64,000 bases of DNA, taken from IMG/VR virus record IMGVR_UViG_3300043122_000207, positions 96,001 through 160,000 of that record. One strand, written 5' to 3'. Below are positions 1-64,000 of the stretch, one piece after another (positions within the stretch are counted from its first letter, which is position 1; every line of letters starts with the position of its first letter). A program made the position numbers and the translations under genes. The DNA comes from a virus. The notes below the pieces were generated by a model, which was not told the DNA's origin, did no database searches, and saw only the letters and a program-made list of their open reading frames with translations.

Positions 1-70
1 TCTATAATAGGTTCATTCACACACCAATTTCCATCTATTAATTTAAGATGTTTTTCCATTCATTCCCCTC

Positions 71-715
71 CTACTCTTTTTTAGAGGTGTACTGATTGTA
101 GAGTTCGATTATTTTTTTAAATACCTTTTTACCATAAGTATCAACCATGGAGTTTAAAAATAGTTTAATAAATTTATATCTTGTTTCTAAGTTCTCGTTT
201 ACACTTTCTTCTTTTGTGATCAGGTAACAGAATGCACCAAATGTTTTTTCTTCTCTTCTTGACTCTGCTATTGAATTAATATTAGCCTTTACCAATTTAG
301 TAAACATTTTATAATCTACACCTTTTTCGTTGCATGTGTTCTGAATGAAGGCTAAAAATAAAGCATTATGTTCTTTTATCTTATCATAATTATCTAAGAA
401 TGATAAATCAAGTGTATCAAGATATGACACTATACCTTGGACATACTCATCACTAACATTTCTTTCTTTAACACTTTCTACTACACCCATTGCTTTATCG
501 TATACTTCATCAGTTACCTCTTTTTTATCTTCATCTTCAAAAGCTTCTTTCATATTTTTCTCATATTCAAGAACCCACTCTTTTATATATTCGTTTAATT
601 CATAAAAGTTAGCATCCTGATATTCCATTGTGTTTTCATCTTTTAAATCTTTATTAATCTGCTCCATCATTTCTTTTTCGTCATTATAAACAGCTAATTC
701 TTCCATTTTATCCAT
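71..715 (-). CDS. Hypothetical acidic protein
   Basis: 214-aa ORF with GGAGGG-type RBS, directly downstream of the 723-1358 ORF; no recognisable motif. Confidence 0.75.
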   Translation of the reverse strand: MDKMEELAVYNDEKEMMEQINKDLKDENTMEYQDANFYELNEYIKEWVLEYEKNMKEAFEDEDKKEVTDEVYDKAMGVVESVKERNVSDEYVQGIVSYLDTLDLSFLDNYDKIKEHNALFLAFIQNTCNEKGVDYKMFTKLVKANINSIAESRREEKTFGAFCYLITKEESVNENLETRYKFIKLFLNSMVDTYGKKVFKKIIELYNQYTSKKE

Positions 716-722
716 CCCCTTA

Positions 723-1358
723 TTAGTTATTTTGTAATTCTCTATTTTTTAATCTTAATCTAACCTTTTCTGATATATTCACAAGATAATGAATGTCATC
801 CCCATAAACAGTTGACACCAATAGATGGTACGGAGAGATGTCATCTTTTATTTCGATATAATCCTCAATAAAAGAAAGCTGATCATTTGGAATAAATTCA
901 GATAGGTCATCCATAAGACAGTCAGAAACTATATATGATAGACTATTTCTTATAACTGATTCTTTTCTACTCACACCATATATATTTGCTGTATGATCTA
1001 CATCTTCTCTTTTAACACGGTCACGATACTGTTCATAAAGTCTGTCCTCATTAAACATTATATAACTTGCAACTATATCAGCTACATTGTTTAACCTCTT
1101 TGATACTAAAAAACGGTAAACTTTCGATATTATTTTTGGGTCATTACTATTGATGTTTATCCCAAAAAATCTTTCTATTACAGATTTAATTGAGATAATC
1201 TCATTTACGACTTCTTTTGATTTTGTGATATTGTCATCACGATACCTTTCTATATGGTAATTATAATCACCAACCCTTTCATTGTCTGGAAAACAGTTTT
1301 CGTCAATATAAGTATATTCTAAATTATTTAATTGTCTGGCTATCATATTCACTAACAT
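723..1358 (-). CDS. Hypothetical protein, divergent from the tail sheath gene
   Basis: 211-aa ORF with AAGGAGGG RBS; no recognisable motif. Confidence 0.75.
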   Translation of the reverse strand: MLVNMIARQLNNLEYTYIDENCFPDNERVGDYNYHIERYRDDNITKSKEVVNEIISIKSVIERFFGININSNDPKIISKVYRFLVSKRLNNVADIVASYIMFNEDRLYEQYRDRVKREDVDHTANIYGVSRKESVIRNSLSYIVSDCLMDDLSEFIPNDQLSFIEDYIEIKDDISPYHLLVSTVYGDDIHYLVNISEKVRLRLKNRELQNN

Positions 1359-1452
1359 AACAATCCCTCCTTTTATTTTTGCTTCAAATCATTGTTTCAA
1401 TTATGAAAAAATATTTTATCCATAGGGTTATCTTATATAAGCGTCACAATTT

Positions 1453-1466
1453 AACAATTTTTATAG
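1453..1466 (+). promoter_or_regulatory. Late (nvRNAP-type) promoter AACAA-N6-TAG upstream of sheath
   Basis: Motif recurs at 13 intergenic sites upstream of virion and other genes; resembles the AR9 late consensus AACA-N6-TA/G. Confidence 0.7.
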
Positions 1467-1494
1467 TCAATAATTGAAAGGAGGAATAACATAA

Positions 1495-3492
1495 ATGGAA
1501 CTAATTTATGGTGAGAATTTTCAATACTCATTTCCACATACCACATATTATGAAGTAGATAGAACAAGACAGGACGATCCATTGCCTGCTTTACCTGATA
1601 CAGCAACTCTGGTTATGTTTATTTTGTCGGGAGAGGGTTTAGATGATGGATTTTTAGAATTTAGTGGATCCACAGCTTTAAGAGACTTTGATGAAGCCTT
1701 TGGTGATTTAAACACAAAGAAATATGGTCTTATGATGGAATTTGCTAGAAAACATATTATAGCTGGTGGTCGTTTAATTGCAAGAAGACTAACAGCTGAA
1801 GATGCAGCTTTAGCCAATGCATTATATGAACTAGAAATTTCTGAGAAAACAGATGTTACCTTTTACTTAGATGATACTGGTGCAGTTTTTGAAAGTCAAA
1901 ATGATGCTGGTGATCTAGAAGAGGTGGTTGTTAGTTCATATGAATTCAACACATTAATCAAACATATAGCTTCAGTCCAAAACTCTGGGGAACTGGATGT
2001 TACAGCAGCCTTAGATATGGACGATAGTTTACCAGCAGCTGGTTCACCAGCAGTTCTTCCTATTTACGGTTTTTCCGTTCTAGGTAGAGGTAAATTCGGT
2101 AACGCTTATCAGATAATTCTTAACGATACTATTAAAGATGCACAAGGGTATCCTCTTAAAAATTATATGTTAGCCGATATGAAAACGGGTAATGTTATCG
2201 ATGACTATGAGGTTTCTCATGTACCTGATTTAACTGATAATGATATTCCGGTAGCTTTTGACACCGTAATTAATAATTACAGTGCTAAATTGGGTGTAAC
2301 AATGTATGAGGATAATTACGAACTGTTTAACGATCTTTTTGAAGATATGATTGATGAGGTCATCACAAACCTTAATGCACTCACTACAACTAATCCTATC
2401 ACAAACTTAGTTGATCGTTTAAACGAATTAAAAACATTCGTTTCATTATTAGATGAATCATTCCTTAATAATCTTGACTTATTTAGTGATTCAATATTCC
2501 CTGAAGAGGAAGGTATTAACCTAAATCTTATCTTCCCAAATAATATTGATACAAATATTACTTTGGCTGAAGGTAGTGACGGGGAACTGGCTAAAATGAA
2601 AAGATTTGATTGGGAATACCAAAATGCAACTGGCGATAAGGTTGTAGAAAAGTTATTTGCAGATGCTTGGTCAGGTGCTATTGACCCTGTGTTATTTGAT
2701 ATTCAGAAAGTATCTGGTGATATCATTCTTGACCCTGGATATCCAACCACAGTAAAAGAGGCTATTTCAGGACTTGTTAAAAAATCAAGATTGGATATGT
2801 TATATCTTGCTGGTGTTCCAGTCACAGCAAAAACAATCGACATGTTAGAAACATGGAATATGACATTCAATCCAGAAAATCAGCAAATGATGAAACTTGG
2901 TGAAACAGTACCTTATAGATCAGATGATAATGGTAAAATATATAGGGTTCCTATTTCTATTTTGCTATATCTGAACTTAATTGATCATTATATGAATGGT
3001 TTTAAAGAACCGTTTGCTGGAGACAATGTATATATTAGTGGAATTGAATCCGATAACATTCTGCCGTCTATCAATACACTTGATGACAAACAAAGAATGG
3101 ACGATATGAACTTTAATATAGTTTCAAGAGATTCTGACGGGATTTTCTTAAATGGTCAGATGACAAATATCATCGGTCAATACTCTAAATTAAAAGAAGC
3201 ATTCAACATTATGATTAAAGGTAGAATCATAAAATATTATGTGCCTTTATTAGAAGCTAGAAAACATAAACTGGATACTCCTCAAAATATCGAATCTGTT
3301 CGTAGAGAACTAGAAGAATTAATGAACGATAGATTTGGTGGAAAGTGTGCTAAGATCCAGGTTGAAGCTTATTTTAAAAATGAACAAGAAGAAGCTCGTG
3401 GCGATGTTACTATGGCACTCTATTGGTGGCCTAATGGGTCTATTAAACGTTATAGAGCGTATCTATACACAATGCCAAAGGAGAAGCTATAA
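1495..3492 (+). CDS. Contractile tail sheath protein (jumbo-phage type)
   Basis: 665 aa, strong RBS, late promoter upstream; N-terminal YSFPHTTY..FG..N.KKYG and sheath-like C-terminal domain; followed by a tube-sized gene as in phiKZ gp29-gp30. Confidence 0.85.
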   Translation: MELIYGENFQYSFPHTTYYEVDRTRQDDPLPALPDTATLVMFILSGEGLDDGFLEFSGSTALRDFDEAFGDLNTKKYGLMMEFARKHIIAGGRLIARRLTAEDAALANALYELEISEKTDVTFYLDDTGAVFESQNDAGDLEEVVVSSYEFNTLIKHIASVQNSGELDVTAALDMDDSLPAAGSPAVLPIYGFSVLGRGKFGNAYQIILNDTIKDAQGYPLKNYMLADMKTGNVIDDYEVSHVPDLTDNDIPVAFDTVINNYSAKLGVTMYEDNYELFNDLFEDMIDEVITNLNALTTTNPITNLVDRLNELKTFVSLLDESFLNNLDLFSDSIFPEEEGINLNLIFPNNIDTNITLAEGSDGELAKMKRFDWEYQNATGDKVVEKLFADAWSGAIDPVLFDIQKVSGDIILDPGYPTTVKEAISGLVKKSRLDMLYLAGVPVTAKTIDMLETWNMTFNPENQQMMKLGETVPYRSDDNGKIYRVPISILLYLNLIDHYMNGFKEPFAGDNVYISGIESDNILPSINTLDDKQRMDDMNFNIVSRDSDGIFLNGQMTNIIGQYSKLKEAFNIMIKGRIIKYYVPLLEARKHKLDTPQNIESVRRELEELMNDRFGGKCAKIQVEAYFKNEQEEARGDVTMALYWWPNGSIKRYRAYLYTMPKEKL

Positions 3493-3524
3493 TATATAAA
3501 TTTATAAAGAGAGGTGAGATTTAA

Positions 3525-4346
3525 ATGGCCAAAGATGAAGCCAGCACAGCTTATCAAAATACTATTAATGGTTCATCACTTAAAGGCGATCAGTTTAATG
3601 CCGGTGGTGTAAACAATCATTTTTTAGCTAATTATAAAGAAGACGATATTGCAAATAGGATATATACTGATCTTTTGCAGCTTGATATGGTTAACCTTAA
3701 AAAGTTAACACCCTACCAACCAGGTAGAGGATACTTTATCCCAACCAGAATGCCCAAGTTTATGGAGGATCAATTTGAAGATCAAACTAAATTCTTTAAA
3801 ACTTTATTGATTGGGTATTGTGTTGGGTTTGATGGTATCACAGATCCTACTATGAACTTCTCAGAAGTTACTAGTGGTGTTGAATCTCAGACCATGGATG
3901 TTGCAAATAATGTTACAGGTTTGACAAGAGAAGTGACAATGAGATTCCCTGCTGAACTTAGAGGGCAATTCCTAACCCGTTATCAGTACAACTGGATGAC
4001 AGGTATTATGGATCCTTATACAGATAGAGGGAGATATCATGGTGCTGATTTAGAATACACCAACGCTAACCATACAATGAGTGGTGTTTATTTTACATTA
4101 GACCCAAGTGAATCCGCTATTGAATTTTCAGCTTATCTATTAAACATGATGCCTAAAAATGCACAGCTTAGTATCAATAACAAAAACAAAGGTGAGAACA
4201 CGCCACCAGAAATTACCACACCTTACAGTTGTCAGTTTATTACTAATAATAAAATGATAACCGATAAGTGTTATGAGTTCTTAGAAGAAATGAACGGTGA
4301 AATTGGTGGAGTAACATCTAAAGCAGATAACATTGAATTTCCTTAA
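3525..4346 (+). CDS. Tail tube protein
   Basis: 273 aa immediately after the sheath; LTPYQPGRG, WMTGIMDPYT and YHG motifs typical of jumbo-phage tube proteins; terminator follows. Confidence 0.8.
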   Translation: MAKDEASTAYQNTINGSSLKGDQFNAGGVNNHFLANYKEDDIANRIYTDLLQLDMVNLKKLTPYQPGRGYFIPTRMPKFMEDQFEDQTKFFKTLLIGYCVGFDGITDPTMNFSEVTSGVESQTMDVANNVTGLTREVTMRFPAELRGQFLTRYQYNWMTGIMDPYTDRGRYHGADLEYTNANHTMSGVYFTLDPSESAIEFSAYLLNMMPKNAQLSINNKNKGENTPPEITTPYSCQFITNNKMITDKCYEFLEEMNGEIGGVTSKADNIEFP

Positions 4347-4357
4347 ATAAAAATTAA

Positions 4358-4385
4358 GCAGGGGCTCACACCCCTGCCTTTTTAT
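4358..4385. terminator. Bidirectional intrinsic terminator
   Basis: GCAGGGG-ctcaca-CCCCTGC plus T tract between convergent genes. Confidence 0.85.
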
Positions 4386-4387
4386 TT

Positions 4388-5485
4388 TTAATATACAAAT
4401 CTATTGTCACTATCATAAACTACTTTTATATCTCTTCTTGCTGCACGGGCTACAGAATAAAAAACCCTTTTATTATTTATGTCGTTATTTTTCATTTCAA
4501 AAAATAAAGTATCGTAAGATTTATCCACTACCATCTTTGGTGGTACAACGTAAGAATAATATAACCTAACACCACCAGCCATATACTCGTCATAATCTAA
4601 ACCATATAAAACATTAATAAAGTTCATGTCGATCCAAAGTTCCACTTCTTTTCCTTTGAAATCAAAGACACCATAGAAACACCCATCATTATTCATTCTG
4701 GCATCCTTTACTATCAATTCTTCTCCAAGTTGTATCTCTATCTCATTTCCTTTTGAATCTTTTGTTTTGATTGGTTGGTATGCAATCATTCTCTCGCCTT
4801 TTCTTGGTTCAGCACCATGGTAATCAAATATGTAACTTCTTATCTTTTTATTGGTGTCCCCAACATAGAATTTTGAAACAACAGCAACATCATAATCAAA
4901 AATCTCTTCAAGTTCTGGTTTTTTATCTGATACAACATAAGATCTGTTATTTATATTTTCTAATTCTTCCATTGTACCGTTTCTTATTCTATTGGCAAAA
5001 TAAACTAACTCCTGAGAATACTTTGGGAGTTTATTTATTTTATCTAAGTAAAGATCACAATTTCTAATATGTTTTATTACATCCCCGTTTGAAAAATAAT
5101 CAACTAAAAAAGAATCCCCTATATCGACAACCGATGTTTTAAAATTTCTTTTGATTTCATGTATGTGTTCTACACCGGTGAAATTAGAAGACCATATGAA
5201 AGTTAAGTCGGCAGTGGTGTCGTTTTCTTTTAACTCATATTGCATTCCACTTTCTTTTTTCTTTAATACATAGTAATCTGTTATCCTTTCATAATCCACA
5301 TCGTAGTGATCTAGAATCCTTTCTTGCTCTACACCTGAAGCTAAAACTTTAACACCTTTATTGGAATATAAACCCATTAATGGTTCTATTACTGTCTCAT
5401 AAACATTCACACCATGTATTGCATCTACCGTCATAACTCTATTATTAGAATTTATTGTTTTTTCATATTTTTTTACGATATCCAT
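4388..5485 (-). CDS. Dda/RecD-like SF1B helicase homologue with degenerate catalytic motifs
   Basis: Start refined to 5485 (GGAGG RBS). SF1B layout retained (GD..., SQELVYFANRIRNG, GERMI, YSYVV, RVFYSVARAARR), but Walker A position reads DAIHGVNV and Walker B position reads WSSN. Confidence 0.6.
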   Translation of the reverse strand: MDIVKKYEKTINSNNRVMTVDAIHGVNVYETVIEPLMGLYSNKGVKVLASGVEQERILDHYDVDYERITDYYVLKKKESGMQYELKENDTTADLTFIWSSNFTGVEHIHEIKRNFKTSVVDIGDSFLVDYFSNGDVIKHIRNCDLYLDKINKLPKYSQELVYFANRIRNGTMEELENINNRSYVVSDKKPELEEIFDYDVAVVSKFYVGDTNKKIRSYIFDYHGAEPRKGERMIAYQPIKTKDSKGNEIEIQLGEELIVKDARMNNDGCFYGVFDFKGKEVELWIDMNFINVLYGLDYDEYMAGGVRLYYSYVVPPKMVVDKSYDTLFFEMKNNDINNKRVFYSVARAARRDIKVVYDSDNRFVY

Positions 5486-5531
5486 AATTTTGAGCCTCCC
5501 ACTGATAATATTGAAATATAATACCGCATGA

Positions 5532-5545
5532 AACAATTAAATTAG
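5532..5545 (+). promoter_or_regulatory. Late promoter AACAA-N6-TAG
   Basis: AACAATTAAATTAG. Confidence 0.6.
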
Positions 5546-5599
5546 TACATTATTTTGTTTCCGACATTTGGAGGTACAAAAGTATTAGGAGGTTTTTAA

Positions 5600-6358
5600 A
5601 TGTTTAATAACGAGTATTTTGAGCCAACCAGCATAGAAAAATGTATATTACTCACACCTAGAGCACATATAACTTCAAAGGAATTTGAGATAAGTATACC
5701 TAGGCTGATGCCAAAGTTAGAAAAATTACCACCAATAACAAAGAACGAACCAACAAACGAAAGTTCTCATGTTTTGAATAAAACAAGCATGGCTAAAAAT
5801 GTTTCGACAGCTAATTTTTTAAAAGCAAAAGCCATGACAGATTATAGAAGTTGGATGTTTGGACAGATATATAAGATGACACACTCACATTGTATAACAG
5901 AAACTGAAGTTGTGCCTGTTGGTGGTAGTTATGCAAAACCACCATTTAAAGAAAGAGTAGATGAAATGGAAACATCAGAAGTAACTTCACCAAGTCCGAC
6001 AATCAAAACTTCCCCACCAGCTATTAGGAACGCTGTCGTTAAGGATCTTCCAGATTTTGTTTTTAAACCATTCGAACAAAACGGCGTAAGTAGACCTATA
6101 AACTTTCCTTTTTCTTCAATGGATTTGAAGCACGACCATCTTGTGGATTCAAGAGGGGATGGACACCCACCACAACCACATAGAAAACATGTACATCCAA
6201 TCATAAAACCTTTCCAATTTTTCAATGTGAAATATGAGGGTTTGAATGATAGGGTTATAAAATATGGACATGAAATGATAGGGTGTTTTGTTTCGGGTGA
6301 TTTGAACGATTTCAGAATAATGCATATACCCGATATTATACCAATGAAAGGGGATTAA
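5600..6358 (+). CDS. Putative baseplate/central-spike-associated virion protein
   Basis: Late promoter at 5532-5545; three HxH motifs; co-transcribed with a gp53-like gene. Confidence 0.45.
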   Translation: MFNNEYFEPTSIEKCILLTPRAHITSKEFEISIPRLMPKLEKLPPITKNEPTNESSHVLNKTSMAKNVSTANFLKAKAMTDYRSWMFGQIYKMTHSHCITETEVVPVGGSYAKPPFKERVDEMETSEVTSPSPTIKTSPPAIRNAVVKDLPDFVFKPFEQNGVSRPINFPFSSMDLKHDHLVDSRGDGHPPQPHRKHVHPIIKPFQFFNVKYEGLNDRVIKYGHEMIGCFVSGDLNDFRIMHIPDIIPMKGD

Positions 6359-6361
6359 TAA

Positions 6362-6736
6362 ATGTATTTAAATAAAGAGGATTTTTCAAGTTATACTGAA
6401 TATATAAATTTATTGGACGAAAGTATATTCAATTTCGATAATTGTAAAATAAAGAAATTAAAGGACGAACATATTTTAGACCTGTGTTCTGATATCATCC
6501 AAAAGAACAAAATGGTTTTAACATTCGATAGAGATGAAGTTAAAACCTTTGATAACAAACCAAAAATATTATCCAATACACTTTATGGTACACCGGATCT
6601 TTGGTTTATACTCATGAAATTAAATGGGGTTTCACATCCCGATGACTTTGATTGTACGAGTGATGTGTTTATAATGAATCCAGAGAATATCCCGGAGTTA
6701 TTAGCAGTGTATGATAATTTAAAACACACACTCTAG
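6362..6736 (+). CDS. Baseplate wedge protein, T4 gp53-like
   Basis: PKILSNTLYGTPDLWFILMKLNG matches the gp53/LysM-like P..lS..lYG...lwW.il..N pattern. Confidence 0.7.
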   Translation: MYLNKEDFSSYTEYINLLDESIFNFDNCKIKKLKDEHILDLCSDIIQKNKMVLTFDRDEVKTFDNKPKILSNTLYGTPDLWFILMKLNGVSHPDDFDCTSDVFIMNPENIPELLAVYDNLKHTL

Positions 6737-6748
6737 TATTTTTCTTCA

Positions 6749-6760
6749 ATTATATATTAT
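6749..6760 (+). promoter_or_regulatory. Early (vRNAP-type) promoter motif ATTATATATTAT
   Basis: Same motif in 8 intergenic regions: 6749, 9343, 14142 (G at first base), 15750, 38657, 43736, 46648, 52879. Confidence 0.7.
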
Positions 6761-6802
6761 TATATTAGAACGGTAATAATAATATTAATTAGGAGATGAT
6801 TA

Positions 6803-7321
6803 TTGATGAATGCAGTTTATAGTTTTTTAAGAGTTTTAAATGATCCAAAAGAAATAGAAAATATTGAAGATGAAGAAGTTTTAGAAATAGCTAAGAATAT
6901 CAATTTTAATATAGTGAAACATTTAAATGAGTCCAGACATTCTAAAATATTGAGGGAAAATGACGAGGAGCTAATTAAAGAGGTAATAAAAAAAGCAAAC
7001 AGTAAGGATAATATTGAGATGCTTTTGGATTCATTAAAGATACAGTGTTTAATGGGTAAGGAATTATATATGCTCATAAAAAATATAATGGACTCAATAG
7101 ATAATAAAGAAAGTGTAGTAAAATTCTTAATCCAAATATTACATGAGGTCGATGAATCACATTTACGTGATTTTCTATCCTTAATAAAAGATAAGAATGA
7201 GAATACGCTTTTAAAAGAGCTCATTAAGATGGCTGAATTGATTTTGGATACCAAAACCATTAAGAATAAATTTTCTCGCAATCTTAACACTATAATAGAG
7301 GAATGTAAGGTACATGATTGA
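6803..7321 (+). CDS. Hypothetical early protein
   Basis: ORF with AGGAG RBS downstream of early promoter 6749-6760. Confidence 0.7.
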   Translation: MMNAVYSFLRVLNDPKEIENIEDEEVLEIAKNINFNIVKHLNESRHSKILRENDEELIKEVIKKANSKDNIEMLLDSLKIQCLMGKELYMLIKNIMDSIDNKESVVKFLIQILHEVDESHLRDFLSLIKDKNENTLLKELIKMAELILDTKTIKNKFSRNLNTIIEECKVHD

Positions 7322-8198
7322 GAAATTGGGAGGTGAAGAAATGGTAAATGTAAAAGATTATATGTATTTTAAAAATTTATACGATGTTACAAACGATCCT
7401 AAAGTTTTTAGAGAAATAGGAGACGGGTTATATGAACTTATTGAAAAGACACCATTTTTCTTTGAGGTGTTTCGTCATGAGGATCTAATACATGAATATA
7501 TAGAAGAGATAATAGATGTTTTAAATTTTAAAAATAAAAAATCATGGATGGATTGTGACGAAGACTGCGGTAAGTGCCATATATATTGTGAGAAGGCTAT
7601 AGATATCATGTATCTACCTTTTTATAGGGGGTATCCGAAAGATAAAAAACTTTTGGATGAATTGATAGCAAGTTTTAATGATAATATGTTAATCGAGCAA
7701 TGTCCTAATCTAGCCATCTATTATTTGAATGAAGTTCCAGGTGAATTTGTTAAACTCTTAAATGAAAAGATGGTTTTAAATACACTTGTAGAAACCGTTG
7801 CAATATGGGTTGGTCAAGTTATAGAATGGTTGGGTTCACCAGTTGATTACCTTATGATGTATAAAAATATGCAGGGTATAACAGCTGAAAGTGACGACAA
7901 ATTCAATGAAGAAAGATTCGTGGTTGATAAGGATACGCCTATTGATTACGAGAAATACAGAGTTGTACCTATACTTTGTGATGAATTCTATCAAACATAT
8001 AAGGAACATATGTTGGAACTTATGTTTGAGTGGCTTTTAGATTATAAGTCAAGGGACTACATTATTTCTTATATAAATGATAATTTTGAAAAATTTGTGC
8101 GTTCCTTAACAGACATGTTACCATATTATGTGGATTCTAAAACAGACAATAAAATTTTAGCAAAGGATATAACAGAGAAATTGAGAGGAGGATATTGA
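7314..8198 (+). CDS. Hypothetical protein with Cys cluster (CDEDCGKCHIYC)
   Basis: 294-aa ORF in the same operon; possible metal-binding cluster. Confidence 0.7.
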   Translation: MIEKLGGEEMVNVKDYMYFKNLYDVTNDPKVFREIGDGLYELIEKTPFFFEVFRHEDLIHEYIEEIIDVLNFKNKKSWMDCDEDCGKCHIYCEKAIDIMYLPFYRGYPKDKKLLDELIASFNDNMLIEQCPNLAIYYLNEVPGEFVKLLNEKMVLNTLVETVAIWVGQVIEWLGSPVDYLMMYKNMQGITAESDDKFNEERFVVDKDTPIDYEKYRVVPILCDEFYQTYKEHMLELMFEWLLDYKSRDYIISYINDNFEKFVRSLTDMLPYYVDSKTDNKILAKDITEKLRGGY

Positions 8199-9301
8199 TG
8201 CTGACATTGAGGGATGTGGAGAAGATAAGAGATTTAGTGGAAAGATACCAGTTAAGTGGTAACCCTTTCCATAAAGCTGTGATTTATTTTGAGTACGGTA
8301 TAGAGGGAGCTTTATATTTAAAAGAGTATTCAGTTGCAGCTACACTGATTAAAAAGAATCCTGGTTTAATAAATAAAGAATCAGCTAGGAAATTAAAATT
8401 CAGAGAAGAAATATTTAAGATGTTGGTTAATGATTTTAGAGCATCTAAAGAAAAGATAACAAAATCCACCTCTGATACAGAAGGACTGGAAATGATTATA
8501 GATATCTGTAAGGAGATAGAACCAACACATAACACAAAGAAATTAGATATGTCTTTTGTGTTTGATATTTATAGATTATATGCTGAATGTCCATTCTTTG
8601 AGGATTATGATTTTCTTACGGATGTTGCTTTCAAAGGCTTTATGGACACAACAGAATTCGTGGATAATTTATTTTATAAGTCCACGTTACACACTGCTGT
8701 GTTTGAATTATCTCAGACAATGATTAACATGGCACCATACATGGGAGTCTATCTAGATTTACTTGTGGCTTTAATGCATATTTTTGTGAGACTTTACTAT
8801 GGTGATGATATAATCGATAGAGGAGAAAGAAAGGTTTTAATGGAAGAGATAAAAGATTCCATTTGTGAATGTACTACAACAGTGGATACAGACACCATAT
8901 TGAAAACTATCGTTTATATTAAGTCAATGGAAAGAACATCTAAATTCTATATCGATAAATTTGAATACGAACTACCTTCAGATAGGGATGAAGAATCAGC
9001 CCAGATGGAGATAATTGATAATCTTTATGATTATTTGGAAAAGAGAATAGATAATGAATATGAAGATATCAAATACGATGATATTGAAATTATCGATGTG
9101 GTTCAAGAACTCACTCATGAAAATGGTTTAAGAAGAGTGGCAGTATATAAATATATCAAAGACAACATACTTGATTTCAATGTTGAAGGTTTCTACGATG
9201 TTCAAAAAGAAGTCTATCTTTTAGATTTAATTGATAATGACACAAATACCAATGTCAGCGAAGATATGGACATCGAGGAGAACAACGAAGATTTAAAATA
9301 A
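8195..9301 (+). CDS. Hypothetical protein with acidic tail
   Basis: 368-aa ORF overlapping the previous stop; GAGGAGG RBS. Confidence 0.75.
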   Translation: MMLTLRDVEKIRDLVERYQLSGNPFHKAVIYFEYGIEGALYLKEYSVAATLIKKNPGLINKESARKLKFREEIFKMLVNDFRASKEKITKSTSDTEGLEMIIDICKEIEPTHNTKKLDMSFVFDIYRLYAECPFFEDYDFLTDVAFKGFMDTTEFVDNLFYKSTLHTAVFELSQTMINMAPYMGVYLDLLVALMHIFVRLYYGDDIIDRGERKVLMEEIKDSICECTTTVDTDTILKTIVYIKSMERTSKFYIDKFEYELPSDRDEESAQMEIIDNLYDYLEKRIDNEYEDIKYDDIEIIDVVQELTHENGLRRVAVYKYIKDNILDFNVEGFYDVQKEVYLLDLIDNDTNTNVSEDMDIEENNEDLK

Positions 9302-9342
9302 ATTTCCTTAGCCTATAACAAAAAAATAGATAAGGAAATATA

Positions 9343-9383
9343 ATTATATATTATTAGAGTGAAGCAAGTTGAATATTAAAAAA
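9343..9383 (+). repeat. Early promoter plus leader, 41-bp exact duplicate of 46648-46688
   Basis: ATTATATATTATTAGAGTGAAGCAAGTTGAATATTAAAAAA at both sites. Confidence 0.9.
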
Positions 9384-9406
9384 AAAATTAAAAAGGAGAT
9401 GGTCAA

Positions 9407-10192
9407 ATGAAAAAAGATATTGATAATTTTGAAAATGACAACAATGGTAATGAAAGAGACAATAATCAAAGTAGGGGGAATAAAAAAATGAGCAACGAGA
9501 GACCAAAGAAAACAAGTCTAAAAGATAGTTTCAACGACAGAGATTTCAGCCCACAACACAGTGGTGTTAATTTGGGTTCAGTGAAGGAATATGACGAACC
9601 TGAATTATTAGTTACTAATTTAAGCTATCAAGCAATCTCAGATTTCCTGCTTGAGAACATACAGGAAATTAAACCTGAAAAGGTTAACTGGGAAAGGTTT
9701 GATATCGAATCACTTGCTAGTCAAATTCAAGTTGACAGTGAGGCTGCTATTGATACCATTTGTAAAATTAGTGGTGCAAACTATCGTGATGGTAGATTCA
9801 CAGATTTCTTCGATGCTATTCCTATTTTAGTATTTAAGAAATTGGATGTTGTTGAGAAGCTATCTGTAGATGAAGATTTGGGAGCACTGTCTAGAGAAGA
9901 ATATGAAATTGATTTCTCTAAGATTAAGCAGAAGAATCGTAGATTTTTCCCAAGCCACGGTATGGTTGCTAGTGTGGATAAGGTTAATGAATTGGTGTCA
10001 GTTAATGTTAACATCATTTCAGTGATTGTTTCTGCATTAGGTTATGATCCTGCTAGATTCGGTAGACCTAGTGAAAGAAACAAGTTATTCTTATATACAA
10101 AACAGCAACCACAATCCAGGAACTTTAAAATTGCTATTGCAAATAATAAGTTTCTAGATGATAGATTATTTGATTTACTACAAAGAATTTAA
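9407..10192 (+). CDS. Hypothetical early protein (monocistronic)
   Basis: Own early promoter (9343), AAAAGGAGATGGT RBS and downstream terminator; N-terminus disordered. Confidence 0.75.
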   Translation: MKKDIDNFENDNNGNERDNNQSRGNKKMSNERPKKTSLKDSFNDRDFSPQHSGVNLGSVKEYDEPELLVTNLSYQAISDFLLENIQEIKPEKVNWERFDIESLASQIQVDSEAAIDTICKISGANYRDGRFTDFFDAIPILVFKKLDVVEKLSVDEDLGALSREEYEIDFSKIKQKNRRFFPSHGMVASVDKVNELVSVNVNIISVIVSALGYDPARFGRPSERNKLFLYTKQQPQSRNFKIAIANNKFLDDRLFDLLQRI

Positions 10193-10205
10193 GTATATCA
10201 AATAG

Positions 10206-10229
10206 TTTAATTTATTATAATAAATTAAA
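10206..10229. repeat. 24-bp perfect AT palindrome
   Basis: TTTAATTTATTATAATAAATTAAA. Confidence 0.8.
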
Positions 10230-10234
10230 TAATT

Positions 10235-10265
10235 CTGGGGATTCAGTTCCCCAGATTATTTTTTT
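10235..10265 (+). terminator. Intrinsic terminator
   Basis: CTGGGG..CCCCAG plus T tract. Confidence 0.8.
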
Positions 10266-10293
10266 AGCCAAAAGATGAAAGGGGTGTTGAATC

Positions 10294-11061
10294 GTGGATG
10301 TATACAGAAAAAATTTCTTTAAGAATTTAGGTATATCAGAAGACAAATATAATTTTATTGCAAAGCACATAAGTAACTATGATGATGAGATATCCAGAGA
10401 ATATATAAAATCTAAAAGACTCAGCCCTAAAACAGTAAATAAAATAGATATTGAAAAAATAATATATAGATTAGGGTTTGAAGAATTTTTAAAAGATTTT
10501 AAAATGTATCTTTGGTCTGTTGAAATACCTTCATTAAGGAAGCTGGATGACGTTGTTTTAAAAGAAAGGGTAAAGTCAACTTTATTTTATTACTTGGAGA
10601 CTGAGGTTAGACTTGTCGTTTCTATTTTACACAATAGAGGTATGGATGATATAATCCAACTTGAAAAAGAAAATAATATGCAACATACAAAAACATGGTA
10701 TGATTTGTACCATGATGATCTTGGGTTTTTAAATCAAAATAATAAAATGGATTTTCTCTATAAAATAAAGGATAAAGATGTAAGAGAAGAGGTTGATTTA
10801 TTTTATAGATTCTTCCAAAGAGAAGAGGTTCTATTTTTGTTCCATAAATTCAATAGATATTCTCCAGCAGAAATGAATGCACTATATTTAGATAATGAAA
10901 ATTTAAATGATATACTAGAAATCTATTATCATTTTATAGAAACTTTAATGGACAGGGGATCTGGTATTCATATGAAAGAAGTTGAAGAAATTGTGAAAGA
11001 AGATTATCTAAAAGAAAATAAAGTAAAATATATTTTGAGTGGTGGTCACAATGGATATTGA
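10294..11061 (+). CDS. Hypothetical protein
   Basis: 255-aa ORF, GTG start with AAGGGG RBS. Confidence 0.7.
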   Translation: MDVYRKNFFKNLGISEDKYNFIAKHISNYDDEISREYIKSKRLSPKTVNKIDIEKIIYRLGFEEFLKDFKMYLWSVEIPSLRKLDDVVLKERVKSTLFYYLETEVRLVVSILHNRGMDDIIQLEKENNMQHTKTWYDLYHDDLGFLNQNNKMDFLYKIKDKDVREEVDLFYRFFQREEVLFLFHKFNRYSPAEMNALYLDNENLNDILEIYYHFIETLMDRGSGIHMKEVEEIVKEDYLKENKVKYILSGGHNGY

Positions 11062-11908
11062 TTTATCTAGAAGAATAATGTTTGATCTTTTAAAATTTAA
11101 AGATAATGAAAACATCCATATGGATGAATACAATACAGTAATAATTAATCTAAATAGTGTCTTCTCTACAACATTTTATGAGAGTATGATTAATGAATTT
11201 CTGGTAGATGAAGATAAGATGTCAGAATATGTGTCTTCAGTTAGTGAGATGTTTAAATTGGTTTTAACATCACTTAGAACCAAAAGGGTAATACTTATAT
11301 ATTCAAATGAGGTTTCTAACTTTGTTAAAATATACCCTAAATGGAGACACAACAGATACGATAATAAAAAGAAGAATGAATTTGCAAAGATGATTTTCGA
11401 ACATTTTGTGGATATATTCAACCAATTGAAAAAAGCAAGTCCACTTATAGAAATCATTAATACCAAACAGTTTGACCCGGCTGTTTTCACACACGCTTTC
11501 ATATTACTAAGAGATTACAAAAAAGAAATACTTTTGATTTCAAGAGATAGGTTGGATTTCTTAAACTTAATAAATGAAAACGTGACAATGTTTGATGGGC
11601 AAGAAACATATACAAAAGAAAACTTCTGTGAAAATACAGTTAAGAAATTACCCAATATAGATATAGAGTTCTTAAAATATTATTATACTATCCGGGGTAT
11701 AAAAAAATATGATTATCCAGGTGTGAGGGGTAAAGGAAGAAAGAGGACTATTAAATATATTGAAAGTAATCTTGATAGAATAGTGGATGGTGAAGATGAA
11801 AAGATACACCCATATATAAAGATATTCGATTTTGATTTATTTATTGAAAACTTAGATGAAGAAGAATACCAGACACTTTTAGATATTGTAAATAAGTCTA
11901 AATTCTAA
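11039..11908 (+). CDS. 5'-3' exonuclease / flap endonuclease-like (PIN plus H3TH)
   Basis: IINLNS N-terminal strand, ISRDRLD, and H3TH-like DYPGVRGKGRKRT; true start probably 11051. Confidence 0.55.
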   Translation: MVVTMDIDLSRRIMFDLLKFKDNENIHMDEYNTVIINLNSVFSTTFYESMINEFLVDEDKMSEYVSSVSEMFKLVLTSLRTKRVILIYSNEVSNFVKIYPKWRHNRYDNKKKNEFAKMIFEHFVDIFNQLKKASPLIEIINTKQFDPAVFTHAFILLRDYKKEILLISRDRLDFLNLINENVTMFDGQETYTKENFCENTVKKLPNIDIEFLKYYYTIRGIKKYDYPGVRGKGRKRTIKYIESNLDRIVDGEDEKIHPYIKIFDFDLFIENLDEEEYQTLLDIVNKSKF

Positions 11909-11924
11909 TAGGTTGGTTAAATTT

Positions 11925-11949
11925 AAAGAGGGGTGTACCCTCTTTTTTT
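11925..11949 (+). terminator. Intrinsic terminator
   Basis: AAAGAGGG..CCCTCTTT plus T tract. Confidence 0.8.
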
Positions 11950-11967
11950 GTGAATTAAGCAGTATTC

Positions 11968-11981
11968 AACAACTATATTAG
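11968..11981 (+). promoter_or_regulatory. Late promoter AACAA-N6-TAG
   Basis: AACAACTATATTAG. Confidence 0.65.
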
Positions 11982-12015
11982 ATATCGATTACTTTTATTT
12001 AAGGAGGAAAAATAG

Positions 12016-13083
12016 ATGATTGTAGAACAGCAAATAGGTGAGATTCTCGGTACCATTTTATCTTCTAAGGTTTCTCTATCTATCAAAAAAACATTATTTA
12101 ATACCATATCAAAAAACACTAGCATCACACGTTCTGCTCAGGGTAGTTCTATTGTGTTTCCTGTTATCGCCACAGATGACATCACAAAAGATGTTACCAT
12201 GGAATTAGCGAAATCAGCAGAAGTTAAAATTGCATATGATATTAAAAGAATTTTAGAAAGAGACATTGCATCTGGACCAGATAAGGTAAATTATCAATCC
12301 GTAGTAGAAATGCTTCCTTTTGACAACTCTGGTGCTGTTGATTTGGCAACACTTAATGGTTTAAAAAATAGTGAATTAGATGCTAAGATCACATTAGAGA
12401 GAGAGGCTATTGATTACGTAGCTTCCAGAATTAAAGACGTCAATGTTGAAGTTTATTCAGAAGCTAAATCTTATCTTATTAAAGAAAGAGGTTCTGAACC
12501 AACAAATATTGAAATAGAAGTTAAATATGTTACCGGTGGTAATAAAAATGAAATTAAATCAATAAGATACAATATGGCTATTCAAGCTGTACCTAGATAT
12601 GTGCCAGCGACTACATTAAGGATGAAGTTATCAACATATGATACAAAGAGATTTTTTAAAAGGTTCGTTTCTTTAACAAATCCAGAAAAACATTTCGTTA
12701 AAGATTTTTTAATTGACTATGATGTTATGAAAGAGATGGCTAAAGAAAGAACTAAGAAAAACAGTGTGTTTAAAGAGATAGAGCAAGCCAGACTCAAAAA
12801 AGACATGGGGTTACAAAAATACCCATTCTCAGTATTTCTGGTCACAAAAGATTTTGTAGATAAGTTAGAGTCTTCTGAAAAAATGGACATGTATAATGAA
12901 AGCCAGATGATTATGAAAAAACTGATGGCAATGGGTATCTATATTTATGATACAGATACCGATTTAGTAGAAATCAAATACGATGGAGATAAAGTTTTTA
13001 CAAAATATCCATTTGATGAAGTTGCTAAAGACACCAGTAGATACGAAAAGGAATTAAAACAGTTAGTTAGACTAAATAAATAA
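12016..13083 (+). CDS. Putative virion (head) structural protein
   Basis: Late promoter at 11968-11981; SITRSAQGSSIVFPVIAT pattern recalled from AR9-like virion proteins. Confidence 0.55.
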   Translation: MIVEQQIGEILGTILSSKVSLSIKKTLFNTISKNTSITRSAQGSSIVFPVIATDDITKDVTMELAKSAEVKIAYDIKRILERDIASGPDKVNYQSVVEMLPFDNSGAVDLATLNGLKNSELDAKITLEREAIDYVASRIKDVNVEVYSEAKSYLIKERGSEPTNIEIEVKYVTGGNKNEIKSIRYNMAIQAVPRYVPATTLRMKLSTYDTKRFFKRFVSLTNPEKHFVKDFLIDYDVMKEMAKERTKKNSVFKEIEQARLKKDMGLQKYPFSVFLVTKDFVDKLESSEKMDMYNESQMIMKKLMAMGIYIYDTDTDLVEIKYDGDKVFTKYPFDEVAKDTSRYEKELKQLVRLNK

Positions 13084-13092
13084 TAAAGGAGG

Positions 13093-14088
13093 TTGACATA
13101 TATGGCTGTCACTAATGAAGATGCTTATACATTGTATGCGAGTGAGTTGTCTGAAAAAAGTTATAGAAACTATTATTCAACATTAGTAAAAGAATCCCCC
13201 AGTGATTTTGGTAAGAAAGGTAATACTTCGGATTCTGTTGTTGGGAAAGTTTCAGTGAAACTCATTTCGGCAATCACTAAAAAGATGAAGAAGATAAAGG
13301 TACATGAGATTATGGAGTCCAAAGGTGATATTAAAAAAATAAACTATTATAAAGATTTCACACGTTTAAATAAACTTTTAGAATCATATCAAAAGGGTAT
13401 GAAGAATAAATCCAAATATGCAAATATTTATTTAGACACTTTCGATTTCATGATGAAACACAGAAGAGATTTCAGAAAATCTTTTAAGAACAACGAGGAA
13501 AATGTTATGTCCTTATTTTATGCAGGACTTATTCTTTATATGATAGAGATGGCAACAGTTTTATCATCTGCTCTTTTAGAGTGGGCTAAAGAAGGTGAAG
13601 ATTTAGATAAAACGATTGGTAATAAAAAGGAATTCAAAACTCCTTTCATTAAAACTGAAGATATATTGAGTGATGATGGTTTAAAGAAATTCTTTAAGAT
13701 TGATTTCTCTAAAGAATTGATTGGTGAATCTGATATTTTTAACGGTGAATTTATCACTATGTATTCAGAGGCTTCTTTAAACGATACACTTAGAATTTTT
13801 TCTATGGGACTTGCATATTTATTATATAAGATAACAGCTTTTTTAAGATACATAGTATATCTTTTCTTCTATGCTAAATTTTCTCTGGAAAAGAAAATTG
13901 AAAAGATTAATGACACATTAGATTTATATAGTGAAAAGGATAGTGAGAAAAGAAAAAGAGCAATGGATGAAGCCTCTAAAGAAGATAGACAATATAAGGT
14001 TTCAACTATTGAAGCAGTAAGTGATACAGAAAAACAGATCAAAAAAGATAAAGTTGAAGTTGAAGATGAAGACGGTTTTAGTCTTTAA
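13093..14088 (+). CDS. Putative virion structural protein
   Basis: TTG start after AAGGAGG; co-transcribed with the previous late gene; terminator follows. Confidence 0.5.
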   Translation: MTYMAVTNEDAYTLYASELSEKSYRNYYSTLVKESPSDFGKKGNTSDSVVGKVSVKLISAITKKMKKIKVHEIMESKGDIKKINYYKDFTRLNKLLESYQKGMKNKSKYANIYLDTFDFMMKHRRDFRKSFKNNEENVMSLFYAGLILYMIEMATVLSSALLEWAKEGEDLDKTIGNKKEFKTPFIKTEDILSDDGLKKFFKIDFSKELIGESDIFNGEFITMYSEASLNDTLRIFSMGLAYLLYKITAFLRYIVYLFFYAKFSLEKKIEKINDTLDLYSEKDSEKRKRAMDEASKEDRQYKVSTIEAVSDTEKQIKKDKVEVEDEDGFSL

Positions 14089-14095
14089 AATATAC

Positions 14096-14120
14096 GGTAG
14101 GGGTAAAACCCTACCTTATT
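14096..14120 (+). terminator. Intrinsic terminator
   Basis: GGTAGGGGTAAAACCCTACC plus T-rich tail. Confidence 0.8.
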
Positions 14121-14141
14121 TATTTTTATTATTTTATAACA

Positions 14142-14153
14142 GTTATATATTAT
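14142..14153 (+). promoter_or_regulatory. Early promoter motif
   Basis: GTTATATATTAT after a terminator. Confidence 0.65.
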
Positions 14154-14177
14154 AAGGATAGAAGGAGATGATTATAA

Positions 14178-14492
14178 ATGGAAAAGAGAGCTAAATTTAT
14201 TAAAGAGTATATTGAAAAGGTTGAAAATTTTAGGAATGCAGTAGAGGATTTAGATGGAATCAGAAATGAAATAAGAGAAGAGAATAGAGAACTTTATGAT
14301 ATCATTGATCAAATTGACAGGGTGGTTAGATTATCTAATGACGATTTGGATTTCAGTTTTGATGAAGTGTTTGAACACACTATTAAAAAATGTAGTCTAG
14401 TAAAGATGATAGGTGTTGATAATTTTAATGAGAAGGCAATATGGGACTTGGGCAATACACTATTAGATGAATCAAGAAGGGGTGACGAATAA
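14178..14492 (+). CDS. Hypothetical early protein
   Basis: RBS AAGGAG and early promoter at 14142. Confidence 0.7.
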   Translation: MEKRAKFIKEYIEKVENFRNAVEDLDGIRNEIREENRELYDIIDQIDRVVRLSNDDLDFSFDEVFEHTIKKCSLVKMIGVDNFNEKAIWDLGNTLLDESRRGDE

Positions 14493-14726
14493 ATGTACAC
14501 TGTTAGCTTGAGATTTGATGGTAAGGATAATAATGAAAAAGAAATAGTTGTTCACTCTAATGTCAAACCTGAATTAAAATGGGCGTTGAAAGTAAACCAC
14601 AAAAATATAATCTATATTCTTAGAATTGATGATGTGGTGTTGGATACAACAGCCAATACCGATTACATTATATGCAAGTGTAATGTTTTAAAAAAGATAT
14701 ATGATGGTGGTGAGAAAAATGAATAG
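14493..14726 (+). CDS. Hypothetical protein
   Basis: 77-aa ORF abutting the previous stop. Confidence 0.6.
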   Translation: MYTVSLRFDGKDNNEKEIVVHSNVKPELKWALKVNHKNIIYILRIDDVVLDTTANTDYIICKCNVLKKIYDGGEKNE

Positions 14727-15678
14727 AGATATTAATGTTCGGGATATAGATAATATGAGTGACCTTTCTTTTTATAAAGCTATTGGTACTTGGGGTGGGA
14801 GTTTCTTAGTTTATTATATCAATAATGCTGAACCAAATGAAGAATATGTAAGAAGACTTTCTATGATTAATTTAGTGAGTGAAGATATAATACTTTCCCA
14901 CAAGGAGTTAGAAGTGTTCCATCACCGCTCTAAAGATATATTGCCTGACGGTTTTTCTATTTTAGATGCACTGAGTGTTTTTAAAAATATGGATAAGATA
15001 AAGGTGATTGATTCTATAGGGGATGTTAGTTTCTTGAATAATTTCAATTTTCCTATTAAGGTTGATTTGATAGTAAAAGAAGACATACCAAAATACTTAG
15101 AGTATCTATTTACAGAAAACAAAAATGAATTGCTGGAAGATTTATTTTTAGAGACTATACTAAAAGAAATTTCTAACAATGAAAAAATATACCAATTCGC
15201 ATATGAGATTTTCGAATTTTATGATTACAATATAAATGGGTTTGGTTTACAAGAAAATCCAGGGTATTTTGATTTAGAAAATAAATATAAGGATAAAGAT
15301 TTAAAGATAACGAAAAAAGAAGCAGAAGAAATAGATTTTGATGGTGTTGTCGTATTAGAGGGTTTATCTAAACCTTATATGAAAGATATAGTTGGATGGT
15401 ATATACATGTGCTAGAGGAAGTAGAAGATTTAAAAATAATAAATAAATATAAATTTCTAGGTGGGGATATGGATGATTTGACTAATAAATTATATAGAGC
15501 TATAGTGGATAATCTCATATATTACCATGAAGATGATAATATTAGTTTTTATGATGGTTATACAGATGAGTCTCTATCCATTCATATCGGTATTTCTCCT
15601 ATATTCTATTATGAGAAAGATGAAAGTTTCGAAAATAAAGGTGACTTGATAGATGCAATAATGGGTTATGTATCATAA
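14701..15678 (+). CDS. Hypothetical protein, paralogue family member 1
   Basis: Shares G..F...YIN.......Y..R N-terminal motif with 17568, 19132 and 20196, and C-terminal IFYYEKD with 19132; start probably 14719. Confidence 0.75.
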   Translation: MMVVRKMNRDINVRDIDNMSDLSFYKAIGTWGGSFLVYYINNAEPNEEYVRRLSMINLVSEDIILSHKELEVFHHRSKDILPDGFSILDALSVFKNMDKIKVIDSIGDVSFLNNFNFPIKVDLIVKEDIPKYLEYLFTENKNELLEDLFLETILKEISNNEKIYQFAYEIFEFYDYNINGFGLQENPGYFDLENKYKDKDLKITKKEAEEIDFDGVVVLEGLSKPYMKDIVGWYIHVLEEVEDLKIINKYKFLGGDMDDLTNKLYRAIVDNLIYYHEDDNISFYDGYTDESLSIHIGISPIFYYEKDESFENKGDLIDAIMGYVS

Positions 15679-15705
15679 GCTGGGTTTACACTCAGCTTTT
15701 TTTTA
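15677..15705 (+). terminator. Intrinsic terminator
   Basis: AAGCTGGG..CTCAGCTT plus T tract. Confidence 0.8.
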
Positions 15706-15749
15706 TTTTTCAGTAACAATCTTTTGAAGGATTGTACAAATTCCTTTTG

Positions 15750-15761
15750 ATTATATATTAT
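15750..15761 (+). promoter_or_regulatory. Early promoter motif upstream of nvRNAP beta'
   Basis: ATTATATATTAT. Confidence 0.7.
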
Positions 15762-15823
15762 ATAGACGAAACAAATAAAATATTAAAAGGAAAACAATTT
15801 ATTTATCATAATAAGGAGATGAT

Positions 15824-17194
15824 ATGGAGATGGGTAGAAAAGGACTTAGTTTTTCATTTTTGAATTTAGAAAAATTAGTTAAAAAAGACATTAAGAATGA
15901 AACTGGTTTTATGTTGGATACCAGTATAAACTACCTTTATTTGTACAAAGAGGAAATGTTAATGAGTGATTCTATTTATTCTAGAAAGTTTGGAATAAGT
16001 GAATCAGACCCTAAAAGTATACTGGCTTATCTTTACACATGTAAATGTGAGAATTTATTAGGTCAGAATAATAAAGGGAGAGTTTGTCCTGAGTGTGGTT
16101 ATAAAGTAAAAAAACAAGAGTTCCCAATAACGATAAGAGCTTGGGGTAAAATAGCACCACATAAAATAATGACTTATGCAGGTTTACTACACTTTAGAAC
16201 TGTACTTGGGAGAAAGAACTTTAAGAAATTTTTGAATGGGAAGTTAAAAACAGAGGACGGAAGTAAAATAAAGGTTACAGAATTATATGAGAAATTTGAT
16301 ATAGTTTTAAAGAAGGTAGGTAAATCATCTAAATCAGACACCACTAAATTTCTTTTAAAACACAAAGAAGATTTCTTCACATCGTATATACCTGTGATAA
16401 GTAAGAAAACAAGGTATTTACACAGGAGCGAGAATATCGTTCCCCATTATACAATTCATGATATGAATAGTATATACACATCAATATCTGGTGACATACA
16501 AACTCTAAGGGATTACTGTGATAGAGAAAATACCCCAAAGATTACAGAAAATACTGTTAGAGCTATACAGAGAAAATACTGGGATTTAAACGACAACTTA
16601 ATAACAGAAATAGTCGGTGGGGGTAAAGAAAAGATATTACGTAACGAGATATTCGCAACAAGATTACCCTTTACTTCACGTTGTGTGATTGTGCCACATG
16701 TCACCAAACATATTGATGCGATAACTGTACCTTATGATGTCTTTAGAGGTATATTTAGAAGAGAGATATTTGATGTTCTAGTCAATAATGGGATGCCAGT
16801 AGATAGAGCTTATAGGTTTATTGATATTAATATCGATCTAAGAGAAGACGATAAGAAAGTTCTTGATGAGATACTGGAAAAAGATATCGAGAACAATTAT
16901 GTTCTCGTCAATAGACAACCGACATTAAAATTTGAATCCACCAAATCATTGAGGATATCAAGTCTCGAAGATGAAAATGTATTAAGGATACCTTCTGTTC
17001 TGCTTGAAGGATACAATGGTGATCATGACGGTGATGCACTTACTATGACACACCAAGATAGAGATTTATATATGGACATCCATGTGTATATGCAACCTAA
17101 AGTACACATAGTAGATTATAAAAGGAAAGTTAATGAGGGGTTAAGTCTAATAAAATCTCAGTCATTAATATTTAAATCTAGTTTAGAAGAGTAG
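15824..17194 (+). CDS. Non-virion RNA polymerase beta' subunit, N-terminal/catalytic part (phiKZ gp55 / AR9 gp270-like)
   Basis: Zn finger CKC..CPECG, SRCVIVP, NRQPTL and catalytic loop YNGDHDGD; early promoter at 15750. Confidence 0.9.
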   Translation: MEMGRKGLSFSFLNLEKLVKKDIKNETGFMLDTSINYLYLYKEEMLMSDSIYSRKFGISESDPKSILAYLYTCKCENLLGQNNKGRVCPECGYKVKKQEFPITIRAWGKIAPHKIMTYAGLLHFRTVLGRKNFKKFLNGKLKTEDGSKIKVTELYEKFDIVLKKVGKSSKSDTTKFLLKHKEDFFTSYIPVISKKTRYLHRSENIVPHYTIHDMNSIYTSISGDIQTLRDYCDRENTPKITENTVRAIQRKYWDLNDNLITEIVGGGKEKILRNEIFATRLPFTSRCVIVPHVTKHIDAITVPYDVFRGIFRREIFDVLVNNGMPVDRAYRFIDINIDLREDDKKVLDEILEKDIENNYVLVNRQPTLKFESTKSLRISSLEDENVLRIPSVLLEGYNGDHDGDALTMTHQDRDLYMDIHVYMQPKVHIVDYKRKVNEGLSLIKSQSLIFKSSLEE

Positions 17195-17196
17195 GT

Positions 17197-17571
17197 GTGG
17201 TTATGTATATATACGATCATAAAGATCTATTGGGGTGTATGAACCCCAACGATATCCTACCAAAAACAAGGGTTAGGTTATTGATGGAAAATGATTTTTT
17301 GTATTATTTGTACGCTCCTTGTAGTGGAGAGAGTGTTAAAATCTTTTATTATAGAAAAATGGAAAAGATAAAAGACGAGAATGATGCAAGGAAATTGATT
17401 AACCATATTATGAATATGCGTAAAGATAACCTTCATAGAATCTTGGGGGATGAAATCTTTTTGAATGATTTGATTGAAGGGTTAACATTTGATCTTGATG
17501 TGAATATAGAAAAATATAACTTGATAGATTATATTGCATATGAAAAATATAGATATCATAATGGAGGATGA
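17197..17571 (+). CDS. Hypothetical protein
   Basis: 124-aa ORF coupled to the beta' stop. Confidence 0.6.
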   Translation: MVMYIYDHKDLLGCMNPNDILPKTRVRLLMENDFLYYLYAPCSGESVKIFYYRKMEKIKDENDARKLINHIMNMRKDNLHRILGDEIFLNDLIEGLTFDLDVNIEKYNLIDYIAYEKYRYHNGG

Positions 17572-18443
17572 TTTCAATGTATAATTCTGGTGAGGTTTTG
17601 ACAGACAAAGAATATAGAAATTTATATGGGATGTATGGGTTTGATTTTATAGCAGATTATATAAATAAATGTCAAAATGAAAAAGAAGTTGGAAGAAGGG
17701 TGCATTCTTTAAAAAGGAATTTCGAAAAATTAAAAGAATGTAACAGGTATCTTTCTTTTCAAAAGATGCTTTTAGTTGATAATGGTGATGTGAAATCCCA
17801 TTACAAAAAAAGTTGTTCGAGAATCCATAACGAATTGGTCGGTTTATTTGATAAACTTGACAAAGAAAAAATAATAAAAATTATAGGGGATAAAAAATTC
17901 TTAGATATATTTCTACACGCTATCATTATAGATATGCGTTCTTTTAAAGGTGATTCGCTTCCAGAATATTTTAAAATGTTGGATGATAAGATATCTAAAA
18001 AAATAATCTATGAGTTTATCTATTCGAATTTTATTGGGAATAAGAAAATCAAATCAACATTATATGGTCTTTATAAGAAATTATTTGAAAACAAATATAA
18101 ACCTGAACTCGATAGTGAAAGAATCGGTGGAGGGATGTTACCCCTCGGGAAAGGTGGTTTCAATAAAATACTAGAGAGTTTGGATGGTGATAATTTCAAA
18201 GACTTTATAAATGAGATAATTCCAACTATAAAATATTATGGTTTGGTAGTCAACAAAGATGAACTTATAGAAAAACTGATAATAAAAATGTTGAGAAATT
18301 TCATACACATTGAAGGGGTTGATAAAGAAAAATACAACCTTTTGACATCACCGTTATTTGTGATAGAGACAAGTGATAAAAACATAGACATTGTGTATCA
18401 GAACCTGTATGAAAAGTTGATGGAAAGTAAATATTATGACTGA
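17568..18443 (+). CDS. Hypothetical protein, paralogue family member 2
   Basis: YGMYGFDFIADYINK..EVGRRV motif shared with the family. Confidence 0.7.
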   Translation: MISMYNSGEVLTDKEYRNLYGMYGFDFIADYINKCQNEKEVGRRVHSLKRNFEKLKECNRYLSFQKMLLVDNGDVKSHYKKSCSRIHNELVGLFDKLDKEKIIKIIGDKKFLDIFLHAIIIDMRSFKGDSLPEYFKMLDDKISKKIIYEFIYSNFIGNKKIKSTLYGLYKKLFENKYKPELDSERIGGGMLPLGKGGFNKILESLDGDNFKDFINEIIPTIKYYGLVVNKDELIEKLIIKMLRNFIHIEGVDKEKYNLLTSPLFVIETSDKNIDIVYQNLYEKLMESKYYD

Positions 18444-18461
18444 ACCTAAGGTGTGGTGTGA

Positions 18462-19124
18462 ATGTACCAAAAAATAAAGATAACCGAATATGATATAAGA
18501 AAAGCTAATATCAACGTCTTATTTTCTGGTGGTTTAATATCAGAAGAAAAATATACAGAGTTAAAAAATTCTGATAAAAAAACAAGAGTGGTCAAAGTTG
18601 GGATGATGTTTAGAGACGACAAGGAATTATATAATGCTTTTACAAAAAGGTTAAAAAGATTTGTGAAAACATTTATTGAAGATAATGGTTTAGAAGATAA
18701 CATTTATGAAGTTGTAAAGGATGCGGTTTGGGTTTATGGTCGCTATCCTACAAAAAGAAAATACAATGATTATATAGAGTTTGTAAAAAAGAGAATCGCA
18801 ACATCTGTTTTACCTTTAGGGATACAGAGTGTGGTTTTCTATTATAACTCATTAGAAGGAGATTTCTTCCAGAGAGGTTTGGGGGATGTTACTCTGGACG
18901 AATATCCTTTTTTAAATAAAGTTAAAATGTTTATGGCATTAAAAGAAAGTAACCAATATAAAACTCTTTATGAAAGACTACACAAATATGAATTAAAATA
19001 TTTGAGAGGAGAGTTGAATAGAAAACATCGAAAGAGCATCTTAAAAAAGAAATATCAAGAGGGTGTGGTAAAAGAAGATGACAATTACAGAATAATAAAA
19101 ATAATGGTTAATAAACTGTTATAA
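18462..19124 (+). CDS. Small DNA-polymerase-palm-like protein (tentative)
   Basis: EYDIRKANIN and VVKDAVWV resemble polymerase motifs A and C; only 220 aa. Confidence 0.35.
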   Translation: MYQKIKITEYDIRKANINVLFSGGLISEEKYTELKNSDKKTRVVKVGMMFRDDKELYNAFTKRLKRFVKTFIEDNGLEDNIYEVVKDAVWVYGRYPTKRKYNDYIEFVKKRIATSVLPLGIQSVVFYYNSLEGDFFQRGLGDVTLDEYPFLNKVKMFMALKESNQYKTLYERLHKYELKYLRGELNRKHRKSILKKKYQEGVVKEDDNYRIIKIMVNKLL

Positions 19125-19131
19125 AGGGAGT

Positions 19132-20121
19132 GTGTGTATAATGGGAAATTTTCCAAACACATTAAGAAGAAGAGATGATATAGGAGGATTAGATGTTATC
19201 AATGTCGATAATATATCTAATTTAGAATTTTCTAAATTAATTGGAGAGTATGGGTATGTATTTTTATTAAAGTATATTAATGAAGCCAAAACTAATAAAG
19301 AGTATTGTGAAAGGATAAAAAATCTAAAGATTTCTTTTCCTTATGATCGACTATATGGGTCAGACAATGATAAAGATAAGATAGTCAGAACTTTCTTTGA
19401 ATCGATTTTCTTTTATAAACATTTGGATAAAAGGAAACTGATAGATGCTATGGGTAATGAAGATTTTGTATATCGATTTGCAAACCTTATAGCTCTAGAT
19501 ATCATATATTCTACAGATGAAAATGGGATCTTAGTTAATCTACCAGAGTACATCGAATATATTAAAAACTCTGATCTTTTATTAAGTTGCGTTGAAAATA
19601 TAGTGATTAACGATTCGGTTTTTATTGAACGTATAATGGATAAAGCTAAAAACATTTGGGGTTACCTTTTTAAAGAAAGTCATTTAGAAAGTAATGATAA
19701 GGCTTTATTTGATAAATCAACAGGGGAGTTAATAAACCACCCCAATTATGATGAACATGGTATTGGTATTTATGATGAGGACACACTTTACCTGTCACCG
19801 TTGACAGATATCGATATGGCCAATATTGCAAAAATGCTTAAGGATTTTAGGGGTATACTTTATCAACACCCTCTATATCCCTTCATAAGACATATTGCAG
19901 AAACGAATGATTATTTCAATGATGAATATTCTTTGGATGTGTTCTTTATGGATTCAACCCTACACGGGTTAATATACTTCTACGATCCTGAAGGTGAGAT
20001 GTCTAATTTAAGAAGTCAAGGTTGGTTACTAGATTATATTTTTTATTATGAAAAAGATGATAGGTTCACAAATTATGATGACCTATTCTATTATATAATA
20101 GAAATGGTTGATATGCCATAA
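19132..20121 (+). CDS. Hypothetical protein, paralogue family member 3
   Basis: IGEYGYVFLLKYINE..EYCERI and C-terminal IFYYEKDD. Confidence 0.75.
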   Translation: MCIMGNFPNTLRRRDDIGGLDVINVDNISNLEFSKLIGEYGYVFLLKYINEAKTNKEYCERIKNLKISFPYDRLYGSDNDKDKIVRTFFESIFFYKHLDKRKLIDAMGNEDFVYRFANLIALDIIYSTDENGILVNLPEYIEYIKNSDLLLSCVENIVINDSVFIERIMDKAKNIWGYLFKESHLESNDKALFDKSTGELINHPNYDEHGIGIYDEDTLYLSPLTDIDMANIAKMLKDFRGILYQHPLYPFIRHIAETNDYFNDEYSLDVFFMDSTLHGLIYFYDPEGEMSNLRSQGWLLDYIFYYEKDDRFTNYDDLFYYIIEMVDMP

Positions 20122-20127
20122 ACTATA

Positions 20128-20153
20128 AAGCAGGGGTAAAACCCTGCTTTTTT
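20128..20153 (+). terminator. Intrinsic terminator
   Basis: AAGCAGGGGTAAAACCCTGCTT plus T tract. Confidence 0.85.
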
Positions 20154-20195
20154 AAGTGTCAAACTTCATTTAAACAAAACAAACTAATAAAGGGG

Positions 20196-20774
20196 ATGTT
20201 AAATATGTTAAAGAAATTAATTATATTTTTACTTACTATTTTTGGTGTAAACACTAAGTCAGAAGAAATGAGTTTAGATATGGAGTTCAACAATTTAAGC
20301 GAGGAGGAATTTAATAAAAAAATACAACTGAAAGGGTTTGGGTGGTTGTGTGAATATATAAATAAATCTAATATGGATGATAGTTATATAGAGAGAGTAA
20401 AAAATATTAGACGATATTTTGAAATAACAACAGCCAGTGAAGACCCACTGATGTATATGGAGAATTTTAAAAAGTTGAATTATGTTAAACTAATAAATGT
20501 ACTTGGTAAAGATGGATTTTATAAAACATTTAAAAAAGAAATTATAATGGATATACACTATCAAATAACCGAGTATAGTATACCAGCTTATTTCCCAATA
20601 ATAAGAACAGACAACATATTAAAAGACATGTCAGATTATCTATATAGATATTATCTTAAAACAAAAGAAAAGGAATGTCTCACAACTAAAGAGTTTATCA
20701 ATTCAATGAATGGTGAACATTTATTGAGAAAAGAAAAGAATATGCTTGCAATGAATCCAATGGTTGTATCATAA
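20196..20774 (+). CDS. Hypothetical protein, paralogue family member 4, with N-terminal hydrophobic leader
   Basis: KGFGWLCEYINK..SYIERV motif; MLKKLIIFLLTIFG leader. Confidence 0.65.
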   Translation: MLNMLKKLIIFLLTIFGVNTKSEEMSLDMEFNNLSEEEFNKKIQLKGFGWLCEYINKSNMDDSYIERVKNIRRYFEITTASEDPLMYMENFKKLNYVKLINVLGKDGFYKTFKKEIIMDIHYQITEYSIPAYFPIIRTDNILKDMSDYLYRYYLKTKEKECLTTKEFINSMNGEHLLRKEKNMLAMNPMVVS

Positions 20775-20793
20775 GAGAGGGTGGACAAAATAA

Positions 20794-21201
20794 ATGGACG
20801 AAAGACATATAGATAGTATGCTTAGATTTTATAAAAAACACAATCCAAGAAAAGAAGCTGAAGATGATGATGTGGAGAAGTTTTATATGTATAAAATAAA
20901 CACTTTAAAGGGTTACTTTATAAGATTCAATTTCTTTTCTGGTTACACCGAATATATCGATGTTGATGCTATAAAGTTAGCCACACTATCTTTAGACTAC
21001 TTCCTTTTTGGGGAGGAGATAATAGGAAAGAGGCTAAAAAATTTAGCTGACACTTTAGAAAGCAACAGAAGAAAAGAGAGATTAAATAACTTCGATAAGT
21101 TTTTAATGATTTTGGGTCTTAAAAAGTTGAAAAATAAGAAGTCGATATTTGACAATTATGATTATGGTTCCTTTATCAAAGGAGTTTATGAAAGAATGTA
21201 A
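20794..21201 (+). CDS. Hypothetical protein
   Basis: 135-aa ORF ending at a bidirectional terminator. Confidence 0.65.
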   Translation: MDERHIDSMLRFYKKHNPRKEAEDDDVEKFYMYKINTLKGYFIRFNFFSGYTEYIDVDAIKLATLSLDYFLFGEEIIGKRLKNLADTLESNRRKERLNNFDKFLMILGLKKLKNKKSIFDNYDYGSFIKGVYERM

Positions 21202-21207
21202 TAAAGG

Positions 21208-21233
21208 GCGAGGGTTAAACCCTCGCTTTTTTT
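21208..21233. terminator. Bidirectional terminator
   Basis: GCGAGGGTTAAACCCTCGC between convergent genes. Confidence 0.85.
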
Positions 21234-21771
21234 ATTCGAATTCTTTATATATCTTACTCCCTTGGATACCTTTATTTTTTTGGTATTTACCTTTATCATA
21301 TGTTTTTAATATAGGCCCCATTAACGGTTCATAATATATTTGACATATCTCTATATCAGGGTATAAAAACACTGGCTCTGTACAACTGAGCTCAAGTGTC
21401 CAATACCCCTCAAAGCCGTTATCCCCAAATCCTGCAGTTGCATGGATATCAATACCCAATCTACCGATAGAACTTCTTCCTTCTAATCCTGGTACCAAAT
21501 TGTGCGTTTTAGTGTACTCTCTTGTTCTACCTAGATATAATTTATTGGGTTTCATCAAAAAACCATTTTTTTTGTCTATTTTGAAGGTTTTTGTTTTCAT
21601 TTCTTTTCTCATGTCAAGTGGTTCTCCATTAATAGAATTTTCATAAACAGTTAATTCATTGTGTAACCTAAGATTATAACTGTTTGGGTTTAATCTCTCT
21701 AAATCAAAATCCTCTATATAAATATCACCTTCATCAATTCTATCTAAAATTCCACCATCCGATAATTTCAT
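21232..21771 (-). CDS. dcd: dCTP deaminase
   Basis: LNPNSYNLRL, EGRSSIGRLG, DNGFEGYWTLEL, ICQIYY and GKYQKNKG match the Dcd family. Confidence 0.93.
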   Translation of the reverse strand: MKLSDGGILDRIDEGDIYIEDFDLERLNPNSYNLRLHNELTVYENSINGEPLDMRKEMKTKTFKIDKKNGFLMKPNKLYLGRTREYTKTHNLVPGLEGRSSIGRLGIDIHATAGFGDNGFEGYWTLELSCTEPVFLYPDIEICQIYYEPLMGPILKTYDKGKYQKNKGIQGSKIYKEFE

Positions 21772-21789
21772 TAGTCTCCTCCTCTAATA

Positions 21790-22017
21790 TTAAATTAAGC
21801 CGTTAACATACATTGGGCAATTTTCTTTATCATTCGGTGATAACCTAGCATCACCAATATAATTACATTCATTTTTTTCCCCATTGTAAACACATTCTTG
21901 AACATTACATTTTATATCGTCATTAGTTTTGTTTTTCATTTTGTCCATCTCCTTTTTATTGAGTCTTTTAACCTTATCTTTCATAAGCAACATTCTCATT
22001 TCTAATTCTATATCCAT
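21790..22017 (-). CDS. Hypothetical small Cys-rich protein
   Basis: Start refined to 22017; CNVQECVY..C..C pattern. Confidence 0.55.
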   Translation of the reverse strand: MDIELEMRMLLMKDKVKRLNKKEMDKMKNKTNDDIKCNVQECVYNGEKNECNYIGDARLSPNDKENCPMYVNGLI

Positions 22018-22046
22018 TTTTATCACCATTTCATTGTTATCAAAAC

Positions 22047-22076
22047 AAAAAAATGTGTGGGGTTTTAACCCCACAT
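22047..22076 (-). terminator. Intrinsic terminator
   Basis: TGTGGGG..CCCCACA with T tract on the - strand. Confidence 0.75.
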
Positions 22077-22202
22077 CTTATAAGGAATTAATATGGAGAA
22101 AACAAGGCAAGGGATTAAGAGAAATACATAATGATCTCATCTAAGACACTTGGGATAGTTTCAATAAGTTCACAGTGTATTTTTATTTCTTAATCTACCT
22201 CT
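22047..22202 (-). ncRNA. Candidate late small RNA
   Basis: Late promoter at 22201-22213 (-), no RBS-led sense ORF, terminator at 22047-22076 (-). Confidence 0.3.
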
Positions 22203-22213
22203 AGTATATTGTT
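22201..22213 (-). promoter_or_regulatory. Late promoter AACAA-N5-TAG
   Basis: AACAATATACTAG on the - strand, identical to 33955-33967. Confidence 0.6.
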
Positions 22214-22240
22214 ATAGTAAAAATATTTTTATTTTATAGT

Positions 22241-22253
22241 AACAAGCTTATAG
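22241..22253 (+). promoter_or_regulatory. Late promoter AACAA-N5-TAG upstream of thyX
   Basis: AACAAGCTTATAG. Confidence 0.6.
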
Positions 22254-22274
22254 AAAATAATGGGAGGTAATATA

Positions 22275-23123
22275 ATGAATGTAAATATAGTTGGTAATGG
22301 AAAAGTTCATCTTTTATCCGGTGGTGGTAAATGTTTTACTGATGTTGTGGCTAGGTTTGTTGGGTCAGAAAGAAATGTTGAAGAAATAATAGGGAGCGAT
22401 TATAATAAAGAAATTATAAAAAACATTTTAGAATCTGGACATTTAGCATGTACCGAATTTGATCATTTTATATTTGGAGTTGAAGGATATGCAAGAGTAA
22501 CAGAAGTCCAGTTGATAAGGAAACGGTTGGCTTCATACATGATAAAATCTGGAAGAGTTGAAAAGAATGGGAAAAGAAAATTCGATGTTGTTGTTCCCGA
22601 AGATATCCTTTATCATAATACAGAATATAATTTAAAACCAGAGGATATATTTGTGGACGGTATACCTCTAGATGAAATTTTATATGATGCTGGTTATGAT
22701 AATGTAGGGAGAGAGGATATTACATTTGATTTTGATGGGTATGACCTATTATCTATGATGGAGAAGTGGTATGATGAAGGTGTTGAGTTGGGTCTTCCTG
22801 AAGAGAATTTAAGATATTTGAAACCACAAGCTACAGAATTTAAAGGTGTATTCAGTATGAATGCACATGGTCTTTTAGATTGGTTTAAAATCAGATGTTG
22901 TATGACAGCTCAAGATGGTGTTAGAGATATGGCTAATAAAACAAAAGATATCTGTAAGGATGTATTCCCAGATTTATTTAAGGATGCCGGTGCAAGTTGT
23001 GTTTCTTTAGGGTATTGTCCAGAAAACAGCAGACAACATGGAGCATGTAGTATCATAACCCATGAAGAAGTAAAAGAAATGATAAAGGAATCTAAAAGGT
23101 GTAATACAAAATGGGTGAAGTAG
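22275..23123 (+). CDS. thyX: Flavin-dependent thymidylate synthase
   Basis: GHLACTEF, signature RKRLASYMIKSGR (RHRxxSxxxxSxR with H to K), LRYLKPQA, WFKIRCCMTAQ; start refined from 22260. Confidence 0.88.
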   Translation: MNVNIVGNGKVHLLSGGGKCFTDVVARFVGSERNVEEIIGSDYNKEIIKNILESGHLACTEFDHFIFGVEGYARVTEVQLIRKRLASYMIKSGRVEKNGKRKFDVVVPEDILYHNTEYNLKPEDIFVDGIPLDEILYDAGYDNVGREDITFDFDGYDLLSMMEKWYDEGVELGLPEENLRYLKPQATEFKGVFSMNAHGLLDWFKIRCCMTAQDGVRDMANKTKDICKDVFPDLFKDAGASCVSLGYCPENSRQHGACSIITHEEVKEMIKESKRCNTKWVK

Positions 23124-23329
23124 TTAATTTAAACCAATTTAGAAAAGACTATAATAAAGATAGGTATGCAGTTTTTGCTTTTAGTTGGGGTGCAGCAACC
23201 AAAGATATGAAAAAAGATAAATGGTTAACTATTGTTTTTGATGCTGAGACAGCTTTAGATGTAAGTGAACGAGATGTGGTAATTGACGATGGCGGAATAA
23301 GATTCATAAAAAATAAGAGGAGAAATTAA
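23111..23329 (+). CDS. Hypothetical protein
   Basis: 72-aa ORF overlapping the thyX stop. Confidence 0.55.
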   Translation: MGEVVNLNQFRKDYNKDRYAVFAFSWGAATKDMKKDKWLTIVFDAETALDVSERDVVIDDGGIRFIKNKRRN

Positions 23330-23342
23330 AGGGGGATGAACC

Positions 23343-23531
23343 ATGTTTAAATTAAAATTTGAATCATCAAAAGAGAATGAGGTTTATACTAGACATGAGT
23401 TTTCTTGGGGGTATGGTATCTACAATGAAAAGGAAAAGAAATGGTGGGAAGTTTCTTTTGGTGATGAACCAGTATATGTGGGTCACTTAAATGTGTCAGT
23501 CGATGAAAAAGGTTTACTAATTCGCAACTAA
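23343..23531 (+). CDS. Hypothetical protein
   Basis: 62-aa ORF with AGGGGG RBS, before a terminator. Confidence 0.6.
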   Translation: MFKLKFESSKENEVYTRHEFSWGYGIYNEKEKKWWEVSFGDEPVYVGHLNVSVDEKGLLIRN

Positions 23532-23532
23532 T

Positions 23533-23564
23533 AAAAACCCAGGGGTAAAACCCTGGGTTTTTTT
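23533..23564. terminator. Bidirectional terminator
   Basis: AAAACCCAGGGGTAAAACCCTGGGTTTT between convergent genes. Confidence 0.88.
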
Positions 23565-23565
23565 A

Positions 23566-23784
23566 TTAAACAAATTTTCTCAGTAACTTAATCTTTTTAT
23601 TAGCTAATTCTTCATCTGGAGATGTGTAACTTTTACCTGACTTCTTATATCTACGCCAAAGCTCAATCAATTCTTGTGCATTATTTCTTTCATCCTTTTC
23701 TAGCTCCTCAATTCTTTGTAAAATCTTATCTCTTTCTATTTCTCTTGAAGATTTAATAAATACACCATTAACCATTACTATCAT
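23566..23784 (-). CDS. Small protein co-transcribed after the vRNAP beta gene
   Basis: 72-aa ORF between the vRNAP beta stop and a bidirectional terminator. Confidence 0.6.
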   Translation of the reverse strand: MIVMVNGVFIKSSREIERDKILQRIEELEKDERNNAQELIELWRRYKKSGKSYTSPDEELANKKIKLLRKFV

Positions 23785-23802
23785 CCCCTAATTATTTTTT
23801 TT

Positions 23803-26800
23803 TTATTCGATGTCCATATCTTCTTTACACTGTTTTATAAGTTTTCTCATTGCACCTGTTAGGAGCCCTGAAATAAAAACAGAGTTAGTCATTCTTTTCA
23901 TAGGTGAATTTGGTGATAAAACCACATCAACATTTCTGCCAGTTTCAACACCTGTTGGCATCTTCTCGTCATCGTAAACTCTGGCATTAATGGCTTTTAA
24001 AGAGGTATAGTTTGTACCCTTATCACCAGTGGAGAAGATATCATAACTTTCCACATAATACTCAAATAAAACTTCATCTTTATTAAGTTTTATACCATTT
24101 ATTTTATCACCAACCTTTACCTTAGCATTTTTCTTACCGAAAAGAATTTTACTTTCAGTTGAACCATGTTCTTCCAACTGTTTAGCATTAGATTGTTTGT
24201 TATTTAATAAAAAATCATCTATTTTTCTTATATGGTATTGTATACTGTTTGAATATTCGTCAAGATTAGAAGTTCTATAAACTCTCATATCAACTATTCT
24301 ACCACCACGTTTTACTTTCTTTTCGTGTTGATTTAATTCTGATGACTCTACATTTAAAAACTCATCAACCTCTTCATCACCAGTCATGGATTCGAAAACC
24401 ATTAACGGTTCTCCAGATCTCACCTCTTTGAATTCTGCAACAGACTCATGTATTTTAGCATCATTTTTTAAAAGAACAGCATATTTTTTAATAACCTTTG
24501 TTGCTAATCTTTTTGTAAGTGATCTAGAAACCATAGTGGAATCCTCATAAGTCTCTGGTGCTGAATGTAATGCTAGAGTAACTATTGGACCAGGAGTAAA
24601 ATGAAGTGAATATCCGTCTGTTTTAAAGAAGTTTTTATTATATGCTAAAACATCGCCGGCTTTTATTTTCTTACCAACTTTAATTTTTGGCATCAACTTC
24701 ATTTCGTTAGATATATACATGCTTTTAGCTGAATTCTTTTCTACAGAATTTATAGGGAAACTATCTTCTGTTCCGTCAGAGTATTCCACGGTAATATAAT
24801 TTCCAGATATATTAGATACCACGCCGTCTTTTTTAGATTTTCTAACAAACTCATTTGACATATGTGCTAAAGCTTCATCTGCACCAGTGGAGACCATTAG
24901 GGGGTCTGCATCTTCAACACCCATAAGGTGGTTTGTCTGACTTAAATTCATAGCAGTTCTCGGTGCATCATCTTTTGAGGTGGTCATAGGAGTTAAAACT
25001 TCCGATATAGATAGGAGTGTTTTAGAATCAAGATCATCCACATCCTCCATATCTACGTTTTCAAAAAACCCTCTAGCAGATAATATCTTTGGGTCTACAC
25101 CAAAATGCTTTACAACACCAATGGAACCTGAGTAAGCAGAAGCCATAGAGAATTTACCATAGAAACTAGGATCATACAATCTCTTATCTGCTGTGTATGC
25201 TCTATCTAAGTTCAACCCAGATAGACCTTTCATTGAAGCAGATGAATATTTATCTATCTCTCTAGCTGGATTAACAGTAGAGTATTCCTCAAGGTTTGGT
25301 AATTCATATAACTTTTTAATTACAGCATTTTTATCAATTGAGAAAGTAGATTTAGTATTACCTCTTTTTTTAGCAACAGAGAATTTTTCATATTCATCAG
25401 CTAAAACATTAGCCATTGTCGCAGTTATTAATTCCTGATATCTAACCCTTGAATTTCTTATATCGATGTCCTTTTCATTTACAGCTGTGGATAATAGATA
25501 ATTAGCATAAATTAAAAGATCGGTGAATTCAGTGGGTAAGGAAAAATGAACCAATATATTTTTGGTTATTGCATCTATCATCGTATTATTGTAGTTATCA
25601 ATATATACTGGGAAATTATGACTACCCATTTCATCTTCTAATATATTTGCCATAACATCTTTATCTTCTAAGTCTGCTAGTTCGTATCCAGAAAGATCCA
25701 TTCTCTGCAAGTAACTCATAATAGATATATTAGCCATTGAATCATATTTATAAATTAAATATGTGTCTTCAAATTCAATTAGACCTTCTTTAAATTTATC
25801 TATCTTTGGTTTCTTTTCTTTAGTTTCTAACCTATAATCAATATCCATTTTTTCCATTAAAGAATCTAAGCCCATAAGATAAGTTAATATAAGAACTAAG
25901 GGTGCATCTTTACCCAGTATCTTTACAGAAGTATAAACGATAGTTTTTGGCACTGTGTTTTTTTCTTCAATATACTTATGGAGTTTTGGGATATATTCCT
26001 CTGAAACTTTTATCAGAAATTCTGATAAAACCATACCCTTATAATCACCATCGGTGGTTATGGTTTCTGTCTCTTTATTTAGGATTATCTCGTTACCTTC
26101 TATCTCACCTAGAACAATTTCATTTTCATTATCGTTTTCATACAACTGTTTTGATTTTTCATAATCGAATATAAGGTTAACGCTATTTGTGTTTACTTCT
26201 GATAAATATCTTGATATACCATTATATTCTCTAGTGGTTTCCCCTGTATTGAAGTTGGTTTCAAAAGCTGATTCAAAATTAATTATATCAGACTTATTTT
26301 CATCTTCAAACTTTTTAAAACCTCTGACAAATTTAGAATAAATAGGAGATAGGTATTTTCCACCTTTATATGTCATCCGTAATTTATTTCTATTTGAGGT
26401 TATAATAACGTACTCTTCATTTTTTGTTATGGGGTTACTCATGATCTGTCCTATGATATTTTTTTTAGAACCACCAAGATACACAAATTTATCATAAACC
26501 AATTTTGGTAATGTTATTTTCACATTGTGCCTATTACCCTCTAAATCTTTGAATTTCATTTTGATATCTTCAGTATAGTTTAACTCATCTGATGAGTCTT
26601 CTGTTTCTATTTTTTGAATGTATAAGGGGACATCTGTATTAGAGAAAGATTGTGCTATTTCTGTAATATCAAATTTCTTTAATTTTTCATCATATGTTTT
26701 ATTGAAGTTAACAAAAGAGTTCTCATTGTATTTATCTATGGCTGTTATATCATATGAATCTTTTGGTACATCTATATCCTTTATTTCTTCTAGAAGTTCA

Positions 26801-27927
26801 GAATACGACATATCATCTATTTCCACATTCATAACATCCTCGATATATTTTCTTTCTTTCTCACCCATTTCAGATACTCTCTCTAGGGCTTTAGTCCTTA
26901 CTTCCTTCAATATTTTAGATATCTCTTTTGCTTTTTCCGGTTCATCAGTCATATTAATTACTTTATCTAAAACTTCTTCCTCTATTAGCGGTACATCTTT
27001 TTTCTCTTCTTTATCTTCTTTTTCTTCTTTTTCTATTTCTCCTTCGGGGTCTATCTCTTCATCAGGAGAATCTTCATCTTCTAATGTATCTACAACAGCG
27101 TCAGTTACTTCGTGTTTTATCCTGTCGTTATCGTTTTCTTTAGTTTCTTCGTCATCATCGTCTGAAGTTTTAAGTCTTCTAAAACGCAACAGTATATCTT
27201 TTAAAAGATCACTCACATCAGAGTTACTCTCTTTAAGATATTCATCCAACCTCTCATCAAATGATAATTTAAATAATCCCTTTTCTGAAGTAAAGACAAT
27301 GGTTGTGTCTTTGAATACATCTTTTAAGTATTTTAAATCAGGATTATATTTTAAAACATAAAGAAAAAGGTATAGTAAATTGGGGGTTGTATAATCTGAT
27401 TTTTTGATATCCCCAACATTCACAATATCAGTATCAGATATATCGAATAAAATGTATTTGTCATCGTATTCTTCTGCTGAATTTATTATATCCTTTATGA
27501 TTGTCTTATAATATTCATCTACAAATTTGTAATTTTTTATATCTTTAGAAAAAATCATTTCATTTATTAACGATACATCATAAAAAAGATTTCTTTTAGA
27601 GTATTGAGATAAATTCCTATACATATATTTTATCTCGGGACAATTATCTTTAACATAATCGTATACTTTTTTCAAATCATTTTTCATATACACTCTCTGT
27701 GAAAGAATTTTTTCTTTATAAATTCTATCAACATAAATAGCTTTAACTCTTCTTAAGTGTAAATGATATGGTGAATTCTGTTGGGAATCATTTATGTACT
27801 TTAATGTATCATCAAAATTAGTGAACATAGGTATTATAAATCTACCTTTTGTATATGGTTTCTTTCTACTTAGAGCATAGATTCTTCTGCCTATTTTCAT
27901 CGTTGATAAGTCTTCCAAAAATATCAT
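23803..27927 (-). CDS. Virion RNA polymerase beta subunit, large fragment (phiKZ gp178-like)
   Basis: DAPRTAM..Q, YEDS, GDKGTNY..K, DVVLSPNS..KRM beta motifs; start refined to 27927 (GAGAGG RBS), downstream of late promoter 27957-27970. Confidence 0.9.
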   Translation of the reverse strand: MIFLEDLSTMKIGRRIYALSRKKPYTKGRFIIPMFTNFDDTLKYINDSQQNSPYHLHLRRVKAIYVDRIYKEKILSQRVYMKNDLKKVYDYVKDNCPEIKYMYRNLSQYSKRNLFYDVSLINEMIFSKDIKNYKFVDEYYKTIIKDIINSAEEYDDKYILFDISDTDIVNVGDIKKSDYTTPNLLYLFLYVLKYNPDLKYLKDVFKDTTIVFTSEKGLFKLSFDERLDEYLKESNSDVSDLLKDILLRFRRLKTSDDDDEETKENDNDRIKHEVTDAVVDTLEDEDSPDEEIDPEGEIEKEEKEDKEEKKDVPLIEEEVLDKVINMTDEPEKAKEISKILKEVRTKALERVSEMGEKERKYIEDVMNVEIDDMSYSELLEEIKDIDVPKDSYDITAIDKYNENSFVNFNKTYDEKLKKFDITEIAQSFSNTDVPLYIQKIETEDSSDELNYTEDIKMKFKDLEGNRHNVKITLPKLVYDKFVYLGGSKKNIIGQIMSNPITKNEEYVIITSNRNKLRMTYKGGKYLSPIYSKFVRGFKKFEDENKSDIINFESAFETNFNTGETTREYNGISRYLSEVNTNSVNLIFDYEKSKQLYENDNENEIVLGEIEGNEIILNKETETITTDGDYKGMVLSEFLIKVSEEYIPKLHKYIEEKNTVPKTIVYTSVKILGKDAPLVLILTYLMGLDSLMEKMDIDYRLETKEKKPKIDKFKEGLIEFEDTYLIYKYDSMANISIMSYLQRMDLSGYELADLEDKDVMANILEDEMGSHNFPVYIDNYNNTMIDAITKNILVHFSLPTEFTDLLIYANYLLSTAVNEKDIDIRNSRVRYQELITATMANVLADEYEKFSVAKKRGNTKSTFSIDKNAVIKKLYELPNLEEYSTVNPAREIDKYSSASMKGLSGLNLDRAYTADKRLYDPSFYGKFSMASAYSGSIGVVKHFGVDPKILSARGFFENVDMEDVDDLDSKTLLSISEVLTPMTTSKDDAPRTAMNLSQTNHLMGVEDADPLMVSTGADEALAHMSNEFVRKSKKDGVVSNISGNYITVEYSDGTEDSFPINSVEKNSAKSMYISNEMKLMPKIKVGKKIKAGDVLAYNKNFFKTDGYSLHFTPGPIVTLALHSAPETYEDSTMVSRSLTKRLATKVIKKYAVLLKNDAKIHESVAEFKEVRSGEPLMVFESMTGDEEVDEFLNVESSELNQHEKKVKRGGRIVDMRVYRTSNLDEYSNSIQYHIRKIDDFLLNNKQSNAKQLEEHGSTESKILFGKKNAKVKVGDKINGIKLNKDEVLFEYYVESYDIFSTGDKGTNYTSLKAINARVYDDEKMPTGVETGRNVDVVLSPNSPMKRMTNSVFISGLLTGAMRKLIKQCKEDMDIE

Positions 27928-27956
27928 ATAAACACCTCTCTTTAATTCATTGTGGT

Positions 27957-27970
27957 CTAATTGGATTGTT
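27957..27970 (-). promoter_or_regulatory. Late promoter upstream of vRNAP beta
   Basis: AACAATCCAATTAG on the - strand. Confidence 0.65.
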
Positions 27971-27991
27971 CTCGACGTTTTATATCGTAGA

Positions 27992-28018
27992 GAAAGAAAG
28001 GTGGGTTTTAAACCCACC
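27992..28018 (-). terminator. Intrinsic terminator of the lysis cassette
   Basis: GGTGGGTTTTAAACCCACC, T-rich tail on the - strand. Confidence 0.7.
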
Positions 28019-28023
28019 GTGTG

Positions 28024-28563
28024 TTATTTTAATATAAGGTAAGTTATTCCAACACCTATACCAAAGTATAAGTATTTATTTATTTTGGATTGAATTCTCA
28101 ATCTTGTATTTTCTCTTTCTAATGATTCGTTTATCTCATCTAAATTTACGATAGTCTCATCCTGTGTTTCGGTTATGTCTTCTAATTTCATGGTGTACTG
28201 ATCATTAGCTATACGTTCTTCTTTTAATGATTCCTTTAACAATCGGTTTTCTTCCATTAAAGCACCAACCAATTCCATATAGTAATCTTTAATGGTGGTT
28301 AAATCGGCATTTTGTTTTTCCAGTGTATTTATGGTTCCTTTAAGTTCGTTAACTCTTTTATCATGTATCTCACGTTCTTCTTCTAGCATAGATTTTAATT
28401 CTTCATTATTTGTTTCTAATACACCGATTTCATTTCTTAATTTCACAATTTCCTCGGCTATCTTTTTCTCTTCCTCTTCGTTTAGTTCACCATGTGCAAA
28501 AACAACAGGACTAATTTGTATCGTCATTAAGAATACTATCAAAAGTATCGCTAACTTCTTCAT
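28024..28563 (-). CDS. Exported coiled-coil protein with C-terminal hydrophobic anchor (spanin-like partner)
   Basis: Signal peptide MKKLAILLIVFLM..VFA|HG, long heptad repeat, C-terminal YLYFGIGVGITYLILK; overlaps the upstream gene by about 50 nt. Confidence 0.5.
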   Translation of the reverse strand: MKKLAILLIVFLMTIQISPVVFAHGELNEEEEKKIAEEIVKLRNEIGVLETNNEELKSMLEEEREIHDKRVNELKGTINTLEKQNADLTTIKDYYMELVGALMEENRLLKESLKEERIANDQYTMKLEDITETQDETIVNLDEINESLERENTRLRIQSKINKYLYFGIGVGITYLILK

Positions 28564-29032
28564 CTGTGAGTTCAACATCCTCTTCCCTCACTTTCTTTAA
28601 TTCCTCTTCCTGTTCCTTTATTTTTTTGTCATTTTTTTCTCTTATTTCTTCAACTCTCTCAGCTGTTTCTTCAGCTAATTCTTTTTCTTTATCTATAATT
28701 TTTCCCCGTTCTTTAACCTGTTTTCTTAATCGATCTATCTTATCTTGGTCCTCTTTTATTATGCCCGTTTTTTTAGCTGCCTCTTTTAATTCTTTTTGGT
28801 TTTCTTTTATAATAGTTTCTTTTTCTTCCTTTTTCTTTTTAGCTTCTTTTTTTAGTTCTTTAGTCTTTTCTTTCTTTTCCTCTACTTTCTTTTTTCTTTT
28901 CTCTCTCATTTTTTTACCATCACTATTTAATGACACACTAATTATGATGGACAAAACAATGGTTAACCCATAAAGAATATATTCTTTGTATTCAGAGAGT
29001 TTAGCAAGAAATAATTTAAATTTAGTTTTCAT
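28511..29032 (-). CDS. Inner-membrane spanin-like protein (TM plus charged coiled coil)
   Basis: Single N-terminal TM YILYGLTIVLSIIISVSL followed by a K/E coiled coil; follows a holin-like gene. Confidence 0.55.
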   Translation of the reverse strand: MKTKFKLFLAKLSEYKEYILYGLTIVLSIIISVSLNSDGKKMREKRKKKVEEKKEKTKELKKEAKKKKEEKETIIKENQKELKEAAKKTGIIKEDQDKIDRLRKQVKERGKIIDKEKELAEETAERVEEIREKNDKKIKEQEEELKKVREEDVELTDEEVSDTFDSILNDDTN

Positions 29033-29045
29033 TTTTTCTCACCTC

Positions 29046-29354
29046 CTATTTTTTCTTATTTTTTAAATATTCGTGTGCTTCTTCTTTGAAATATTTAGCA
29101 CCCGTACCTACAACTATCAAAGAAGAAATCCATTTAAGAGAATTGAAAAATGAAGTATCTTCTATAAGTCCCTCTTTCAGGAAAAGAAATAAAAAAAATA
29201 CTATTGCAGTTAAAATAACATCATTTCTTATATCATCTTTTCCTAGTGTGGAAATTATAACTCTTTTGAGTATACTAACCCAGCTTGTGTTTTCATTATA
29301 GTTTTCTATAGGGTTTTCTTCAACCTTCTTTTTTTCTTCATCCATTATGTTCAC
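29046..29354 (-). CDS. Putative holin
   Basis: About 100 aa, two TM segments, highly basic C-terminus (KNKKK), late promoter at 29371-29384. Confidence 0.55.
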   Translation of the reverse strand: MNIMDEEKKKVEENPIENYNENTSWVSILKRVIISTLGKDDIRNDVILTAIVFFLFLFLKEGLIEDTSFFNSLKWISSLIVVGTGAKYFKEEAHEYLKNKKK

Positions 29355-29370
29355 CCTTTCCTTTTATACA

Positions 29371-29417
29371 CTATAGTGTTTGTTTCCTTTGACCCCCAAA
29401 TGAAACAATTATAATAG
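29371..29417. promoter_or_regulatory. Divergent pair of late promoters
   Basis: AACAAACACTATAG (-, 29371-29384) and AACAATTATAATAG (+, 29404-29417). Confidence 0.65.
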
Positions 29418-29429
29418 TTTTATAAAGGA

Positions 29430-30899
29430 GTGATGAATTTGAAAATAAAAAAAGATATCTTCGAGAGTGATTATGAATATAAGTCAACAGCACTCATAGA
29501 TTTAGCCTACATATACGGTGAAATAGTTTCTATATTTAAATATTCAGTATTAGATGATTTGGATGACATTTTAAACTTCAAATATGACAATATAAATACC
29601 CGAATAGCAATTAAAGAGAATTTAATCAAAACACCAAAAAGTTTATTGACTAATCCTAAACCTATATTGAATTTAAATGTTAGTATAGATACATCTTACG
29701 AGGGTGGTGTATTATCACCTCTTTTATACAATACAGATTTAAGCCACATAATGGATGTGAGAACATTTACAGATCCATTTATACTAACACACAACAGAGG
29801 AGACAATGCCAAAAATATAGCTGTATCTTTTTCTTTTAAAAGAATTAAGTTGACGGTTGAGGCCAATGTAATAGATGACTATAGATCTAAGTTGATAAAT
29901 GTGTATCACTATTGGAGAGCTAAAAGATACCCCGGAAGGTTATATAGGAAGACAGTGGTTATACCTTTCCCAATACCCAAAGATGTTTATTTAGAGTATT
30001 GTGATGCACACGATATAAATCCAGATAATATAGAAGAAGCTTACCACCATATCAAAAGACAATCCTTTTTCCCTGTTGAACTTAAAAAGAATCTCGGTAA
30101 CGGAAACCAAGAGATATTTTTAAAATATGAAACATTTTTAGATTATACTGGTATGGGTTCCAATCTAACAGATGGAATGAGAAAGGGTTCCATCACAACA
30201 GATTTCATGTTAACAAGACCTTTTGAAATAGAAATAAATGTTCCTTCTATGTGTTTTCTAAAATTGGATAGACCTAGAATGTTTGTGACCAATGATGCTG
30301 AAGCACCAGATGACGCTTTAGAAATTGGTGTTAGAGATTGGGTTAGATACGACTGGAAAGTTTATGAGGATGAGGATTATAAACAGATAATCAATGCAGA
30401 CTGGAAATTCGATAGAGCAGAGGAAACTATAGATTGCAAAAATCTATTATATGACAATTTCGATAACTTCTATGGATTTTTGACAAATAGAAAAGGTAAA
30501 AAGATTATTAAACCAGAAGAATATGATGTACCTTATGATATTGGTTTCAATGTAAATGAAAACACAGTAAGACTTTTGGTTGGTCAAGAGAGTGATGATT
30601 ATGAAATAAATTATAAAAACAATACAATCACCTTTTTATCTACAGGTAATCTCTTAGTGGACGGTGATAATGAATATACAGTTAGATTCGAATATGCGAT
30701 GAATGTTGAAAATTATATAAAGATCAAATATTTTAAAGATGAGGAAGAAAATATGGATAGGTCCTTTATTATAGATTCACAAAATTTATTGATAGAAGAA
30801 AAGAGTGCAGATTTCGGTGCAAACTATAATATAGGTATGTATGTTAAATTAGGTTTCTATAACGAATGGTTAGAGAATGTCAAATATAACGAAAAGTAA
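29430..30899 (+). CDS. Putative virion structural protein
   Basis: 489 aa with late promoter at 29404-29417 and downstream terminator. Confidence 0.5.
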   Translation: MMNLKIKKDIFESDYEYKSTALIDLAYIYGEIVSIFKYSVLDDLDDILNFKYDNINTRIAIKENLIKTPKSLLTNPKPILNLNVSIDTSYEGGVLSPLLYNTDLSHIMDVRTFTDPFILTHNRGDNAKNIAVSFSFKRIKLTVEANVIDDYRSKLINVYHYWRAKRYPGRLYRKTVVIPFPIPKDVYLEYCDAHDINPDNIEEAYHHIKRQSFFPVELKKNLGNGNQEIFLKYETFLDYTGMGSNLTDGMRKGSITTDFMLTRPFEIEINVPSMCFLKLDRPRMFVTNDAEAPDDALEIGVRDWVRYDWKVYEDEDYKQIINADWKFDRAEETIDCKNLLYDNFDNFYGFLTNRKGKKIIKPEEYDVPYDIGFNVNENTVRLLVGQESDDYEINYKNNTITFLSTGNLLVDGDNEYTVRFEYAMNVENYIKIKYFKDEEENMDRSFIIDSQNLLIEEKSADFGANYNIGMYVKLGFYNEWLENVKYNEK

Positions 30900-30906
30900 T
30901 TTAAAA

Positions 30907-30935
30907 CCCCAGGGCATTGCGCCCTGGGTAAAATA
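30907..30935 (+). terminator. Hairpin/terminator after the 29430 gene
   Basis: CCCAGGGC-att-GCGCCCTGGG. Confidence 0.6.
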
Positions 30936-31084
30936 AATATTTAAAAGGAGTTGATACTTAGGTTATATTTTTTATTTAATTAGGAGATGATATAACCTAA
31001 ATATCGGTGGCAAGTACAGAACAGTTTTTCTGACTTGCAATTATCGTGAAAAAGCTTTACTTATTAAAGGAGAGTATTCATATT

Positions 31085-31183
31085 ATGCAAAAAACATTTA
31101 TATTAAAAAGATTGCAAGAATATACTAGGCAATACAAAGTCTCATTTGTATTTACAGGAGCTGAATCATTTTATATTTATTAA
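31085..31183 (+). CDS. Possible 32-aa peptide MQKTFILKRLQEYTRQYKVSFVFTGAESFYIY
   Basis: AAGGAG about 12 nt upstream of ATG in an otherwise non-coding region. Confidence 0.25.
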   Translation: MQKTFILKRLQEYTRQYKVSFVFTGAESFYIY

Positions 31184-31341
31184 CTGAATAAAGGAAGCTA
31201 TTATTTATATTAAAGGGTGCTCAGAGGCAGAAAAGATAAAACAAGAATTATTTGTCATAATATATTGTAAGAAAGTTATATTTTTGTATTGGTTGTACGC
31301 CCAGTATACAACCAAGAAATCGTTAGAATGTTATCATAAAC

Positions 31342-32505
31342 TTAAGTCACCCTTAGCAGCTTAAGTTTAGATAAAGACCGTTTACCTTGTATTACTGTTG
31401 TATATCCTGCAATCCTATATTTATTGTTAGACAATTTACCCTCTAACTTGAAATAAGTGTATGGTTTTACATCTAATGGTAAATTACCTAAATAAACATC
31501 CATGAGTTCGGTATCAAACTTAGTTTTTTTGTGGTGTTTAAATCTATTACTTTTCATTTCTAAAACATTTATCTCATCGTATGGTCTTGGTCCAACAGGA
31601 CCTGTAAGTTCAGGATCTATATTAGAGACTATTGATTCTACATTGCCAAAACGTTCCAATATAAGTTCGTTTTTAATATCGTTTTCCTCAAGAACATAAT
31701 AAGTCCAATCATCTCTCATATCTAAAGAGTTTTGCTTTGGTCCTTCATCTGCTGCTATAGTTTTTATCTTGATAGTTTTTTCATATTCATCTGTGCTTTT
31801 TAATTTTATACCATGATCGTTTTTCTTATTTAGGATATAAACAACACCGTCATCAATAAAGATATTGTAACTGGTATCATAAATACCCATTTCGTTATCC
31901 AAATATCTAACGAATTGGTAAAACCCCATTGGTGCTATCAAATCCTGTTTATAACTTGTCGTATTATCGGGTGGAGATATAATGAGTTTCATATCACCAT
32001 TAGTTGCTGTATTAAAACCATAACCTAAAGCGTCAAGTACAGTGAAATTCTTCATAACCGTATTGATATAGTCGTATTTAAAGGCATTAATATCTTTTTT
32101 CTTATAAAGTGCTATTCTCATTACCTGGTTTTCCTGTTGTGCCTGTGATATTCCCCTTTCTGTTGGTTCACCATCTGAGAATGGGCTGTAACTTAAATAG
32201 GGTGTGTCAATCACACCAAGGTATTCTCCAGATGAATGTAATCTAAAAGGGGAGTCTTCTTCAAGATCTGTTGCCTTATAGAACGTATTTAGGTTCACCT
32301 TCACCACTGGATCTGATATATCTACATCTCTTAAAATCTCATAAAAAATTTTAGGAGGCATATTCATCGTTAAAACCATGAAGGGAAATCTATAATCGAG
32401 AAAATTCTTTTTAACAACCAAACTCTCAAAATACATATATGGGATCTCAACATCTTGAATTTTGATCTCTGTGGCAAACAAAAAATCAACTGATGGTTTT
32501 TTCAA
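31342..32505 (-). CDS. Putative baseplate hub / tail-associated virion protein
   Basis: 387 aa, TTG start after GGAGGTG; N-terminal KKNFLDYRFPFMVLTMN pattern, beta-rich C-terminus. Confidence 0.4.
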   Translation of the reverse strand: MKKPSVDFLFATEIKIQDVEIPYMYFESLVVKKNFLDYRFPFMVLTMNMPPKIFYEILRDVDISDPVVKVNLNTFYKATDLEEDSPFRLHSSGEYLGVIDTPYLSYSPFSDGEPTERGISQAQQENQVMRIALYKKKDINAFKYDYINTVMKNFTVLDALGYGFNTATNGDMKLIISPPDNTTSYKQDLIAPMGFYQFVRYLDNEMGIYDTSYNIFIDDGVVYILNKKNDHGIKLKSTDEYEKTIKIKTIAADEGPKQNSLDMRDDWTYYVLEENDIKNELILERFGNVESIVSNIDPELTGPVGPRPYDEINVLEMKSNRFKHHKKTKFDTELMDVYLGNLPLDVKPYTYFKLEGKLSNNKYRIAGYTTVIQGKRSLSKLKLLRVT

Positions 32506-32684
32506 ATGACTTCACCTCCCAAAAATTATTTTTAAAAATGCTTCAAGAATATTGTTATCAGAAAAAAATGTGAAGAATAAAAAATAATATTTTTATGTGG
32601 GGAACAACTATAGACAAAAATCGAAAAGTGACGGGGTAAAAACAGACAACAAAGAAGAACTTATAATTTTTAAAATAAATTTAA

Positions 32685-32758
32685 AAATTATGTTAATAAT
32701 TTATATAGTACCCCCGTAAGGGATAAGGTACGTTAAATATAAATTATTAACATAATTT
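32685..32758. repeat. 22-bp perfect inverted repeat enclosing a GNRA-capped mini-stem
   Basis: AAATTATGTTAATAATTTATAT (32685-32706) and its reverse complement (32737-32758); spacer contains GTACC-CCC-GTAA-GGG..GGTAC. Confidence 0.9.
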
Positions 32759-33007
32759 ATATATTAACTCTTTATTAAACCTATGAGTAAATAATTAGTT
32801 CTATTTGTTCTAGAGATTTAACCCGTACTTTCATAAAAAACCAAAGTGACCAAAGAAAAGTTATAAACAAAAGAAATAGTTGTGCCAGATTAAGAGGCTG
32901 AGGGGGTGGTGTGGTGCCGCCGCCGGCTGCCGATGACTGTTATGACGGTGATCTTAAATTTAGATGTTATTATTGACTTTTGATTCAGACATTTTTCATT
33001 TTTCAAT

Positions 33008-33020
33008 AACAAAATATTAG
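33008..33020 (+). promoter_or_regulatory. Late promoter AACAA-N5-TAG
   Basis: AACAAAATATTAG. Confidence 0.6.
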
Positions 33021-33057
33021 TCGGAATTAAAAAATAAAATTTAGGAGATGAAATCTT

Positions 33058-33618
33058 ATGTCAGAAATCGAAAATGTGGAATTGGAAAGAAGATTTGAAC
33101 TAGATGAAAAGAAATTTTATCTCAATTTATTAACAGATGAACACATAAAACCAAATGGTGTACAAACTATTTATTACCAAAACTATATTTATCATGATAG
33201 CAATAACCAAATCGAAGAAAGAATAAGAAAGATATCTGGATTGGGTGATTTTGCTGATGCTGAACCCATTTATAAAAAAACAATGAAACTCGGTATAGGC
33301 GATACTAGAAAAGAATTCAAAAATAAAATGACTGAAAAGGAATTTGAGTGGTTAAAAGATTATCTTGAAAGAGAACTTGGATACAAACCATTGATTAAAT
33401 TACACAATGAGTTTGAATATTTTTTAAATGGTAAAATATATACTTTAGAATTATCGAGTTTTTTAAAACCTCATAAACAGAGTTCGATCATTGAACTAGA
33501 ATTCGATACAATAAACGAAATGGAGTCATTTGAGCCTTTAGATTGGATGGGTAGGGAAATCACTAACGAATATTCGAATGTCGATATATGGAAGAAATAT
33601 AACCTGATAGGGGAATAA
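33058..33618 (+). CDS. CYTH-domain phosphatase/triphosphatase
   Basis: ELERRF (ExExK/R), YQNY, ERIRK, KKTMK..G..RKEF, IIELEF. Confidence 0.8.
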   Translation: MSEIENVELERRFELDEKKFYLNLLTDEHIKPNGVQTIYYQNYIYHDSNNQIEERIRKISGLGDFADAEPIYKKTMKLGIGDTRKEFKNKMTEKEFEWLKDYLERELGYKPLIKLHNEFEYFLNGKIYTLELSSFLKPHKQSSIIELEFDTINEMESFEPLDWMGREITNEYSNVDIWKKYNLIGE

Positions 33619-33639
33619 TGATAATAGAGGTGATAGGAT

Positions 33640-33942
33640 ATGTTGAATACAAAAAAACATAGTTTTATTAATAGGATAAACACAGATAAAGAAGAGTTTC
33701 AAACATTAGTAACACAGTTGATGGATATCATACATGAGAGTTATCCTTTAGGGGATTTTAAAATAGGGTGGCTTATAGATGGTGAGTGTTTATTAATAAA
33801 TAGCCAATACAAACTTAATAATCCAGTGTTTGGTTTCACCAGTGAAGATGAAGATTTTGAAAACCAATTTAACGAAATTTATTCTCATTTATTGAAAAAC
33901 GATTATATCTATTTTGGTAAAAAAAGTGAGTTTGTCCATTAA
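33640..33942 (+). CDS. Hypothetical protein
   Basis: 100-aa ORF with GAGGTG RBS. Confidence 0.6.
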   Translation: MLNTKKHSFINRINTDKEEFQTLVTQLMDIIHESYPLGDFKIGWLIDGECLLINSQYKLNNPVFGFTSEDEDFENQFNEIYSHLLKNDYIYFGKKSEFVH

Positions 33943-33954
33943 TAAATATAATCT

Positions 33955-33967
33955 AACAATATACTAG
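33955..33967 (+). promoter_or_regulatory. Late promoter driving an ORF-less unit
   Basis: AACAATATACTAG. Confidence 0.6.
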
Positions 33968-34192
33968 TGGAAATTAGTGAATTGATCACTTACAATTTAT
34001 CCTTTGCTCCTGGGATTAATTGTGGCAGCTAATTATCCTTATTCAGCAGCTAAGCAGTTGTCAATTCTTTTTTCAATTTCTAACCATCTCCCTTTTTGAT
34101 TTGCGGGTGTTGTGAACCGGAAATAAAACAACACCCGTTACATACTTAATTCTAATTCTTATATATTCCCAGGGTAAAACCTGGGATTTTAA
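33966..34192 (+). ncRNA. Candidate late small RNA
   Basis: Late promoter at 33955-33967, no sense ORF, hairpins (34012-34038; 34104-34137) and terminator at 34168-34190. Confidence 0.4.
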
Positions 34193-34232
34193 TTTGGCAA
34201 AAATAAACCCAGGGAATAACCCCTGGGTTTTG
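34168..34232. terminator. Back-to-back terminator hairpins
   Basis: CCCAGGGTAAAACCTGGG plus TTTT, and AAACCCAGGG..CCCTGGGTTT. Confidence 0.8.
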
Positions 34233-34240
34233 TTAATCTA

Positions 34241-34444
34241 TTACATACCTTTATTTTTTTGCTGTTCCATATATTTTTTTCTTTCTAAAAATTCCATTTT
34301 GGAATCAACCATATCTTCAATTTCAGAATTAGTCATAGTTTCCAATTCTGTTTTGGTTATTTTATCATCGAAGAATTCAAGCAGTTCGATCGTTAGTTCT
34401 GATTTCTGTTTGATAGTCTCTCTTGTATCGAACTGTTGATCGTA
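34241..34444 (-). CDS. -1 frame extension of the 34393-35853 gene (67 aa, YDQQFDTRE...KNKGM)
   Basis: Open -1 frame beginning at an 8-T slippery run (34444-34451) with no RBS/start of its own; ends before terminator 34204-34232. Confidence 0.6.
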   Translation of the reverse strand, partial: YDQQFDTRETIKQKSELTIELLEFFDDKITKTELETMTNSEIEDMVDSKMEFLERKKYMEQQKNKGM

Positions 34445-35853
34445 AAAAAAAGCATATCATTCACATTTTTATTATCGTTTTCAATCCACTTACCACACTC
34501 TGTACATTTAAACGGTTCACCTTGGAATTGATACTCTATATCTGATATCAATTCTTGGTCAGCACCATCTGAAATTTCCATCATCAATTCATCTGGTAGA
34601 TTATCTATAGCTTCTTGTATTTCTTCAACCTCATCGTGAATTGTTGAGAACTGAATTGTACCCACATTATCTTTTGTATCTCTTAAATCTTCAATGGTTA
34701 AAAGATCAATGAATAATAAAGATTCAGTGTATGTTTCATGGATGTTATTAACTTCAGCTCTTTTATTGTGCCATAGATATTTAAGTTTTTCATCTGTATC
34801 TGTGCTTCTTCTTAATCTCTGTGGTAAATATTCTGATAACCTATTGATGATTAAAATCCTAACCTGTTCATCAATAAACATATATTTTTTAAGATTAGGA
34901 GCTGATAACTCTACAGTATATTTAATTTCATCTTTTTCTAAAGTTACTTCTTTTTTCTTACCCATTACTGTTTTGCTTTGTAATTCATCGATTGTTTTGG
35001 TTGGATCATATTCGAAATCTTCCATTTCGTTATTCAATGAATTATCAAATATTTCTCTTATATTTTCAGTGGCTTTATTCTGTGTACCACAATGTGGGCA
35101 GTTAATAACTGAATCTACCCCTTTATTTGGTGTATTAGCTAAAGCCCATACAGCATTGATTAAAGGTAAATCCCCTGGTGATGTGATTTCTAAGAAAGTA
35201 GAAAAGTCAACCTTTTCACCATCTTTAAATTCAAATTCAGAATTCTCAAAGATGGTTTTGATTTTTTCTAAACTCTGGAAGAAACCAAACTCTTTCTCAT
35301 ATAAAACATTATATGCATCCCTTGTTTTAATGAATGTATTGAGTCCGTGCATTTTGATTATATAATTACTTTCAAAAAGAGGGAAAGATACACCTCTGTC
35401 TTTTCTACTTATGGTTTTAAGTTTCTGGAGTTTACTTAAATCACCAGCACGCTTTTTATTAGATACTCTGGATTCCATATCGATGACTTTATTTTTTTTC
35501 TTGGGTTCTTTATCTTTTTGATCTCTTTTTCTTTTGATCTCTTCTTTTTCTTTTTCTTCCTGTTCCTTAGATTCAATAGCTTTATTGTGTACTTCCGATA
35601 CAGTCTTTAAAGTGTTTACTGCATCTTTCATACCTTTATCTATTTCCTCCATATCTTCTTTTGGGATTCTATCTTTCATTGTGACCTTTTGTTCTGGTAA
35701 ATCCATATCGAGATTTAATTCTTTCTTTTCTTCTTTTGTTGGTTTTTCAAAATTGACTTCCTCTTTACTATCCTCGGCTCCATTATTATCTTCAACTTTA
35801 TCGTCAGCATTTTCTTTAAGAAAATCACTAACTTTATATTTCTTTTTTTCCAT
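34393..35853 (-). CDS. Tail/baseplate assembly protein with two CxxC motifs (gp26/chaperone-like)
   Basis: CPHCG and CTECG motifs, acidic/charged N-terminus, late promoter at 35895-35907, next to the gp25-like gene. Confidence 0.55.
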   Translation of the reverse strand: MEKKKYKVSDFLKENADDKVEDNNGAEDSKEEVNFEKPTKEEKKELNLDMDLPEQKVTMKDRIPKEDMEEIDKGMKDAVNTLKTVSEVHNKAIESKEQEEKEKEEIKRKRDQKDKEPKKKNKVIDMESRVSNKKRAGDLSKLQKLKTISRKDRGVSFPLFESNYIIKMHGLNTFIKTRDAYNVLYEKEFGFFQSLEKIKTIFENSEFEFKDGEKVDFSTFLEITSPGDLPLINAVWALANTPNKGVDSVINCPHCGTQNKATENIREIFDNSLNNEMEDFEYDPTKTIDELQSKTVMGKKKEVTLEKDEIKYTVELSAPNLKKYMFIDEQVRILIINRLSEYLPQRLRRSTDTDEKLKYLWHNKRAEVNNIHETYTESLLFIDLLTIEDLRDTKDNVGTIQFSTIHDEVEEIQEAIDNLPDELMMEISDGADQELISDIEYQFQGEPFKCTECGKWIENDNKNVNDMLFFTINSSIQERLSNRNQN

Positions 35854-35894
35854 TAAATAAACCTCCCATAATGATTTAATATTAATTGTTTACA

Positions 35895-35907
35895 CTAAAA
35901 GTTTGTT
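35895..35907 (-). promoter_or_regulatory. Late promoter AACAA-N5-TAG
   Basis: AACAAACTTTTAG on the - strand. Confidence 0.6.
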
Positions 35908-35921
35908 TCGAGTAAATCTTA

Positions 35922-36338
35922 TCACCCGTTAAAGTCTTTCTTGGGTACCTCTATAGACAAGTCGAATATATTGTTTTTATCAGATATCACATTGAAACTG
36001 AAATTATCATCTGTTAATGCTTCAATTTTTACCGAATCAAAACCATCCTTTTCAACAGTCACATCTGACATACCAAAGGGTAAGTATGTTCTGCATTGGC
36101 TTCTTAATTCTTCTTCCATTTCAGCTATATTCTGATCTTTGTCCAACATGTGCATATAAGAAGGTAAGTCGAAACCTGCATCTGGTTGATGTTGTATAGA
36201 ATTCTTTTTCATTAATAATAAATTTAAAAACATATTTATTTTTGCGAATTTACCTTTAAGAACACTTTGTTTACTGAATTTATCTATGTTTAATGTATAG
36301 TCTAAAACTGTACTTTTATCTATTGTGGTATATTCCAA
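35922..36338 (-). CDS. Baseplate wedge protein, T4 gp25-like
   Basis: NLLLMKKNSIQHQPDAGFDL matches the gp25 L..G....P..G motif; TTG start refined. Confidence 0.65.
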   Translation of the reverse strand: MEYTTIDKSTVLDYTLNIDKFSKQSVLKGKFAKINMFLNLLLMKKNSIQHQPDAGFDLPSYMHMLDKDQNIAEMEEELRSQCRTYLPFGMSDVTVEKDGFDSVKIEALTDDNFSFNVISDKNNIFDLSIEVPKKDFNG

Positions 36339-36404
36339 TTTGATACCCCCTATCAAAGAAATTCTTCTATAATAGTGTTCTATTGCTTTTTAAATGGTAT
36401 GGGA

Positions 36405-36418
36405 AACAAATGGTATAG
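36405..36418 (+). promoter_or_regulatory. Late promoter AACAA-N6-TAG
   Basis: AACAAATGGTATAG; a divergent variant AACACTATTATAG lies on the - strand just upstream. Confidence 0.6.
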
Positions 36419-36446
36419 TTTAATTATAAAACGGAGGTGTCTTAAG

Positions 36447-37766
36447 TTGGCTTATAAAAGAAATATACATTGTCCTCTATGTTCTTATAAATCGAAAAAC
36501 GAAGATAGGGTTGTATCACATATAAAATCGATACATAAAAGAGAATTAAACAAAAAAGGTTTTACTGCAAAGGAATTACTTTATAGAGATAGAAACAAAG
36601 ATAACCCAAATATTGGCCAGTGTGTTGAGTGTGGCGACGAAGTAGAATGGGATGAATCTAAAGAAAGATACCCAAGATTGTGTGACAAAAGTTCTTGTAA
36701 GAGGATTGCTCACAATAGGCATAAAAAAAACACGAAAGAAAAGTACGGTGTAGAATACAGATTAAGAGATCCGAAATATCAAAAGAAGATGTTGGAAAAC
36801 CATAAAGACGCAAAAAAATATCAGTGGTCAAACAATGGTCCTGAATTTATAGTTGTGGGTAGTGTTGAGTATGAGTTATTAAAAAAGATAGACAAAGAAA
36901 ATTTATTAGATCCAAAGAAGATTTCAGCACCTGCTGATTTTAATATTTCTTATAAAACACCTGACGGAAAAAAACATAATCATTTTCCTGATTTTTTTGT
37001 AAAGGATTTGAATCTTATTATAAGTTGTAAAGATGGATTAAAAAACCCTAATACACACCCAGGTTTTAAAAAAGATAGATTAAAAAACCTATGTGAATAT
37101 AGAGAGATATTAAATAATACAGATTATAACTATGTACAAATAGAAGGTAAAGAAGAAATTAAAAAGATTTCTAGTATTTTAAAGTCGGTGAAAAAATCTG
37201 TTAGAGCTAATTCACGATATGTCATGCCTCCCAGAATAGATTTTGTTATGTATAATGAAAGCCCATCGGAAGGTGTCCATATAGAATTAAATTATTTACT
37301 TATAGGTTTGAGAAATGAAGCACCTATCTTTTTTTTATTATCTCGGGATATCTTAAATTCCAAAGAACTTTATCATTTCAATGGTGAAGATTTATTGATT
37401 GTAGATGGGGATAATATTTTAGAGGAGTTTAATTTCTATTGTGTTGATTTACAAGAGACCGATAACTCTATAGATATTTTAAAAATGTATGATGACTTAC
37501 ATTCTTTTAAAGGTGAGACTATGATTGATATTATTTCTTATTATCTAGGTATACCTAATGAGTATAGTTTATCTGAAAAAATAGAGACCGTTATAGATAA
37601 TGTCGGTGGAGAAGAGTCTCTTACAACCTATAAAGATTATAAAGATGAATTCGATGAGAAGTTGAGAGAATTGTCCGAAGAAGAAAAAGGAGATTTAAAC
37701 GATATCTTTAAAGAACCACTAAAGGGTTTTTTAAATGATATGACAGGGGGTGTTGATGGTGAGTGA
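36447..37766 (+). CDS. Zn-finger plus PD-(D/E)xK/TnsA-like endonuclease domain protein
   Basis: C2H2 CPLC..HIKSIH, second CVEC..C..C cluster, FPDFFV..LIISCK nuclease-like core; TTG start at 36447 after GGAGG. Confidence 0.55.
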   Translation: MAYKRNIHCPLCSYKSKNEDRVVSHIKSIHKRELNKKGFTAKELLYRDRNKDNPNIGQCVECGDEVEWDESKERYPRLCDKSSCKRIAHNRHKKNTKEKYGVEYRLRDPKYQKKMLENHKDAKKYQWSNNGPEFIVVGSVEYELLKKIDKENLLDPKKISAPADFNISYKTPDGKKHNHFPDFFVKDLNLIISCKDGLKNPNTHPGFKKDRLKNLCEYREILNNTDYNYVQIEGKEEIKKISSILKSVKKSVRANSRYVMPPRIDFVMYNESPSEGVHIELNYLLIGLRNEAPIFFLLSRDILNSKELYHFNGEDLLIVDGDNILEEFNFYCVDLQETDNSIDILKMYDDLHSFKGETMIDIISYYLGIPNEYSLSEKIETVIDNVGGEESLTTYKDYKDEFDEKLRELSEEEKGDLNDIFKEPLKGFLNDMTGGVDGE

Positions 37767-38646
37767 AGTGATATTTGATAATAGCTATTATGAAGGGGAA
37801 TTAATTAAAGAAACTTATGATTTTAATAATAGTGATGATTTAAAAAGAAAGACGAGTGGTTTAATTCCGGTATACATTATATTCAATAATTCTGGTGCTT
37901 TAATTTCTAAAATAATAACCAAATTCACAAAGGGAGATTTTTCCCATAGTAGTTTATCTTTAACAGGGATGGATGAAATTATTTCTTTTGGTGACGGAAA
38001 TAAAAATAACGGTATTCAAGTTGAAAACATTTATGAATTTTATTCTAGTAGGTCCCCTGAAAGATTAAAAGTAGTTGCTTTTTTTGTGAGTGAAAGGGAT
38101 TATGAAAAAATATATGAGGTTCTTGCAAGGTTTAGAAAACAATTTAAAAAGTATAGGTATTCATATAAAGGTTTAATATTATTTCCTTTTCTACCTTCGG
38201 TGCCACCACACAACAGTTTATGGGAAAAAGATAAATTCTTTTGTTCTCAATTTTTAAGCTGGTGTTTAGGAAATATTACTAAAGCAATAACAGATGTAAA
38301 CATATCACCAAATGATTTAAATAAAATAATAGATGAATCAGAGGTTATGAATACACTTGTGTTATTTGATGGGAAGACTGAAGACTTCGACGAAGAGATG
38401 ATATATAAATTTGAAAAGTCTTTGGATATTAATAAGAATAAGCTGAATAAAAAAGTTAAAAGAAATATAGATTCTAAAAAAGAAATAAATATGACTAATT
38501 TTTTTAAAGAAAGTGGCGATGATTTAATTTCAGAATTAACTGCTGATTTAATTAATTTGGTTTATCAAGAAGAACTATCTGAGGATGAAAAGTACAGATA
38601 CAATAATAAATTGAATATGGTTATTAATGCGTACCAAAAAGACTAA
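37750..38646 (+). CDS. Permuted papain-like amidase (YiiX/NlpC-P60-like)
   Basis: ISKIITKFTKGDFSHSSL (His) preceding FFCSQF (Cys), the permuted catalytic order. Confidence 0.7.
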   Translation: MLMVSEVIFDNSYYEGELIKETYDFNNSDDLKRKTSGLIPVYIIFNNSGALISKIITKFTKGDFSHSSLSLTGMDEIISFGDGNKNNGIQVENIYEFYSSRSPERLKVVAFFVSERDYEKIYEVLARFRKQFKKYRYSYKGLILFPFLPSVPPHNSLWEKDKFFCSQFLSWCLGNITKAITDVNISPNDLNKIIDESEVMNTLVLFDGKTEDFDEEMIYKFEKSLDINKNKLNKKVKRNIDSKKEINMTNFFKESGDDLISELTADLINLVYQEELSEDEKYRYNNKLNMVINAYQKD

Positions 38647-38656
38647 TGGGATTTTA

Positions 38657-38668
38657 ATTATATATTAT
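38657..38668 (+). promoter_or_regulatory. Early promoter motif
   Basis: ATTATATATTAT. Confidence 0.7.
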
Positions 38669-38848
38669 TAAAGAGAAGTGATAGAATAATAAATTAAACA
38701 TACAGTTTTAAAACAGTTAAAGGAGTTGATTCATATGAAATAAAGAAAAAATTTTTACACACAACAAAAGAAGTAGATAAGAGAATCAAAAAGATTTAAT
38801 TAATTAATTAATTAAAAACTAAAAAATTTAAAGAGGAGATGGTTTTAA

Positions 38849-39733
38849 ATGAACACAGTATTTACTAAGCCGATTTCGCACGATAGTCTACAAAGAATGT
38901 TTGACAATATTGATATGAGTTTGGACGCAATCAATAATAGTAGACAGTTGATTTGTCCACACATGAAAGAAGTTGGATCCAATAACATGGATGAAGAAAC
39001 TTCTTTTAAATCTCAAGCTAAAAAAGTTGGGGAGAAAACTCTAAGTTTCTATATTGATGATCACGAGATTACATTGAAGGGTAACATGTTTCAGTGTCAT
39101 GTCTGTGGTTCAAGGTTCTTTGTACCTATGCAGAGACTTAAAGAAACAGATAGTGAATTAGAAAGATTTGCTAGTTGGGCACAAATGTTCCTTAACACAT
39201 TGAAACTTTTCAAAGGTTTCGTTTATGCGGATCCTATTATTCGTGGAGGTTTCGATGGAGATATGGGACTTAATGTTCCAAAGAAAGTTCGTGCCAATGT
39301 TGGTACACCATATTTAAAAGAACTTGCTGGCATGAATGTCCACATGAGTTCAGATTCTAGAGCAGCTAGAGCTGATAGAAGTCTTCAGCTTGATAGAGCA
39401 TTGTTTATTGCTCACCTTGAGGCTTTAGAAGAAATCTATTCTGCAATCGTTCGTTACTTACAGGGCGAAGAAGTAATTATGTCAGAAGAAGATTTAGAAC
39501 TCGGTGCTTTCATGACAGGTGTTGGTGATGGTGGATATAACCCATATAGAGGTGATGTCCCAAACGCTTATGTTGACAGTAGAAGAGAACCAAGATACTT
39601 GGATTCCATCGTTCAACCTAATGAGCGAGAAACCAATATTGGTGGAAGACCAAGACAGCAAGCCACAAGAACAGCAAGTAAAGAAAAAAAATCATCAGGT
39701 AAAAAATCTGGTGGAATGAAAAAAGATGTGTAA
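38849..39733 (+). CDS. Hypothetical early protein with Zn-binding motifs (CPH, CHVC)
   Basis: Early promoter at 38657, GGAGATGGT RBS, basic disordered tail, terminator after. Confidence 0.7.
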   Translation: MNTVFTKPISHDSLQRMFDNIDMSLDAINNSRQLICPHMKEVGSNNMDEETSFKSQAKKVGEKTLSFYIDDHEITLKGNMFQCHVCGSRFFVPMQRLKETDSELERFASWAQMFLNTLKLFKGFVYADPIIRGGFDGDMGLNVPKKVRANVGTPYLKELAGMNVHMSSDSRAARADRSLQLDRALFIAHLEALEEIYSAIVRYLQGEEVIMSEEDLELGAFMTGVGDGGYNPYRGDVPNAYVDSRREPRYLDSIVQPNERETNIGGRPRQQATRTASKEKKSSGKKSGGMKKDV

Positions 39734-39742
39734 ATAAAAAGT

Positions 39743-39772
39743 GCGAGGGTTGATTCCCTCGCTTTTTTTTTG
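39743..39772 (+). terminator. Intrinsic terminator
   Basis: GCGAGGG..CCCTCGC plus long T tract. Confidence 0.88.
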
Positions 39773-39810
39773 TTAATTTTGTGCGTTCCTAGGTAATAAT
39801 ACTTTCTTGG

Positions 39811-39824
39811 AACAATCATCATAG
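39811..39824 (+). promoter_or_regulatory. Late promoter of the vRNAP beta C operon
   Basis: AACAATCATCATAG. Confidence 0.65.
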
Positions 39825-39853
39825 AACCTATTATTAGGAAAGGTGATGATGAA

Positions 39854-40930
39854 ATGAGTGTGAAAGAACATTTTGAAAGTTATATAAAATTCCCAATTGT
39901 GAATCCAAAGGTTAATAAATATATAGAGAATTTTGTTACAGAAAATATTGATGTATTGGGTTCTATAGGTGTGGATCAAAAATTAGTTTTTGGTGACGAG
40001 AGAAAAAAGAGATTTTTAGATTTATACGGTTTTGATGAAAGGTCTTTTAAAAGGTTTATGAGAGGAAATAAAGTTATAAAATCCAATTTTAAACATTCAA
40101 GAAAACCTGAATATCTTTTGCCTGTGACATCTTATGCTCTTGCTTCTAAAAAAATAAAAGATAATTTTTTGTATTTTTTATCGATTATGATTTATACCAA
40201 TAAACATCAAAAGTATTTCGAGTATGGTGTTAATCAAGAGAGAATGGAATATACTATATCTAAATTATCGAATAGGTATCTTCTTAAAAAGAATGGGACA
40301 ATTTTAAAAACTTTACAGGAAACAACTGATACAATAAAAAATGCAAGAATTGGTAGTAAGACTTTTAAAGAAAGAATAAAAAGATTAAACGATGAAGATT
40401 ACCTACAGATTGTAAACCGTTTTGATACGAGTATTAATTTGATGATGAAGAACATAGCAAACGAATACTATGAAAATGATACTGTTGTTTGGAAAGATGA
40501 AGAAATTCTTGATAGAGAGAATTTAAGAACTACAACTAATGATTCTCTTAAATTTGAAAATGTCAAAACAAATTTATCCGATAAGACAATTAAATACGGT
40601 TTGGATACATCTATACTTAAAGAAACAAACGGAATGAAATATTCCAAACAAATGAAAGAGTTACTGAATAACCATTCCAAAGAGATATCAGATCTTTATG
40701 AAATGATCCTTGATGATTATATGAAAAATACTGCTGTGCCTGGTATTGAATATGCGAAAAGATATGGGTTTGTGAAGTATTACAAAAATTCGAGAAAAAA
40801 AGATAAAAATATAAAAAGAAAGATAGAAAAATTAATGAATAAAGTTGACGATATAAATAGATATAAATTTTCTAAAGTTCTAAATAGATATTTGGTTGCA
40901 TCAATCCATAAAGAATTACAGAATGTTTAA
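39854..40930 (+). CDS. Hypothetical late protein
   Basis: 358 aa, late promoter at 39811-39824, first gene of the operon with vRNAP beta C. Confidence 0.65.
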   Translation: MSVKEHFESYIKFPIVNPKVNKYIENFVTENIDVLGSIGVDQKLVFGDERKKRFLDLYGFDERSFKRFMRGNKVIKSNFKHSRKPEYLLPVTSYALASKKIKDNFLYFLSIMIYTNKHQKYFEYGVNQERMEYTISKLSNRYLLKKNGTILKTLQETTDTIKNARIGSKTFKERIKRLNDEDYLQIVNRFDTSINLMMKNIANEYYENDTVVWKDEEILDRENLRTTTNDSLKFENVKTNLSDKTIKYGLDTSILKETNGMKYSKQMKELLNNHSKEISDLYEMILDDYMKNTAVPGIEYAKRYGFVKYYKNSRKKDKNIKRKIEKLMNKVDDINRYKFSKVLNRYLVASIHKELQNV

Positions 40931-40941
40931 AGGAGGAAATT

Positions 40942-41622
40942 ATGAAAAAGTCTGGAATCAAAAAAGCTAAAAAAAGAATATTAGATTTTTTTTCTGATGT
41001 CGACAAATCTGGAAAAAATGTTGAGCTCTATAAAGAAAAATTTAAAAATATGACAGATAAAGAATTCGTTGAAATGATTAAGCAAGGATTATTAAAATTA
41101 TATATCAAACCCTTTGATATAGAGCCAACATTAGAGGATGCAAAAAGAGCGTGTGAACATGTGGGTCTACCAACTGAAGAAGAAATAACTTTACCTTTTT
41201 TATATGAAGATGAAGAATTGGGGGCTGCTATCAGTAATGAAAAGGTCATGGTTCTTGAAATACCTTTTAAAAGATTACAGCAGATGATATATAAAGAAAA
41301 CTCCTCCTCATCAGATATGACAACACGGGATAAAACTAACCAACCGATTAAGGATTCAAAGTCAGCAAAAATATCCGATCAAGAAGTCAGTGTTTTAGAT
41401 TATAAAGGTTTTGAAAAAACATTAGAAGAGTTTTTAACATTTAGGGCAGACCATACAATAAGTAAAAATGAAGCTTATGATAATATTGTAAAATCAGGAA
41501 AAACAAATATACCCGATAGTATAAATGATCCAGAAAGTAAAGTTGCTGTCAATTATTTGCATGCTTTATTTTTGGCTATGGGTATATCTACAGATTTAAT
41601 AGAAGATTTAGATCAATTATAA
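40942..41622 (+). CDS. Virion RNA polymerase beta subunit, C-terminal fragment (phiKZ gp149-like)
   Basis: KRLQQMIYK, NQPIKDSKSAKISDQE (Q...gq+fgEmE equivalent), EEFLTFRAD, LFLAMGI. Confidence 0.8.
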   Translation: MKKSGIKKAKKRILDFFSDVDKSGKNVELYKEKFKNMTDKEFVEMIKQGLLKLYIKPFDIEPTLEDAKRACEHVGLPTEEEITLPFLYEDEELGAAISNEKVMVLEIPFKRLQQMIYKENSSSSDMTTRDKTNQPIKDSKSAKISDQEVSVLDYKGFEKTLEEFLTFRADHTISKNEAYDNIVKSGKTNIPDSINDPESKVAVNYLHALFLAMGISTDLIEDLDQL

Positions 41623-41638
41623 AAAGGAGTGTTAAAGA

Positions 41639-42439
41639 ATGTTTGCTAAAATAATGAATTTAGATAATGAAGAAATTAAAGATTATTTAATTACTATTCT
41701 ACCTTGGTTAATAATTTTATTGATGGCTTTTAATATGTATTATCAACAGGTTCAGTTCTCTGAGTTTAAAAGCTCAATCATAGCAAGAATTCAGTTTGAG
41801 ACAACTAAGGAATTTAAAAATGAAATCAATATTTTAAGTGAAGAAATATCTGGTCTTAGAGAAGAGATAAAAAATTATAAAGAAGATAATGAAAAAGAAA
41901 TGGCTGCCGTTGTGAATGATGGAGATGAAGAAAAAAGATTATTAGAAAACTACCAATATATCATGAGTAGAGAAAATGGTTTGTCAAAACAAAATATTTT
42001 AACATTAGAAAAATATGCTGAAACTGAAGATATGCCGGATATAAATCCACACTTGGTTTTTGCGATGCAATATGTGGAATCAAGATTTAATCCTGATTCT
42101 GTAAATGGTGGTGTTTATGGTTTAGGACAAATAAGTTTATCGACTGCAAAATATATCAAAGATTATTTTGGGTATAATGACATTATAAATGAAAACACTT
42201 TAAAGGATCCAAATTTAAATATAAAATATCATGTTTCGTATCTTAAACTTTTATATAAGACTAAAGGTAGAAATTGGTATAATGTAATTATGGTTTATTC
42301 TGGTGCAAAAATGGCTGATGACCCCAATGCTTTTATGTGGAAATACATTGGTAAAATGAATGATTTTCTTTCTAAAACAAGGGGTACTAGTTTTCAAAAA
42401 ATAATAGCAGATAAGGATTTCAAAATAAAGTTGGAATGA
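41639..42439 (+). CDS. Membrane-anchored lytic transglycosylase (SLT domain)
   Basis: N-terminal TM, coiled coil, AMQYVESRFNP (catalytic Glu), GLGQI, VIMVYSG. Confidence 0.8.
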   Translation: MFAKIMNLDNEEIKDYLITILPWLIILLMAFNMYYQQVQFSEFKSSIIARIQFETTKEFKNEINILSEEISGLREEIKNYKEDNEKEMAAVVNDGDEEKRLLENYQYIMSRENGLSKQNILTLEKYAETEDMPDINPHLVFAMQYVESRFNPDSVNGGVYGLGQISLSTAKYIKDYFGYNDIINENTLKDPNLNIKYHVSYLKLLYKTKGRNWYNVIMVYSGAKMADDPNAFMWKYIGKMNDFLSKTRGTSFQKIIADKDFKIKLE

Positions 42440-42506
42440 TAAATAATTTTTTTATATCCACAACAATTTTTTGAAGGAGAAATAAACATATTTGGGAGGG
42501 GACATT

Positions 42507-43709
42507 ATGGCTAAAAAAAATACATCTACTGATGATATGGAGCTAGGTTTATTTAAAACTGGTTTTCCTATGTTTGACCTTTTGGTTGGTAGAGACCATG
42601 TGACAGATAAAGAAAACCCTGATGATTTCGTGAAAATAAGGGGTCTACGTTCTGGTTCCATGGTTTCGTGTTTTGCAAAATCAACATATGGAAAAACCAC
42701 ATTACTTTTAAATAAAGCTGGTAATATAATAAGAAAATATAAATATGATGCAGAACCACAATTACACATAGTTGATGCTGAGGGTGGTGCTGAGTTAGCT
42801 AGAGTTTGTGCCACAACAGGTATACCTTATGATAAAAATGTGAATCAAAGAATAAAGGTTTACCCAAGACATAAGGTTACAACTGAAAAAATGTATGATT
42901 GGTTTTTAGAATTATATGAGGAGAAAAGAAAAAATAAAGATAAATATTTAGGTGAGGTTGTTTTAGGCAATGGTAGAAAAGCAAAAAGATATTTACCTAC
43001 AATTTGGTTTATAGATTCAATATCATCACTTATCCCTGAAAAATTAAAAGATAAAAATCAGGTTGATGAAATGTATGCGGCAACAAAGGCTAGAGTCAAT
43101 AATAACTATATTGAGAAAATGCGTGATAAAGCAAGTGAAGTTAATATTATGATTTTTTTGATTCAACACGAGGGTAACACTATCAATACCAGTTTTTATG
43201 CACCCAGAGAAAATAGAGGCTATAGTAGTGACATAAAACCTAAGGGTGGTACTAAAGCTATTTTTGAATCTGATGTGTCTATCTGGATAAGTAGGATAGT
43301 TGCCCATAATAAAAAGAAGACAAATAAGAAATACCCTAATGAAAAGGGTTTTACATCCATTATGGAAGCAACCATAGTAAAAAATAGATATGGTGAAGCC
43401 AATAATAGAACCAAATATTCACTGGTTCAACATAGGGAATATGGATTTGATCCACTTCATTCTTACCTTTTTGATGTTTTAGAAAAAACAGATGTTATAC
43501 AAACTAAAAGGGGTTCTGGTTGGAGGTCACTGGAAGGGTACGATGATAAATTTTATGAATCTGATATCCTTAATTTAATAGAGACTGATGCAGACTTTAG
43601 AATAGCTTTATCTAAAGAAGTATCCAAAGCTTTCCATGATACTATTAGATACCAGGACACTGACGATATATTAAAGAATGCACAAAATTTAATAGATGAT
43701 CTTTTGTAG
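42507..43709 (+). CDS. uvsX: RecA/UvsX-like recombinase
   Basis: P-loop AKSTYGKT, VDAEG, IWFIDSIS (Walker B), KPKGG, IVKNRYG; start refined from 42492. Confidence 0.85.
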   Translation: MAKKNTSTDDMELGLFKTGFPMFDLLVGRDHVTDKENPDDFVKIRGLRSGSMVSCFAKSTYGKTTLLLNKAGNIIRKYKYDAEPQLHIVDAEGGAELARVCATTGIPYDKNVNQRIKVYPRHKVTTEKMYDWFLELYEEKRKNKDKYLGEVVLGNGRKAKRYLPTIWFIDSISSLIPEKLKDKNQVDEMYAATKARVNNNYIEKMRDKASEVNIMIFLIQHEGNTINTSFYAPRENRGYSSDIKPKGGTKAIFESDVSIWISRIVAHNKKKTNKKYPNEKGFTSIMEATIVKNRYGEANNRTKYSLVQHREYGFDPLHSYLFDVLEKTDVIQTKRGSGWRSLEGYDDKFYESDILNLIETDADFRIALSKEVSKAFHDTIRYQDTDDILKNAQNLIDDLL

Positions 43710-43735
43710 TGGTATAAAATATTAACTCCTCCTTA

Positions 43736-43747
43736 ATTATATATTAT
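43736..43747 (+). promoter_or_regulatory. Early promoter motif of the operon containing nvRNAP beta C
   Basis: ATTATATATTAT. Confidence 0.7.
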
Positions 43748-43790
43748 AATGGTGAACGAATAAATAATAATTTAAAAAGGAGGAGTTAAA

Positions 43791-44618
43791 ATGAATGTTA
43801 ATTTAAAAAATTTAATTACTGATTTAAATGGAAAAAGAATATTTTATCTAAGTGATGAAGATTTAGGAGAAGAAAAAATGTTGAAACCCGATAATATCGA
43901 TATTGAACCACCACCTCTATTAAGGGACACAAAAAACAATATAGAGGATTTGGATATTGATGGTTTAAATAAGATACCATTTTATGAGACCATAGGTGGT
44001 GCCTTAAGATATTACGGTGAAGACTTTGATGGTGAGAAATTATATGTTTACTCACCAGTTAAAGAATTTGAAAATGTCAACATAATAGAGAATGAGGACT
44101 TAGTTAAGATTACACCAATGTTTAAATATCTTGATGAACTTTGGGTTATGGAAAATGTTAAAGTTAAATGTTTAGGTATAATAAAGATGTTTAAAAACGG
44201 GGATGATTGGGATTGGAAATGGGTTGGTTATTCTTTAGAGATGGGTGAATTAGTAAGGGAAAATATAGATAAGAATGAACCTGAATACTTAGAGAAGATA
44301 CCAACATACATGAAAAAACTGGTTGAAAAAATGAAACTAAATAAGATACCAAAAAAAGAGATGGTTCATAAAATTTTAAATAACCCAAAACTTGATATAC
44401 CAATGACAGATACAGGAATAAAACCTGGAGACTTTGTTCCTATTGTGAAAATAAATATGTTGACTGGTAGACACTTTACGATGTATTATAAAATCAAATA
44501 TATAGAATATGAATCTAAAGTGGTCGTTTATTATAAATCACCTTGGACATATGAGTATGAAGAGGATATATTTGAAACTATAAACAATGGTTACATTTAT
44601 ATACGTTTATACAAATAA
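43791..44618 (+). CDS. Early protein with divergent ADP-ribosyltransferase-like N-domain (tentative)
   Basis: FYLS..L.P, IPFYETIGGAL, LYVY, ELWVMENV..KCLG pattern recalled from phage ART-like proteins. Confidence 0.35.
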   Translation: MNVNLKNLITDLNGKRIFYLSDEDLGEEKMLKPDNIDIEPPPLLRDTKNNIEDLDIDGLNKIPFYETIGGALRYYGEDFDGEKLYVYSPVKEFENVNIIENEDLVKITPMFKYLDELWVMENVKVKCLGIIKMFKNGDDWDWKWVGYSLEMGELVRENIDKNEPEYLEKIPTYMKKLVEKMKLNKIPKKEMVHKILNNPKLDIPMTDTGIKPGDFVPIVKINMLTGRHFTMYYKIKYIEYESKVVVYYKSPWTYEYEEDIFETINNGYIYIRLYK

Positions 44619-44631
44619 GGAGTTGATTGTT

Positions 44632-46629
44632 ATGGAGTTCAGTAAAAAGATTAGAGGTATGGTTGCAAATGCTAGACAAGAACCTGAAGACAAATTAGAA
44701 GAATATTCTGGTAAAGGTAATACAGTTCCTTTTGCAGGGAAGGTGATGCCCAATAGGGGCATCATGCATTCAGCCGCTTTAGACCAATTTGTAGAACCAA
44801 TCGATGGTGATATACCACAATGTAATACAGTATATGCTAACGATATTTTTCGTTCTACAGAGCAACTATTTGCTAAAGATGATATGGAAATACTTCATAT
44901 TATACCAAAAGTTATTGCTGGTAAAGAGACATGTGTTAAAGCATATATTCTGAAAGATAAAGATGATAAAATTCATCTACACATTAATCCTGGTTTTAAA
45001 GAAACAAATGAATCTTACGGTTTCAGGGTTGACTCATCATTAGATGAAAAAGAAGTGGGTGACAAATTATCTAGTGAAGACACAATAATGAGACCACATG
45101 CCTTTGATAAGAACGGCATTTATAAAGGTGGAATAAATGCAAACACAATATACATGACAGCTTGGGAAACAGTTGAAGATGCATTTTTGGCTTCAGAGAG
45201 TTTCATGAAAAAAGCTGCCAACTATAAAGTTTTCCACTATAAAGATGAATTTGATTTAGACAATGCAGTTATTAAAAATTTATATGGGGATATGAATAAT
45301 TACAAACCATTCCCTATGATTGGTGAAAAGATACAAGATAATCCAGATAATAAATATGCTAATACAGCTGGTTTCTTATTATCTTATTCCACCAATGCAT
45401 CAAATGAAACTTTTCTGCGTTCCAATGAGAATCTGATGAAGATATCACAGGACGACACATTTAAAAAATATCCTGATGGTTCTGTTATAGTGGATATAAC
45501 AGTTAGACAAGCTAGAGGTCAAGAATGTAAATCTGAATTTCTAAAAGGTTTGATTGATGACAATAGGGAATTCGAATTAGAAATATATGATTTATTAAAT
45601 GAATACAAAGATGAAGGGTACGAGTTTTCAATCGATACCGAAGACCAGTATTTAAAATACCAGTATATTTATGAGAGGATAGCACCCAATGATGAACCAT
45701 ACACATTTAGAAGAGGTAAACACGGGTATGTTCCTTCTAATAAAATTTTGATTGATATTAAAATGGTTAAAATAAATATACCATTTACTGGTCAGAAATT
45801 CACAGGACAACATGGAAACAAAGGTGTTTGTTCGGTTGTTGTCCCTGATAAGGATGGAGATCTAAGGGATATGAAATGTGCAGGAGTTTTTAAAGATGGT
45901 ACAATAAAAACAGAAGATGGTAGAAATGTTGATTTTGTTATGTCAACAGCTGGTGTGATATCTCGTGCTAACCCGGGACAGTTGGATGTTAGAACCATAA
46001 ATCAAATGTCATATAAGGTGGTTAAACATTTAAAAGATAACGACGATGAATACTCTGTTGCTGATAAATTAGATATCATAATGATGTTTGTTAAAATATT
46101 TTCTGATAAGCAAGTTGAAGCTTATGAAGAATTAGTAGAAGAGTTTGGTCCGGAGCATTTTCTAGATTATATCTATGAAGAAGGTATACTTTGGAATTTA
46201 AAACCATTCTCTCATGGTATTACTGCAAACACTTATTTTATTGCGACAGAGTTTATGGATGAGGTTGGAATTGATTATGGTGATTTTGGTAAAGACTGGG
46301 TTTTGGTTGATGGTGAAAAAAGATTTAAAGCTGAGAATGCATCCATGTATATTTATCTTTTAAAACAGGATGCTCTAAAAAATATGTCAATAAGAACCAG
46401 GGGTGCCTATAATCAAAAAGACTCACCAACGAAAACTGAAAGTAAGAAAAAGCATACAGAAAAATATAGTAGTACACCCATAAAACAATCTTCAGATGAT
46501 ATGTTTTTATTGATGGGTATGCTTGAACCGGAAACTGTTAAGGGGATATTTTCAACTTCTGATTCATCGATAGTGGAAACACTAGAAGCACATCTTTCAA
46601 TAATGGGTGTTGAATTATCTAAGGATTAA
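44632..46629 (+). CDS. Non-virion RNA polymerase beta subunit, C-terminal part (phiKZ gp71-73 / AR9 gp089-like)
   Basis: NRGIMHS, VEDAF, GQKFTGQHGNKGV, SRANPGQ, YLLKQ; start refined to 44632. Confidence 0.9.
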   Translation: MEFSKKIRGMVANARQEPEDKLEEYSGKGNTVPFAGKVMPNRGIMHSAALDQFVEPIDGDIPQCNTVYANDIFRSTEQLFAKDDMEILHIIPKVIAGKETCVKAYILKDKDDKIHLHINPGFKETNESYGFRVDSSLDEKEVGDKLSSEDTIMRPHAFDKNGIYKGGINANTIYMTAWETVEDAFLASESFMKKAANYKVFHYKDEFDLDNAVIKNLYGDMNNYKPFPMIGEKIQDNPDNKYANTAGFLLSYSTNASNETFLRSNENLMKISQDDTFKKYPDGSVIVDITVRQARGQECKSEFLKGLIDDNREFELEIYDLLNEYKDEGYEFSIDTEDQYLKYQYIYERIAPNDEPYTFRRGKHGYVPSNKILIDIKMVKINIPFTGQKFTGQHGNKGVCSVVVPDKDGDLRDMKCAGVFKDGTIKTEDGRNVDFVMSTAGVISRANPGQLDVRTINQMSYKVVKHLKDNDDEYSVADKLDIIMMFVKIFSDKQVEAYEELVEEFGPEHFLDYIYEEGILWNLKPFSHGITANTYFIATEFMDEVGIDYGDFGKDWVLVDGEKRFKAENASMYIYLLKQDALKNMSIRTRGAYNQKDSPTKTESKKKHTEKYSSTPIKQSSDDMFLLMGMLEPETVKGIFSTSDSSIVETLEAHLSIMGVELSKD

Positions 46630-46647
46630 AATCATAAATGATTTATG

Positions 46648-46688
46648 ATTATATATTATTAGAGTGAAGCAAGTTGAATATTAAAAAA
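46648..46688 (+). repeat. Early promoter plus leader, 41-bp exact duplicate of 9343-9383
   Basis: Identical 41-mer. Confidence 0.9.
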
Positions 46689-46702
46689 TATTTTAAAAGG
46701 AG

Positions 46703-47353
46703 ATGTTAAGTATGAGTTTAGTTATTAAGAATTTGGTGAAAAGCTTAAACGTTGATGAGAAGAATGGTAATGTTTATCTCGCAGATGGTAATGGTAAAGG
46801 CAATAGTCAAGAGGGTGACAAGTTTGTGAATGTTGTTAAAGGAACAACATATCCAATTGAGGGTTTAACTTTTATCGAGGGTAGCGATGATAATTACATG
46901 ATTCCTGATGATATGTCTGGTATGTATTTGGGTAAAGGTAACAAAGTAACAGGTTTACCTGATGATGATTATCTTATCGGTAATTGGAAGCTGGCATCAG
47001 TAAATCCTAAACACTATGAAAGAAATACCAGAAGTACAGCTGGGGGAAGAAGTAGTGGTGGAAGAAAACCTAAGGTTACTATCAAAGAAAAGTTTAAAAG
47101 AAGTAAATCAGATAGTAGACCGACCGATGCTATTAAAGCGACACTGAATAGTATTATTCCATACGAAACTAATGATCTCACAAAAGGTGAGACAAAAGAT
47201 TTAGAAAACATCGTGAATAATGTAGAGAAGAACACAGCATCTTATGATGACATGTTCTACTTATTAGATATTCTCGGTATTCGTAATGAGGTTGTTATTG
47301 GAGGTAAAAACCCTAATGGTGTATCCATGGGGAAAATTTATGTCAGAGTATAA
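46703..47353 (+). CDS. Early protein, tandem paralogue A (possible C-terminal HTH-like domain)
   Basis: YMIPDDMSGMYLGKGNKVTGLPDDDYLIGNW aligns with the next gene. Confidence 0.7.
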   Translation: MLSMSLVIKNLVKSLNVDEKNGNVYLADGNGKGNSQEGDKFVNVVKGTTYPIEGLTFIEGSDDNYMIPDDMSGMYLGKGNKVTGLPDDDYLIGNWKLASVNPKHYERNTRSTAGGRSSGGRKPKVTIKEKFKRSKSDSRPTDAIKATLNSIIPYETNDLTKGETKDLENIVNNVEKNTASYDDMFYLLDILGIRNEVVIGGKNPNGVSMGKIYVRV

Positions 47354-47375
47354 TTAAAAAAAGGGGGTCTTTGTT

Positions 47376-47981
47376 ATGTCATTGATAATCAAGGATATAA
47401 ATAGATGTATTGTTGGAAAAAATAAATTTAATTTAGTCTATACAAAAGATAATGATGCAGCAGGGATTAAAGAAGACCTCCTGTTAAATACAAGGACAGA
47501 ACAAATTAAATCAAAAGATGAGATGACTTGTATTTATACAGAAGATGGGGATTGTTACTTATTCCCAAAGGATGAAGAAAAAAAATATATATCTAAAAAG
47601 GGTAAGGTTTCGCGATTACCAAAAGACGTATATTTGATTGATAATTGGCTCAGGACATCATCATCGGACACTGATATATTAAAGATGGTTGGTGATGATT
47701 ATGTTATTACAGAAAAATTCCATCCAGCCGGTGGTGATGATGAGCTAACACTTCTAGCAAAAAATGTTATGAATCAGGTTATTCCAATAGTTATAAAAAT
47801 ACAGGGTAAATCTGATAAGACATGGCTTGATGCTAGAATGAAAGAAATAGAAAAGAATTCAATTTCGGCAAAGATGTTTCTGCAACTTTGTCAGACTTTG
47901 AATCTTCATGTCGACATGAGGGTTTATAGAGAAGAATTTGAAGGGGAAGAATTCATTGAGCAGAAAAGAAAATTAATTTAA
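47376..47981 (+). CDS. Early protein, tandem paralogue B
   Basis: YLFPKDEEKKYISKKGKVSRLPKDVYLIDNW aligns with the previous gene. Confidence 0.7.
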   Translation: MSLIIKDINRCIVGKNKFNLVYTKDNDAAGIKEDLLLNTRTEQIKSKDEMTCIYTEDGDCYLFPKDEEKKYISKKGKVSRLPKDVYLIDNWLRTSSSDTDILKMVGDDYVITEKFHPAGGDDELTLLAKNVMNQVIPIVIKIQGKSDKTWLDARMKEIEKNSISAKMFLQLCQTLNLHVDMRVYREEFEGEEFIEQKRKLI

Positions 47982-47994
47982 AGGAGATGGTAAA

Positions 47995-48618
47995 ATGAAT
48001 GGAAATAGAAATCAGATATTCAATGACATTATTGATGCGATGGAATACCACATCGATAATAATTTATCGGGCGGTGTGATAAGCAATGATCGAATGGAAG
48101 AGATTAATATGATGCTCTTCAATCACTTAGCCAAAGGATCCAATAACCGAGATAGACAATTGGTTATTAATCGAAAGGTTAGAGGAAGAAGAGGTGAATC
48201 TGATAAAGATTTTAAGCTGAGGTTGAGGGTTGACGTTGATGAAAGTCTGCGTTCCCGTAGACCACATGTTGATAGGTCAAGGATTGCTGAAAGAGAATCC
48301 AATGACCTCAGAGAGGTATTTGAAAGATACACAATGAGTGTTTCAGAAATGGACAATAAAAGAGACATTGTTCAGCTCTATGTTAATACTTACATGTGTA
48401 TCGAAGATGGGTTTGCGGATATGTTTGAAGAACTATTCCAAGATGGGAAGATGTCAGACCCAGGGTATCTCGATATGATTGCCAGTGGTGAAGTGTTCTA
48501 TGAGTATGGTGGTTTTAGAATATTCCCAATGGCGAATGAATCGACATGGTCTTTAAGTTATGAAACTACACCATTAATTTCAACTGGAATCAAAAATGAT
48601 TTTGGTTGGAATAATTAG
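47995..48618 (+). CDS. Hypothetical early protein
   Basis: 207 aa, AAGGAGATGGT RBS, Arg-rich central segment. Confidence 0.7.
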   Translation: MNGNRNQIFNDIIDAMEYHIDNNLSGGVISNDRMEEINMMLFNHLAKGSNNRDRQLVINRKVRGRRGESDKDFKLRLRVDVDESLRSRRPHVDRSRIAERESNDLREVFERYTMSVSEMDNKRDIVQLYVNTYMCIEDGFADMFEELFQDGKMSDPGYLDMIASGEVFYEYGGFRIFPMANESTWSLSYETTPLISTGIKNDFGWNN

Positions 48619-48628
48619 TGTGGTGTAT

Positions 48629-48662
48629 AAAATAGCGGTTGTTATGGCCGCTATTTTTTTCT
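48629..48662 (+). terminator. Intrinsic terminator/attenuator between 47995 and nvRNAP beta N
   Basis: AAATAGCGG..CCGCTATTT plus T tract. Confidence 0.75.
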
Positions 48663-48689
48663 TTAATATAGAAAAAGGGAGATGATATT

Positions 48690-50111
48690 GTGGCAAGCGA
48701 TATGACCAATAGACTATATGAGTTGATGCAAGAAAAGATTGTAAACGATTCTATATTGGATCCTGAATTAAGGGATATGATACCAGTCGTAATTGAGACA
48801 TTAAAGAAACTACCAAAGTTAACAATGGTGGGGTATAGGAAAGAAAGAATAAATCCTAGAAAACAATTTGAAATCGAAATGGAAGATTCAATAATCAAGA
48901 AAACAAACAATACAAAAAGAAATAATGTTGAGTATTCCATTGACTTAGAAGAAAGCAAAGTGGATATTTTAAGATGTTATTTTATAATAACACCAGAGAT
49001 TATTTCTGACTCTAAAAAAGATGTCGCAATTACAAATACCAAATATAAGCTTCTCAGAGTTATGGATAGGTTGGATGAAGTTTTTGAAAGTGAACTTTTA
49101 ACCGAGTTATTAGAGAGTAAAGATAGAGTATCAACTGAAAATGTGGATCCTGAAAACGAAGATGTAAATATGGTATTAGAAGTTCCATTTTTAGTGCCGA
49201 GGTTAGTTGATGGGCAATATTTTCTATTAAACAACAGAAGATTTTTCTCTGCTTTCTATTTACAAAGAGAAGCTAGGGTTACCAATGAAGGGAAACTGGA
49301 GATAGTGAATATTAACCCTGGTGCGTATAATGGGGAAGATGAAATACTTTCTTATATCTATCTCACAGATGAAGAATCAGAAGAAGAAGTTATAGAATAT
49401 TATTTCTTCGGTAATAAGCTGAATCCTTTTTGTTTCTTACCAAACAATATAAAACTCCATAAAATGTTTCCCGAGTATTTTTCATATAGAGCAAGGGTTT
49501 ATAATGATAAAAGGAATAAAATAGAACCCGAAACTAAAGAAGGAAAAATACTTTTGAGAACATACAATAAATGGAGAAACGAGGATAGGGCTAAGTTTAG
49601 AAGGGCTAGAAAGAAATCTTTAGAAGGTGATGAAGAAAACGATTATGTTTATAAGTTGATCAGTAAAATAAATCCCGATGAGATAGTGGATGCAATAAAT
49701 GCTGTTTTGAATCCGGGTGACCAAATTATAATGTTTGATATCCATAAATCTTTAAGGAAGTTTTTAAAGATTAATATAATAGATTCATTCCCTGGCTTTA
49801 GAAAAAGACAGCAACCTAGCATGGTAAAGAAAAGATATAGGATAAATCCTGAAACCGTAGTAATGATAATGAAAATGAAAAAACAATATACATCAACTGT
49901 GGTTCAGGCAGCTAACACTATAGATTTATTTCCTAGGTTCACTTATATTTCTGAAATGGAAAGTGGTTCTAAAATAAAAGATAAGAACTTACGAAAATTC
50001 AGAAAAAAACATGTCGGTTTAATTGACCCTATAGCCACATCCACATCTGAGAATTTGGGTTTATCTGGTGGTATGGTTTTTTCTGTTCCAGATAAACATA
50101 TAATGAGGTAG
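48690..50111 (+). CDS. Non-virion RNA polymerase beta subunit, N-terminal part (phiKZ gp123 / AR9 gp105-like)
   Basis: LVPRLVDGQYFLLNNRRF and C-terminal HVGLIDPIATSTSENLGLSG (fork-loop region of beta). Confidence 0.85.
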   Translation: MASDMTNRLYELMQEKIVNDSILDPELRDMIPVVIETLKKLPKLTMVGYRKERINPRKQFEIEMEDSIIKKTNNTKRNNVEYSIDLEESKVDILRCYFIITPEIISDSKKDVAITNTKYKLLRVMDRLDEVFESELLTELLESKDRVSTENVDPENEDVNMVLEVPFLVPRLVDGQYFLLNNRRFFSAFYLQREARVTNEGKLEIVNINPGAYNGEDEILSYIYLTDEESEEEVIEYYFFGNKLNPFCFLPNNIKLHKMFPEYFSYRARVYNDKRNKIEPETKEGKILLRTYNKWRNEDRAKFRRARKKSLEGDEENDYVYKLISKINPDEIVDAINAVLNPGDQIIMFDIHKSLRKFLKINIIDSFPGFRKRQQPSMVKKRYRINPETVVMIMKMKKQYTSTVVQAANTIDLFPRFTYISEMESGSKIKDKNLRKFRKKHVGLIDPIATSTSENLGLSGGMVFSVPDKHIMR

Positions 50112-50120
50112 GTGATTAAA

Positions 50121-50186
50121 ATGAACTCAACATTCTATTACCTATATTTAGATTGGGATGGGAGTGTATGGTTGAGTAACTTTTAA
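50121..50186 (+). CDS. Possible 21-aa peptide MNSTFYYLYLDWDGSVWLSNF
   Basis: AGGTGA RBS, located between the beta N stop and the terminator. Confidence 0.4.
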   Translation: MNSTFYYLYLDWDGSVWLSNF

Positions 50187-50188
50187 TT

Positions 50189-50222
50189 AAAAGCGACCCT
50201 TTATTGGGTCGTTTTATTTTTT
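50189..50222 (+). terminator. Intrinsic terminator
   Basis: AAAGCGACCC..GGGTCGTTTT plus T tract. Confidence 0.8.
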
Positions 50223-50232
50223 TATTATCAAA

Positions 50233-50245
50233 AACAATTCTTTAG
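50233..50245 (+). promoter_or_regulatory. Late-type promoter upstream of sbcC
   Basis: AACAATTCTTTAG. Confidence 0.55.
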
Positions 50246-50266
50246 GATATATACAAACCAAAGGGT

Positions 50267-52870
50267 GTGGAAATTATGTGGCTTAGATATATAAGGTTAG
50301 AAAACTATACTTTTTTTAATTCGGGCATGGATAAAAATGTGGTGGAAATGGAATTTGATAAAGAGGATGATATTGTAGTTATAAGTGGTGATAATGGGTC
50401 TGGTAAAACAACATTCACTAAACTTGCTCACAGTCCTTTACCGAAGATAGATAATAACTATGGTATAATTAAAAATCATGCTGGTAAAAAAATTCAAATA
50501 TACGTTGATGAAAAAAATGACAGAGAAATAGAAGTTATCCATAACTTCAATCCTAAAAAGGATACACATTCATGTGATTCTTTTATGAACATTATAGAAG
50601 ACGGGGAGAAAAAGGAACTAAACAATAATGGCAGTGTTAGGTCTTTTTATGATCTTGTAGAGGAGTATTTTGGTATAACAAGAAACAATGAAGATGTTTT
50701 ATATACGGCTGTTAAGGAATTGGGTTTAGTGACTAAGACAGCAGCTGAAAGAAGAGAGTATGTTAAAGGATTTATAAATGGTCTTGAAGAAATAGATGAT
50801 AGGTATAAGGTAGTTAATGAAAAATACTCTATAATAAAAAAAGAGCTTAAAGCTAATGAGATTAAATTAAAAAAATATCCAGATAGTGACGAGATGAAAT
50901 CAGAGATAAAAGAAATGAAAAAAATGGTTACTATCAAAAAATCTGAATTAAAAAATATCCATAAAAAGATGGGTACTATAGAAAATATATCTGAAGACGA
51001 GTTAAAAGAAATAAAAGAAACAAAAAAGAAATATCAAAAGGATATATCTGATGCAAAAGAGGCTATAAAGATATTGGGAAAATTGGATTCAAATAAATCT
51101 TTAAAATATAATGAAGATGAATATAAAGGATATCTCAAAAGAAATAAAAAGAAACTTAAAGATATTGAAGAAGAAATAAAATCAAAAAATAAAGCTCTTA
51201 TAAATTTAAAGAAAGACTCGAAGGGTTTGGTTAAATTAAAAGAGGATAGACAATACGTTGAGTCTTTAGGTGAGAGATTAAACGAAGTTGATGACGAGAT
51301 AAAGGGTATCAAAACAGATTATACTTATGAGGAATACTCTGAGATTAAAACCTTTATTAATAATGTCATCACATCCTTAGATATGTTATCTAATAATATT
51401 ATTGAGATTGGTTCATTAAAAAGAGATTTAAAAAAAGAATTGGAAAAAAATAAAAAAGATATTGAAGATTTGACTAAAGAACAAAATGAAATCAAAAAGA
51501 ATATGGAGTCTATATCTGGTTCCTATGGTGGTTTTTTTGATGAAAATATAAAACCACATCCTAAGTGTGAATTTGAAAGTTGTGATTTAAGACAGGCTTT
51601 TAATGGATACATCACCAATATGGATGAAATAAATGAGTTGTCTACCAAACTTAATTTGATTTCTGAGAAGATAGAAAACATTGAAGAAGAAACACAAATT
51701 ATAAATAATGATCTTCAGTGGAAAGAAAGATATGATAGATTAGTTTCAGAGCTAGAAGATAGAGATACATTATTAAAAAAGGATGAAGATTTAAAAAATC
51801 TAACAAAAGACAAAATTTTTAATACTTTAAAAATAGGGAAATATTCTCAATTAGAAAATAAGATCTCTGTAAAATTTGATAAGTTAGATAAGTATTTTAA
51901 ATATTTGGATGATAAAAAAAGATATGAGTCTTTTAATTCTGTTTCTGAAAAGGAGAATGATCTTTTAGATAGGTATGAAAAAGAAAAGGAAAAGATTTTA
52001 GAAAAAAGAGAAGAATTAAATGAGAAGAAAAAAGAAATAGAAAAGAAGGTAAAAAAATATAAAGATAAAATAGATAAATTATCTATTGGTTTTAATAATA
52101 ATCTGGTAGAGAATTTAAATATGGAGTCTTTAAAAGAAATAATAAAAGAGCGAGAACTGTCATTGGAAAAATTGGATAAACAGTTAGAAGAAATCCAAAA
52201 GAAAATAGAGAGTAAAAAAGCTTTAGAAAAAAATGAGAAAACTATCAATGAAGAACTGAAGACATATGAAAAAAGAGTAGAAAAACTCAATGAAGATTTA
52301 ACCATTATGAAACATCTGGAGAAAGAATTCGTTCGATTAAATAAAGAAGAAAAGATAACTTATGCTATAAGAGAAACACTTAGAATACATTTACCTATAA
52401 CTTTAATTGATTCTTTTCTTGAAAGTGTAAAGCTATATGCTAATAAGTTTTTGAAAGATGCTAATTTAGAATATAGGGTTTCTGATTTTGAGATATCAGA
52501 AAACACATTTAGGATTGAATCTATGAAAAAAAATCATATTTATACCGATGTTTCAAATATGAGTGACGGCGAAACATGTTTTATGTCTTTAGCAATATCG
52601 TTTGCCATACAGGTTGTTTTAGATTCATTAAACAATTATAAAATTGTGGCTTTAGATGAAATGGACTCTCTTTTAAAAGATTCAAGAAAGAAAAAATATA
52701 TGGATATAGTTATGTCTCAGTTTTCTAACTTCGATTTGTCACAGATGTTTATTGTGACACATAATGAGTATTTTAATGATTTAAATAATGTATCCCATAT
52801 ATGTCTTAAGGATTCGACTGTAGATAAATTTGATAAATCAAAGAAGATAATTTACCATTATGACGATTGA
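50267..52870 (+). CDS. sbcC: SbcC/Rad50-like SMC ATPase
   Basis: GDNGSGKT, long coiled coil with central CEFESC hook, signature MSDGE, Walker B VALDE, H-loop VTH. Confidence 0.9.
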   Translation: MEIMWLRYIRLENYTFFNSGMDKNVVEMEFDKEDDIVVISGDNGSGKTTFTKLAHSPLPKIDNNYGIIKNHAGKKIQIYVDEKNDREIEVIHNFNPKKDTHSCDSFMNIIEDGEKKELNNNGSVRSFYDLVEEYFGITRNNEDVLYTAVKELGLVTKTAAERREYVKGFINGLEEIDDRYKVVNEKYSIIKKELKANEIKLKKYPDSDEMKSEIKEMKKMVTIKKSELKNIHKKMGTIENISEDELKEIKETKKKYQKDISDAKEAIKILGKLDSNKSLKYNEDEYKGYLKRNKKKLKDIEEEIKSKNKALINLKKDSKGLVKLKEDRQYVESLGERLNEVDDEIKGIKTDYTYEEYSEIKTFINNVITSLDMLSNNIIEIGSLKRDLKKELEKNKKDIEDLTKEQNEIKKNMESISGSYGGFFDENIKPHPKCEFESCDLRQAFNGYITNMDEINELSTKLNLISEKIENIEEETQIINNDLQWKERYDRLVSELEDRDTLLKKDEDLKNLTKDKIFNTLKIGKYSQLENKISVKFDKLDKYFKYLDDKKRYESFNSVSEKENDLLDRYEKEKEKILEKREELNEKKKEIEKKVKKYKDKIDKLSIGFNNNLVENLNMESLKEIIKERELSLEKLDKQLEEIQKKIESKKALEKNEKTINEELKTYEKRVEKLNEDLTIMKHLEKEFVRLNKEEKITYAIRETLRIHLPITLIDSFLESVKLYANKFLKDANLEYRVSDFEISENTFRIESMKKNHIYTDVSNMSDGETCFMSLAISFAIQVVLDSLNNYKIVALDEMDSLLKDSRKKKYMDIVMSQFSNFDLSQMFIVTHNEYFNDLNNVSHICLKDSTVDKFDKSKKIIYHYDD

Positions 52871-52878
52871 GTTCTATG

Positions 52879-52890
52879 ATTATATATTAT
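52879..52890 (+). promoter_or_regulatory. Early promoter motif upstream of the sigma-like subunit
   Basis: ATTATATATTAT. Confidence 0.7.
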
Positions 52891-52937
52891 ATATGCGAAA
52901 TGAAAAAATTATTTAATCAATATAAGGAGTTGATTTT

Positions 52938-54488
52938 ATGGAGATGGATAGAAAAGTTTATTTTGCAGTTAGGAATGAAAAAGAATTAGAGTTTAATGTT
53001 TATCAAAGGAGTTATATTTTTCATGCAAGTCAAAAGAAGTCTTATGATGGTAAGACTATAAAATCGATTGAGGCAACATGTTCTCAATTAAACCATTTTA
53101 TTCTTTATTTAGAAAGAAGAATGGAAGATGAATCAATAGATGAATCAGAAGGTGATTTAGGATACTTTATAGTTAAGATGATGCGTCTAAATGATTTATT
53201 AGATAGAAATAATATGGATCAAGCAGTTTGGGAGGAAGTAAAAGAAAAGTCAACCAGATTTTATGATGAAAAGCTGAAGTATTTTAAAAGAGTTGTGACT
53301 GAAGAGTTAGTAAACGATGTCCACTTGGGTACTCTGATATCAGATTATGTTTATTCAAATACACTTAAAAACCTAACTTCAGCAGATAACATAAAAGAGA
53401 AATTGTTTTATAGTGATATTCATATTTATCATTGTCTGTCGGTATATACTAAAATATTGTATTTTATGTATTTTAGGTTTTCTGATGAGACATCTTATAA
53501 AAGAATATCTAAATCAATAACTATAGAACTTTCATCTTTAATGAATCAGATGGCTTTGGATATCTTTCCTAAGGAATATACTAGAATCAATAATATTTCT
53601 TTTATGGATAGATTGTTCAATTATATTCAATTCCAGAACAGAATAAATTCTAGAACACACACTAAATTACAGGATAAGTTTTCTGCTATAGGTTATAGTG
53701 AGGAGTCACTTTCGATTAGTATGTTAGATAGTGTTATATCTTCCCTTAAAAATTTTGGTGTGATAACTTATAAAAGAAGTAGAGGTAAAAGAAAAACTTT
53801 TGATATATTTAAACACAAGTATGAAAATTGGGGTTATGTTGCTAAGAACACAGCAGCAATCATTTCCTCTACAACCAAAAGAACTGTGAGTTATATGTTT
53901 GCTCAGACTACACCGTATGTTATAAATAAGAAATCACCGACTGTTATGGTTGATGGTGTTTCAGAAAGTAGTAAGTACGAGATACTTTTAGAAAAGAAAA
54001 ACAAAGAACACTATCAGGATATGAAAAGGATTAAACGATATATTATCAATGATTGTTATGAGAATATATCAGCTGAAAGTCGTGATGAGATTGATAAACT
54101 ATTGGAGGGTGGCACAGATATTAGACATCAATTAAATAAATTTATGGTGTCTTTATTTTTGGAGCAAAATTATGAAGCCAATGTTTTGGATCTTATAACC
54201 TATGAGGAGTTTTTAACTATATTATTTAGGGTTTATGAAAGAATGGATAAATACTATAGAATAAAACATGCTTTGATTTCCCCAGTGGGTAATCGGTTAA
54301 ACGGTATTAGAGTAAGAGAAAAAGATTTGGAAGGTTTATTATTTTATAGGAACTGTAATAAACCTAAAACCATAAAGATATTAAATAAGATAGTTGGTTA
54401 TTCATATACATTCAATCGTGATGTTGTTAGAAATTTAAATATTAAAGATGAAATGATAGATTTTATTGCGGATGGTCTTGTGATATGA
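52938..54488 (+). CDS. Candidate nvRNAP promoter-specificity (sigma-like) subunit, phiKZ gp68 / AR9 gp226-like
   Basis: 516 aa all-helical ORF with its own early promoter (52879); size and internal pattern match my recollection of the family; no catalytic motif. Confidence 0.6.
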   Translation: MEMDRKVYFAVRNEKELEFNVYQRSYIFHASQKKSYDGKTIKSIEATCSQLNHFILYLERRMEDESIDESEGDLGYFIVKMMRLNDLLDRNNMDQAVWEEVKEKSTRFYDEKLKYFKRVVTEELVNDVHLGTLISDYVYSNTLKNLTSADNIKEKLFYSDIHIYHCLSVYTKILYFMYFRFSDETSYKRISKSITIELSSLMNQMALDIFPKEYTRINNISFMDRLFNYIQFQNRINSRTHTKLQDKFSAIGYSEESLSISMLDSVISSLKNFGVITYKRSRGKRKTFDIFKHKYENWGYVAKNTAAIISSTTKRTVSYMFAQTTPYVINKKSPTVMVDGVSESSKYEILLEKKNKEHYQDMKRIKRYIINDCYENISAESRDEIDKLLEGGTDIRHQLNKFMVSLFLEQNYEANVLDLITYEEFLTILFRVYERMDKYYRIKHALISPVGNRLNGIRVREKDLEGLLFYRNCNKPKTIKILNKIVGYSYTFNRDVVRNLNIKDEMIDFIADGLVI

Positions 54489-55486
54489 TTGAACCTAAAC
54501 AAAAAATAGTAGATTTTTTAATGGATCGTTATGATGCAAAGACCCAAAATAACGGTATATGGTATAAGATAAGATGTCCTTTTTGTGGTGATAGTAATAA
54601 ACACAAATATTCGAGACATTTAAATATAAGAATACCATATGATGATAATATGATGGTTGCCAAATGTTTTCAACCTAAATGTGATGTAGGTGGTCTTTTA
54701 AATAGAGACCACCTTGTGAAAATGGGGATGTCAGATACTTCTGTTTTGAAATTTATAACTGATAAAGCTAAAGTAAATAAGTCTATTGTCAATAAAATTT
54801 CATCTACTAATTTACATTTGGCTCTACCGGATAAACCACATGACGAGGTTTCAGAATATTTTAAAGCAAGAACCAATGTTCCTTTAAACGATAGGAGTAT
54901 TAAAAGATATAACGTCGTGGGGGATTTTGGTTGGTTTTTAGAGAGAAATAAAAATAAGTTTAAAGAGAATCGAAGATTAAATAAGTTAAGAGATAATGAA
55001 AAAGAAGGATACAGGTATATTGGTTTTTTAAATGAGACAGGGACATTTATGAATATACGTTCCATAAATGATGATAGGAAAAAGCATATAAAAGTCCCAA
55101 TAGTTAAGTTTCCTATATATGTTTACCATAAACCTTATGCTATAGATAATAATTTTGATATTACACATGACGAAGTTTATATAGTTTTGGCTGAGGGTAT
55201 ATTTGACACCATAAACATCAGTAATTACCTTGGAGGTATAAATGCCTTATATGTGCAAACAGGCTCAGCAGGAGGTATGTATGGGATGTTTAAGCGGTTA
55301 TCTAAATACTACTATGTTGATTGGATGTTTGTTAGAGATGAAGATGTAGAAATAAGTTTCTTTAAGAATATAAAAAAATACAATGATTATAGGTTCAGGA
55401 ACAAAGCTTATGTAGTTTATAATGAACTATCTAAAGATTTTGGTGATTTTAGAGAACCTGTAAGAATGCACAAAATAAAAATATAA
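54485..55486 (+). CDS. DNA primase (Zn finger plus TOPRIM)
   Basis: CPFCGDS..HLNI..CFQPKC Zn finger; VLAEGIFD TOPRIM; DED motif. Confidence 0.8.
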   Translation: MIEPKQKIVDFLMDRYDAKTQNNGIWYKIRCPFCGDSNKHKYSRHLNIRIPYDDNMMVAKCFQPKCDVGGLLNRDHLVKMGMSDTSVLKFITDKAKVNKSIVNKISSTNLHLALPDKPHDEVSEYFKARTNVPLNDRSIKRYNVVGDFGWFLERNKNKFKENRRLNKLRDNEKEGYRYIGFLNETGTFMNIRSINDDRKKHIKVPIVKFPIYVYHKPYAIDNNFDITHDEVYIVLAEGIFDTINISNYLGGINALYVQTGSAGGMYGMFKRLSKYYYVDWMFVRDEDVEISFFKNIKKYNDYRFRNKAYVVYNELSKDFGDFREPVRMHKIKI

Positions 55487-55497
55487 GGAGGAAAACA

Positions 55498-56043
55498 TTG
55501 TTAAATTATATTCTTAAAATATTCGTAAACATAAAGAACTATTTTTCTAAAGGTGATTCTAATAAGTCTAGAAGAATAGCAAAGAGAATTGTCGATGAAA
55601 ATGATATTGTCAATTTAAATGGTGTGATAAATTATATGAGGAAAAATTTTGATTATGGTAGTGACCCCCTTAATGGTATAATTGATACCCAATATGATTT
55701 GGATAAAATAATAGAGACTGGTGGTGTTGATGATTGTGATGGGTTTGCTATAATATCAAAGAGGTTGTGTTCTGCAATCGGTTTACAATCTAAAATATTA
55801 ACTTATGTTCCTTTAAATATTACTAAATCACACGTCATTTCAGTTATTGAGATTAATGATGTTTTTGATGCTGAAAAATTGGGGAAAGAAAAAATTATAA
55901 AAAATAAAAAACCATATTATATGGTGCTCAGTGTTAAGAATATTTATGGTTCATTTGATAGTATAGAAGAAATTATTTCTTTCTTTGAAGAAAAAATTGA
56001 TAGTAAAATAATTGCTTATGATTTAAGAGATGGTATAAATTAA
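55498..56043 (+). CDS. Transglutaminase-like cysteine protease domain protein
   Basis: GVDDCDGFA (Cys) followed by SHVISV (His); TTG start. Confidence 0.6.
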   Translation: MLNYILKIFVNIKNYFSKGDSNKSRRIAKRIVDENDIVNLNGVINYMRKNFDYGSDPLNGIIDTQYDLDKIIETGGVDDCDGFAIISKRLCSAIGLQSKILTYVPLNITKSHVISVIEINDVFDAEKLGKEKIIKNKKPYYMVLSVKNIYGSFDSIEEIISFFEEKIDSKIIAYDLRDGIN

Positions 56044-56044
56044 T

Positions 56045-56080
56045 AAAAAAGCAGGGTATTTCACCCTGCCTATTTTTTTT
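56045..56080. terminator. Bidirectional terminator
   Basis: GCAGGG..CCCTGC with A and T tracts between convergent genes. Confidence 0.85.
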
Positions 56081-56439
56081 TATATTTTTCCTTTTATTTG
56101 TGTTCTGGTTTTATTAAAATTTAGTTTATCGTTTACAGATCTTATCTCTATTTTAACATTGTGTTCTTTTGCTTTTTTTATTCCTTCTCTCATACCAGAT
56201 GAAAAACCATTGTCTGTGTATACTGCACAGAGGTCAGCCTTTTCATACCAACTTATACCAGCTTCAATACCCATCTGTCTTTCTTTTGGTATCTTATCGT
56301 TTAGAACTTGGGTGTATAAGAGGTGGCTTGCTATTGGGGCTTCTCCACGTAATAGGGAATCTAATAAAGCTAACCTTGCATATTTGGTGTTTTCTTTACA
56401 GTCACCTTTATAGGGTGATTCGATTATTACATTCTTCAT
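56080..56439 (-). CDS. Nucleoside 2-deoxyribosyltransferase-like Rossmann-fold protein (DUF4406/DUF7768-like)
   Basis: VIIESPYKG, GEAPIASHLLYTQ, ADLCAVYTDNGFSSGM; start refined. Confidence 0.65.
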   Translation of the reverse strand: MKNVIIESPYKGDCKENTKYARLALLDSLLRGEAPIASHLLYTQVLNDKIPKERQMGIEAGISWYEKADLCAVYTDNGFSSGMREGIKKAKEHNVKIEIRSVNDKLNFNKTRTQIKGKI

Positions 56440-57964
56440 ATTCATCACTCAAATCTATTTCGGTATTTATCATCCATTCTTGACCTTTTTCTTTATGCCA
56501 AATAAATGATTGGTTTCTTGGGTGGGATAAATATCCTTTATTAAAATGCCAATCATCCCGACCTGTGACAGATGCTAAGTTTCTAACTATAACACCATTA
56601 TCTTCTTTTGATAATTCAGAATGTAAGTGAGCACCATGCCACTCATGGAATGTTGTTTCTGACCAATCCTTTTTTGCTTCAACCTGCATACACCCAAATA
56701 TCCTTTTTCTTTCTTTATCTAGATGTGTGAAACCGATTAAGCTTTCCCCATAACGCACATACTTTCTACTTGCCGGGTTGGTATTTACATTTACATCTTC
56801 GTTTTCTCTATACCATGATTTTATATTGACTATACTGTGGAAGGATGTCATCCAGTCGTGGTTTCCTGGTACCAAGAAAACATTTACTGGTGCTATCTGT
56901 GATAATAGATCTATTCCCATTATTAAAATCTTTTGACCTTCTATGTACATCTTCTGCCATCTGTCATCGTTTCTTTGTATTGTGCCTTTTGTGGTTCTAC
57001 CATATGTATCATCAAAATTAAAGAAATCATTACCTATTGGAAATATGATTTTTTCGATTCTATCTTTAAGGTTGGTTTCTAAAATTTTAGATATGACGTC
57101 ATTTATAACATACATGAACCTTTCTTTTGCTATATCTGTGTCATAAGACTCTCCGGTTTCTGGATGCCAAGCTAATTTATTTAAATGTAGATCTACAATT
57201 GGGACTTCCAGAAGTAAATCTTTTTTAACATCTTCTTTTTGTTTTAGTTTGGGTAATTTGGGAGGATTATATATTTGTGCGAATTCAACAAAATGAGATG
57301 TCACTAAATCGTGGATTTTATGAATGAAGAAATCTTTTTTCTTATATTTTTCATTTTCCCTTATTATCTTTTTTATTTCCTTTTCTTCTATTTTCTGAAA
57401 AAAGTCATCCTTTTCTCTTTCCAGATGGTCTTCTACTAATGGGTCTACACCAAACTTCTCTATTTCTTCGTCGGTGTATTCTATATCGTCATGTATAAAC
57501 CCGAATGCATTCTGCAACATAAGGAAATGTTTTCTTCTTATTTTGTGTTTTTTACATATCTCAGGTATCTTAAGATATCTGCTTGCTCTACCTTTTGGGT
57601 CACAATAATCCCTTCTTATTTCCCTGTATTTTTCTTTTGTTATTGGGAAGGTATCTTTACCATCTGTAATAACCCAAAAATCACCATTATCTTTTTTTTC
57701 TATTCTCTCTTCTACATTGGCTTCTTTTGTACCTACTTCTTGACCCTCGAAACTATCCTCAAACACCCATTCTTTTGCTGAACGGATGTATTTTAAACCA
57801 TTATCCTTCACAAATCTAGAGATTGTTGTTGAATGAACACCATAATCTTTTGCTATCGATTCTCTTTCGTTGTTGTTTAATCTTTTTTTGAAATCCTCTA
57901 AAATAGATCTCTTTTCTTTTTTATTTTTATTTTCGAATTGTTTTTTAAATTCGTTCCATTCCAA
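56408..57964 (-). CDS. HTH plus calcineurin-like metallophosphoesterase
   Basis: N-terminal HTH (SIAKDYGVHSTTISRF); DLH, GND, GNHD, FTH, HLH motifs. Confidence 0.85.
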   Translation of the reverse strand: MEWNEFKKQFENKNKKEKRSILEDFKKRLNNNERESIAKDYGVHSTTISRFVKDNGLKYIRSAKEWVFEDSFEGQEVGTKEANVEERIEKKDNGDFWVITDGKDTFPITKEKYREIRRDYCDPKGRASRYLKIPEICKKHKIRRKHFLMLQNAFGFIHDDIEYTDEEIEKFGVDPLVEDHLEREKDDFFQKIEEKEIKKIIRENEKYKKKDFFIHKIHDLVTSHFVEFAQIYNPPKLPKLKQKEDVKKDLLLEVPIVDLHLNKLAWHPETGESYDTDIAKERFMYVINDVISKILETNLKDRIEKIIFPIGNDFFNFDDTYGRTTKGTIQRNDDRWQKMYIEGQKILIMGIDLLSQIAPVNVFLVPGNHDWMTSFHSIVNIKSWYRENEDVNVNTNPASRKYVRYGESLIGFTHLDKERKRIFGCMQVEAKKDWSETTFHEWHGAHLHSELSKEDNGVIVRNLASVTGRDDWHFNKGYLSHPRNQSFIWHKEKGQEWMINTEIDLSDEYEECNNRITL

Positions 57965-58094
57965 GATCTTTCACCGCCTTATAATTATTTATAAAAACGT
58001 TCTACACAATTGTTAAAATCGGGTGTTGAAATTTGGGGTTTTAAAAAATTATATCCAAACAAAAATATGAAGAAAAATAATTAAAAAGGAGCTG

Positions 58095-59054
58095 ATGGTT
58101 TTGGATAAAAAAATAAGATTAAAGATGAGTGATTTACAGTTTGATGAAAATGTTTCAGATATTTTTTTAAATAAAATAAATGTTCCATTACCGATGGTGG
58201 GGGATTATCCAGTACAGGAGACTTTGGATATACTTCGGACTGGTAGTGTTAGGTCTAAAGGCAAAAGATATAATATTTTAAAATATATCAAATCAGTTTA
58301 TGCTCCGGTTCATATAGACGATGGGGGGTCTGGAAGAGGATTTTTGTATCCTTATAGAAAAGAGACATATATAGATGTCTTAAAAGAAATATCTTCATAT
58401 GTTGATTTGATTATAACTTATCCCGATGGTGAACCAGATATAATGGAGGAGTATATTAGTTACGGAGCAAATGGCTTTATGGTTACAAATTGGAAAGAAG
58501 AATATCAGAAGATTAAAAATAACTATGAAGTGAGTATATCAAGAAGTGTAGTTGGGAATGCGTATAATAAAAATTTCGATGGTGGGTTTGATGGGTACGT
58601 TGTCCCAGACGGAGGTTTATTGGATTATGATTTATTAGAAAAAATTAAAAAAGATGATAGAAATTTCAGTGGTATGCCAAATTTATTGTGTAAAACGACT
58701 TGTCCATATTTAGACGAGCATGTTTTGTATTTGAAAGAAAATGGTAGATTTGATTATACATGGGATAAATATCATAGTTGTCCATCGAATACTAAAAAAA
58801 GTTTTTTTATACCAAGACCTGTTTTGGTTAAACTTCTAAGAGAAGGGTACATTGATAGTGTAAAACTAGTTGGCAGAAACTCTTATTTAGAAAAAAATAT
58901 AAGTGTACTTTTATATTATATTTTTGGGGAAGCCTACCCTAATATTGAAAAAATATACAACCATATCGTGGTCAACAATAATTGGATGTTCTCTAATATG
59001 GTGTCTTTAAATTGTAAGTATGACTGTCTAAATTGTGATAGAAAATGTTACTAA
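58095..59054 (+). CDS. Peptidase U32-like putative Fe-S protein
   Basis: TIM-barrel-sized ORF with CKTTCPY, SCP, FFIPRP, VKLVGR and terminal CKYDCLNCDRKC. Confidence 0.6.
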   Translation: MVLDKKIRLKMSDLQFDENVSDIFLNKINVPLPMVGDYPVQETLDILRTGSVRSKGKRYNILKYIKSVYAPVHIDDGGSGRGFLYPYRKETYIDVLKEISSYVDLIITYPDGEPDIMEEYISYGANGFMVTNWKEEYQKIKNNYEVSISRSVVGNAYNKNFDGGFDGYVVPDGGLLDYDLLEKIKKDDRNFSGMPNLLCKTTCPYLDEHVLYLKENGRFDYTWDKYHSCPSNTKKSFFIPRPVLVKLLREGYIDSVKLVGRNSYLEKNISVLLYYIFGEAYPNIEKIYNHIVVNNNWMFSNMVSLNCKYDCLNCDRKCY

Positions 59055-59083
59055 AATCAAAAATATTTGGAGGTTTTTAATCA

Positions 59084-62000
59084 ATGAAAACTGTTGTAAA
59101 AAGAGATGGCAAAGAAACTGAGTATAAACCTGAAAAGATAAAGAATGCGGTATTAAAGGCTGCGACTGAAGTGGATGCAAAAGATCCTGAGACTATTTCG
59201 GTTAGGATGATGAAGACCGTGGATAATCTTTTAGAAAAGCACTATTATAAAGAAGATGAGACCCCTAGTGTTGAAGAAATACAAGATTTAGTGGAAAAAG
59301 GTTTAGTTTATGATAATAACTATGAGGTTTCTAAAGCATATATTCTGTACAGAGAAAAACAAAATGAGAGAAGAAAGTTTAAGAATAAAGATAATGGGTT
59401 ACTTCCACATGATTATCTTAGTGATTTTAAACATATAGTAAACCCTTTCCCAACAGAACTGGGACAATTCATTTATTATAGAACTTATTCTAGATGGCTT
59501 GAAAAAGAAGAAAGAAGAGAAAATTGGTGGGAGACAGTTAAAAGAGCAGTAGAATACAATACATCTTTATTACCAACCAGTAAAAAAGAAATGAAAAAAT
59601 TATATAAAAATGTTTTTTCATTTAAGAATTTCTTAGCTGGTAGAACACTTTGGGCTGGCGGTGGAGAGGTAAGTAAGAAATATCCTATGAGTAATTTTAA
59701 CTGCTCATTTACTGTGCTTGATTCTATAGAGTCTTACGGTGATATTTTTTATCTTCTGATGTTGGGGAGTGGTACCGGATTTCGAGTTCTTCCGGAGGAT
59801 GTCGATAAGTTACCTAAATTCAGAACAGATATAAAGGTCATAAATAAATCATATGAGCCTAGAGATAAACCGTATAGGAATGAGCACACAGAATTAGTCT
59901 TTAATAAGAATATTGCAACTATACATGTTGGTGATTCAAAAGAGGGTTGGGTTCAGTCTTTATTGAGATATTTTGATCTACTGACCAATTCAATATACAG
60001 GGATATAGATACTGTTGTTTTTGAATATGATTCTGTGCGACCTAAAGGGGAGAAACTTGAGACATTTGGTGGAACAGCCTCTGGATATGAGAGCTTAGAG
60101 AGAATGTTTAAAAAGATAGATACTATTTTAAATGGTGTTAAAAAGGAAAAATTAGATGGTATGAATAGATATAGTTTAAGACCTATAGACGCAATGGATT
60201 TTGCGAATGTTATAGCTGAGAACGTGGTTTCTGGTGGTGTAAGAAGATCATCGCAAATATGTTTGTTTTCGGCTGATGATAAAGAAATTATAGAAGCAAA
60301 ATCGAACCTATATAAACAGGTTGACGGTGAATGGGTCTTAAATGAAGAGATTTCCCATAGACAAATGAGCAATAATACTATATATTATGAAGATAAACCA
60401 TCTAAAGAGCAATTATCTTGGCATGTTAAACAAATGAGATTCTCTGGTGAACCTGGTTTCTTAAATGTAGAAGAAGCTAAAAGAAGAAGAGAAGATTTTA
60501 ATGGAGTTAATCCTTGTTTCACTGGTGATATGAAACTACTAACTGATGATGGATACAAAACATTTGAAGAATTGAATGGTAAAAATGTCGGTGTTGTCAA
60601 TATTAATGGTGAAGTCACAAATGGTAAGGTTTGGTCGAATGGTGTTAAAGATGTGATAGAATTAAAAACCTCTGATGGTAAAGGTATCAGATGTACACCC
60701 GACCATATTTTTATGGATAGTGATGGAAACGAAATAGAAGCAAAAGATATGAAACACAAAAGAGTGATGCCAGCATTCTATAAAAATACTAAAAATAATA
60801 CTCTATATTCTGTTTTGGGATTCATACAGGGTGACGGAAGTCTGACTAGATTAAATAGTGAAACACATAAAGGTATAGAGATTAATTTATCAAAGAAAGA
60901 CGATGATGTTTTAGATCTGTTGGAAGGTGGTCAAAAACAAGCAAGGGAAAGAGTATACTACACCGGTGCTTATCAGGATGAATTGATAGAGTTAAAATTT
61001 AGTTCTGAAAGATTACCTAACAGAACATTACCTGAAACATTTGATGAGTGGGATATAGATAAGAAAAAGAACTTCATTAAAGGTCTATATTCTGCAAATG
61101 GATCTGTTATTGGTGGTGAGGGTAGAGGTAGAGTCACACTCAAGTCAACGTGTAAAGATTTAATAAAACATGTCAGTGAATTCTTAAAAAGTATATGCAT
61201 TGATAACTATATAACAACAAATAAAGCAAAAGAAAATGAATTTCAGAATGGTAGTTATGAAATGAAAGAAAGTTATGATCTTAATATTGGAAAACATTCT
61301 GAGAGACTGAAGTTTTATAGAGAAATTGGTTTTATTCAAGAATACAAAGAATTAAAATTAAAAAGATACCTTAAACTCAATGCACCAAAAGTAATATCTA
61401 TTAATGAAATAGGTGAAGAGGAAGTTTATGATTTTAATGAACCTGAAACACACTGGGGTGTAGTTGAAGGTTGTGTTGTACACAATTGCGCAGAAATTCT
61501 TTTAGACTCAAAAGGTGTTTGTAATTTAACCACTACAAATTGTATGATGTTTGTTAATGACGGTGAATTGGATAGAGAAGGTATATTGGAAGCTCAAAGA
61601 TTAGCTGCAAGAGCTGGATACCGTATGGCCAATGTGGAGTTTGAATTAAATGATTGGGACAGAATCAATGAGAGAGATAGACTCATTGGTGTGTCTATTA
61701 CAGGGTGGCAGGATATGGTCAATGCACTTGGATGGGATGATTCTTTTAAAGAAGCCCTGAATAAAAAAGACGAACTTATATCATCTTATTTAACAGGTGG
61801 AAAGACTGGGGATGGATATTTACCTTCGGGTATATTAAAACAGATCAAACTACTGAATGATATGAAGAAGGCAGCTATCGATGGTGCTGAAAGTTTAGCA
61901 GCAGAAGTTGGTGGGATTGAACCTAAACTTGTCACCACAGTTAAACCAGAAGGCACACAATCACAAATGCCAACTGTTTCCAGTGGTCTCCATTATTCAC

Positions 62001-62515
62001 ATAGCCCTTATTTTATTAGAAGGGTTCGTATATCAGGTACAGATCCTTTAGTAGATGTTTGCGATGAATTGGGTTACACGATTAAACCTGAAAATGGTCA
62101 TGATCCTGAAAATCCAGAAACAGTAGTATTGGAGTTTCCTGTTAAAGCACCTGATGGTATAACTAAAGCAGATGTCAGTGCTATAGAGCAATTAGAGATG
62201 TATAGAATGTTTATGAAAACATATGTTGACCATAATGCATCAATTACTGTCCATGTTCGAGACGATGAATGGGGTGATGTTGAAAAATGGTTATGGGATA
62301 ATTGGGATGATGTTGTTGGTGTTTCATTTATTTCGTATAACGATAATTTCTATGATCTTATGCCGTATGAAGAAATTGATGAAGAAACTTATTTAGAAAT
62401 GGAAGATAATATGAAACCCTTTAGAACTTCTCTAATAAGTAAATATGAAATAGAGCACAAAGAAAGACTGATCGATGATTCTTCATGTGAGTCAGGTGCT
62501 TGTCCAGTAAGATAA
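59084..62515 (+). CDS. nrdJ: Class II (adenosylcobalamin) ribonucleotide reductase with ATP cone and intein
   Basis: VVKRDG ATP cone, RTYSR, NFNCSF, GGVRRS, NP|CAEI, TVKPEGT, C-terminal CESGACPVR. Confidence 0.93.
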   Translation: MKTVVKRDGKETEYKPEKIKNAVLKAATEVDAKDPETISVRMMKTVDNLLEKHYYKEDETPSVEEIQDLVEKGLVYDNNYEVSKAYILYREKQNERRKFKNKDNGLLPHDYLSDFKHIVNPFPTELGQFIYYRTYSRWLEKEERRENWWETVKRAVEYNTSLLPTSKKEMKKLYKNVFSFKNFLAGRTLWAGGGEVSKKYPMSNFNCSFTVLDSIESYGDIFYLLMLGSGTGFRVLPEDVDKLPKFRTDIKVINKSYEPRDKPYRNEHTELVFNKNIATIHVGDSKEGWVQSLLRYFDLLTNSIYRDIDTVVFEYDSVRPKGEKLETFGGTASGYESLERMFKKIDTILNGVKKEKLDGMNRYSLRPIDAMDFANVIAENVVSGGVRRSSQICLFSADDKEIIEAKSNLYKQVDGEWVLNEEISHRQMSNNTIYYEDKPSKEQLSWHVKQMRFSGEPGFLNVEEAKRRREDFNGVNPCFTGDMKLLTDDGYKTFEELNGKNVGVVNINGEVTNGKVWSNGVKDVIELKTSDGKGIRCTPDHIFMDSDGNEIEAKDMKHKRVMPAFYKNTKNNTLYSVLGFIQGDGSLTRLNSETHKGIEINLSKKDDDVLDLLEGGQKQARERVYYTGAYQDELIELKFSSERLPNRTLPETFDEWDIDKKKNFIKGLYSANGSVIGGEGRGRVTLKSTCKDLIKHVSEFLKSICIDNYITTNKAKENEFQNGSYEMKESYDLNIGKHSERLKFYREIGFIQEYKELKLKRYLKLNAPKVISINEIGEEEVYDFNEPETHWGVVEGCVVHNCAEILLDSKGVCNLTTTNCMMFVNDGELDREGILEAQRLAARAGYRMANVEFELNDWDRINERDRLIGVSITGWQDMVNALGWDDSFKEALNKKDELISSYLTGGKTGDGYLPSGILKQIKLLNDMKKAAIDGAESLAAEVGGIEPKLVTTVKPEGTQSQMPTVSSGLHYSHSPYFIRRVRISGTDPLVDVCDELGYTIKPENGHDPENPETVVLEFPVKAPDGITKADVSAIEQLEMYRMFMKTYVDHNASITVHVRDDEWGDVEKWLWDNWDDVVGVSFISYNDNFYDLMPYEEIDEETYLEMEDNMKPFRTSLISKYEIEHKERLIDDSSCESGACPVR
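60515..61486 (+). mobile_element. Intein (324 aa) with LAGLIDADG homing endonuclease, inside nrdJ
   Basis: Begins CFTGD, ends VVHN, followed by Cys; LGFIQGDGS and FIKGLYSANGSV blocks; removal restores NPCAEI. Confidence 0.93.
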
Positions 62516-62522
62516 ATATAAT

Positions 62523-62553
62523 AGGTGGGTGGTTTTAAAAATCATCCACCTTT
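62523..62553 (+). terminator. Hairpin after nrdJ
   Basis: AGGTGGGTG..CATCCACCT. Confidence 0.6.
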
Positions 62554-62572
62554 AATATGTGGGGTGTATTAA

Positions 62573-63043
62573 ATGATAAAATATATGGTTGGTGACCTAT
62601 TAGAAGCTAAAGAAGATATAATCTGTCATCAGGTTAATTGTCAGGGTGCCTTTGGTGCTGGTATAGCTAAACAGATAGCTAAAGAATACCCAGAATCTAA
62701 AAAGAGTTATGTGGAATATTGTGAGAGATATAATGATATTCTTGGGGATTGTTTGGTTACTAAAGAAGATGATTTATGGGTTGCTAATTTATTTGGTCAA
62801 GATTATTATGGTAGATATGGTTATTACTATGAGAAATATAACCGACAAACAAATTATGATGCTTTAAAAAAAGCTATGGTGTTATTAGTTAATGAATATC
62901 CTGATAAATCGTATGCTTTCCCTTATTTGATTGGTTGTGGATTAGCAGGCGGTGACTGGGAAATAGTTTTGGGTATAATTGGGGACGTTTTCAAAGACAA
63001 CAGTGTTGTTATATATGATTTAGAAAATAAGAGAGGTGTATAA
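62573..63043 (+). CDS. Macrodomain (ADP-ribosylhydrolase) protein
   Basis: GDLL, ICHQVNCQGAFGAGIAKQI, AFPYLIGCGLAGGDW. Confidence 0.88.
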   Translation: MIKYMVGDLLEAKEDIICHQVNCQGAFGAGIAKQIAKEYPESKKSYVEYCERYNDILGDCLVTKEDDLWVANLFGQDYYGRYGYYYEKYNRQTNYDALKKAMVLLVNEYPDKSYAFPYLIGCGLAGGDWEIVLGIIGDVFKDNSVVIYDLENKRGV

Positions 63044-63045
63044 AA

Positions 63046-63696
63046 ATGATCTATATCCTTTCAGGACCAACATGTTCGGGTAAGACAACCATTGGAAAAA
63101 GATCTAAACTTCCTGAATTAATTTCACATACATCAAGAGATATGAGGGAAGGAGAAGTACATGGTGAGACATATTATTTTGTGACAAAGGATGATATATC
63201 GAAAATGGACAAAGTAGAGTTCACCGAATATGGTGGGGGTATATTACACACTCTAAAGAATTTTCTCAAAAAACACGACATGTATGGTTTCGCTAATATG
63301 ATAAACGATAGTGGTTCAAACTATTATTGTCTATCAAAAAAAGAAGTAGAAAAAAAACTTGACAAATACAAAGATGTTTTTGTGATAATGGACAAAGTGG
63401 GTATTGAAATCATGCGTGAAAAATATAAAGAAGAAGTTGTCGTTATTTATATAGATGTACCAATCAAACAGTTAGTAAAAAGAGTCTTTAAAAGAGATGG
63501 TTTTATTAAAGGTATAAATAGACTTTTCCATATGTATGTAACTAAAGAAAGGGATAACGAGTATATTGCGGACTTCGTTATAGATAATTCTGACGGACAT
63601 TTAAAATATGCTGTTCAAACATTTAAGAATATAATACTTGGTAATAGAGTAGAGGATTATAAAGATATATTTAGAACAGATTATATGCATCTATAA
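63046..63696 (+). CDS. Guanylate-kinase-like dNMP kinase
   Basis: GPTCSGKT, ISHTSRDMREGEVHGETYYFV. Confidence 0.85.
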   Translation: MIYILSGPTCSGKTTIGKRSKLPELISHTSRDMREGEVHGETYYFVTKDDISKMDKVEFTEYGGGILHTLKNFLKKHDMYGFANMINDSGSNYYCLSKKEVEKKLDKYKDVFVIMDKVGIEIMREKYKEEVVVIYIDVPIKQLVKRVFKRDGFIKGINRLFHMYVTKERDNEYIADFVIDNSDGHLKYAVQTFKNIILGNRVEDYKDIFRTDYMHL

Positions 63697-63699
63697 AGG

Positions 63700-63724
63700 A
63701 AACGGGGTATTCAACCCCGTTTTT
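63700..63724. terminator. Bidirectional terminator
   Basis: AACGGGG..CCCCGTT between convergent genes. Confidence 0.8.
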
Positions 63725-64000
63725 ATATTCTGTCGTATATGGTTCTTTGGTTGGTTGCCTCTGTGTTATCAACATACTTCATATTGTATAGGTCTTTATT
63801 ATCTCTATTGTAACCATCAAATAAAAAGTTATATGCTATGTAACCAATGACTGCTCTTTTATTGTATTTATTTACCGATACTTTTGTACATTTTTTTTCT
63901 TCTATACAAAAGATGAGTGTTTCTTTAAAATACCCTTTGTCTTTATATTTCCCTAAGATATATATATCATGTATAAAACTTTTATCTTCATTTAATGCTA
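63723..64000 (-). CDS. 3' end of an ORF starting beyond the window
   Basis: Open frame from the window edge to TAA at 63723-63725, ending at a bidirectional terminator. Confidence 0.6.
   Translation of the reverse strand, partial: ALNEDKSFIHDIYILGKYKDKGYFKETLIFCIEEKKCTKVSVNKYNKRAVIGYIAYNFLFDGYNRDNKDLYNMKYVDNTEATNQRTIYDRI

Follow-up and report, generated by a model that had tools for sequence, protein, structure and literature searches.

A probable AR9-type two-polymerase promoter programme in an uncultured phage that probably has thymine DNA

The window is the whole stretch of phage DNA that was analysed, 64,000 nucleotides of a parent contig of 195 kb. It carries the divergently transcribed genes of a dCTP deaminase (Dcd) and of the thymidylate synthase ThyX, genes for subunits of a virion and a non-virion RNA polymerase (vRNAP and nvRNAP), and intergenic motifs of a late and an early type. 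The Dcd/ThyX region, the large vRNAP gene and the late-type promoter motifs (the latter located by motif scan) are the following:

21232–21771, minus strand: Dcd, dCTP deaminase of dUTPase fold (Pfam DCD 1.4e-36; TIGR02274 125 bits, above the 92.8 cut-off)
21790–22074, minus strand: 94-residue ORF (from the ORF list), opens the Dcd transcription unit and lies 18 nt ahead of the Dcd gene
22201–22213, minus strand: late-type motif AACAATATACTAG, for the 94-residue ORF and Dcd
22241–22253, plus strand: late-type motif AACAAGCTTATAG, for ThyX, ending 22 nt before the probable start codon at 22275
22275–23123, plus strand: ThyX, flavin-dependent thymidylate synthase (ORF opens at 22260; Pfam Thy1 1.9e-26)
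23803–28017, minus strand: large beta/beta'-like subunit of the vRNAP (phrog_3148, 8.6e-125)
29371–29384, minus strand: late-type motif, for the operon 29046–29354, 28511–29032, 28024–28578 and the vRNAP gene
29404–29417, plus strand: late-type motif, for 29430–30899, divergent from the motif at 29371–29384
33008–33020, plus strand: late-type motif, for 33058–33618
35895–35907, minus strand: late-type motif, for 34393–35853
38763–38776, plus strand: late-type motif, for 38849–39733
39811–39824, plus strand: late-type motif, for 39854–40930 and the RNAP subunit gene 40942–41622 (phrog_3233)
50233–50245, plus strand: late-type motif, for the SbcC-like gene 50267–52870
58002–58014, minus strand: late-type motif, for the SbcD-like exonuclease gene 56408–57964

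The 94-residue ORF has no family match. The vRNAP subunit gene closes the operon headed by the motif at 29371–29384; its phiR1-37 homologue, g099, carries the annotation of a structural protein.

The late promoters of phage AR9, whose DNA contains dU, have the sequence 5'-AACA-N6-T(A/G)-3', with the start of transcription at the purine that follows the conserved T. The late-type motif found here has the same core and spacing, with the difference that it is longer (AACAA ... TAG) and accepts N6 or N7. In the window, AACAA-N5/6-TAG occurs 19 times against 9.4 ± 2.9 in shuffled sequence; 14 matches fall in the segment 21232–54488 (11 of them intergenic). The 146-kb contig, only 5.6% of which is intergenic, has 39 intergenic AACA-N6/7-TAG motifs and 37 of these are sense-upstream of genes. 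Counted separately over the whole contig, AACA-N6-TAG has 31 matches (22 intergenic, 21 sense-upstream within 150 nt) and AACA-N7-TAG has 40 (17 intergenic, 16 sense-upstream), against 0–1 intergenic matches for the control spacings N4, N5, N8 and N9. Substitution of one base anywhere in AACA or TAG brings the intergenic matches down to 0–6 and the enrichment is lost; every specified base of the 13–14-nt motif is required. The shuffles, the spacing controls and the intergenic sense-upstream placement establish that the AACAA-N5/6-TAG motifs reported by the first-pass annotation before late genes and the vRNAP gene are real. They are found upstream of the tail sheath gene (1495–3492), of the vRNAP operon and of 39854–41622. 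The genes of dUTPase, Dcd and ThyX each lie behind a late-type and not an early-type motif, and ordinary DNA-metabolism genes such as SbcCD are likewise predicted to be driven by late-type motifs. The late-type class is simply everything after early in this genome.

A further motif, TTATATATTAT, corresponds to the early promoter of AR9, the core ATATATTAT being common to both, and is found ahead of the nvRNAP genes. Motifs of this type are present upstream of 15824, 43791/44587, 46703–50111 and 52938. The nvRNAP holoenzyme of AR9/PBS1, composed of gp270, gp154, gp105, gp089 and, as specificity subunit, gp226 (PDB 7S00, 7S01, 7UM0, 7UM1), is the reference for the following assignments:

15751–15761, plus strand: early-type motif TTATATATTAT, with the AR9 early-promoter core, before the nvRNAP beta'N gene
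15824–17194, plus strand: nvRNAP beta'N, AR9 gp270 homologue (PDB 7s00_d / 7s01_d 2e-13; phrog_2987; catalytic motif NGDHDGD)
43737–43747, plus strand: early-type motif before 43791–44618 and betaC, just after a UvsX-like gene as in AR9
44587–46629, plus strand: nvRNAP betaC, AR9 gp089 homologue (phmmer 3.3e-31 to gp089; PDB 7s00_C 1.4e-27)
48690–50111, plus strand: probable nvRNAP betaN (gp105-like) on weak evidence, in an operon behind the early-type motif 46649–46659
52880–52890, plus strand: early-type motif found by motif scan, for the sigma-like subunit gene (an early promoter is also annotated for AR9 gp226)
52938–54488, plus strand: predicted sigma-like promoter-specificity subunit of the nvRNAP, gp226/gp68 family (fold, profile comparison, synteny)
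54485–55486, plus strand: DNA primase, AR9 gp225 homologue (BLASTP 1e-11; phrog_19847)

Gene 38849–39733 carries both classes of motif, an early-type one (38658–38668) being present upstream in addition to the late-type one. The product of 44587–46629 was also considered as betaN on the basis of a match to phiKZ gp71; this assignment was rejected, its GNKGV motif and AR9 gp089 match identifying betaC. The probable betaN has a collinear weak phmmer match to AR9 gp105, in which R363 and K375 are pocket residues, shares with it the motif PxLxDxQYFxxN and has no match in PDB. The gene order (sigma-like subunit then primase; UvsX, early promoter, betaC) is that of AR9, as is the distribution of promoters, with early ones on nvRNAP genes, late ones on vRNAP and structural genes, and some genes with both.

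We infer that the AACA-N6/7-TAG motifs would be transcription start signals used by the nvRNAP, and that it is the template strand that would be read there. It is highly unlikely that they instead serve RNA processing, bind a regulator or act as promoters for a different polymerase, a reading to which the N7-spaced class, having no precedent in AR9, lends some weight. The strict orientation of the motifs and their distance to the start codon (12–78 nt for most) fit a promoter, a terminator hairpin often lies before them, and they are avoided within genes, where AACA-N6-TAG is about threefold depleted (9 matches against ~27 at other spacings). Furthermore, they match exactly the experimentally mapped AR9 late promoter (PMC5312081, PMC5449584), and the early and late motifs are split in complementary fashion over nvRNAP and vRNAP genes, as in AR9.

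The product of 52938–54488 is beyond the reach of sequence searches: Pfam, PHROGs, NCBIfam, phmmer against PDB and tblastn against phages were all negative, BLASTP gave no match to AR9 gp226, and hmmsearch of the AR9 ORFs with a 17-sequence profile returned nothing. Its identity to gp226 is only ~9%, with no BLAST or HMM match. An AlphaFold2 model built from a 21-sequence alignment reached a pLDDT of 80.8 (an attempt with 5 sequences gave only 49). The sole significant PDB matches of this model in Foldseek are AR9 gp226 (7s01_A, 6.6e-7) and phiKZ gp68 (8que_B, 9.4e-5). It aligns to gp226 (7S01_A) over its full length (VIA-align Z 21.4, 403/463 residues) and features the gp226 two-domain fold including the sigma region 2-like core; the carboxyl-terminal domain alone gave Z 10.8 with an rmsd of 3.4 Å, and sigma70 region 2 gave Z ~5. 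The nvRNAP of phiKZ with gp68 is the enzyme of PDB 7OGP, 8QUE and 9RJS. The gp68 carboxyl-terminal domain matches that of the candidate (Z 9.5, rmsd 4.3 Å, 156 residues), which is nevertheless clearly closer to AR9 gp226. Note that phiKZ is a jumbo phage with T-DNA and a five-subunit nvRNAP whose late promoters have TATG at the start site and no -10-like AACA element, and that it builds a nucleus-like shell. Profile comparison by hhalign gave the family of 52938–54488 a probability of 55% (E 1.2e-4) with 11 gp226 homologues and of 87% (E 4.2e-6) with P0038/P0039, a divergent pair of the gp226 family. The primase gene follows directly, which is the order of AR9 and also of the related contig L007. 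Fold, profile comparison and synteny bear out the gp226/gp68-like candidate on whose homology the first-pass reading hung: as judged from the model, 52938–54488 is a true gp226-family sigma-like subunit.

In PDB, the window's Dcd is matched best by the bifunctional enzymes of M. tuberculosis (2qxx, 2qlp) and M. jannaschii (1ogh), with E. coli Dcd ranking behind them. It is closest to dUMP-forming bifunctional Dcd:Dut enzymes and dUMP is its predicted product. Dcd adjoins ThyX, from which it is divergently transcribed behind the motifs at 22201–22213 and 22241–22253; the same cassette occurs in haloarchaeal viruses. The start codon of ThyX is probably at 22275, correcting that of the ORF, because a Shine-Dalgarno sequence GGGAGG is found at 22262–22268 and the homologues begin at that methionine. 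The possibility that ThyX has no ribosome-binding site was rejected on account of this sequence and the internal start. ThyX keeps every residue that is invariant in its subfamily and, in keeping with a Thy1 domain that has the ThyX motif and the dUMP-binding arginines, retains the equivalents of T. maritima Q75, R78, R80, S88, R90, R147 and R174. It features RKR in place of RHR, the lysine at the position of H79 being common to the whole subfamily, and its score against the TIGR02170 equivalog is 71.7 bits, below the cut-off of 87.9. This low score is offset because its orthologues (50–56% identity) are, in five bacterial genomes, the sole candidates for a thymidylate synthase, each genome having this Thy1 gene only and no ThyA. 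The Thy1 and TIGR02274 matches, together with the two motifs, confirm that an intact-looking ThyX and a Dcd are present under late-type promoters, as had been noted before. A search for dUTPase outside the window, proposed in the same annotation, found a canonical enzyme with all five motifs, encoded behind a late-type motif on the parent 195-kb contig. The phage also codes for a thymidylate kinase (Tmk).

This gene set differs from that of its relatives. Thy1, ThyA, Tmk and DCD, the four families compared, are absent in AR9, phiR1-37, S6 and JD-Fnp4. Conversely, AR9, phiR1-37 and S6 have a member of the zinc-dependent CMP/dCMP-deaminase family PF00383 and the 146-kb contig has none, so that in comparison with AR9 this phage has dUTPase, ThyX, Tmk and a Dcd of dUTPase fold without a PF00383 dCTP deaminase. 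The Dcd of PBS1, phiR1-37 and S6 belongs to the zinc-deaminase family, and the dU-DNA sets of PBS1, DSS3_VP1 and phiR1-37 combine a Dcd of this family with Dtm or Dtt (PMC12697855). A dCTP deaminase activity is predicted in common with these sets, from a different enzyme family and probably dUMP-forming, whereas no enzyme that degrades dTMP or dTTP was identified and the phage has a thymidylate synthase, a thymidylate kinase and a dUTPase. The genome-content negatives cover about four fifths of the parent 195-kb contig. PF01725 and PF12917 gave no match, i.e. no dT-degrading enzyme of Dtt or YfbR type, and neither did the UDG profile PF03167. The PBS1 Dtm family PF06941 also gave none and is uninformative, AR9 being missed as well. 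The same holds for Ugi/SAUGI, of which none was found: profile PF06106 reached only 14 bits inside a 475-residue frame and a search with AR9 Ugi gave E > 0.2, results that are uninformative for such small proteins. No dUTPase inhibitor was found; the searches used would miss small or fast-evolving proteins such as Ugi, dUTPase inhibitors or Dtm of PBS1 type.

A genome fully substituted with dU as in AR9, with ThyX, Tmk and dUTPase repurposed, inhibited or otherwise used and a polymerase that reads uracil, is very unlikely in the light of these genes. Its attraction is that dU phages are, as judged by RNAP, the closest relatives to have been characterised, that the consensus is identical at both positions where AR9 depends on uracil (PMC5449584) and that a dCTP deaminase is encoded. 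Against this, a canonical dUTPase with all five motifs would remove the precursor, the enzymes closest to the Dcd form dUMP, ThyX has lost none of the residues invariant in its subfamily, Thy1, Tmk and DCD are absent from AR9, phiR1-37 and S6, and neither a PF00383 Dcd nor a Dtt- or YfbR-type enzyme was found. Dcd had been taken as a pointer to dU-DNA, a premise that finds no support here, given its dUTPase fold, its proximity to Dcd:Dut and to ThyX, and the presence of Tmk and of a canonical dUTPase. The phage DNA most likely contains thymine, which is expected because a thymidine-nucleotide pathway is encoded, unlike in AR9; the sub-threshold score of ThyX and its RKR motif are the counterpoint. 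Investment of the phage in its own dTMP supply could also serve a hypermodified base derived from thymidine, made after dTMP/dTTP synthesis and read by the RNAP. This is extremely unlikely: no positive evidence for it was found, no dUMP hydroxymethylase is seen (there is no ThyA homologue), and the annotated genes, covering about four fifths of the genome, include no recognisable thymidine-hypermodification genes.

The favoured reading, which we hold to be probable, is that of an uncultured phage of ~195 kb from deep-subsurface samples (metagenomes of shale gas and the subsurface), belonging to the lineage of AR9, PBS1, phiR1-37, S6 and JD-Fnp, that runs the AR9 two-polymerase programme in thymine DNA. 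The injected vRNAP would read TTATATATTAT-type early promoters that drive beta'N, betaC, the probable betaN, the sigma-like subunit and the primase. The nvRNAP holoenzyme would next read the AACA(A)-N5/6-TAG promoters of the structural and vRNAP genes, SbcCD, Dcd, ThyX and dUTPase. Dcd would convert dCTP to dUMP in the manner of the Dcd:Dut enzymes and dUTPase would convert dUTP to dUMP, from which ThyX would make dTMP and Tmk dTDP. Together with the RNAP core, the sigma-like subunit would recognise 3'-TTGT-5' (AACA in the coding strand), where AR9 requires 3'-UUGU-5'. Of the first-pass description, the AR9-type late promoter system stands, while the label "uracil-reading" is probably wrong for this phage in view of ThyX, Tmk, dUTPase, the dUMP-type Dcd and the lack of identified dU-pathway enzymes. 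Among the three options offered there, a thymine-reading sigma-like factor has by far the strongest support, and there is no positive evidence for the U/T mosaic or the timer.

A mixed or time-dependent base composition, in which U-rich early-replicated DNA switches on the late promoters before later conversion yields T-rich packaged DNA, or in which the genome is a U/T mosaic, is very unlikely. It would agree with the position of dUTPase, Dcd and ThyX behind late-type promoters and of the primase and nvRNAP genes behind early ones. The same arrangement leaves no early-expressed dUTP source, because Dcd, ThyX and dUTPase are all late, and infecting T-DNA would have to replicate before any late transcription. 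Several unobserved parts are needed, no dUTPase or UDG inhibitor was found, and late-type promoters also drive SbcCD, consistent with a class that simply means post-early. The specific version of a timer, where the sigma-like subunit still needs uracil at -11/-10, only new and transiently U-containing DNA is transcribed late, and dUTPase, ThyX and Tmk bring thymine to the packaged genomes, is given very little credence.

Thymine is expected in this phage at positions -11 and -10, where AR9 strictly needs uracil. The AR9 enzyme no longer binds once either of these positions carries thymine (PMC5449584). V206, a conserved valine in the 2.1bis helix of AR9 gp226, excludes thymine, and its engineered replacement by glycine (V206G), a small alteration, lets the holoenzyme accept thymine at -10 (PMC9209446). 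This makes a natural variant that tolerates T plausible on mechanistic grounds. The substitution fixes -10 only, whereas this phage would need T at both positions. T might still be excluded if the binding mode is conserved, since discrimination at -11 in AR9 comes from packing of the DNA backbone and not from a single side chain (PMC9209446). Three alignments place V206 opposite L226, S257 or K243, none of them valine, and the placement is not reliable; K243 is the best-supported mapping, at a residue that varies among relatives. An aliphatic L226 at the V206 position would not obviously admit the methyl group.

No multisubunit RNAP other than the AR9 nvRNAP is known to recognise its -10-like element in the template strand, and the dependence of this enzyme on uracil is believed to be its means of ignoring host DNA. 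No paper was found that describes the reading of AR9-type promoters in thymine DNA in such a phage. If the favoured reading is true, template-strand recognition of AACA is independent of uracil (a rooted phylogeny would be needed to tell which of the two states is ancestral), and the phage offers a natural counterpart to the engineered V206G for the study of T accommodation at both -11 and -10. It would also raise the question of how the phage avoids transcribing host DNA; the longer motif is one possibility. Both promoter classes can be read directly from the sequence, and both are carried by the related contigs L007 and L092, the latter of which also codes for ThyX and DCD.

The product of 52938-54488, proposed in the first-pass annotation to be a gp226/gp68-like subunit, is established as a member of the gp226 family. 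Searches of Pfam, PHROGs, NCBIfam and PDB sequences, as well as tblastn and a BLAST comparison with AR9 gp226, give no match for this 516-aa protein. Its AlphaFold model, built with 17 relatives from a profile search (mean pLDDT 80.8), has only three significant chains in a Foldseek search of the PDB: chain A of the AR9 holoenzyme in 7S01 and 7UM0 (~7e-7), and phiKZ gp68 (9e-5). VIA-align superposes the model on 7s01_A with Z 21.4 (403 of its 463 residues aligned) and the carboxyl-terminal domain alone with Z 10.8 (rmsd 3.4 A), the value for sigma70 region 2 being Z ~5. Profile-profile comparison is collinear with 11 gp226 homologues across 342 columns (E 1.2e-4) and reaches 87% probability (E 4.2e-6) with the two most divergent gp226 relatives. 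The following gene codes for a primase homologous to AR9 gp225 (1e-11), in the same order as in AR9, and an early promoter precedes the subunit gene in both phages. A relative 50% identical to the subunit, encoded on a 199-kb contig, shows the same gene and promoter arrangement.

The virus record is linear (146,374 bp, 30.8% GC, estimated 82% complete, the window being its bases 47771-111770). Identical proteins are carried by a 194,731-bp metagenome contig (the parent contig), and shale-gas and subsurface metagenomes contain near-identical DNA. For the large RNAP subunit 23803-28017 the top matches are in Fusobacterium phages JD-Fnp1/4/6/7 (33% identity), followed by phiR1-37, Staphylococcus phage S6 and relatives, and PBS1/AR9. 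By these matches, the phage falls in the branch of RNAP-encoding large phages that holds the known dU-DNA phages. The sigma-like subunit and ThyX also have close homologues (84% and 65%, respectively; P0002/P0041) on short contigs filed under 'Candidatus Woesearchaeota archaeon' MAGs; these contigs are probably mis-binned and of phage origin.

Promoters of the form AACAA-N5/6-TAG had been noted before late genes and the vRNAP. The window has 19 of them, while shuffles give 9.4 +/- 2.9, and their placement is far stronger evidence than this count. Intergenic sequence makes up only 5.6% of the bases of the contig, yet it contains 22 of the 31 AACA-N6-TAG sites and 17 of the 40 AACA-N7-TAG sites. 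A start codon lies at most 150 nt ahead of 37 of these 39 sites, with the motif pointing at it, and one such motif precedes the vRNAP operon; the initial observation is upheld. In 36 of the 39, AACA is followed by another A. Spacings N4, N5, N8 and N9 yield 0-1 intergenic sites, and any one-base change in AACA or TAG lowers the intergenic count to 0-6. Inside genes the N6 form is about threefold rarer than other spacings (9 versus a mean of 27), as expected if stray copies are harmful, whereas AACA-N7-TAG is not depleted in coding sequence across the contig; N6 and N7 sites may be of unequal strength or have different requirements.

A second motif, TTATATATTAT, has at least 15 sense-upstream intergenic copies and matches the annotated early promoter of AR9, AAATATATATTAT, over a run of nine bases. 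The two motifs are distributed as follows.

Genes and the promoter motif upstream of them
15824-17194, nvRNAP beta'N (PDB 7s00_d, 2e-13), early-type
44587-46629, nvRNAP betaC (AR9 gp089, 3e-31), early-type
48690-50111, probable nvRNAP betaN (weak match), last gene of an operon behind an early-type motif
52938-54488, sigma-like subunit, early-type
23803-28017, last gene of the vRNAP operon, late-type
40942-41622, RNAP subunit, late-type
Tail sheath gene, late-type
SbcC-like and SbcD-like genes, late-type
Dcd and ThyX genes, late-type

This division over gene classes is that described for AR9. A few genes have both motifs ahead of them, at 9317 and 9344 (9317-9354) and at 38658 and 38763 (38658-38776), resembling the continuously expressed class of AR9 (PMC7598289). 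That the late-type motifs are not promoters at all is highly improbable, given the way they are oriented and spaced, the classes of gene they precede and their identity with AR9 promoters that have been mapped.

Back-to-back divergent pairs are frequent among late-type promoters (22201-22253, 29371-29417). On the parent contig a 16-bp palindrome (L091 9958-9973) reads as AACAAATTTGTTAG on either strand and seems to represent two overlapping divergent promoters. A perfect motif at 27957-27970 (-) lies 47 nt inside the vRNAP subunit ORF, counted from its annotated 5' end (GTG at 28017); the true start may be further downstream or the promoter internal. Between another late-type motif, at 33955-33967, and the next gene there are ~225 nt that contain no ORF (33955-34192).

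The first-pass annotation called this system uracil-reading, a label that the nucleotide genes do not support. Dcd has a dUTPase fold, and its nearest counterparts are the bifunctional M. tuberculosis and M. jannaschii enzymes, which form dUMP, rather than the Dcd of E. coli; its pairing with ThyX is also present in haloarchaeal viruses. A thymidylate kinase (Tmk) is encoded on the contig. On the parent contig, all five dUTPase motifs are present in a 270-aa protein (Pfam 1.1e-13; PDB 3h6x 7e-25), whose gene lies within an operon behind a late-type motif. Thy1, ThyA, Tmk and DCD are all missing from AR9, phiR1-37, S6 and JD-Fnp4. Conversely, the three known dU phages AR9, phiR1-37 and S6 carry a zinc-deaminase-family dCTP deaminase that is missing from this contig (PMC12697855), on which neither HAM1-type Dtt nor YfbR-type Dtm was found. 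A more distant relative contig (L092) combines both promoter classes with ThyX, DCD and a gene for RNAP beta'N; thymidylate genes are therefore a stable trait of this phage group.

The ribonucleotide reductase at 59084-62515 (ATP-cone, RNR alpha and B12-type insertion domains) is split by an intein with a LAGLIDADG homing endonuclease. Near the Tmk operon, before the window, long GC-richer non-coding stretches between gene fragments (G000:C1:30418-30601 and 31346-31468) look like structured RNA.

ThyX matches Pfam Thy1 (1.9e-26) and scores under the TIGR02170 cut-off; it nonetheless retains every residue invariant in its subfamily alignment, in keeping with its earlier description as intact-looking. 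Its motif is RKR, versus RHR in T. maritima, as in the whole of a large subfamily (Halanaerobiales, Christensenellaceae, Desulfitobacteriaceae, Desulfovibrio and others; 50-58% identity). Five genomes, among them Desulfovibrio piger ATCC 29098, Desulforamulus putei DSM 12395 and three complete chromosomes, have the orthologue as their sole Thy1 gene and have no ThyA; the RKR subfamily must therefore, on this genomic evidence, supply dTMP, and it appears to be the only thymidylate synthase in several anaerobes, D. piger among them. Translation of ThyX probably begins at 22275, behind a good Shine-Dalgarno sequence. The subfamily to which this ThyX (22275-23123) belongs features a carboxyl-terminal extension with six conserved cysteines (C213, C214, C232, C247, C253 and C263, ORF numbering) that could be a metal or Fe-S site.

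Since a dUTPase of the phage's own would break down the dU-DNA precursor, gene content makes thymine-containing DNA much the most likely. Fully dU DNA, as in AR9, is very unlikely in conflicting with the set of dUTPase, ThyX and Tmk. A U/T timer or mosaic is slightly less likely again: it has no early source of dUTP, Dcd itself being late. A thymidine-derived hypermodified base, for which no supporting gene is seen among those annotated, is the least probable of the alternatives.

How thymine DNA would be read bears on two promoter positions. In AR9, binding is lost when template position -11 or -10 is thymine (PMC5449584); V206 in the 2.1bis helix of gp226 keeps T out at -10, V206G accepts T, and the uracil at -11 packs against the DNA backbone (PMC9209446). 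Here conservation of the two A positions is as strict as in AR9; evidently the same promoter element is read, presumably as TT. Alignments place V206 differently: the best-scoring one, which matches DRLF to the NKLY conserved in helix 2.1 and has no gap from there to G252 at a conserved turn, at K243, a position variable among relatives; hhalign against the whole gp226 family, pairing SFMDRLF with KYSDVVI, at L226; and a weaker one at S257. None of the three has valine there, and two divergent gp226 relatives have Ser or Thr at this position, which fits loss or absence of uracil selectivity without proving it. In the literature searched, AR9-type late promoters go together with uracil DNA, the jumbo phages with T-DNA are exemplified by phiKZ, whose promoter is different, and no AR9-type system is described in a thymidylate-making phage. 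The system found here is, as far as gene content allows one to infer, a variant of the known AR9 system.

Follow-up and report, generated by a model that had tools for sequence, protein, structure and literature searches.

A conserved late-promoter non-coding unit of an AR9-like giant phage as a candidate antisense RNA against early-gene start regions

The unit at 33955-34192 of the analysed DNA, a stretch of 64,000 nucleotides from an uncultured AR9-like giant phage (the window), is a real, conserved non-coding element, as judged from its retention in relatives. The reading that we favour, with somewhat better than even confidence, is that it encodes a late trans-encoded antisense small RNA silencing specific early genes, and late shut-off of the early genes that it mirrors is probably its effect. 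The evidence consists of sequence, conservation, predicted pairing and covariation between two lineages. The initial annotation had likewise proposed a late RNA acting in trans to block early translation; this stands as the best reading, backed by conservation, strand evidence and covariation, but its blanket switch operated by this RNA alone gives way to one main predicted target, gene 9407, and a second, gene 38849. The pairing predicted with these two genes covers far more than the 9-nt RBS word.

The source is a 146-kb virus record (31% GC, 82% complete), and contigs of 192-195 kb exist that carry the same neighbouring protein. The rankings of start sites given below cover the 146-kb record only, from which 48 kb of genome is absent, and they comprise phage starts only. 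The phage encodes split multisubunit RNA polymerase subunits, and its nearest cultured relatives are the Fusobacterium phages JD-Fnp and the Bacillus phages AR9/PBS1 (~27% identity). In AR9, the early promoter is AAATATATATTAT-6N-G and the late promoter is AACA-6N-TA/G (PMC5312081). Both motifs were found before genes of this genome, the late one before many, and genes are called early or late here because of these AR9-type motifs, that is, by homology.

Architecture and conservation of the unit

The unit and its surroundings comprise the following features.

33955-33967 (+): late (non-virion RNA polymerase) promoter AACA-N6-TAG, which fits the late consensus of AR9 (PMC5312081) and also stands at the head of the homologues in contigs L009 and L011
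33966-34192 (+): candidate small RNA gene, fold z -3.76, conserved in L009 and L011, without an Rfam match
33968-33990 (+): 5' strands of stems P0/P1, predicted to lock away two segments of the antisense arm (34057-34067, 34075-34082); L011 has no P0
33992-34023 (+): predicted hairpin P2, kept with changed sequence
34057-34082 (+): antisense arm, mirroring 9407 from the spacer through the start codon and first 7 codons; 34061-34078 is invariant
34083-34097 (+): anti-Shine-Dalgarno tract, predicted toehold, with an unpaired probability of 0.9 (window) and 0.68 (L011)
34103-34138 (+): hairpin P4, with a U8 run after it in L011 that may mark the 3' end; the G-U pairs of P4 argue for the + strand
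34167-34192 (+): intrinsic terminator of the unit, located at 34167-34186
34205-34230 (-): terminator of the converging 486-aa gene, which insulates the unit from minus-strand read-through

The predicted transcription start is 33966/33967, and the candidate RNA would be ~175 nt long if it ends after P4 or ~225 nt long if it ends at the terminator. The whole unit folds at -58.8 kcal/mol, and 0/200 shuffled sequences folded as well. The 3' hairpins supply much of this signal, because the 5' domain (33975-34103) folded alone gives a z score of only -1.3. No sense ORF of at least 50 aa lies within 33943-34193, and no RBS-led ORF of at least 30 codons was found. An Rfam search, which the initial annotation had called for, gave 0 covariance-model matches at the gathering threshold, the best weak ones being far below it and unrelated, and ARAGORN detected no tRNA or tmRNA structure in the unit.

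Most of the architecture described in the initial annotation is thus upheld, namely the late promoter, the lack of a sense frame, the terminator, the long 5' stem (33968-75 with 34075-82 and 33979-86 with 34060-67) and the hairpin that it had placed at 34104-34137. Its sequence for the tract was also correct, and the tract is not sequestered in our prediction. The hairpin that it drew at 34012-34038 is an alternative fold; the predicted, conserved one is P2.

Relatives were reached via the neighbouring 486-aa protein, which is 88% identical in L009 and 60% identical in L011, a contig of assembly GCA_048623395.1. The L009 copy of the unit is nearly identical. L011 is without both upstream genes, yet it retains the unit with its promoter, P1 strands, P2, arm, tract and P4. 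Positions 34057-34097 are 36/40 identical to L011 (90%), against 67% for the whole core and 52% for the part after P4; for comparison, codons at unchanged residues are 54-58% identical in three genes. P4 of L011 contains several G-U pairs that would be mismatches on the opposite strand, which fixes the + strand. Searches for further homologues by blastn against phages (chance matches only), by pattern and protein scans of viral contigs and by a protein scan of metagenomes were empty.

Two observations concern the flanks of the unit. A T8 run lies near the end of the 486-aa gene (34241-34460, minus strand), with an open -1 frame to 34241; the T run is also present in L012 and JD-Fnp1 and resembles the G/GT frameshift of tail assembly chaperones. 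On the other side, 32506-33057 is AT-rich, lacks ORFs and contains a sharp G/C island; it may be an origin or packaging site, and a similar stretch occupies the same place in the distant relatives L008 (about 11900-12180) and L024 (about 16550-16600).

Predicted targets, covariation and alternative readings

Three sites on the + strand were considered as targets.

9343-9427 (+): main predicted target, gene 9407-10192 (261 aa), with its early promoter at 9343-9354 and its translation-initiation region at 9390-9427
38835-38851 (+): second predicted target, the RBS, spacer and start of early gene 38849-39733 (294 aa, CxxC-type motifs)
47983-47997 (+): weaker RBS-level match before gene 47995, named in the initial annotation

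The conserved stretch at 34057-34097 exceeds an anti-Shine-Dalgarno motif, as its complement reads the RBS, spacer, start codon and about the first seven codons of 9407, which lies ~25 kb from the unit. The new point here is that the predicted pairing extends beyond the Shine-Dalgarno site into the start codon and coding sequence. By duplex energy, 9407 ranked first of 149 genes (-37.7; next -29.5), with a duplex spanning 9390-9427 and four small bulges, and full cofolding likewise placed it at the top, among 144 (-29.0; next -25.8; mean -11.1, sd 4.9). The arm without the Shine-Dalgarno tract selected the same start (36.0; next 27.5; mean 15.2, sd 3.8). Controls with shuffled arms gave P 0.023 for this match, and those with chimeric starts gave P 0.046 or 0.006; 2% of real starts resemble another start equally well, and 10% do so among GGAGATG starts. 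The single-genome significance of the 9407 match is modest (P 0.006-0.05), and one genome alone would not settle the matter.

The 9407 protein has no match in Pfam, PHROG, NCBIfam or PDB, and neither these resources nor Atlas gave a lead to the function of 9407 or 38849. Structural models had a pLDDT of about 42, with a best Z of 3.1 for 9407, and no confirmation was obtained for the JGI label 'tRNA-binding EMAP/Myf-like' on one cluster member. JD-Fnp1 yielded no 9407 homologue, and nothing antirepressor-like was seen among the scanned neighbours. Within the gene, 9470-9490 holds an internal Met28 that is invariant in three phages and preceded by a purine-rich site, a possible second start for a short isoform. 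Gene 38849 is conserved as far as Fusobacterium phage JD-Fnp1.

The initial annotation had listed three exact RBS matches to the tract. The three places are right, but the + strand of the whole 146-kb record contains GGAGATGGT seven times, and six of these copies are an RBS. Its description of the targets as early holds for 9407 and 38849; gene 47995 is without an early promoter within 150 nt and would be early only if it is co-transcribed from the promoter at about 46650. The idea of an early-type RBS is borne out, because a GGAGATG ribosome site precedes 9/14 early-promoter starts versus 1/24 late-promoter starts (Fisher P 1e-4). With this motif concentrated in early genes, a weaker and broader early targeting is plausible, and the RNA may act more weakly on several early genes or on genes of the host. 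Pattern matches in metagenomes and genomes were chance ones inside bacterial coding sequence, so no perfect host target was found there.

The covariation analysis used the 9407 orthologue found in the assembly of L011 on a separate contig, L022; the two contigs were assumed to be one phage, and the comparison includes two independent lineages only. The true start of this orthologue is most likely L022:2160, a position that follows an early promoter and an RBS and precedes the called start. The L011 RNA ranked L022:2160 first of 43 candidate starts, at -36.5 versus -25.3 for the next (an 11 kcal/mol margin), whereas the window RNA reaches only -25.2 on it. The 9407 RBS differs between the window (GGAGATGGT) and L022 (GGAGATGAT), with a matching change in the RNA. 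The pairing region of the RNA has four substitutions in total, each of which preserves or strengthens its pairing with the L022 target. The 38849 site shows the same shift from GGAGATGGT to GGAGATGAT, and the L011 RNA matches the orthologous site at 15/16 nt in the exact start-codon register. Early genes 14178 and 15824 keep GGAGATGAT in both phages, if orthology is assigned by position. A further 9407 orthologue, L023 from SRR21542053, differs in its start region.

In cofold swaps, the cognate pair was favoured in 3/4 comparisons. The window RNA gave -28.2 with its cognate site versus -17.2 with the swapped one for 9407, and -19.3 versus -12.0 for 38849; the L011 RNA gave -20.8 versus -13.0 for 38849. 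The exception is that the L011 RNA is predicted to bind the window 9407 site (-30.8) as well as its own (-27.3), as U-G wobble would allow, making this swap one-sided. The putative RNA and both predicted target sites changed together between the two lineages.

A different reading of the same data is that the tract alone matters, so that a broad anti-Shine-Dalgarno RNA dampens GGAGATG-type mRNAs of phage early genes and of the host, and the 9407 match is an upper-tail coincidence. The tract is the predicted exposed part of the RNA and has 13-nt exact matches to two further starts (48690 and G000 about 43714). Early starts pair better on average (mean cofold with the unit RNA -15.8 versus -11.6), the arm resembles a generic A-rich gene start, and streptococcal csRNAs bear such generic anti-SD/anti-AUG motifs (PMC3091779). 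However, 18 nt of the arm are invariant even where their own stem partner is mutated, the arm by itself points to a single gene, at about 5.5 sd, and the RNA covaries with its target sites. We regard this reading as unlikely, while giving it more weight than the three that follow.

Two further readings appear very improbable to us, and to a similar degree. The unit may be a protein-binding RNA or decoy, for instance by imitating the 3' tail of 16S rRNA or serving as the ligand of an RNA-binding protein, with incidental mRNA pairing; the tract resembles the Firmicute 16S 3' end, and the sister RNAs described below hold many repeated UCC motifs, like protein sponges, but the complementarity to coding sequence and the two-target covariation are left unexplained. 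Alternatively, the RNA may change the 9407 product instead of silencing the gene, blocking the first start and leaving the Met28 start (9488) to yield a shorter isoform late. Met28 is invariant in the three homologues behind a poorly conserved N/D/E-rich tail, all three have a GGG-containing site before it, and the gene caller chose it for P0034; against this, there is no evidence of internal-start use, and the idea is inapplicable to 38849.

The last alternative, already raised in the initial annotation as a minus-strand RBS before a 12-codon ATT-start ORF (or a small-gene remnant), is highly improbable: the reverse complement does read as an RBS, spacer and ATT/TTG start with first codons conserved in L011, but there is no minus-strand promoter, a terminator lies just upstream, the length (12 v 14 codons from ATT, 8 v 10 from TTG) and C-terminus differ, conservation falls on the codons that mirror 9407 and, for the + strand, on its promoter, terminator and G-U pairs, and folding is better for the sense strand (-44.4 v -40.5; -35.7 v -25.9). 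The resemblance of the minus-strand peptide to the 9407 N-terminus is explained as a footprint of the complementarity to 9407.

Sister elements and other non-coding units

The window also holds a candidate sister element.

30908-31341 (-): non-coding 3' trailer of late gene 32505-31342, ~430 nt, with about six anti-RBS motifs

The trailer is conserved in four phages (the window, L009, L011 and L021). Its segment 30976-30991 is a 16-nt exact complement of the start region of early gene 6803, and 30939-30956 is an 18-nt exact complement of an early gene beyond the window (G000 about 36980), both matches being given without a formal null. At 38715-38745, the 38849 leader has a two-codon uORF as well as an orphan RBS, the latter complementing a trailer motif over ~12 nt.

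In more distant relatives, units with a late promoter, no ORF and several UCUCC-type motifs sit at the equivalent position or close to it. The syntenic late-promoter unit of L025 (12497-12080, minus strand) is 420 nt long with about seven anti-SD motifs, and that of L024 (16470-16175, minus strand) is 300 nt long with three. One L025 motif matches the altered RBS of the 38849 orthologue over 10 nt, which is suggestive only.

Other units were noted in passing. A second ORF-less late unit of the window, at 22040-22213 (-), has the identical 13-nt promoter and a fold z of -4.1; neither its 22050-22200 segment nor the loops of P2 and P3 matched any start over more than 10 nt. Three minus-strand features of L020 (8645-8515, 4551-4405 and 8444-8078) are a pair of late units without an ORF, one of which combines anti-SD and anti-AUG segments with a similar 5' stem, and a phage tmRNA with the tag ADNTALAPAA. 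The cultured Fusobacterium phage JD-Fnp1 (ON464759.1) has three intergenic clusters of a repeated GGYGTCC motif (26301-26464, 87274-87828 and 153745-154184), of which 87274-87828 sits among late-promoter-like motifs; the repeated motif does not complement the RBSs of that phage. The repeated motif in its syntenic gap was rejected as a homologue of the unit, being a different motif with no match to the phage's own RBSs.

Proposed action and comparison with known systems

In the favoured reading, that of a late antisense RNA against specific early genes, the phage non-virion RNA polymerase would make the RNA late. The unpaired C/U tract would nucleate on the Shine-Dalgarno site of early mRNAs, and on the 9407 mRNA the cofold structure has pairing extending ~35 nt over the start codon and first codons while unzipping stems P0/P1. 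The duplex would occlude the 30S site and block loading, and perhaps invite cleavage. Gene 38849 would be a second target, other GGAGATG-type early genes weaker ones, and the RNA one of several late anti-RBS RNAs sharing out the early genes. Transcription, timing, binding and repression are the steps of this scheme that we infer.

A wider proposal, to which we would give somewhat less than even weight, is that AR9-like giant phages use an RNA-level early-to-late switch, in which an early RBS variant and a set of late RNAs with complementary address motifs jointly silence chosen early genes, some by toehold-and-unzip. The set would comprise the unit, the trailer at 30908-31341 and the multi-motif RNAs of relatives. 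To our knowledge, how early expression stops in phages with a virion-packed RNA polymerase is not well explained. If true, the case adds a post-transcriptional layer to jumbo-phage development and marks two unannotated early proteins (9407 and 38849) whose late shut-off is under selection.

The unit has properties of a trans-encoded sRNA: its own promoter and terminator without a coding frame; a conserved seed that is predicted to be accessible; and a complementarity to a distant mRNA that is imperfect but preserved through compensatory change in two lineages, one swap being one-sided. A cis-encoded antisense RNA of the sar, OOP or aQ type was rejected, as the targets lie at 9407 and 38849 and the pairing contains bulges and mismatches. 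Comparable Bacillota sRNAs with C/U-rich seeds are RoxS/RsaE and LhrC, and the unit matches no Rfam family of this kind at the gathering threshold. The literature searched contained no trans-acting sRNA with an assigned target from a giant lytic phage, and the literature on phage RNAs, of incomplete coverage, described no such regulator for giant phages.

The closest phage likeness is the c4 antisense RNA of phages P1/P7, a structured RNA whose exposed segments pair around the RBS of the phage's own mRNA and block translation (PMC12197685). However, c4 is 77 nt long, belongs to temperate phages and controls an antirepressor for immunity, whereas the unit is driven by a late promoter, lies ~25 kb from its main predicted target, is directed at early genes, belongs to a phage with its own RNA polymerases and is without an Rfam match. 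The Streptococcus csRNAs also have an unpaired anti-SD plus anti-start-codon segment between stem-loops and a predicted block of initiation (PMC3091779). They differ in being host-encoded and host-regulated (e.g. by CiaR) with short seeds, whereas the unit is predicted to pair, with interruptions, over ~35 nt that are partly held in a stem, and the two share no sequence or Rfam similarity.

Among giant phages, as far as the accessible text of the reports goes, transcriptome papers describe antisense transcripts or sRNAs without targets (PMC5312081, PMC8244752, PMC11512511), including the AR9 late antisense transcripts (PMC5312081) and sRNA005 of 201phi2-1 with its phiKZ counterpart (PMC11512511). 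These are likewise non-coding transcripts of phages with multisubunit RNA polymerases, and the AR9 promoter classes are shared. In that same text they are cis-antisense or 5'UTR-derived RNAs without an assigned target or function, and none is a trans anti-RBS regulator. The present case supplies a named candidate RNA-target pair with natural compensatory variants.
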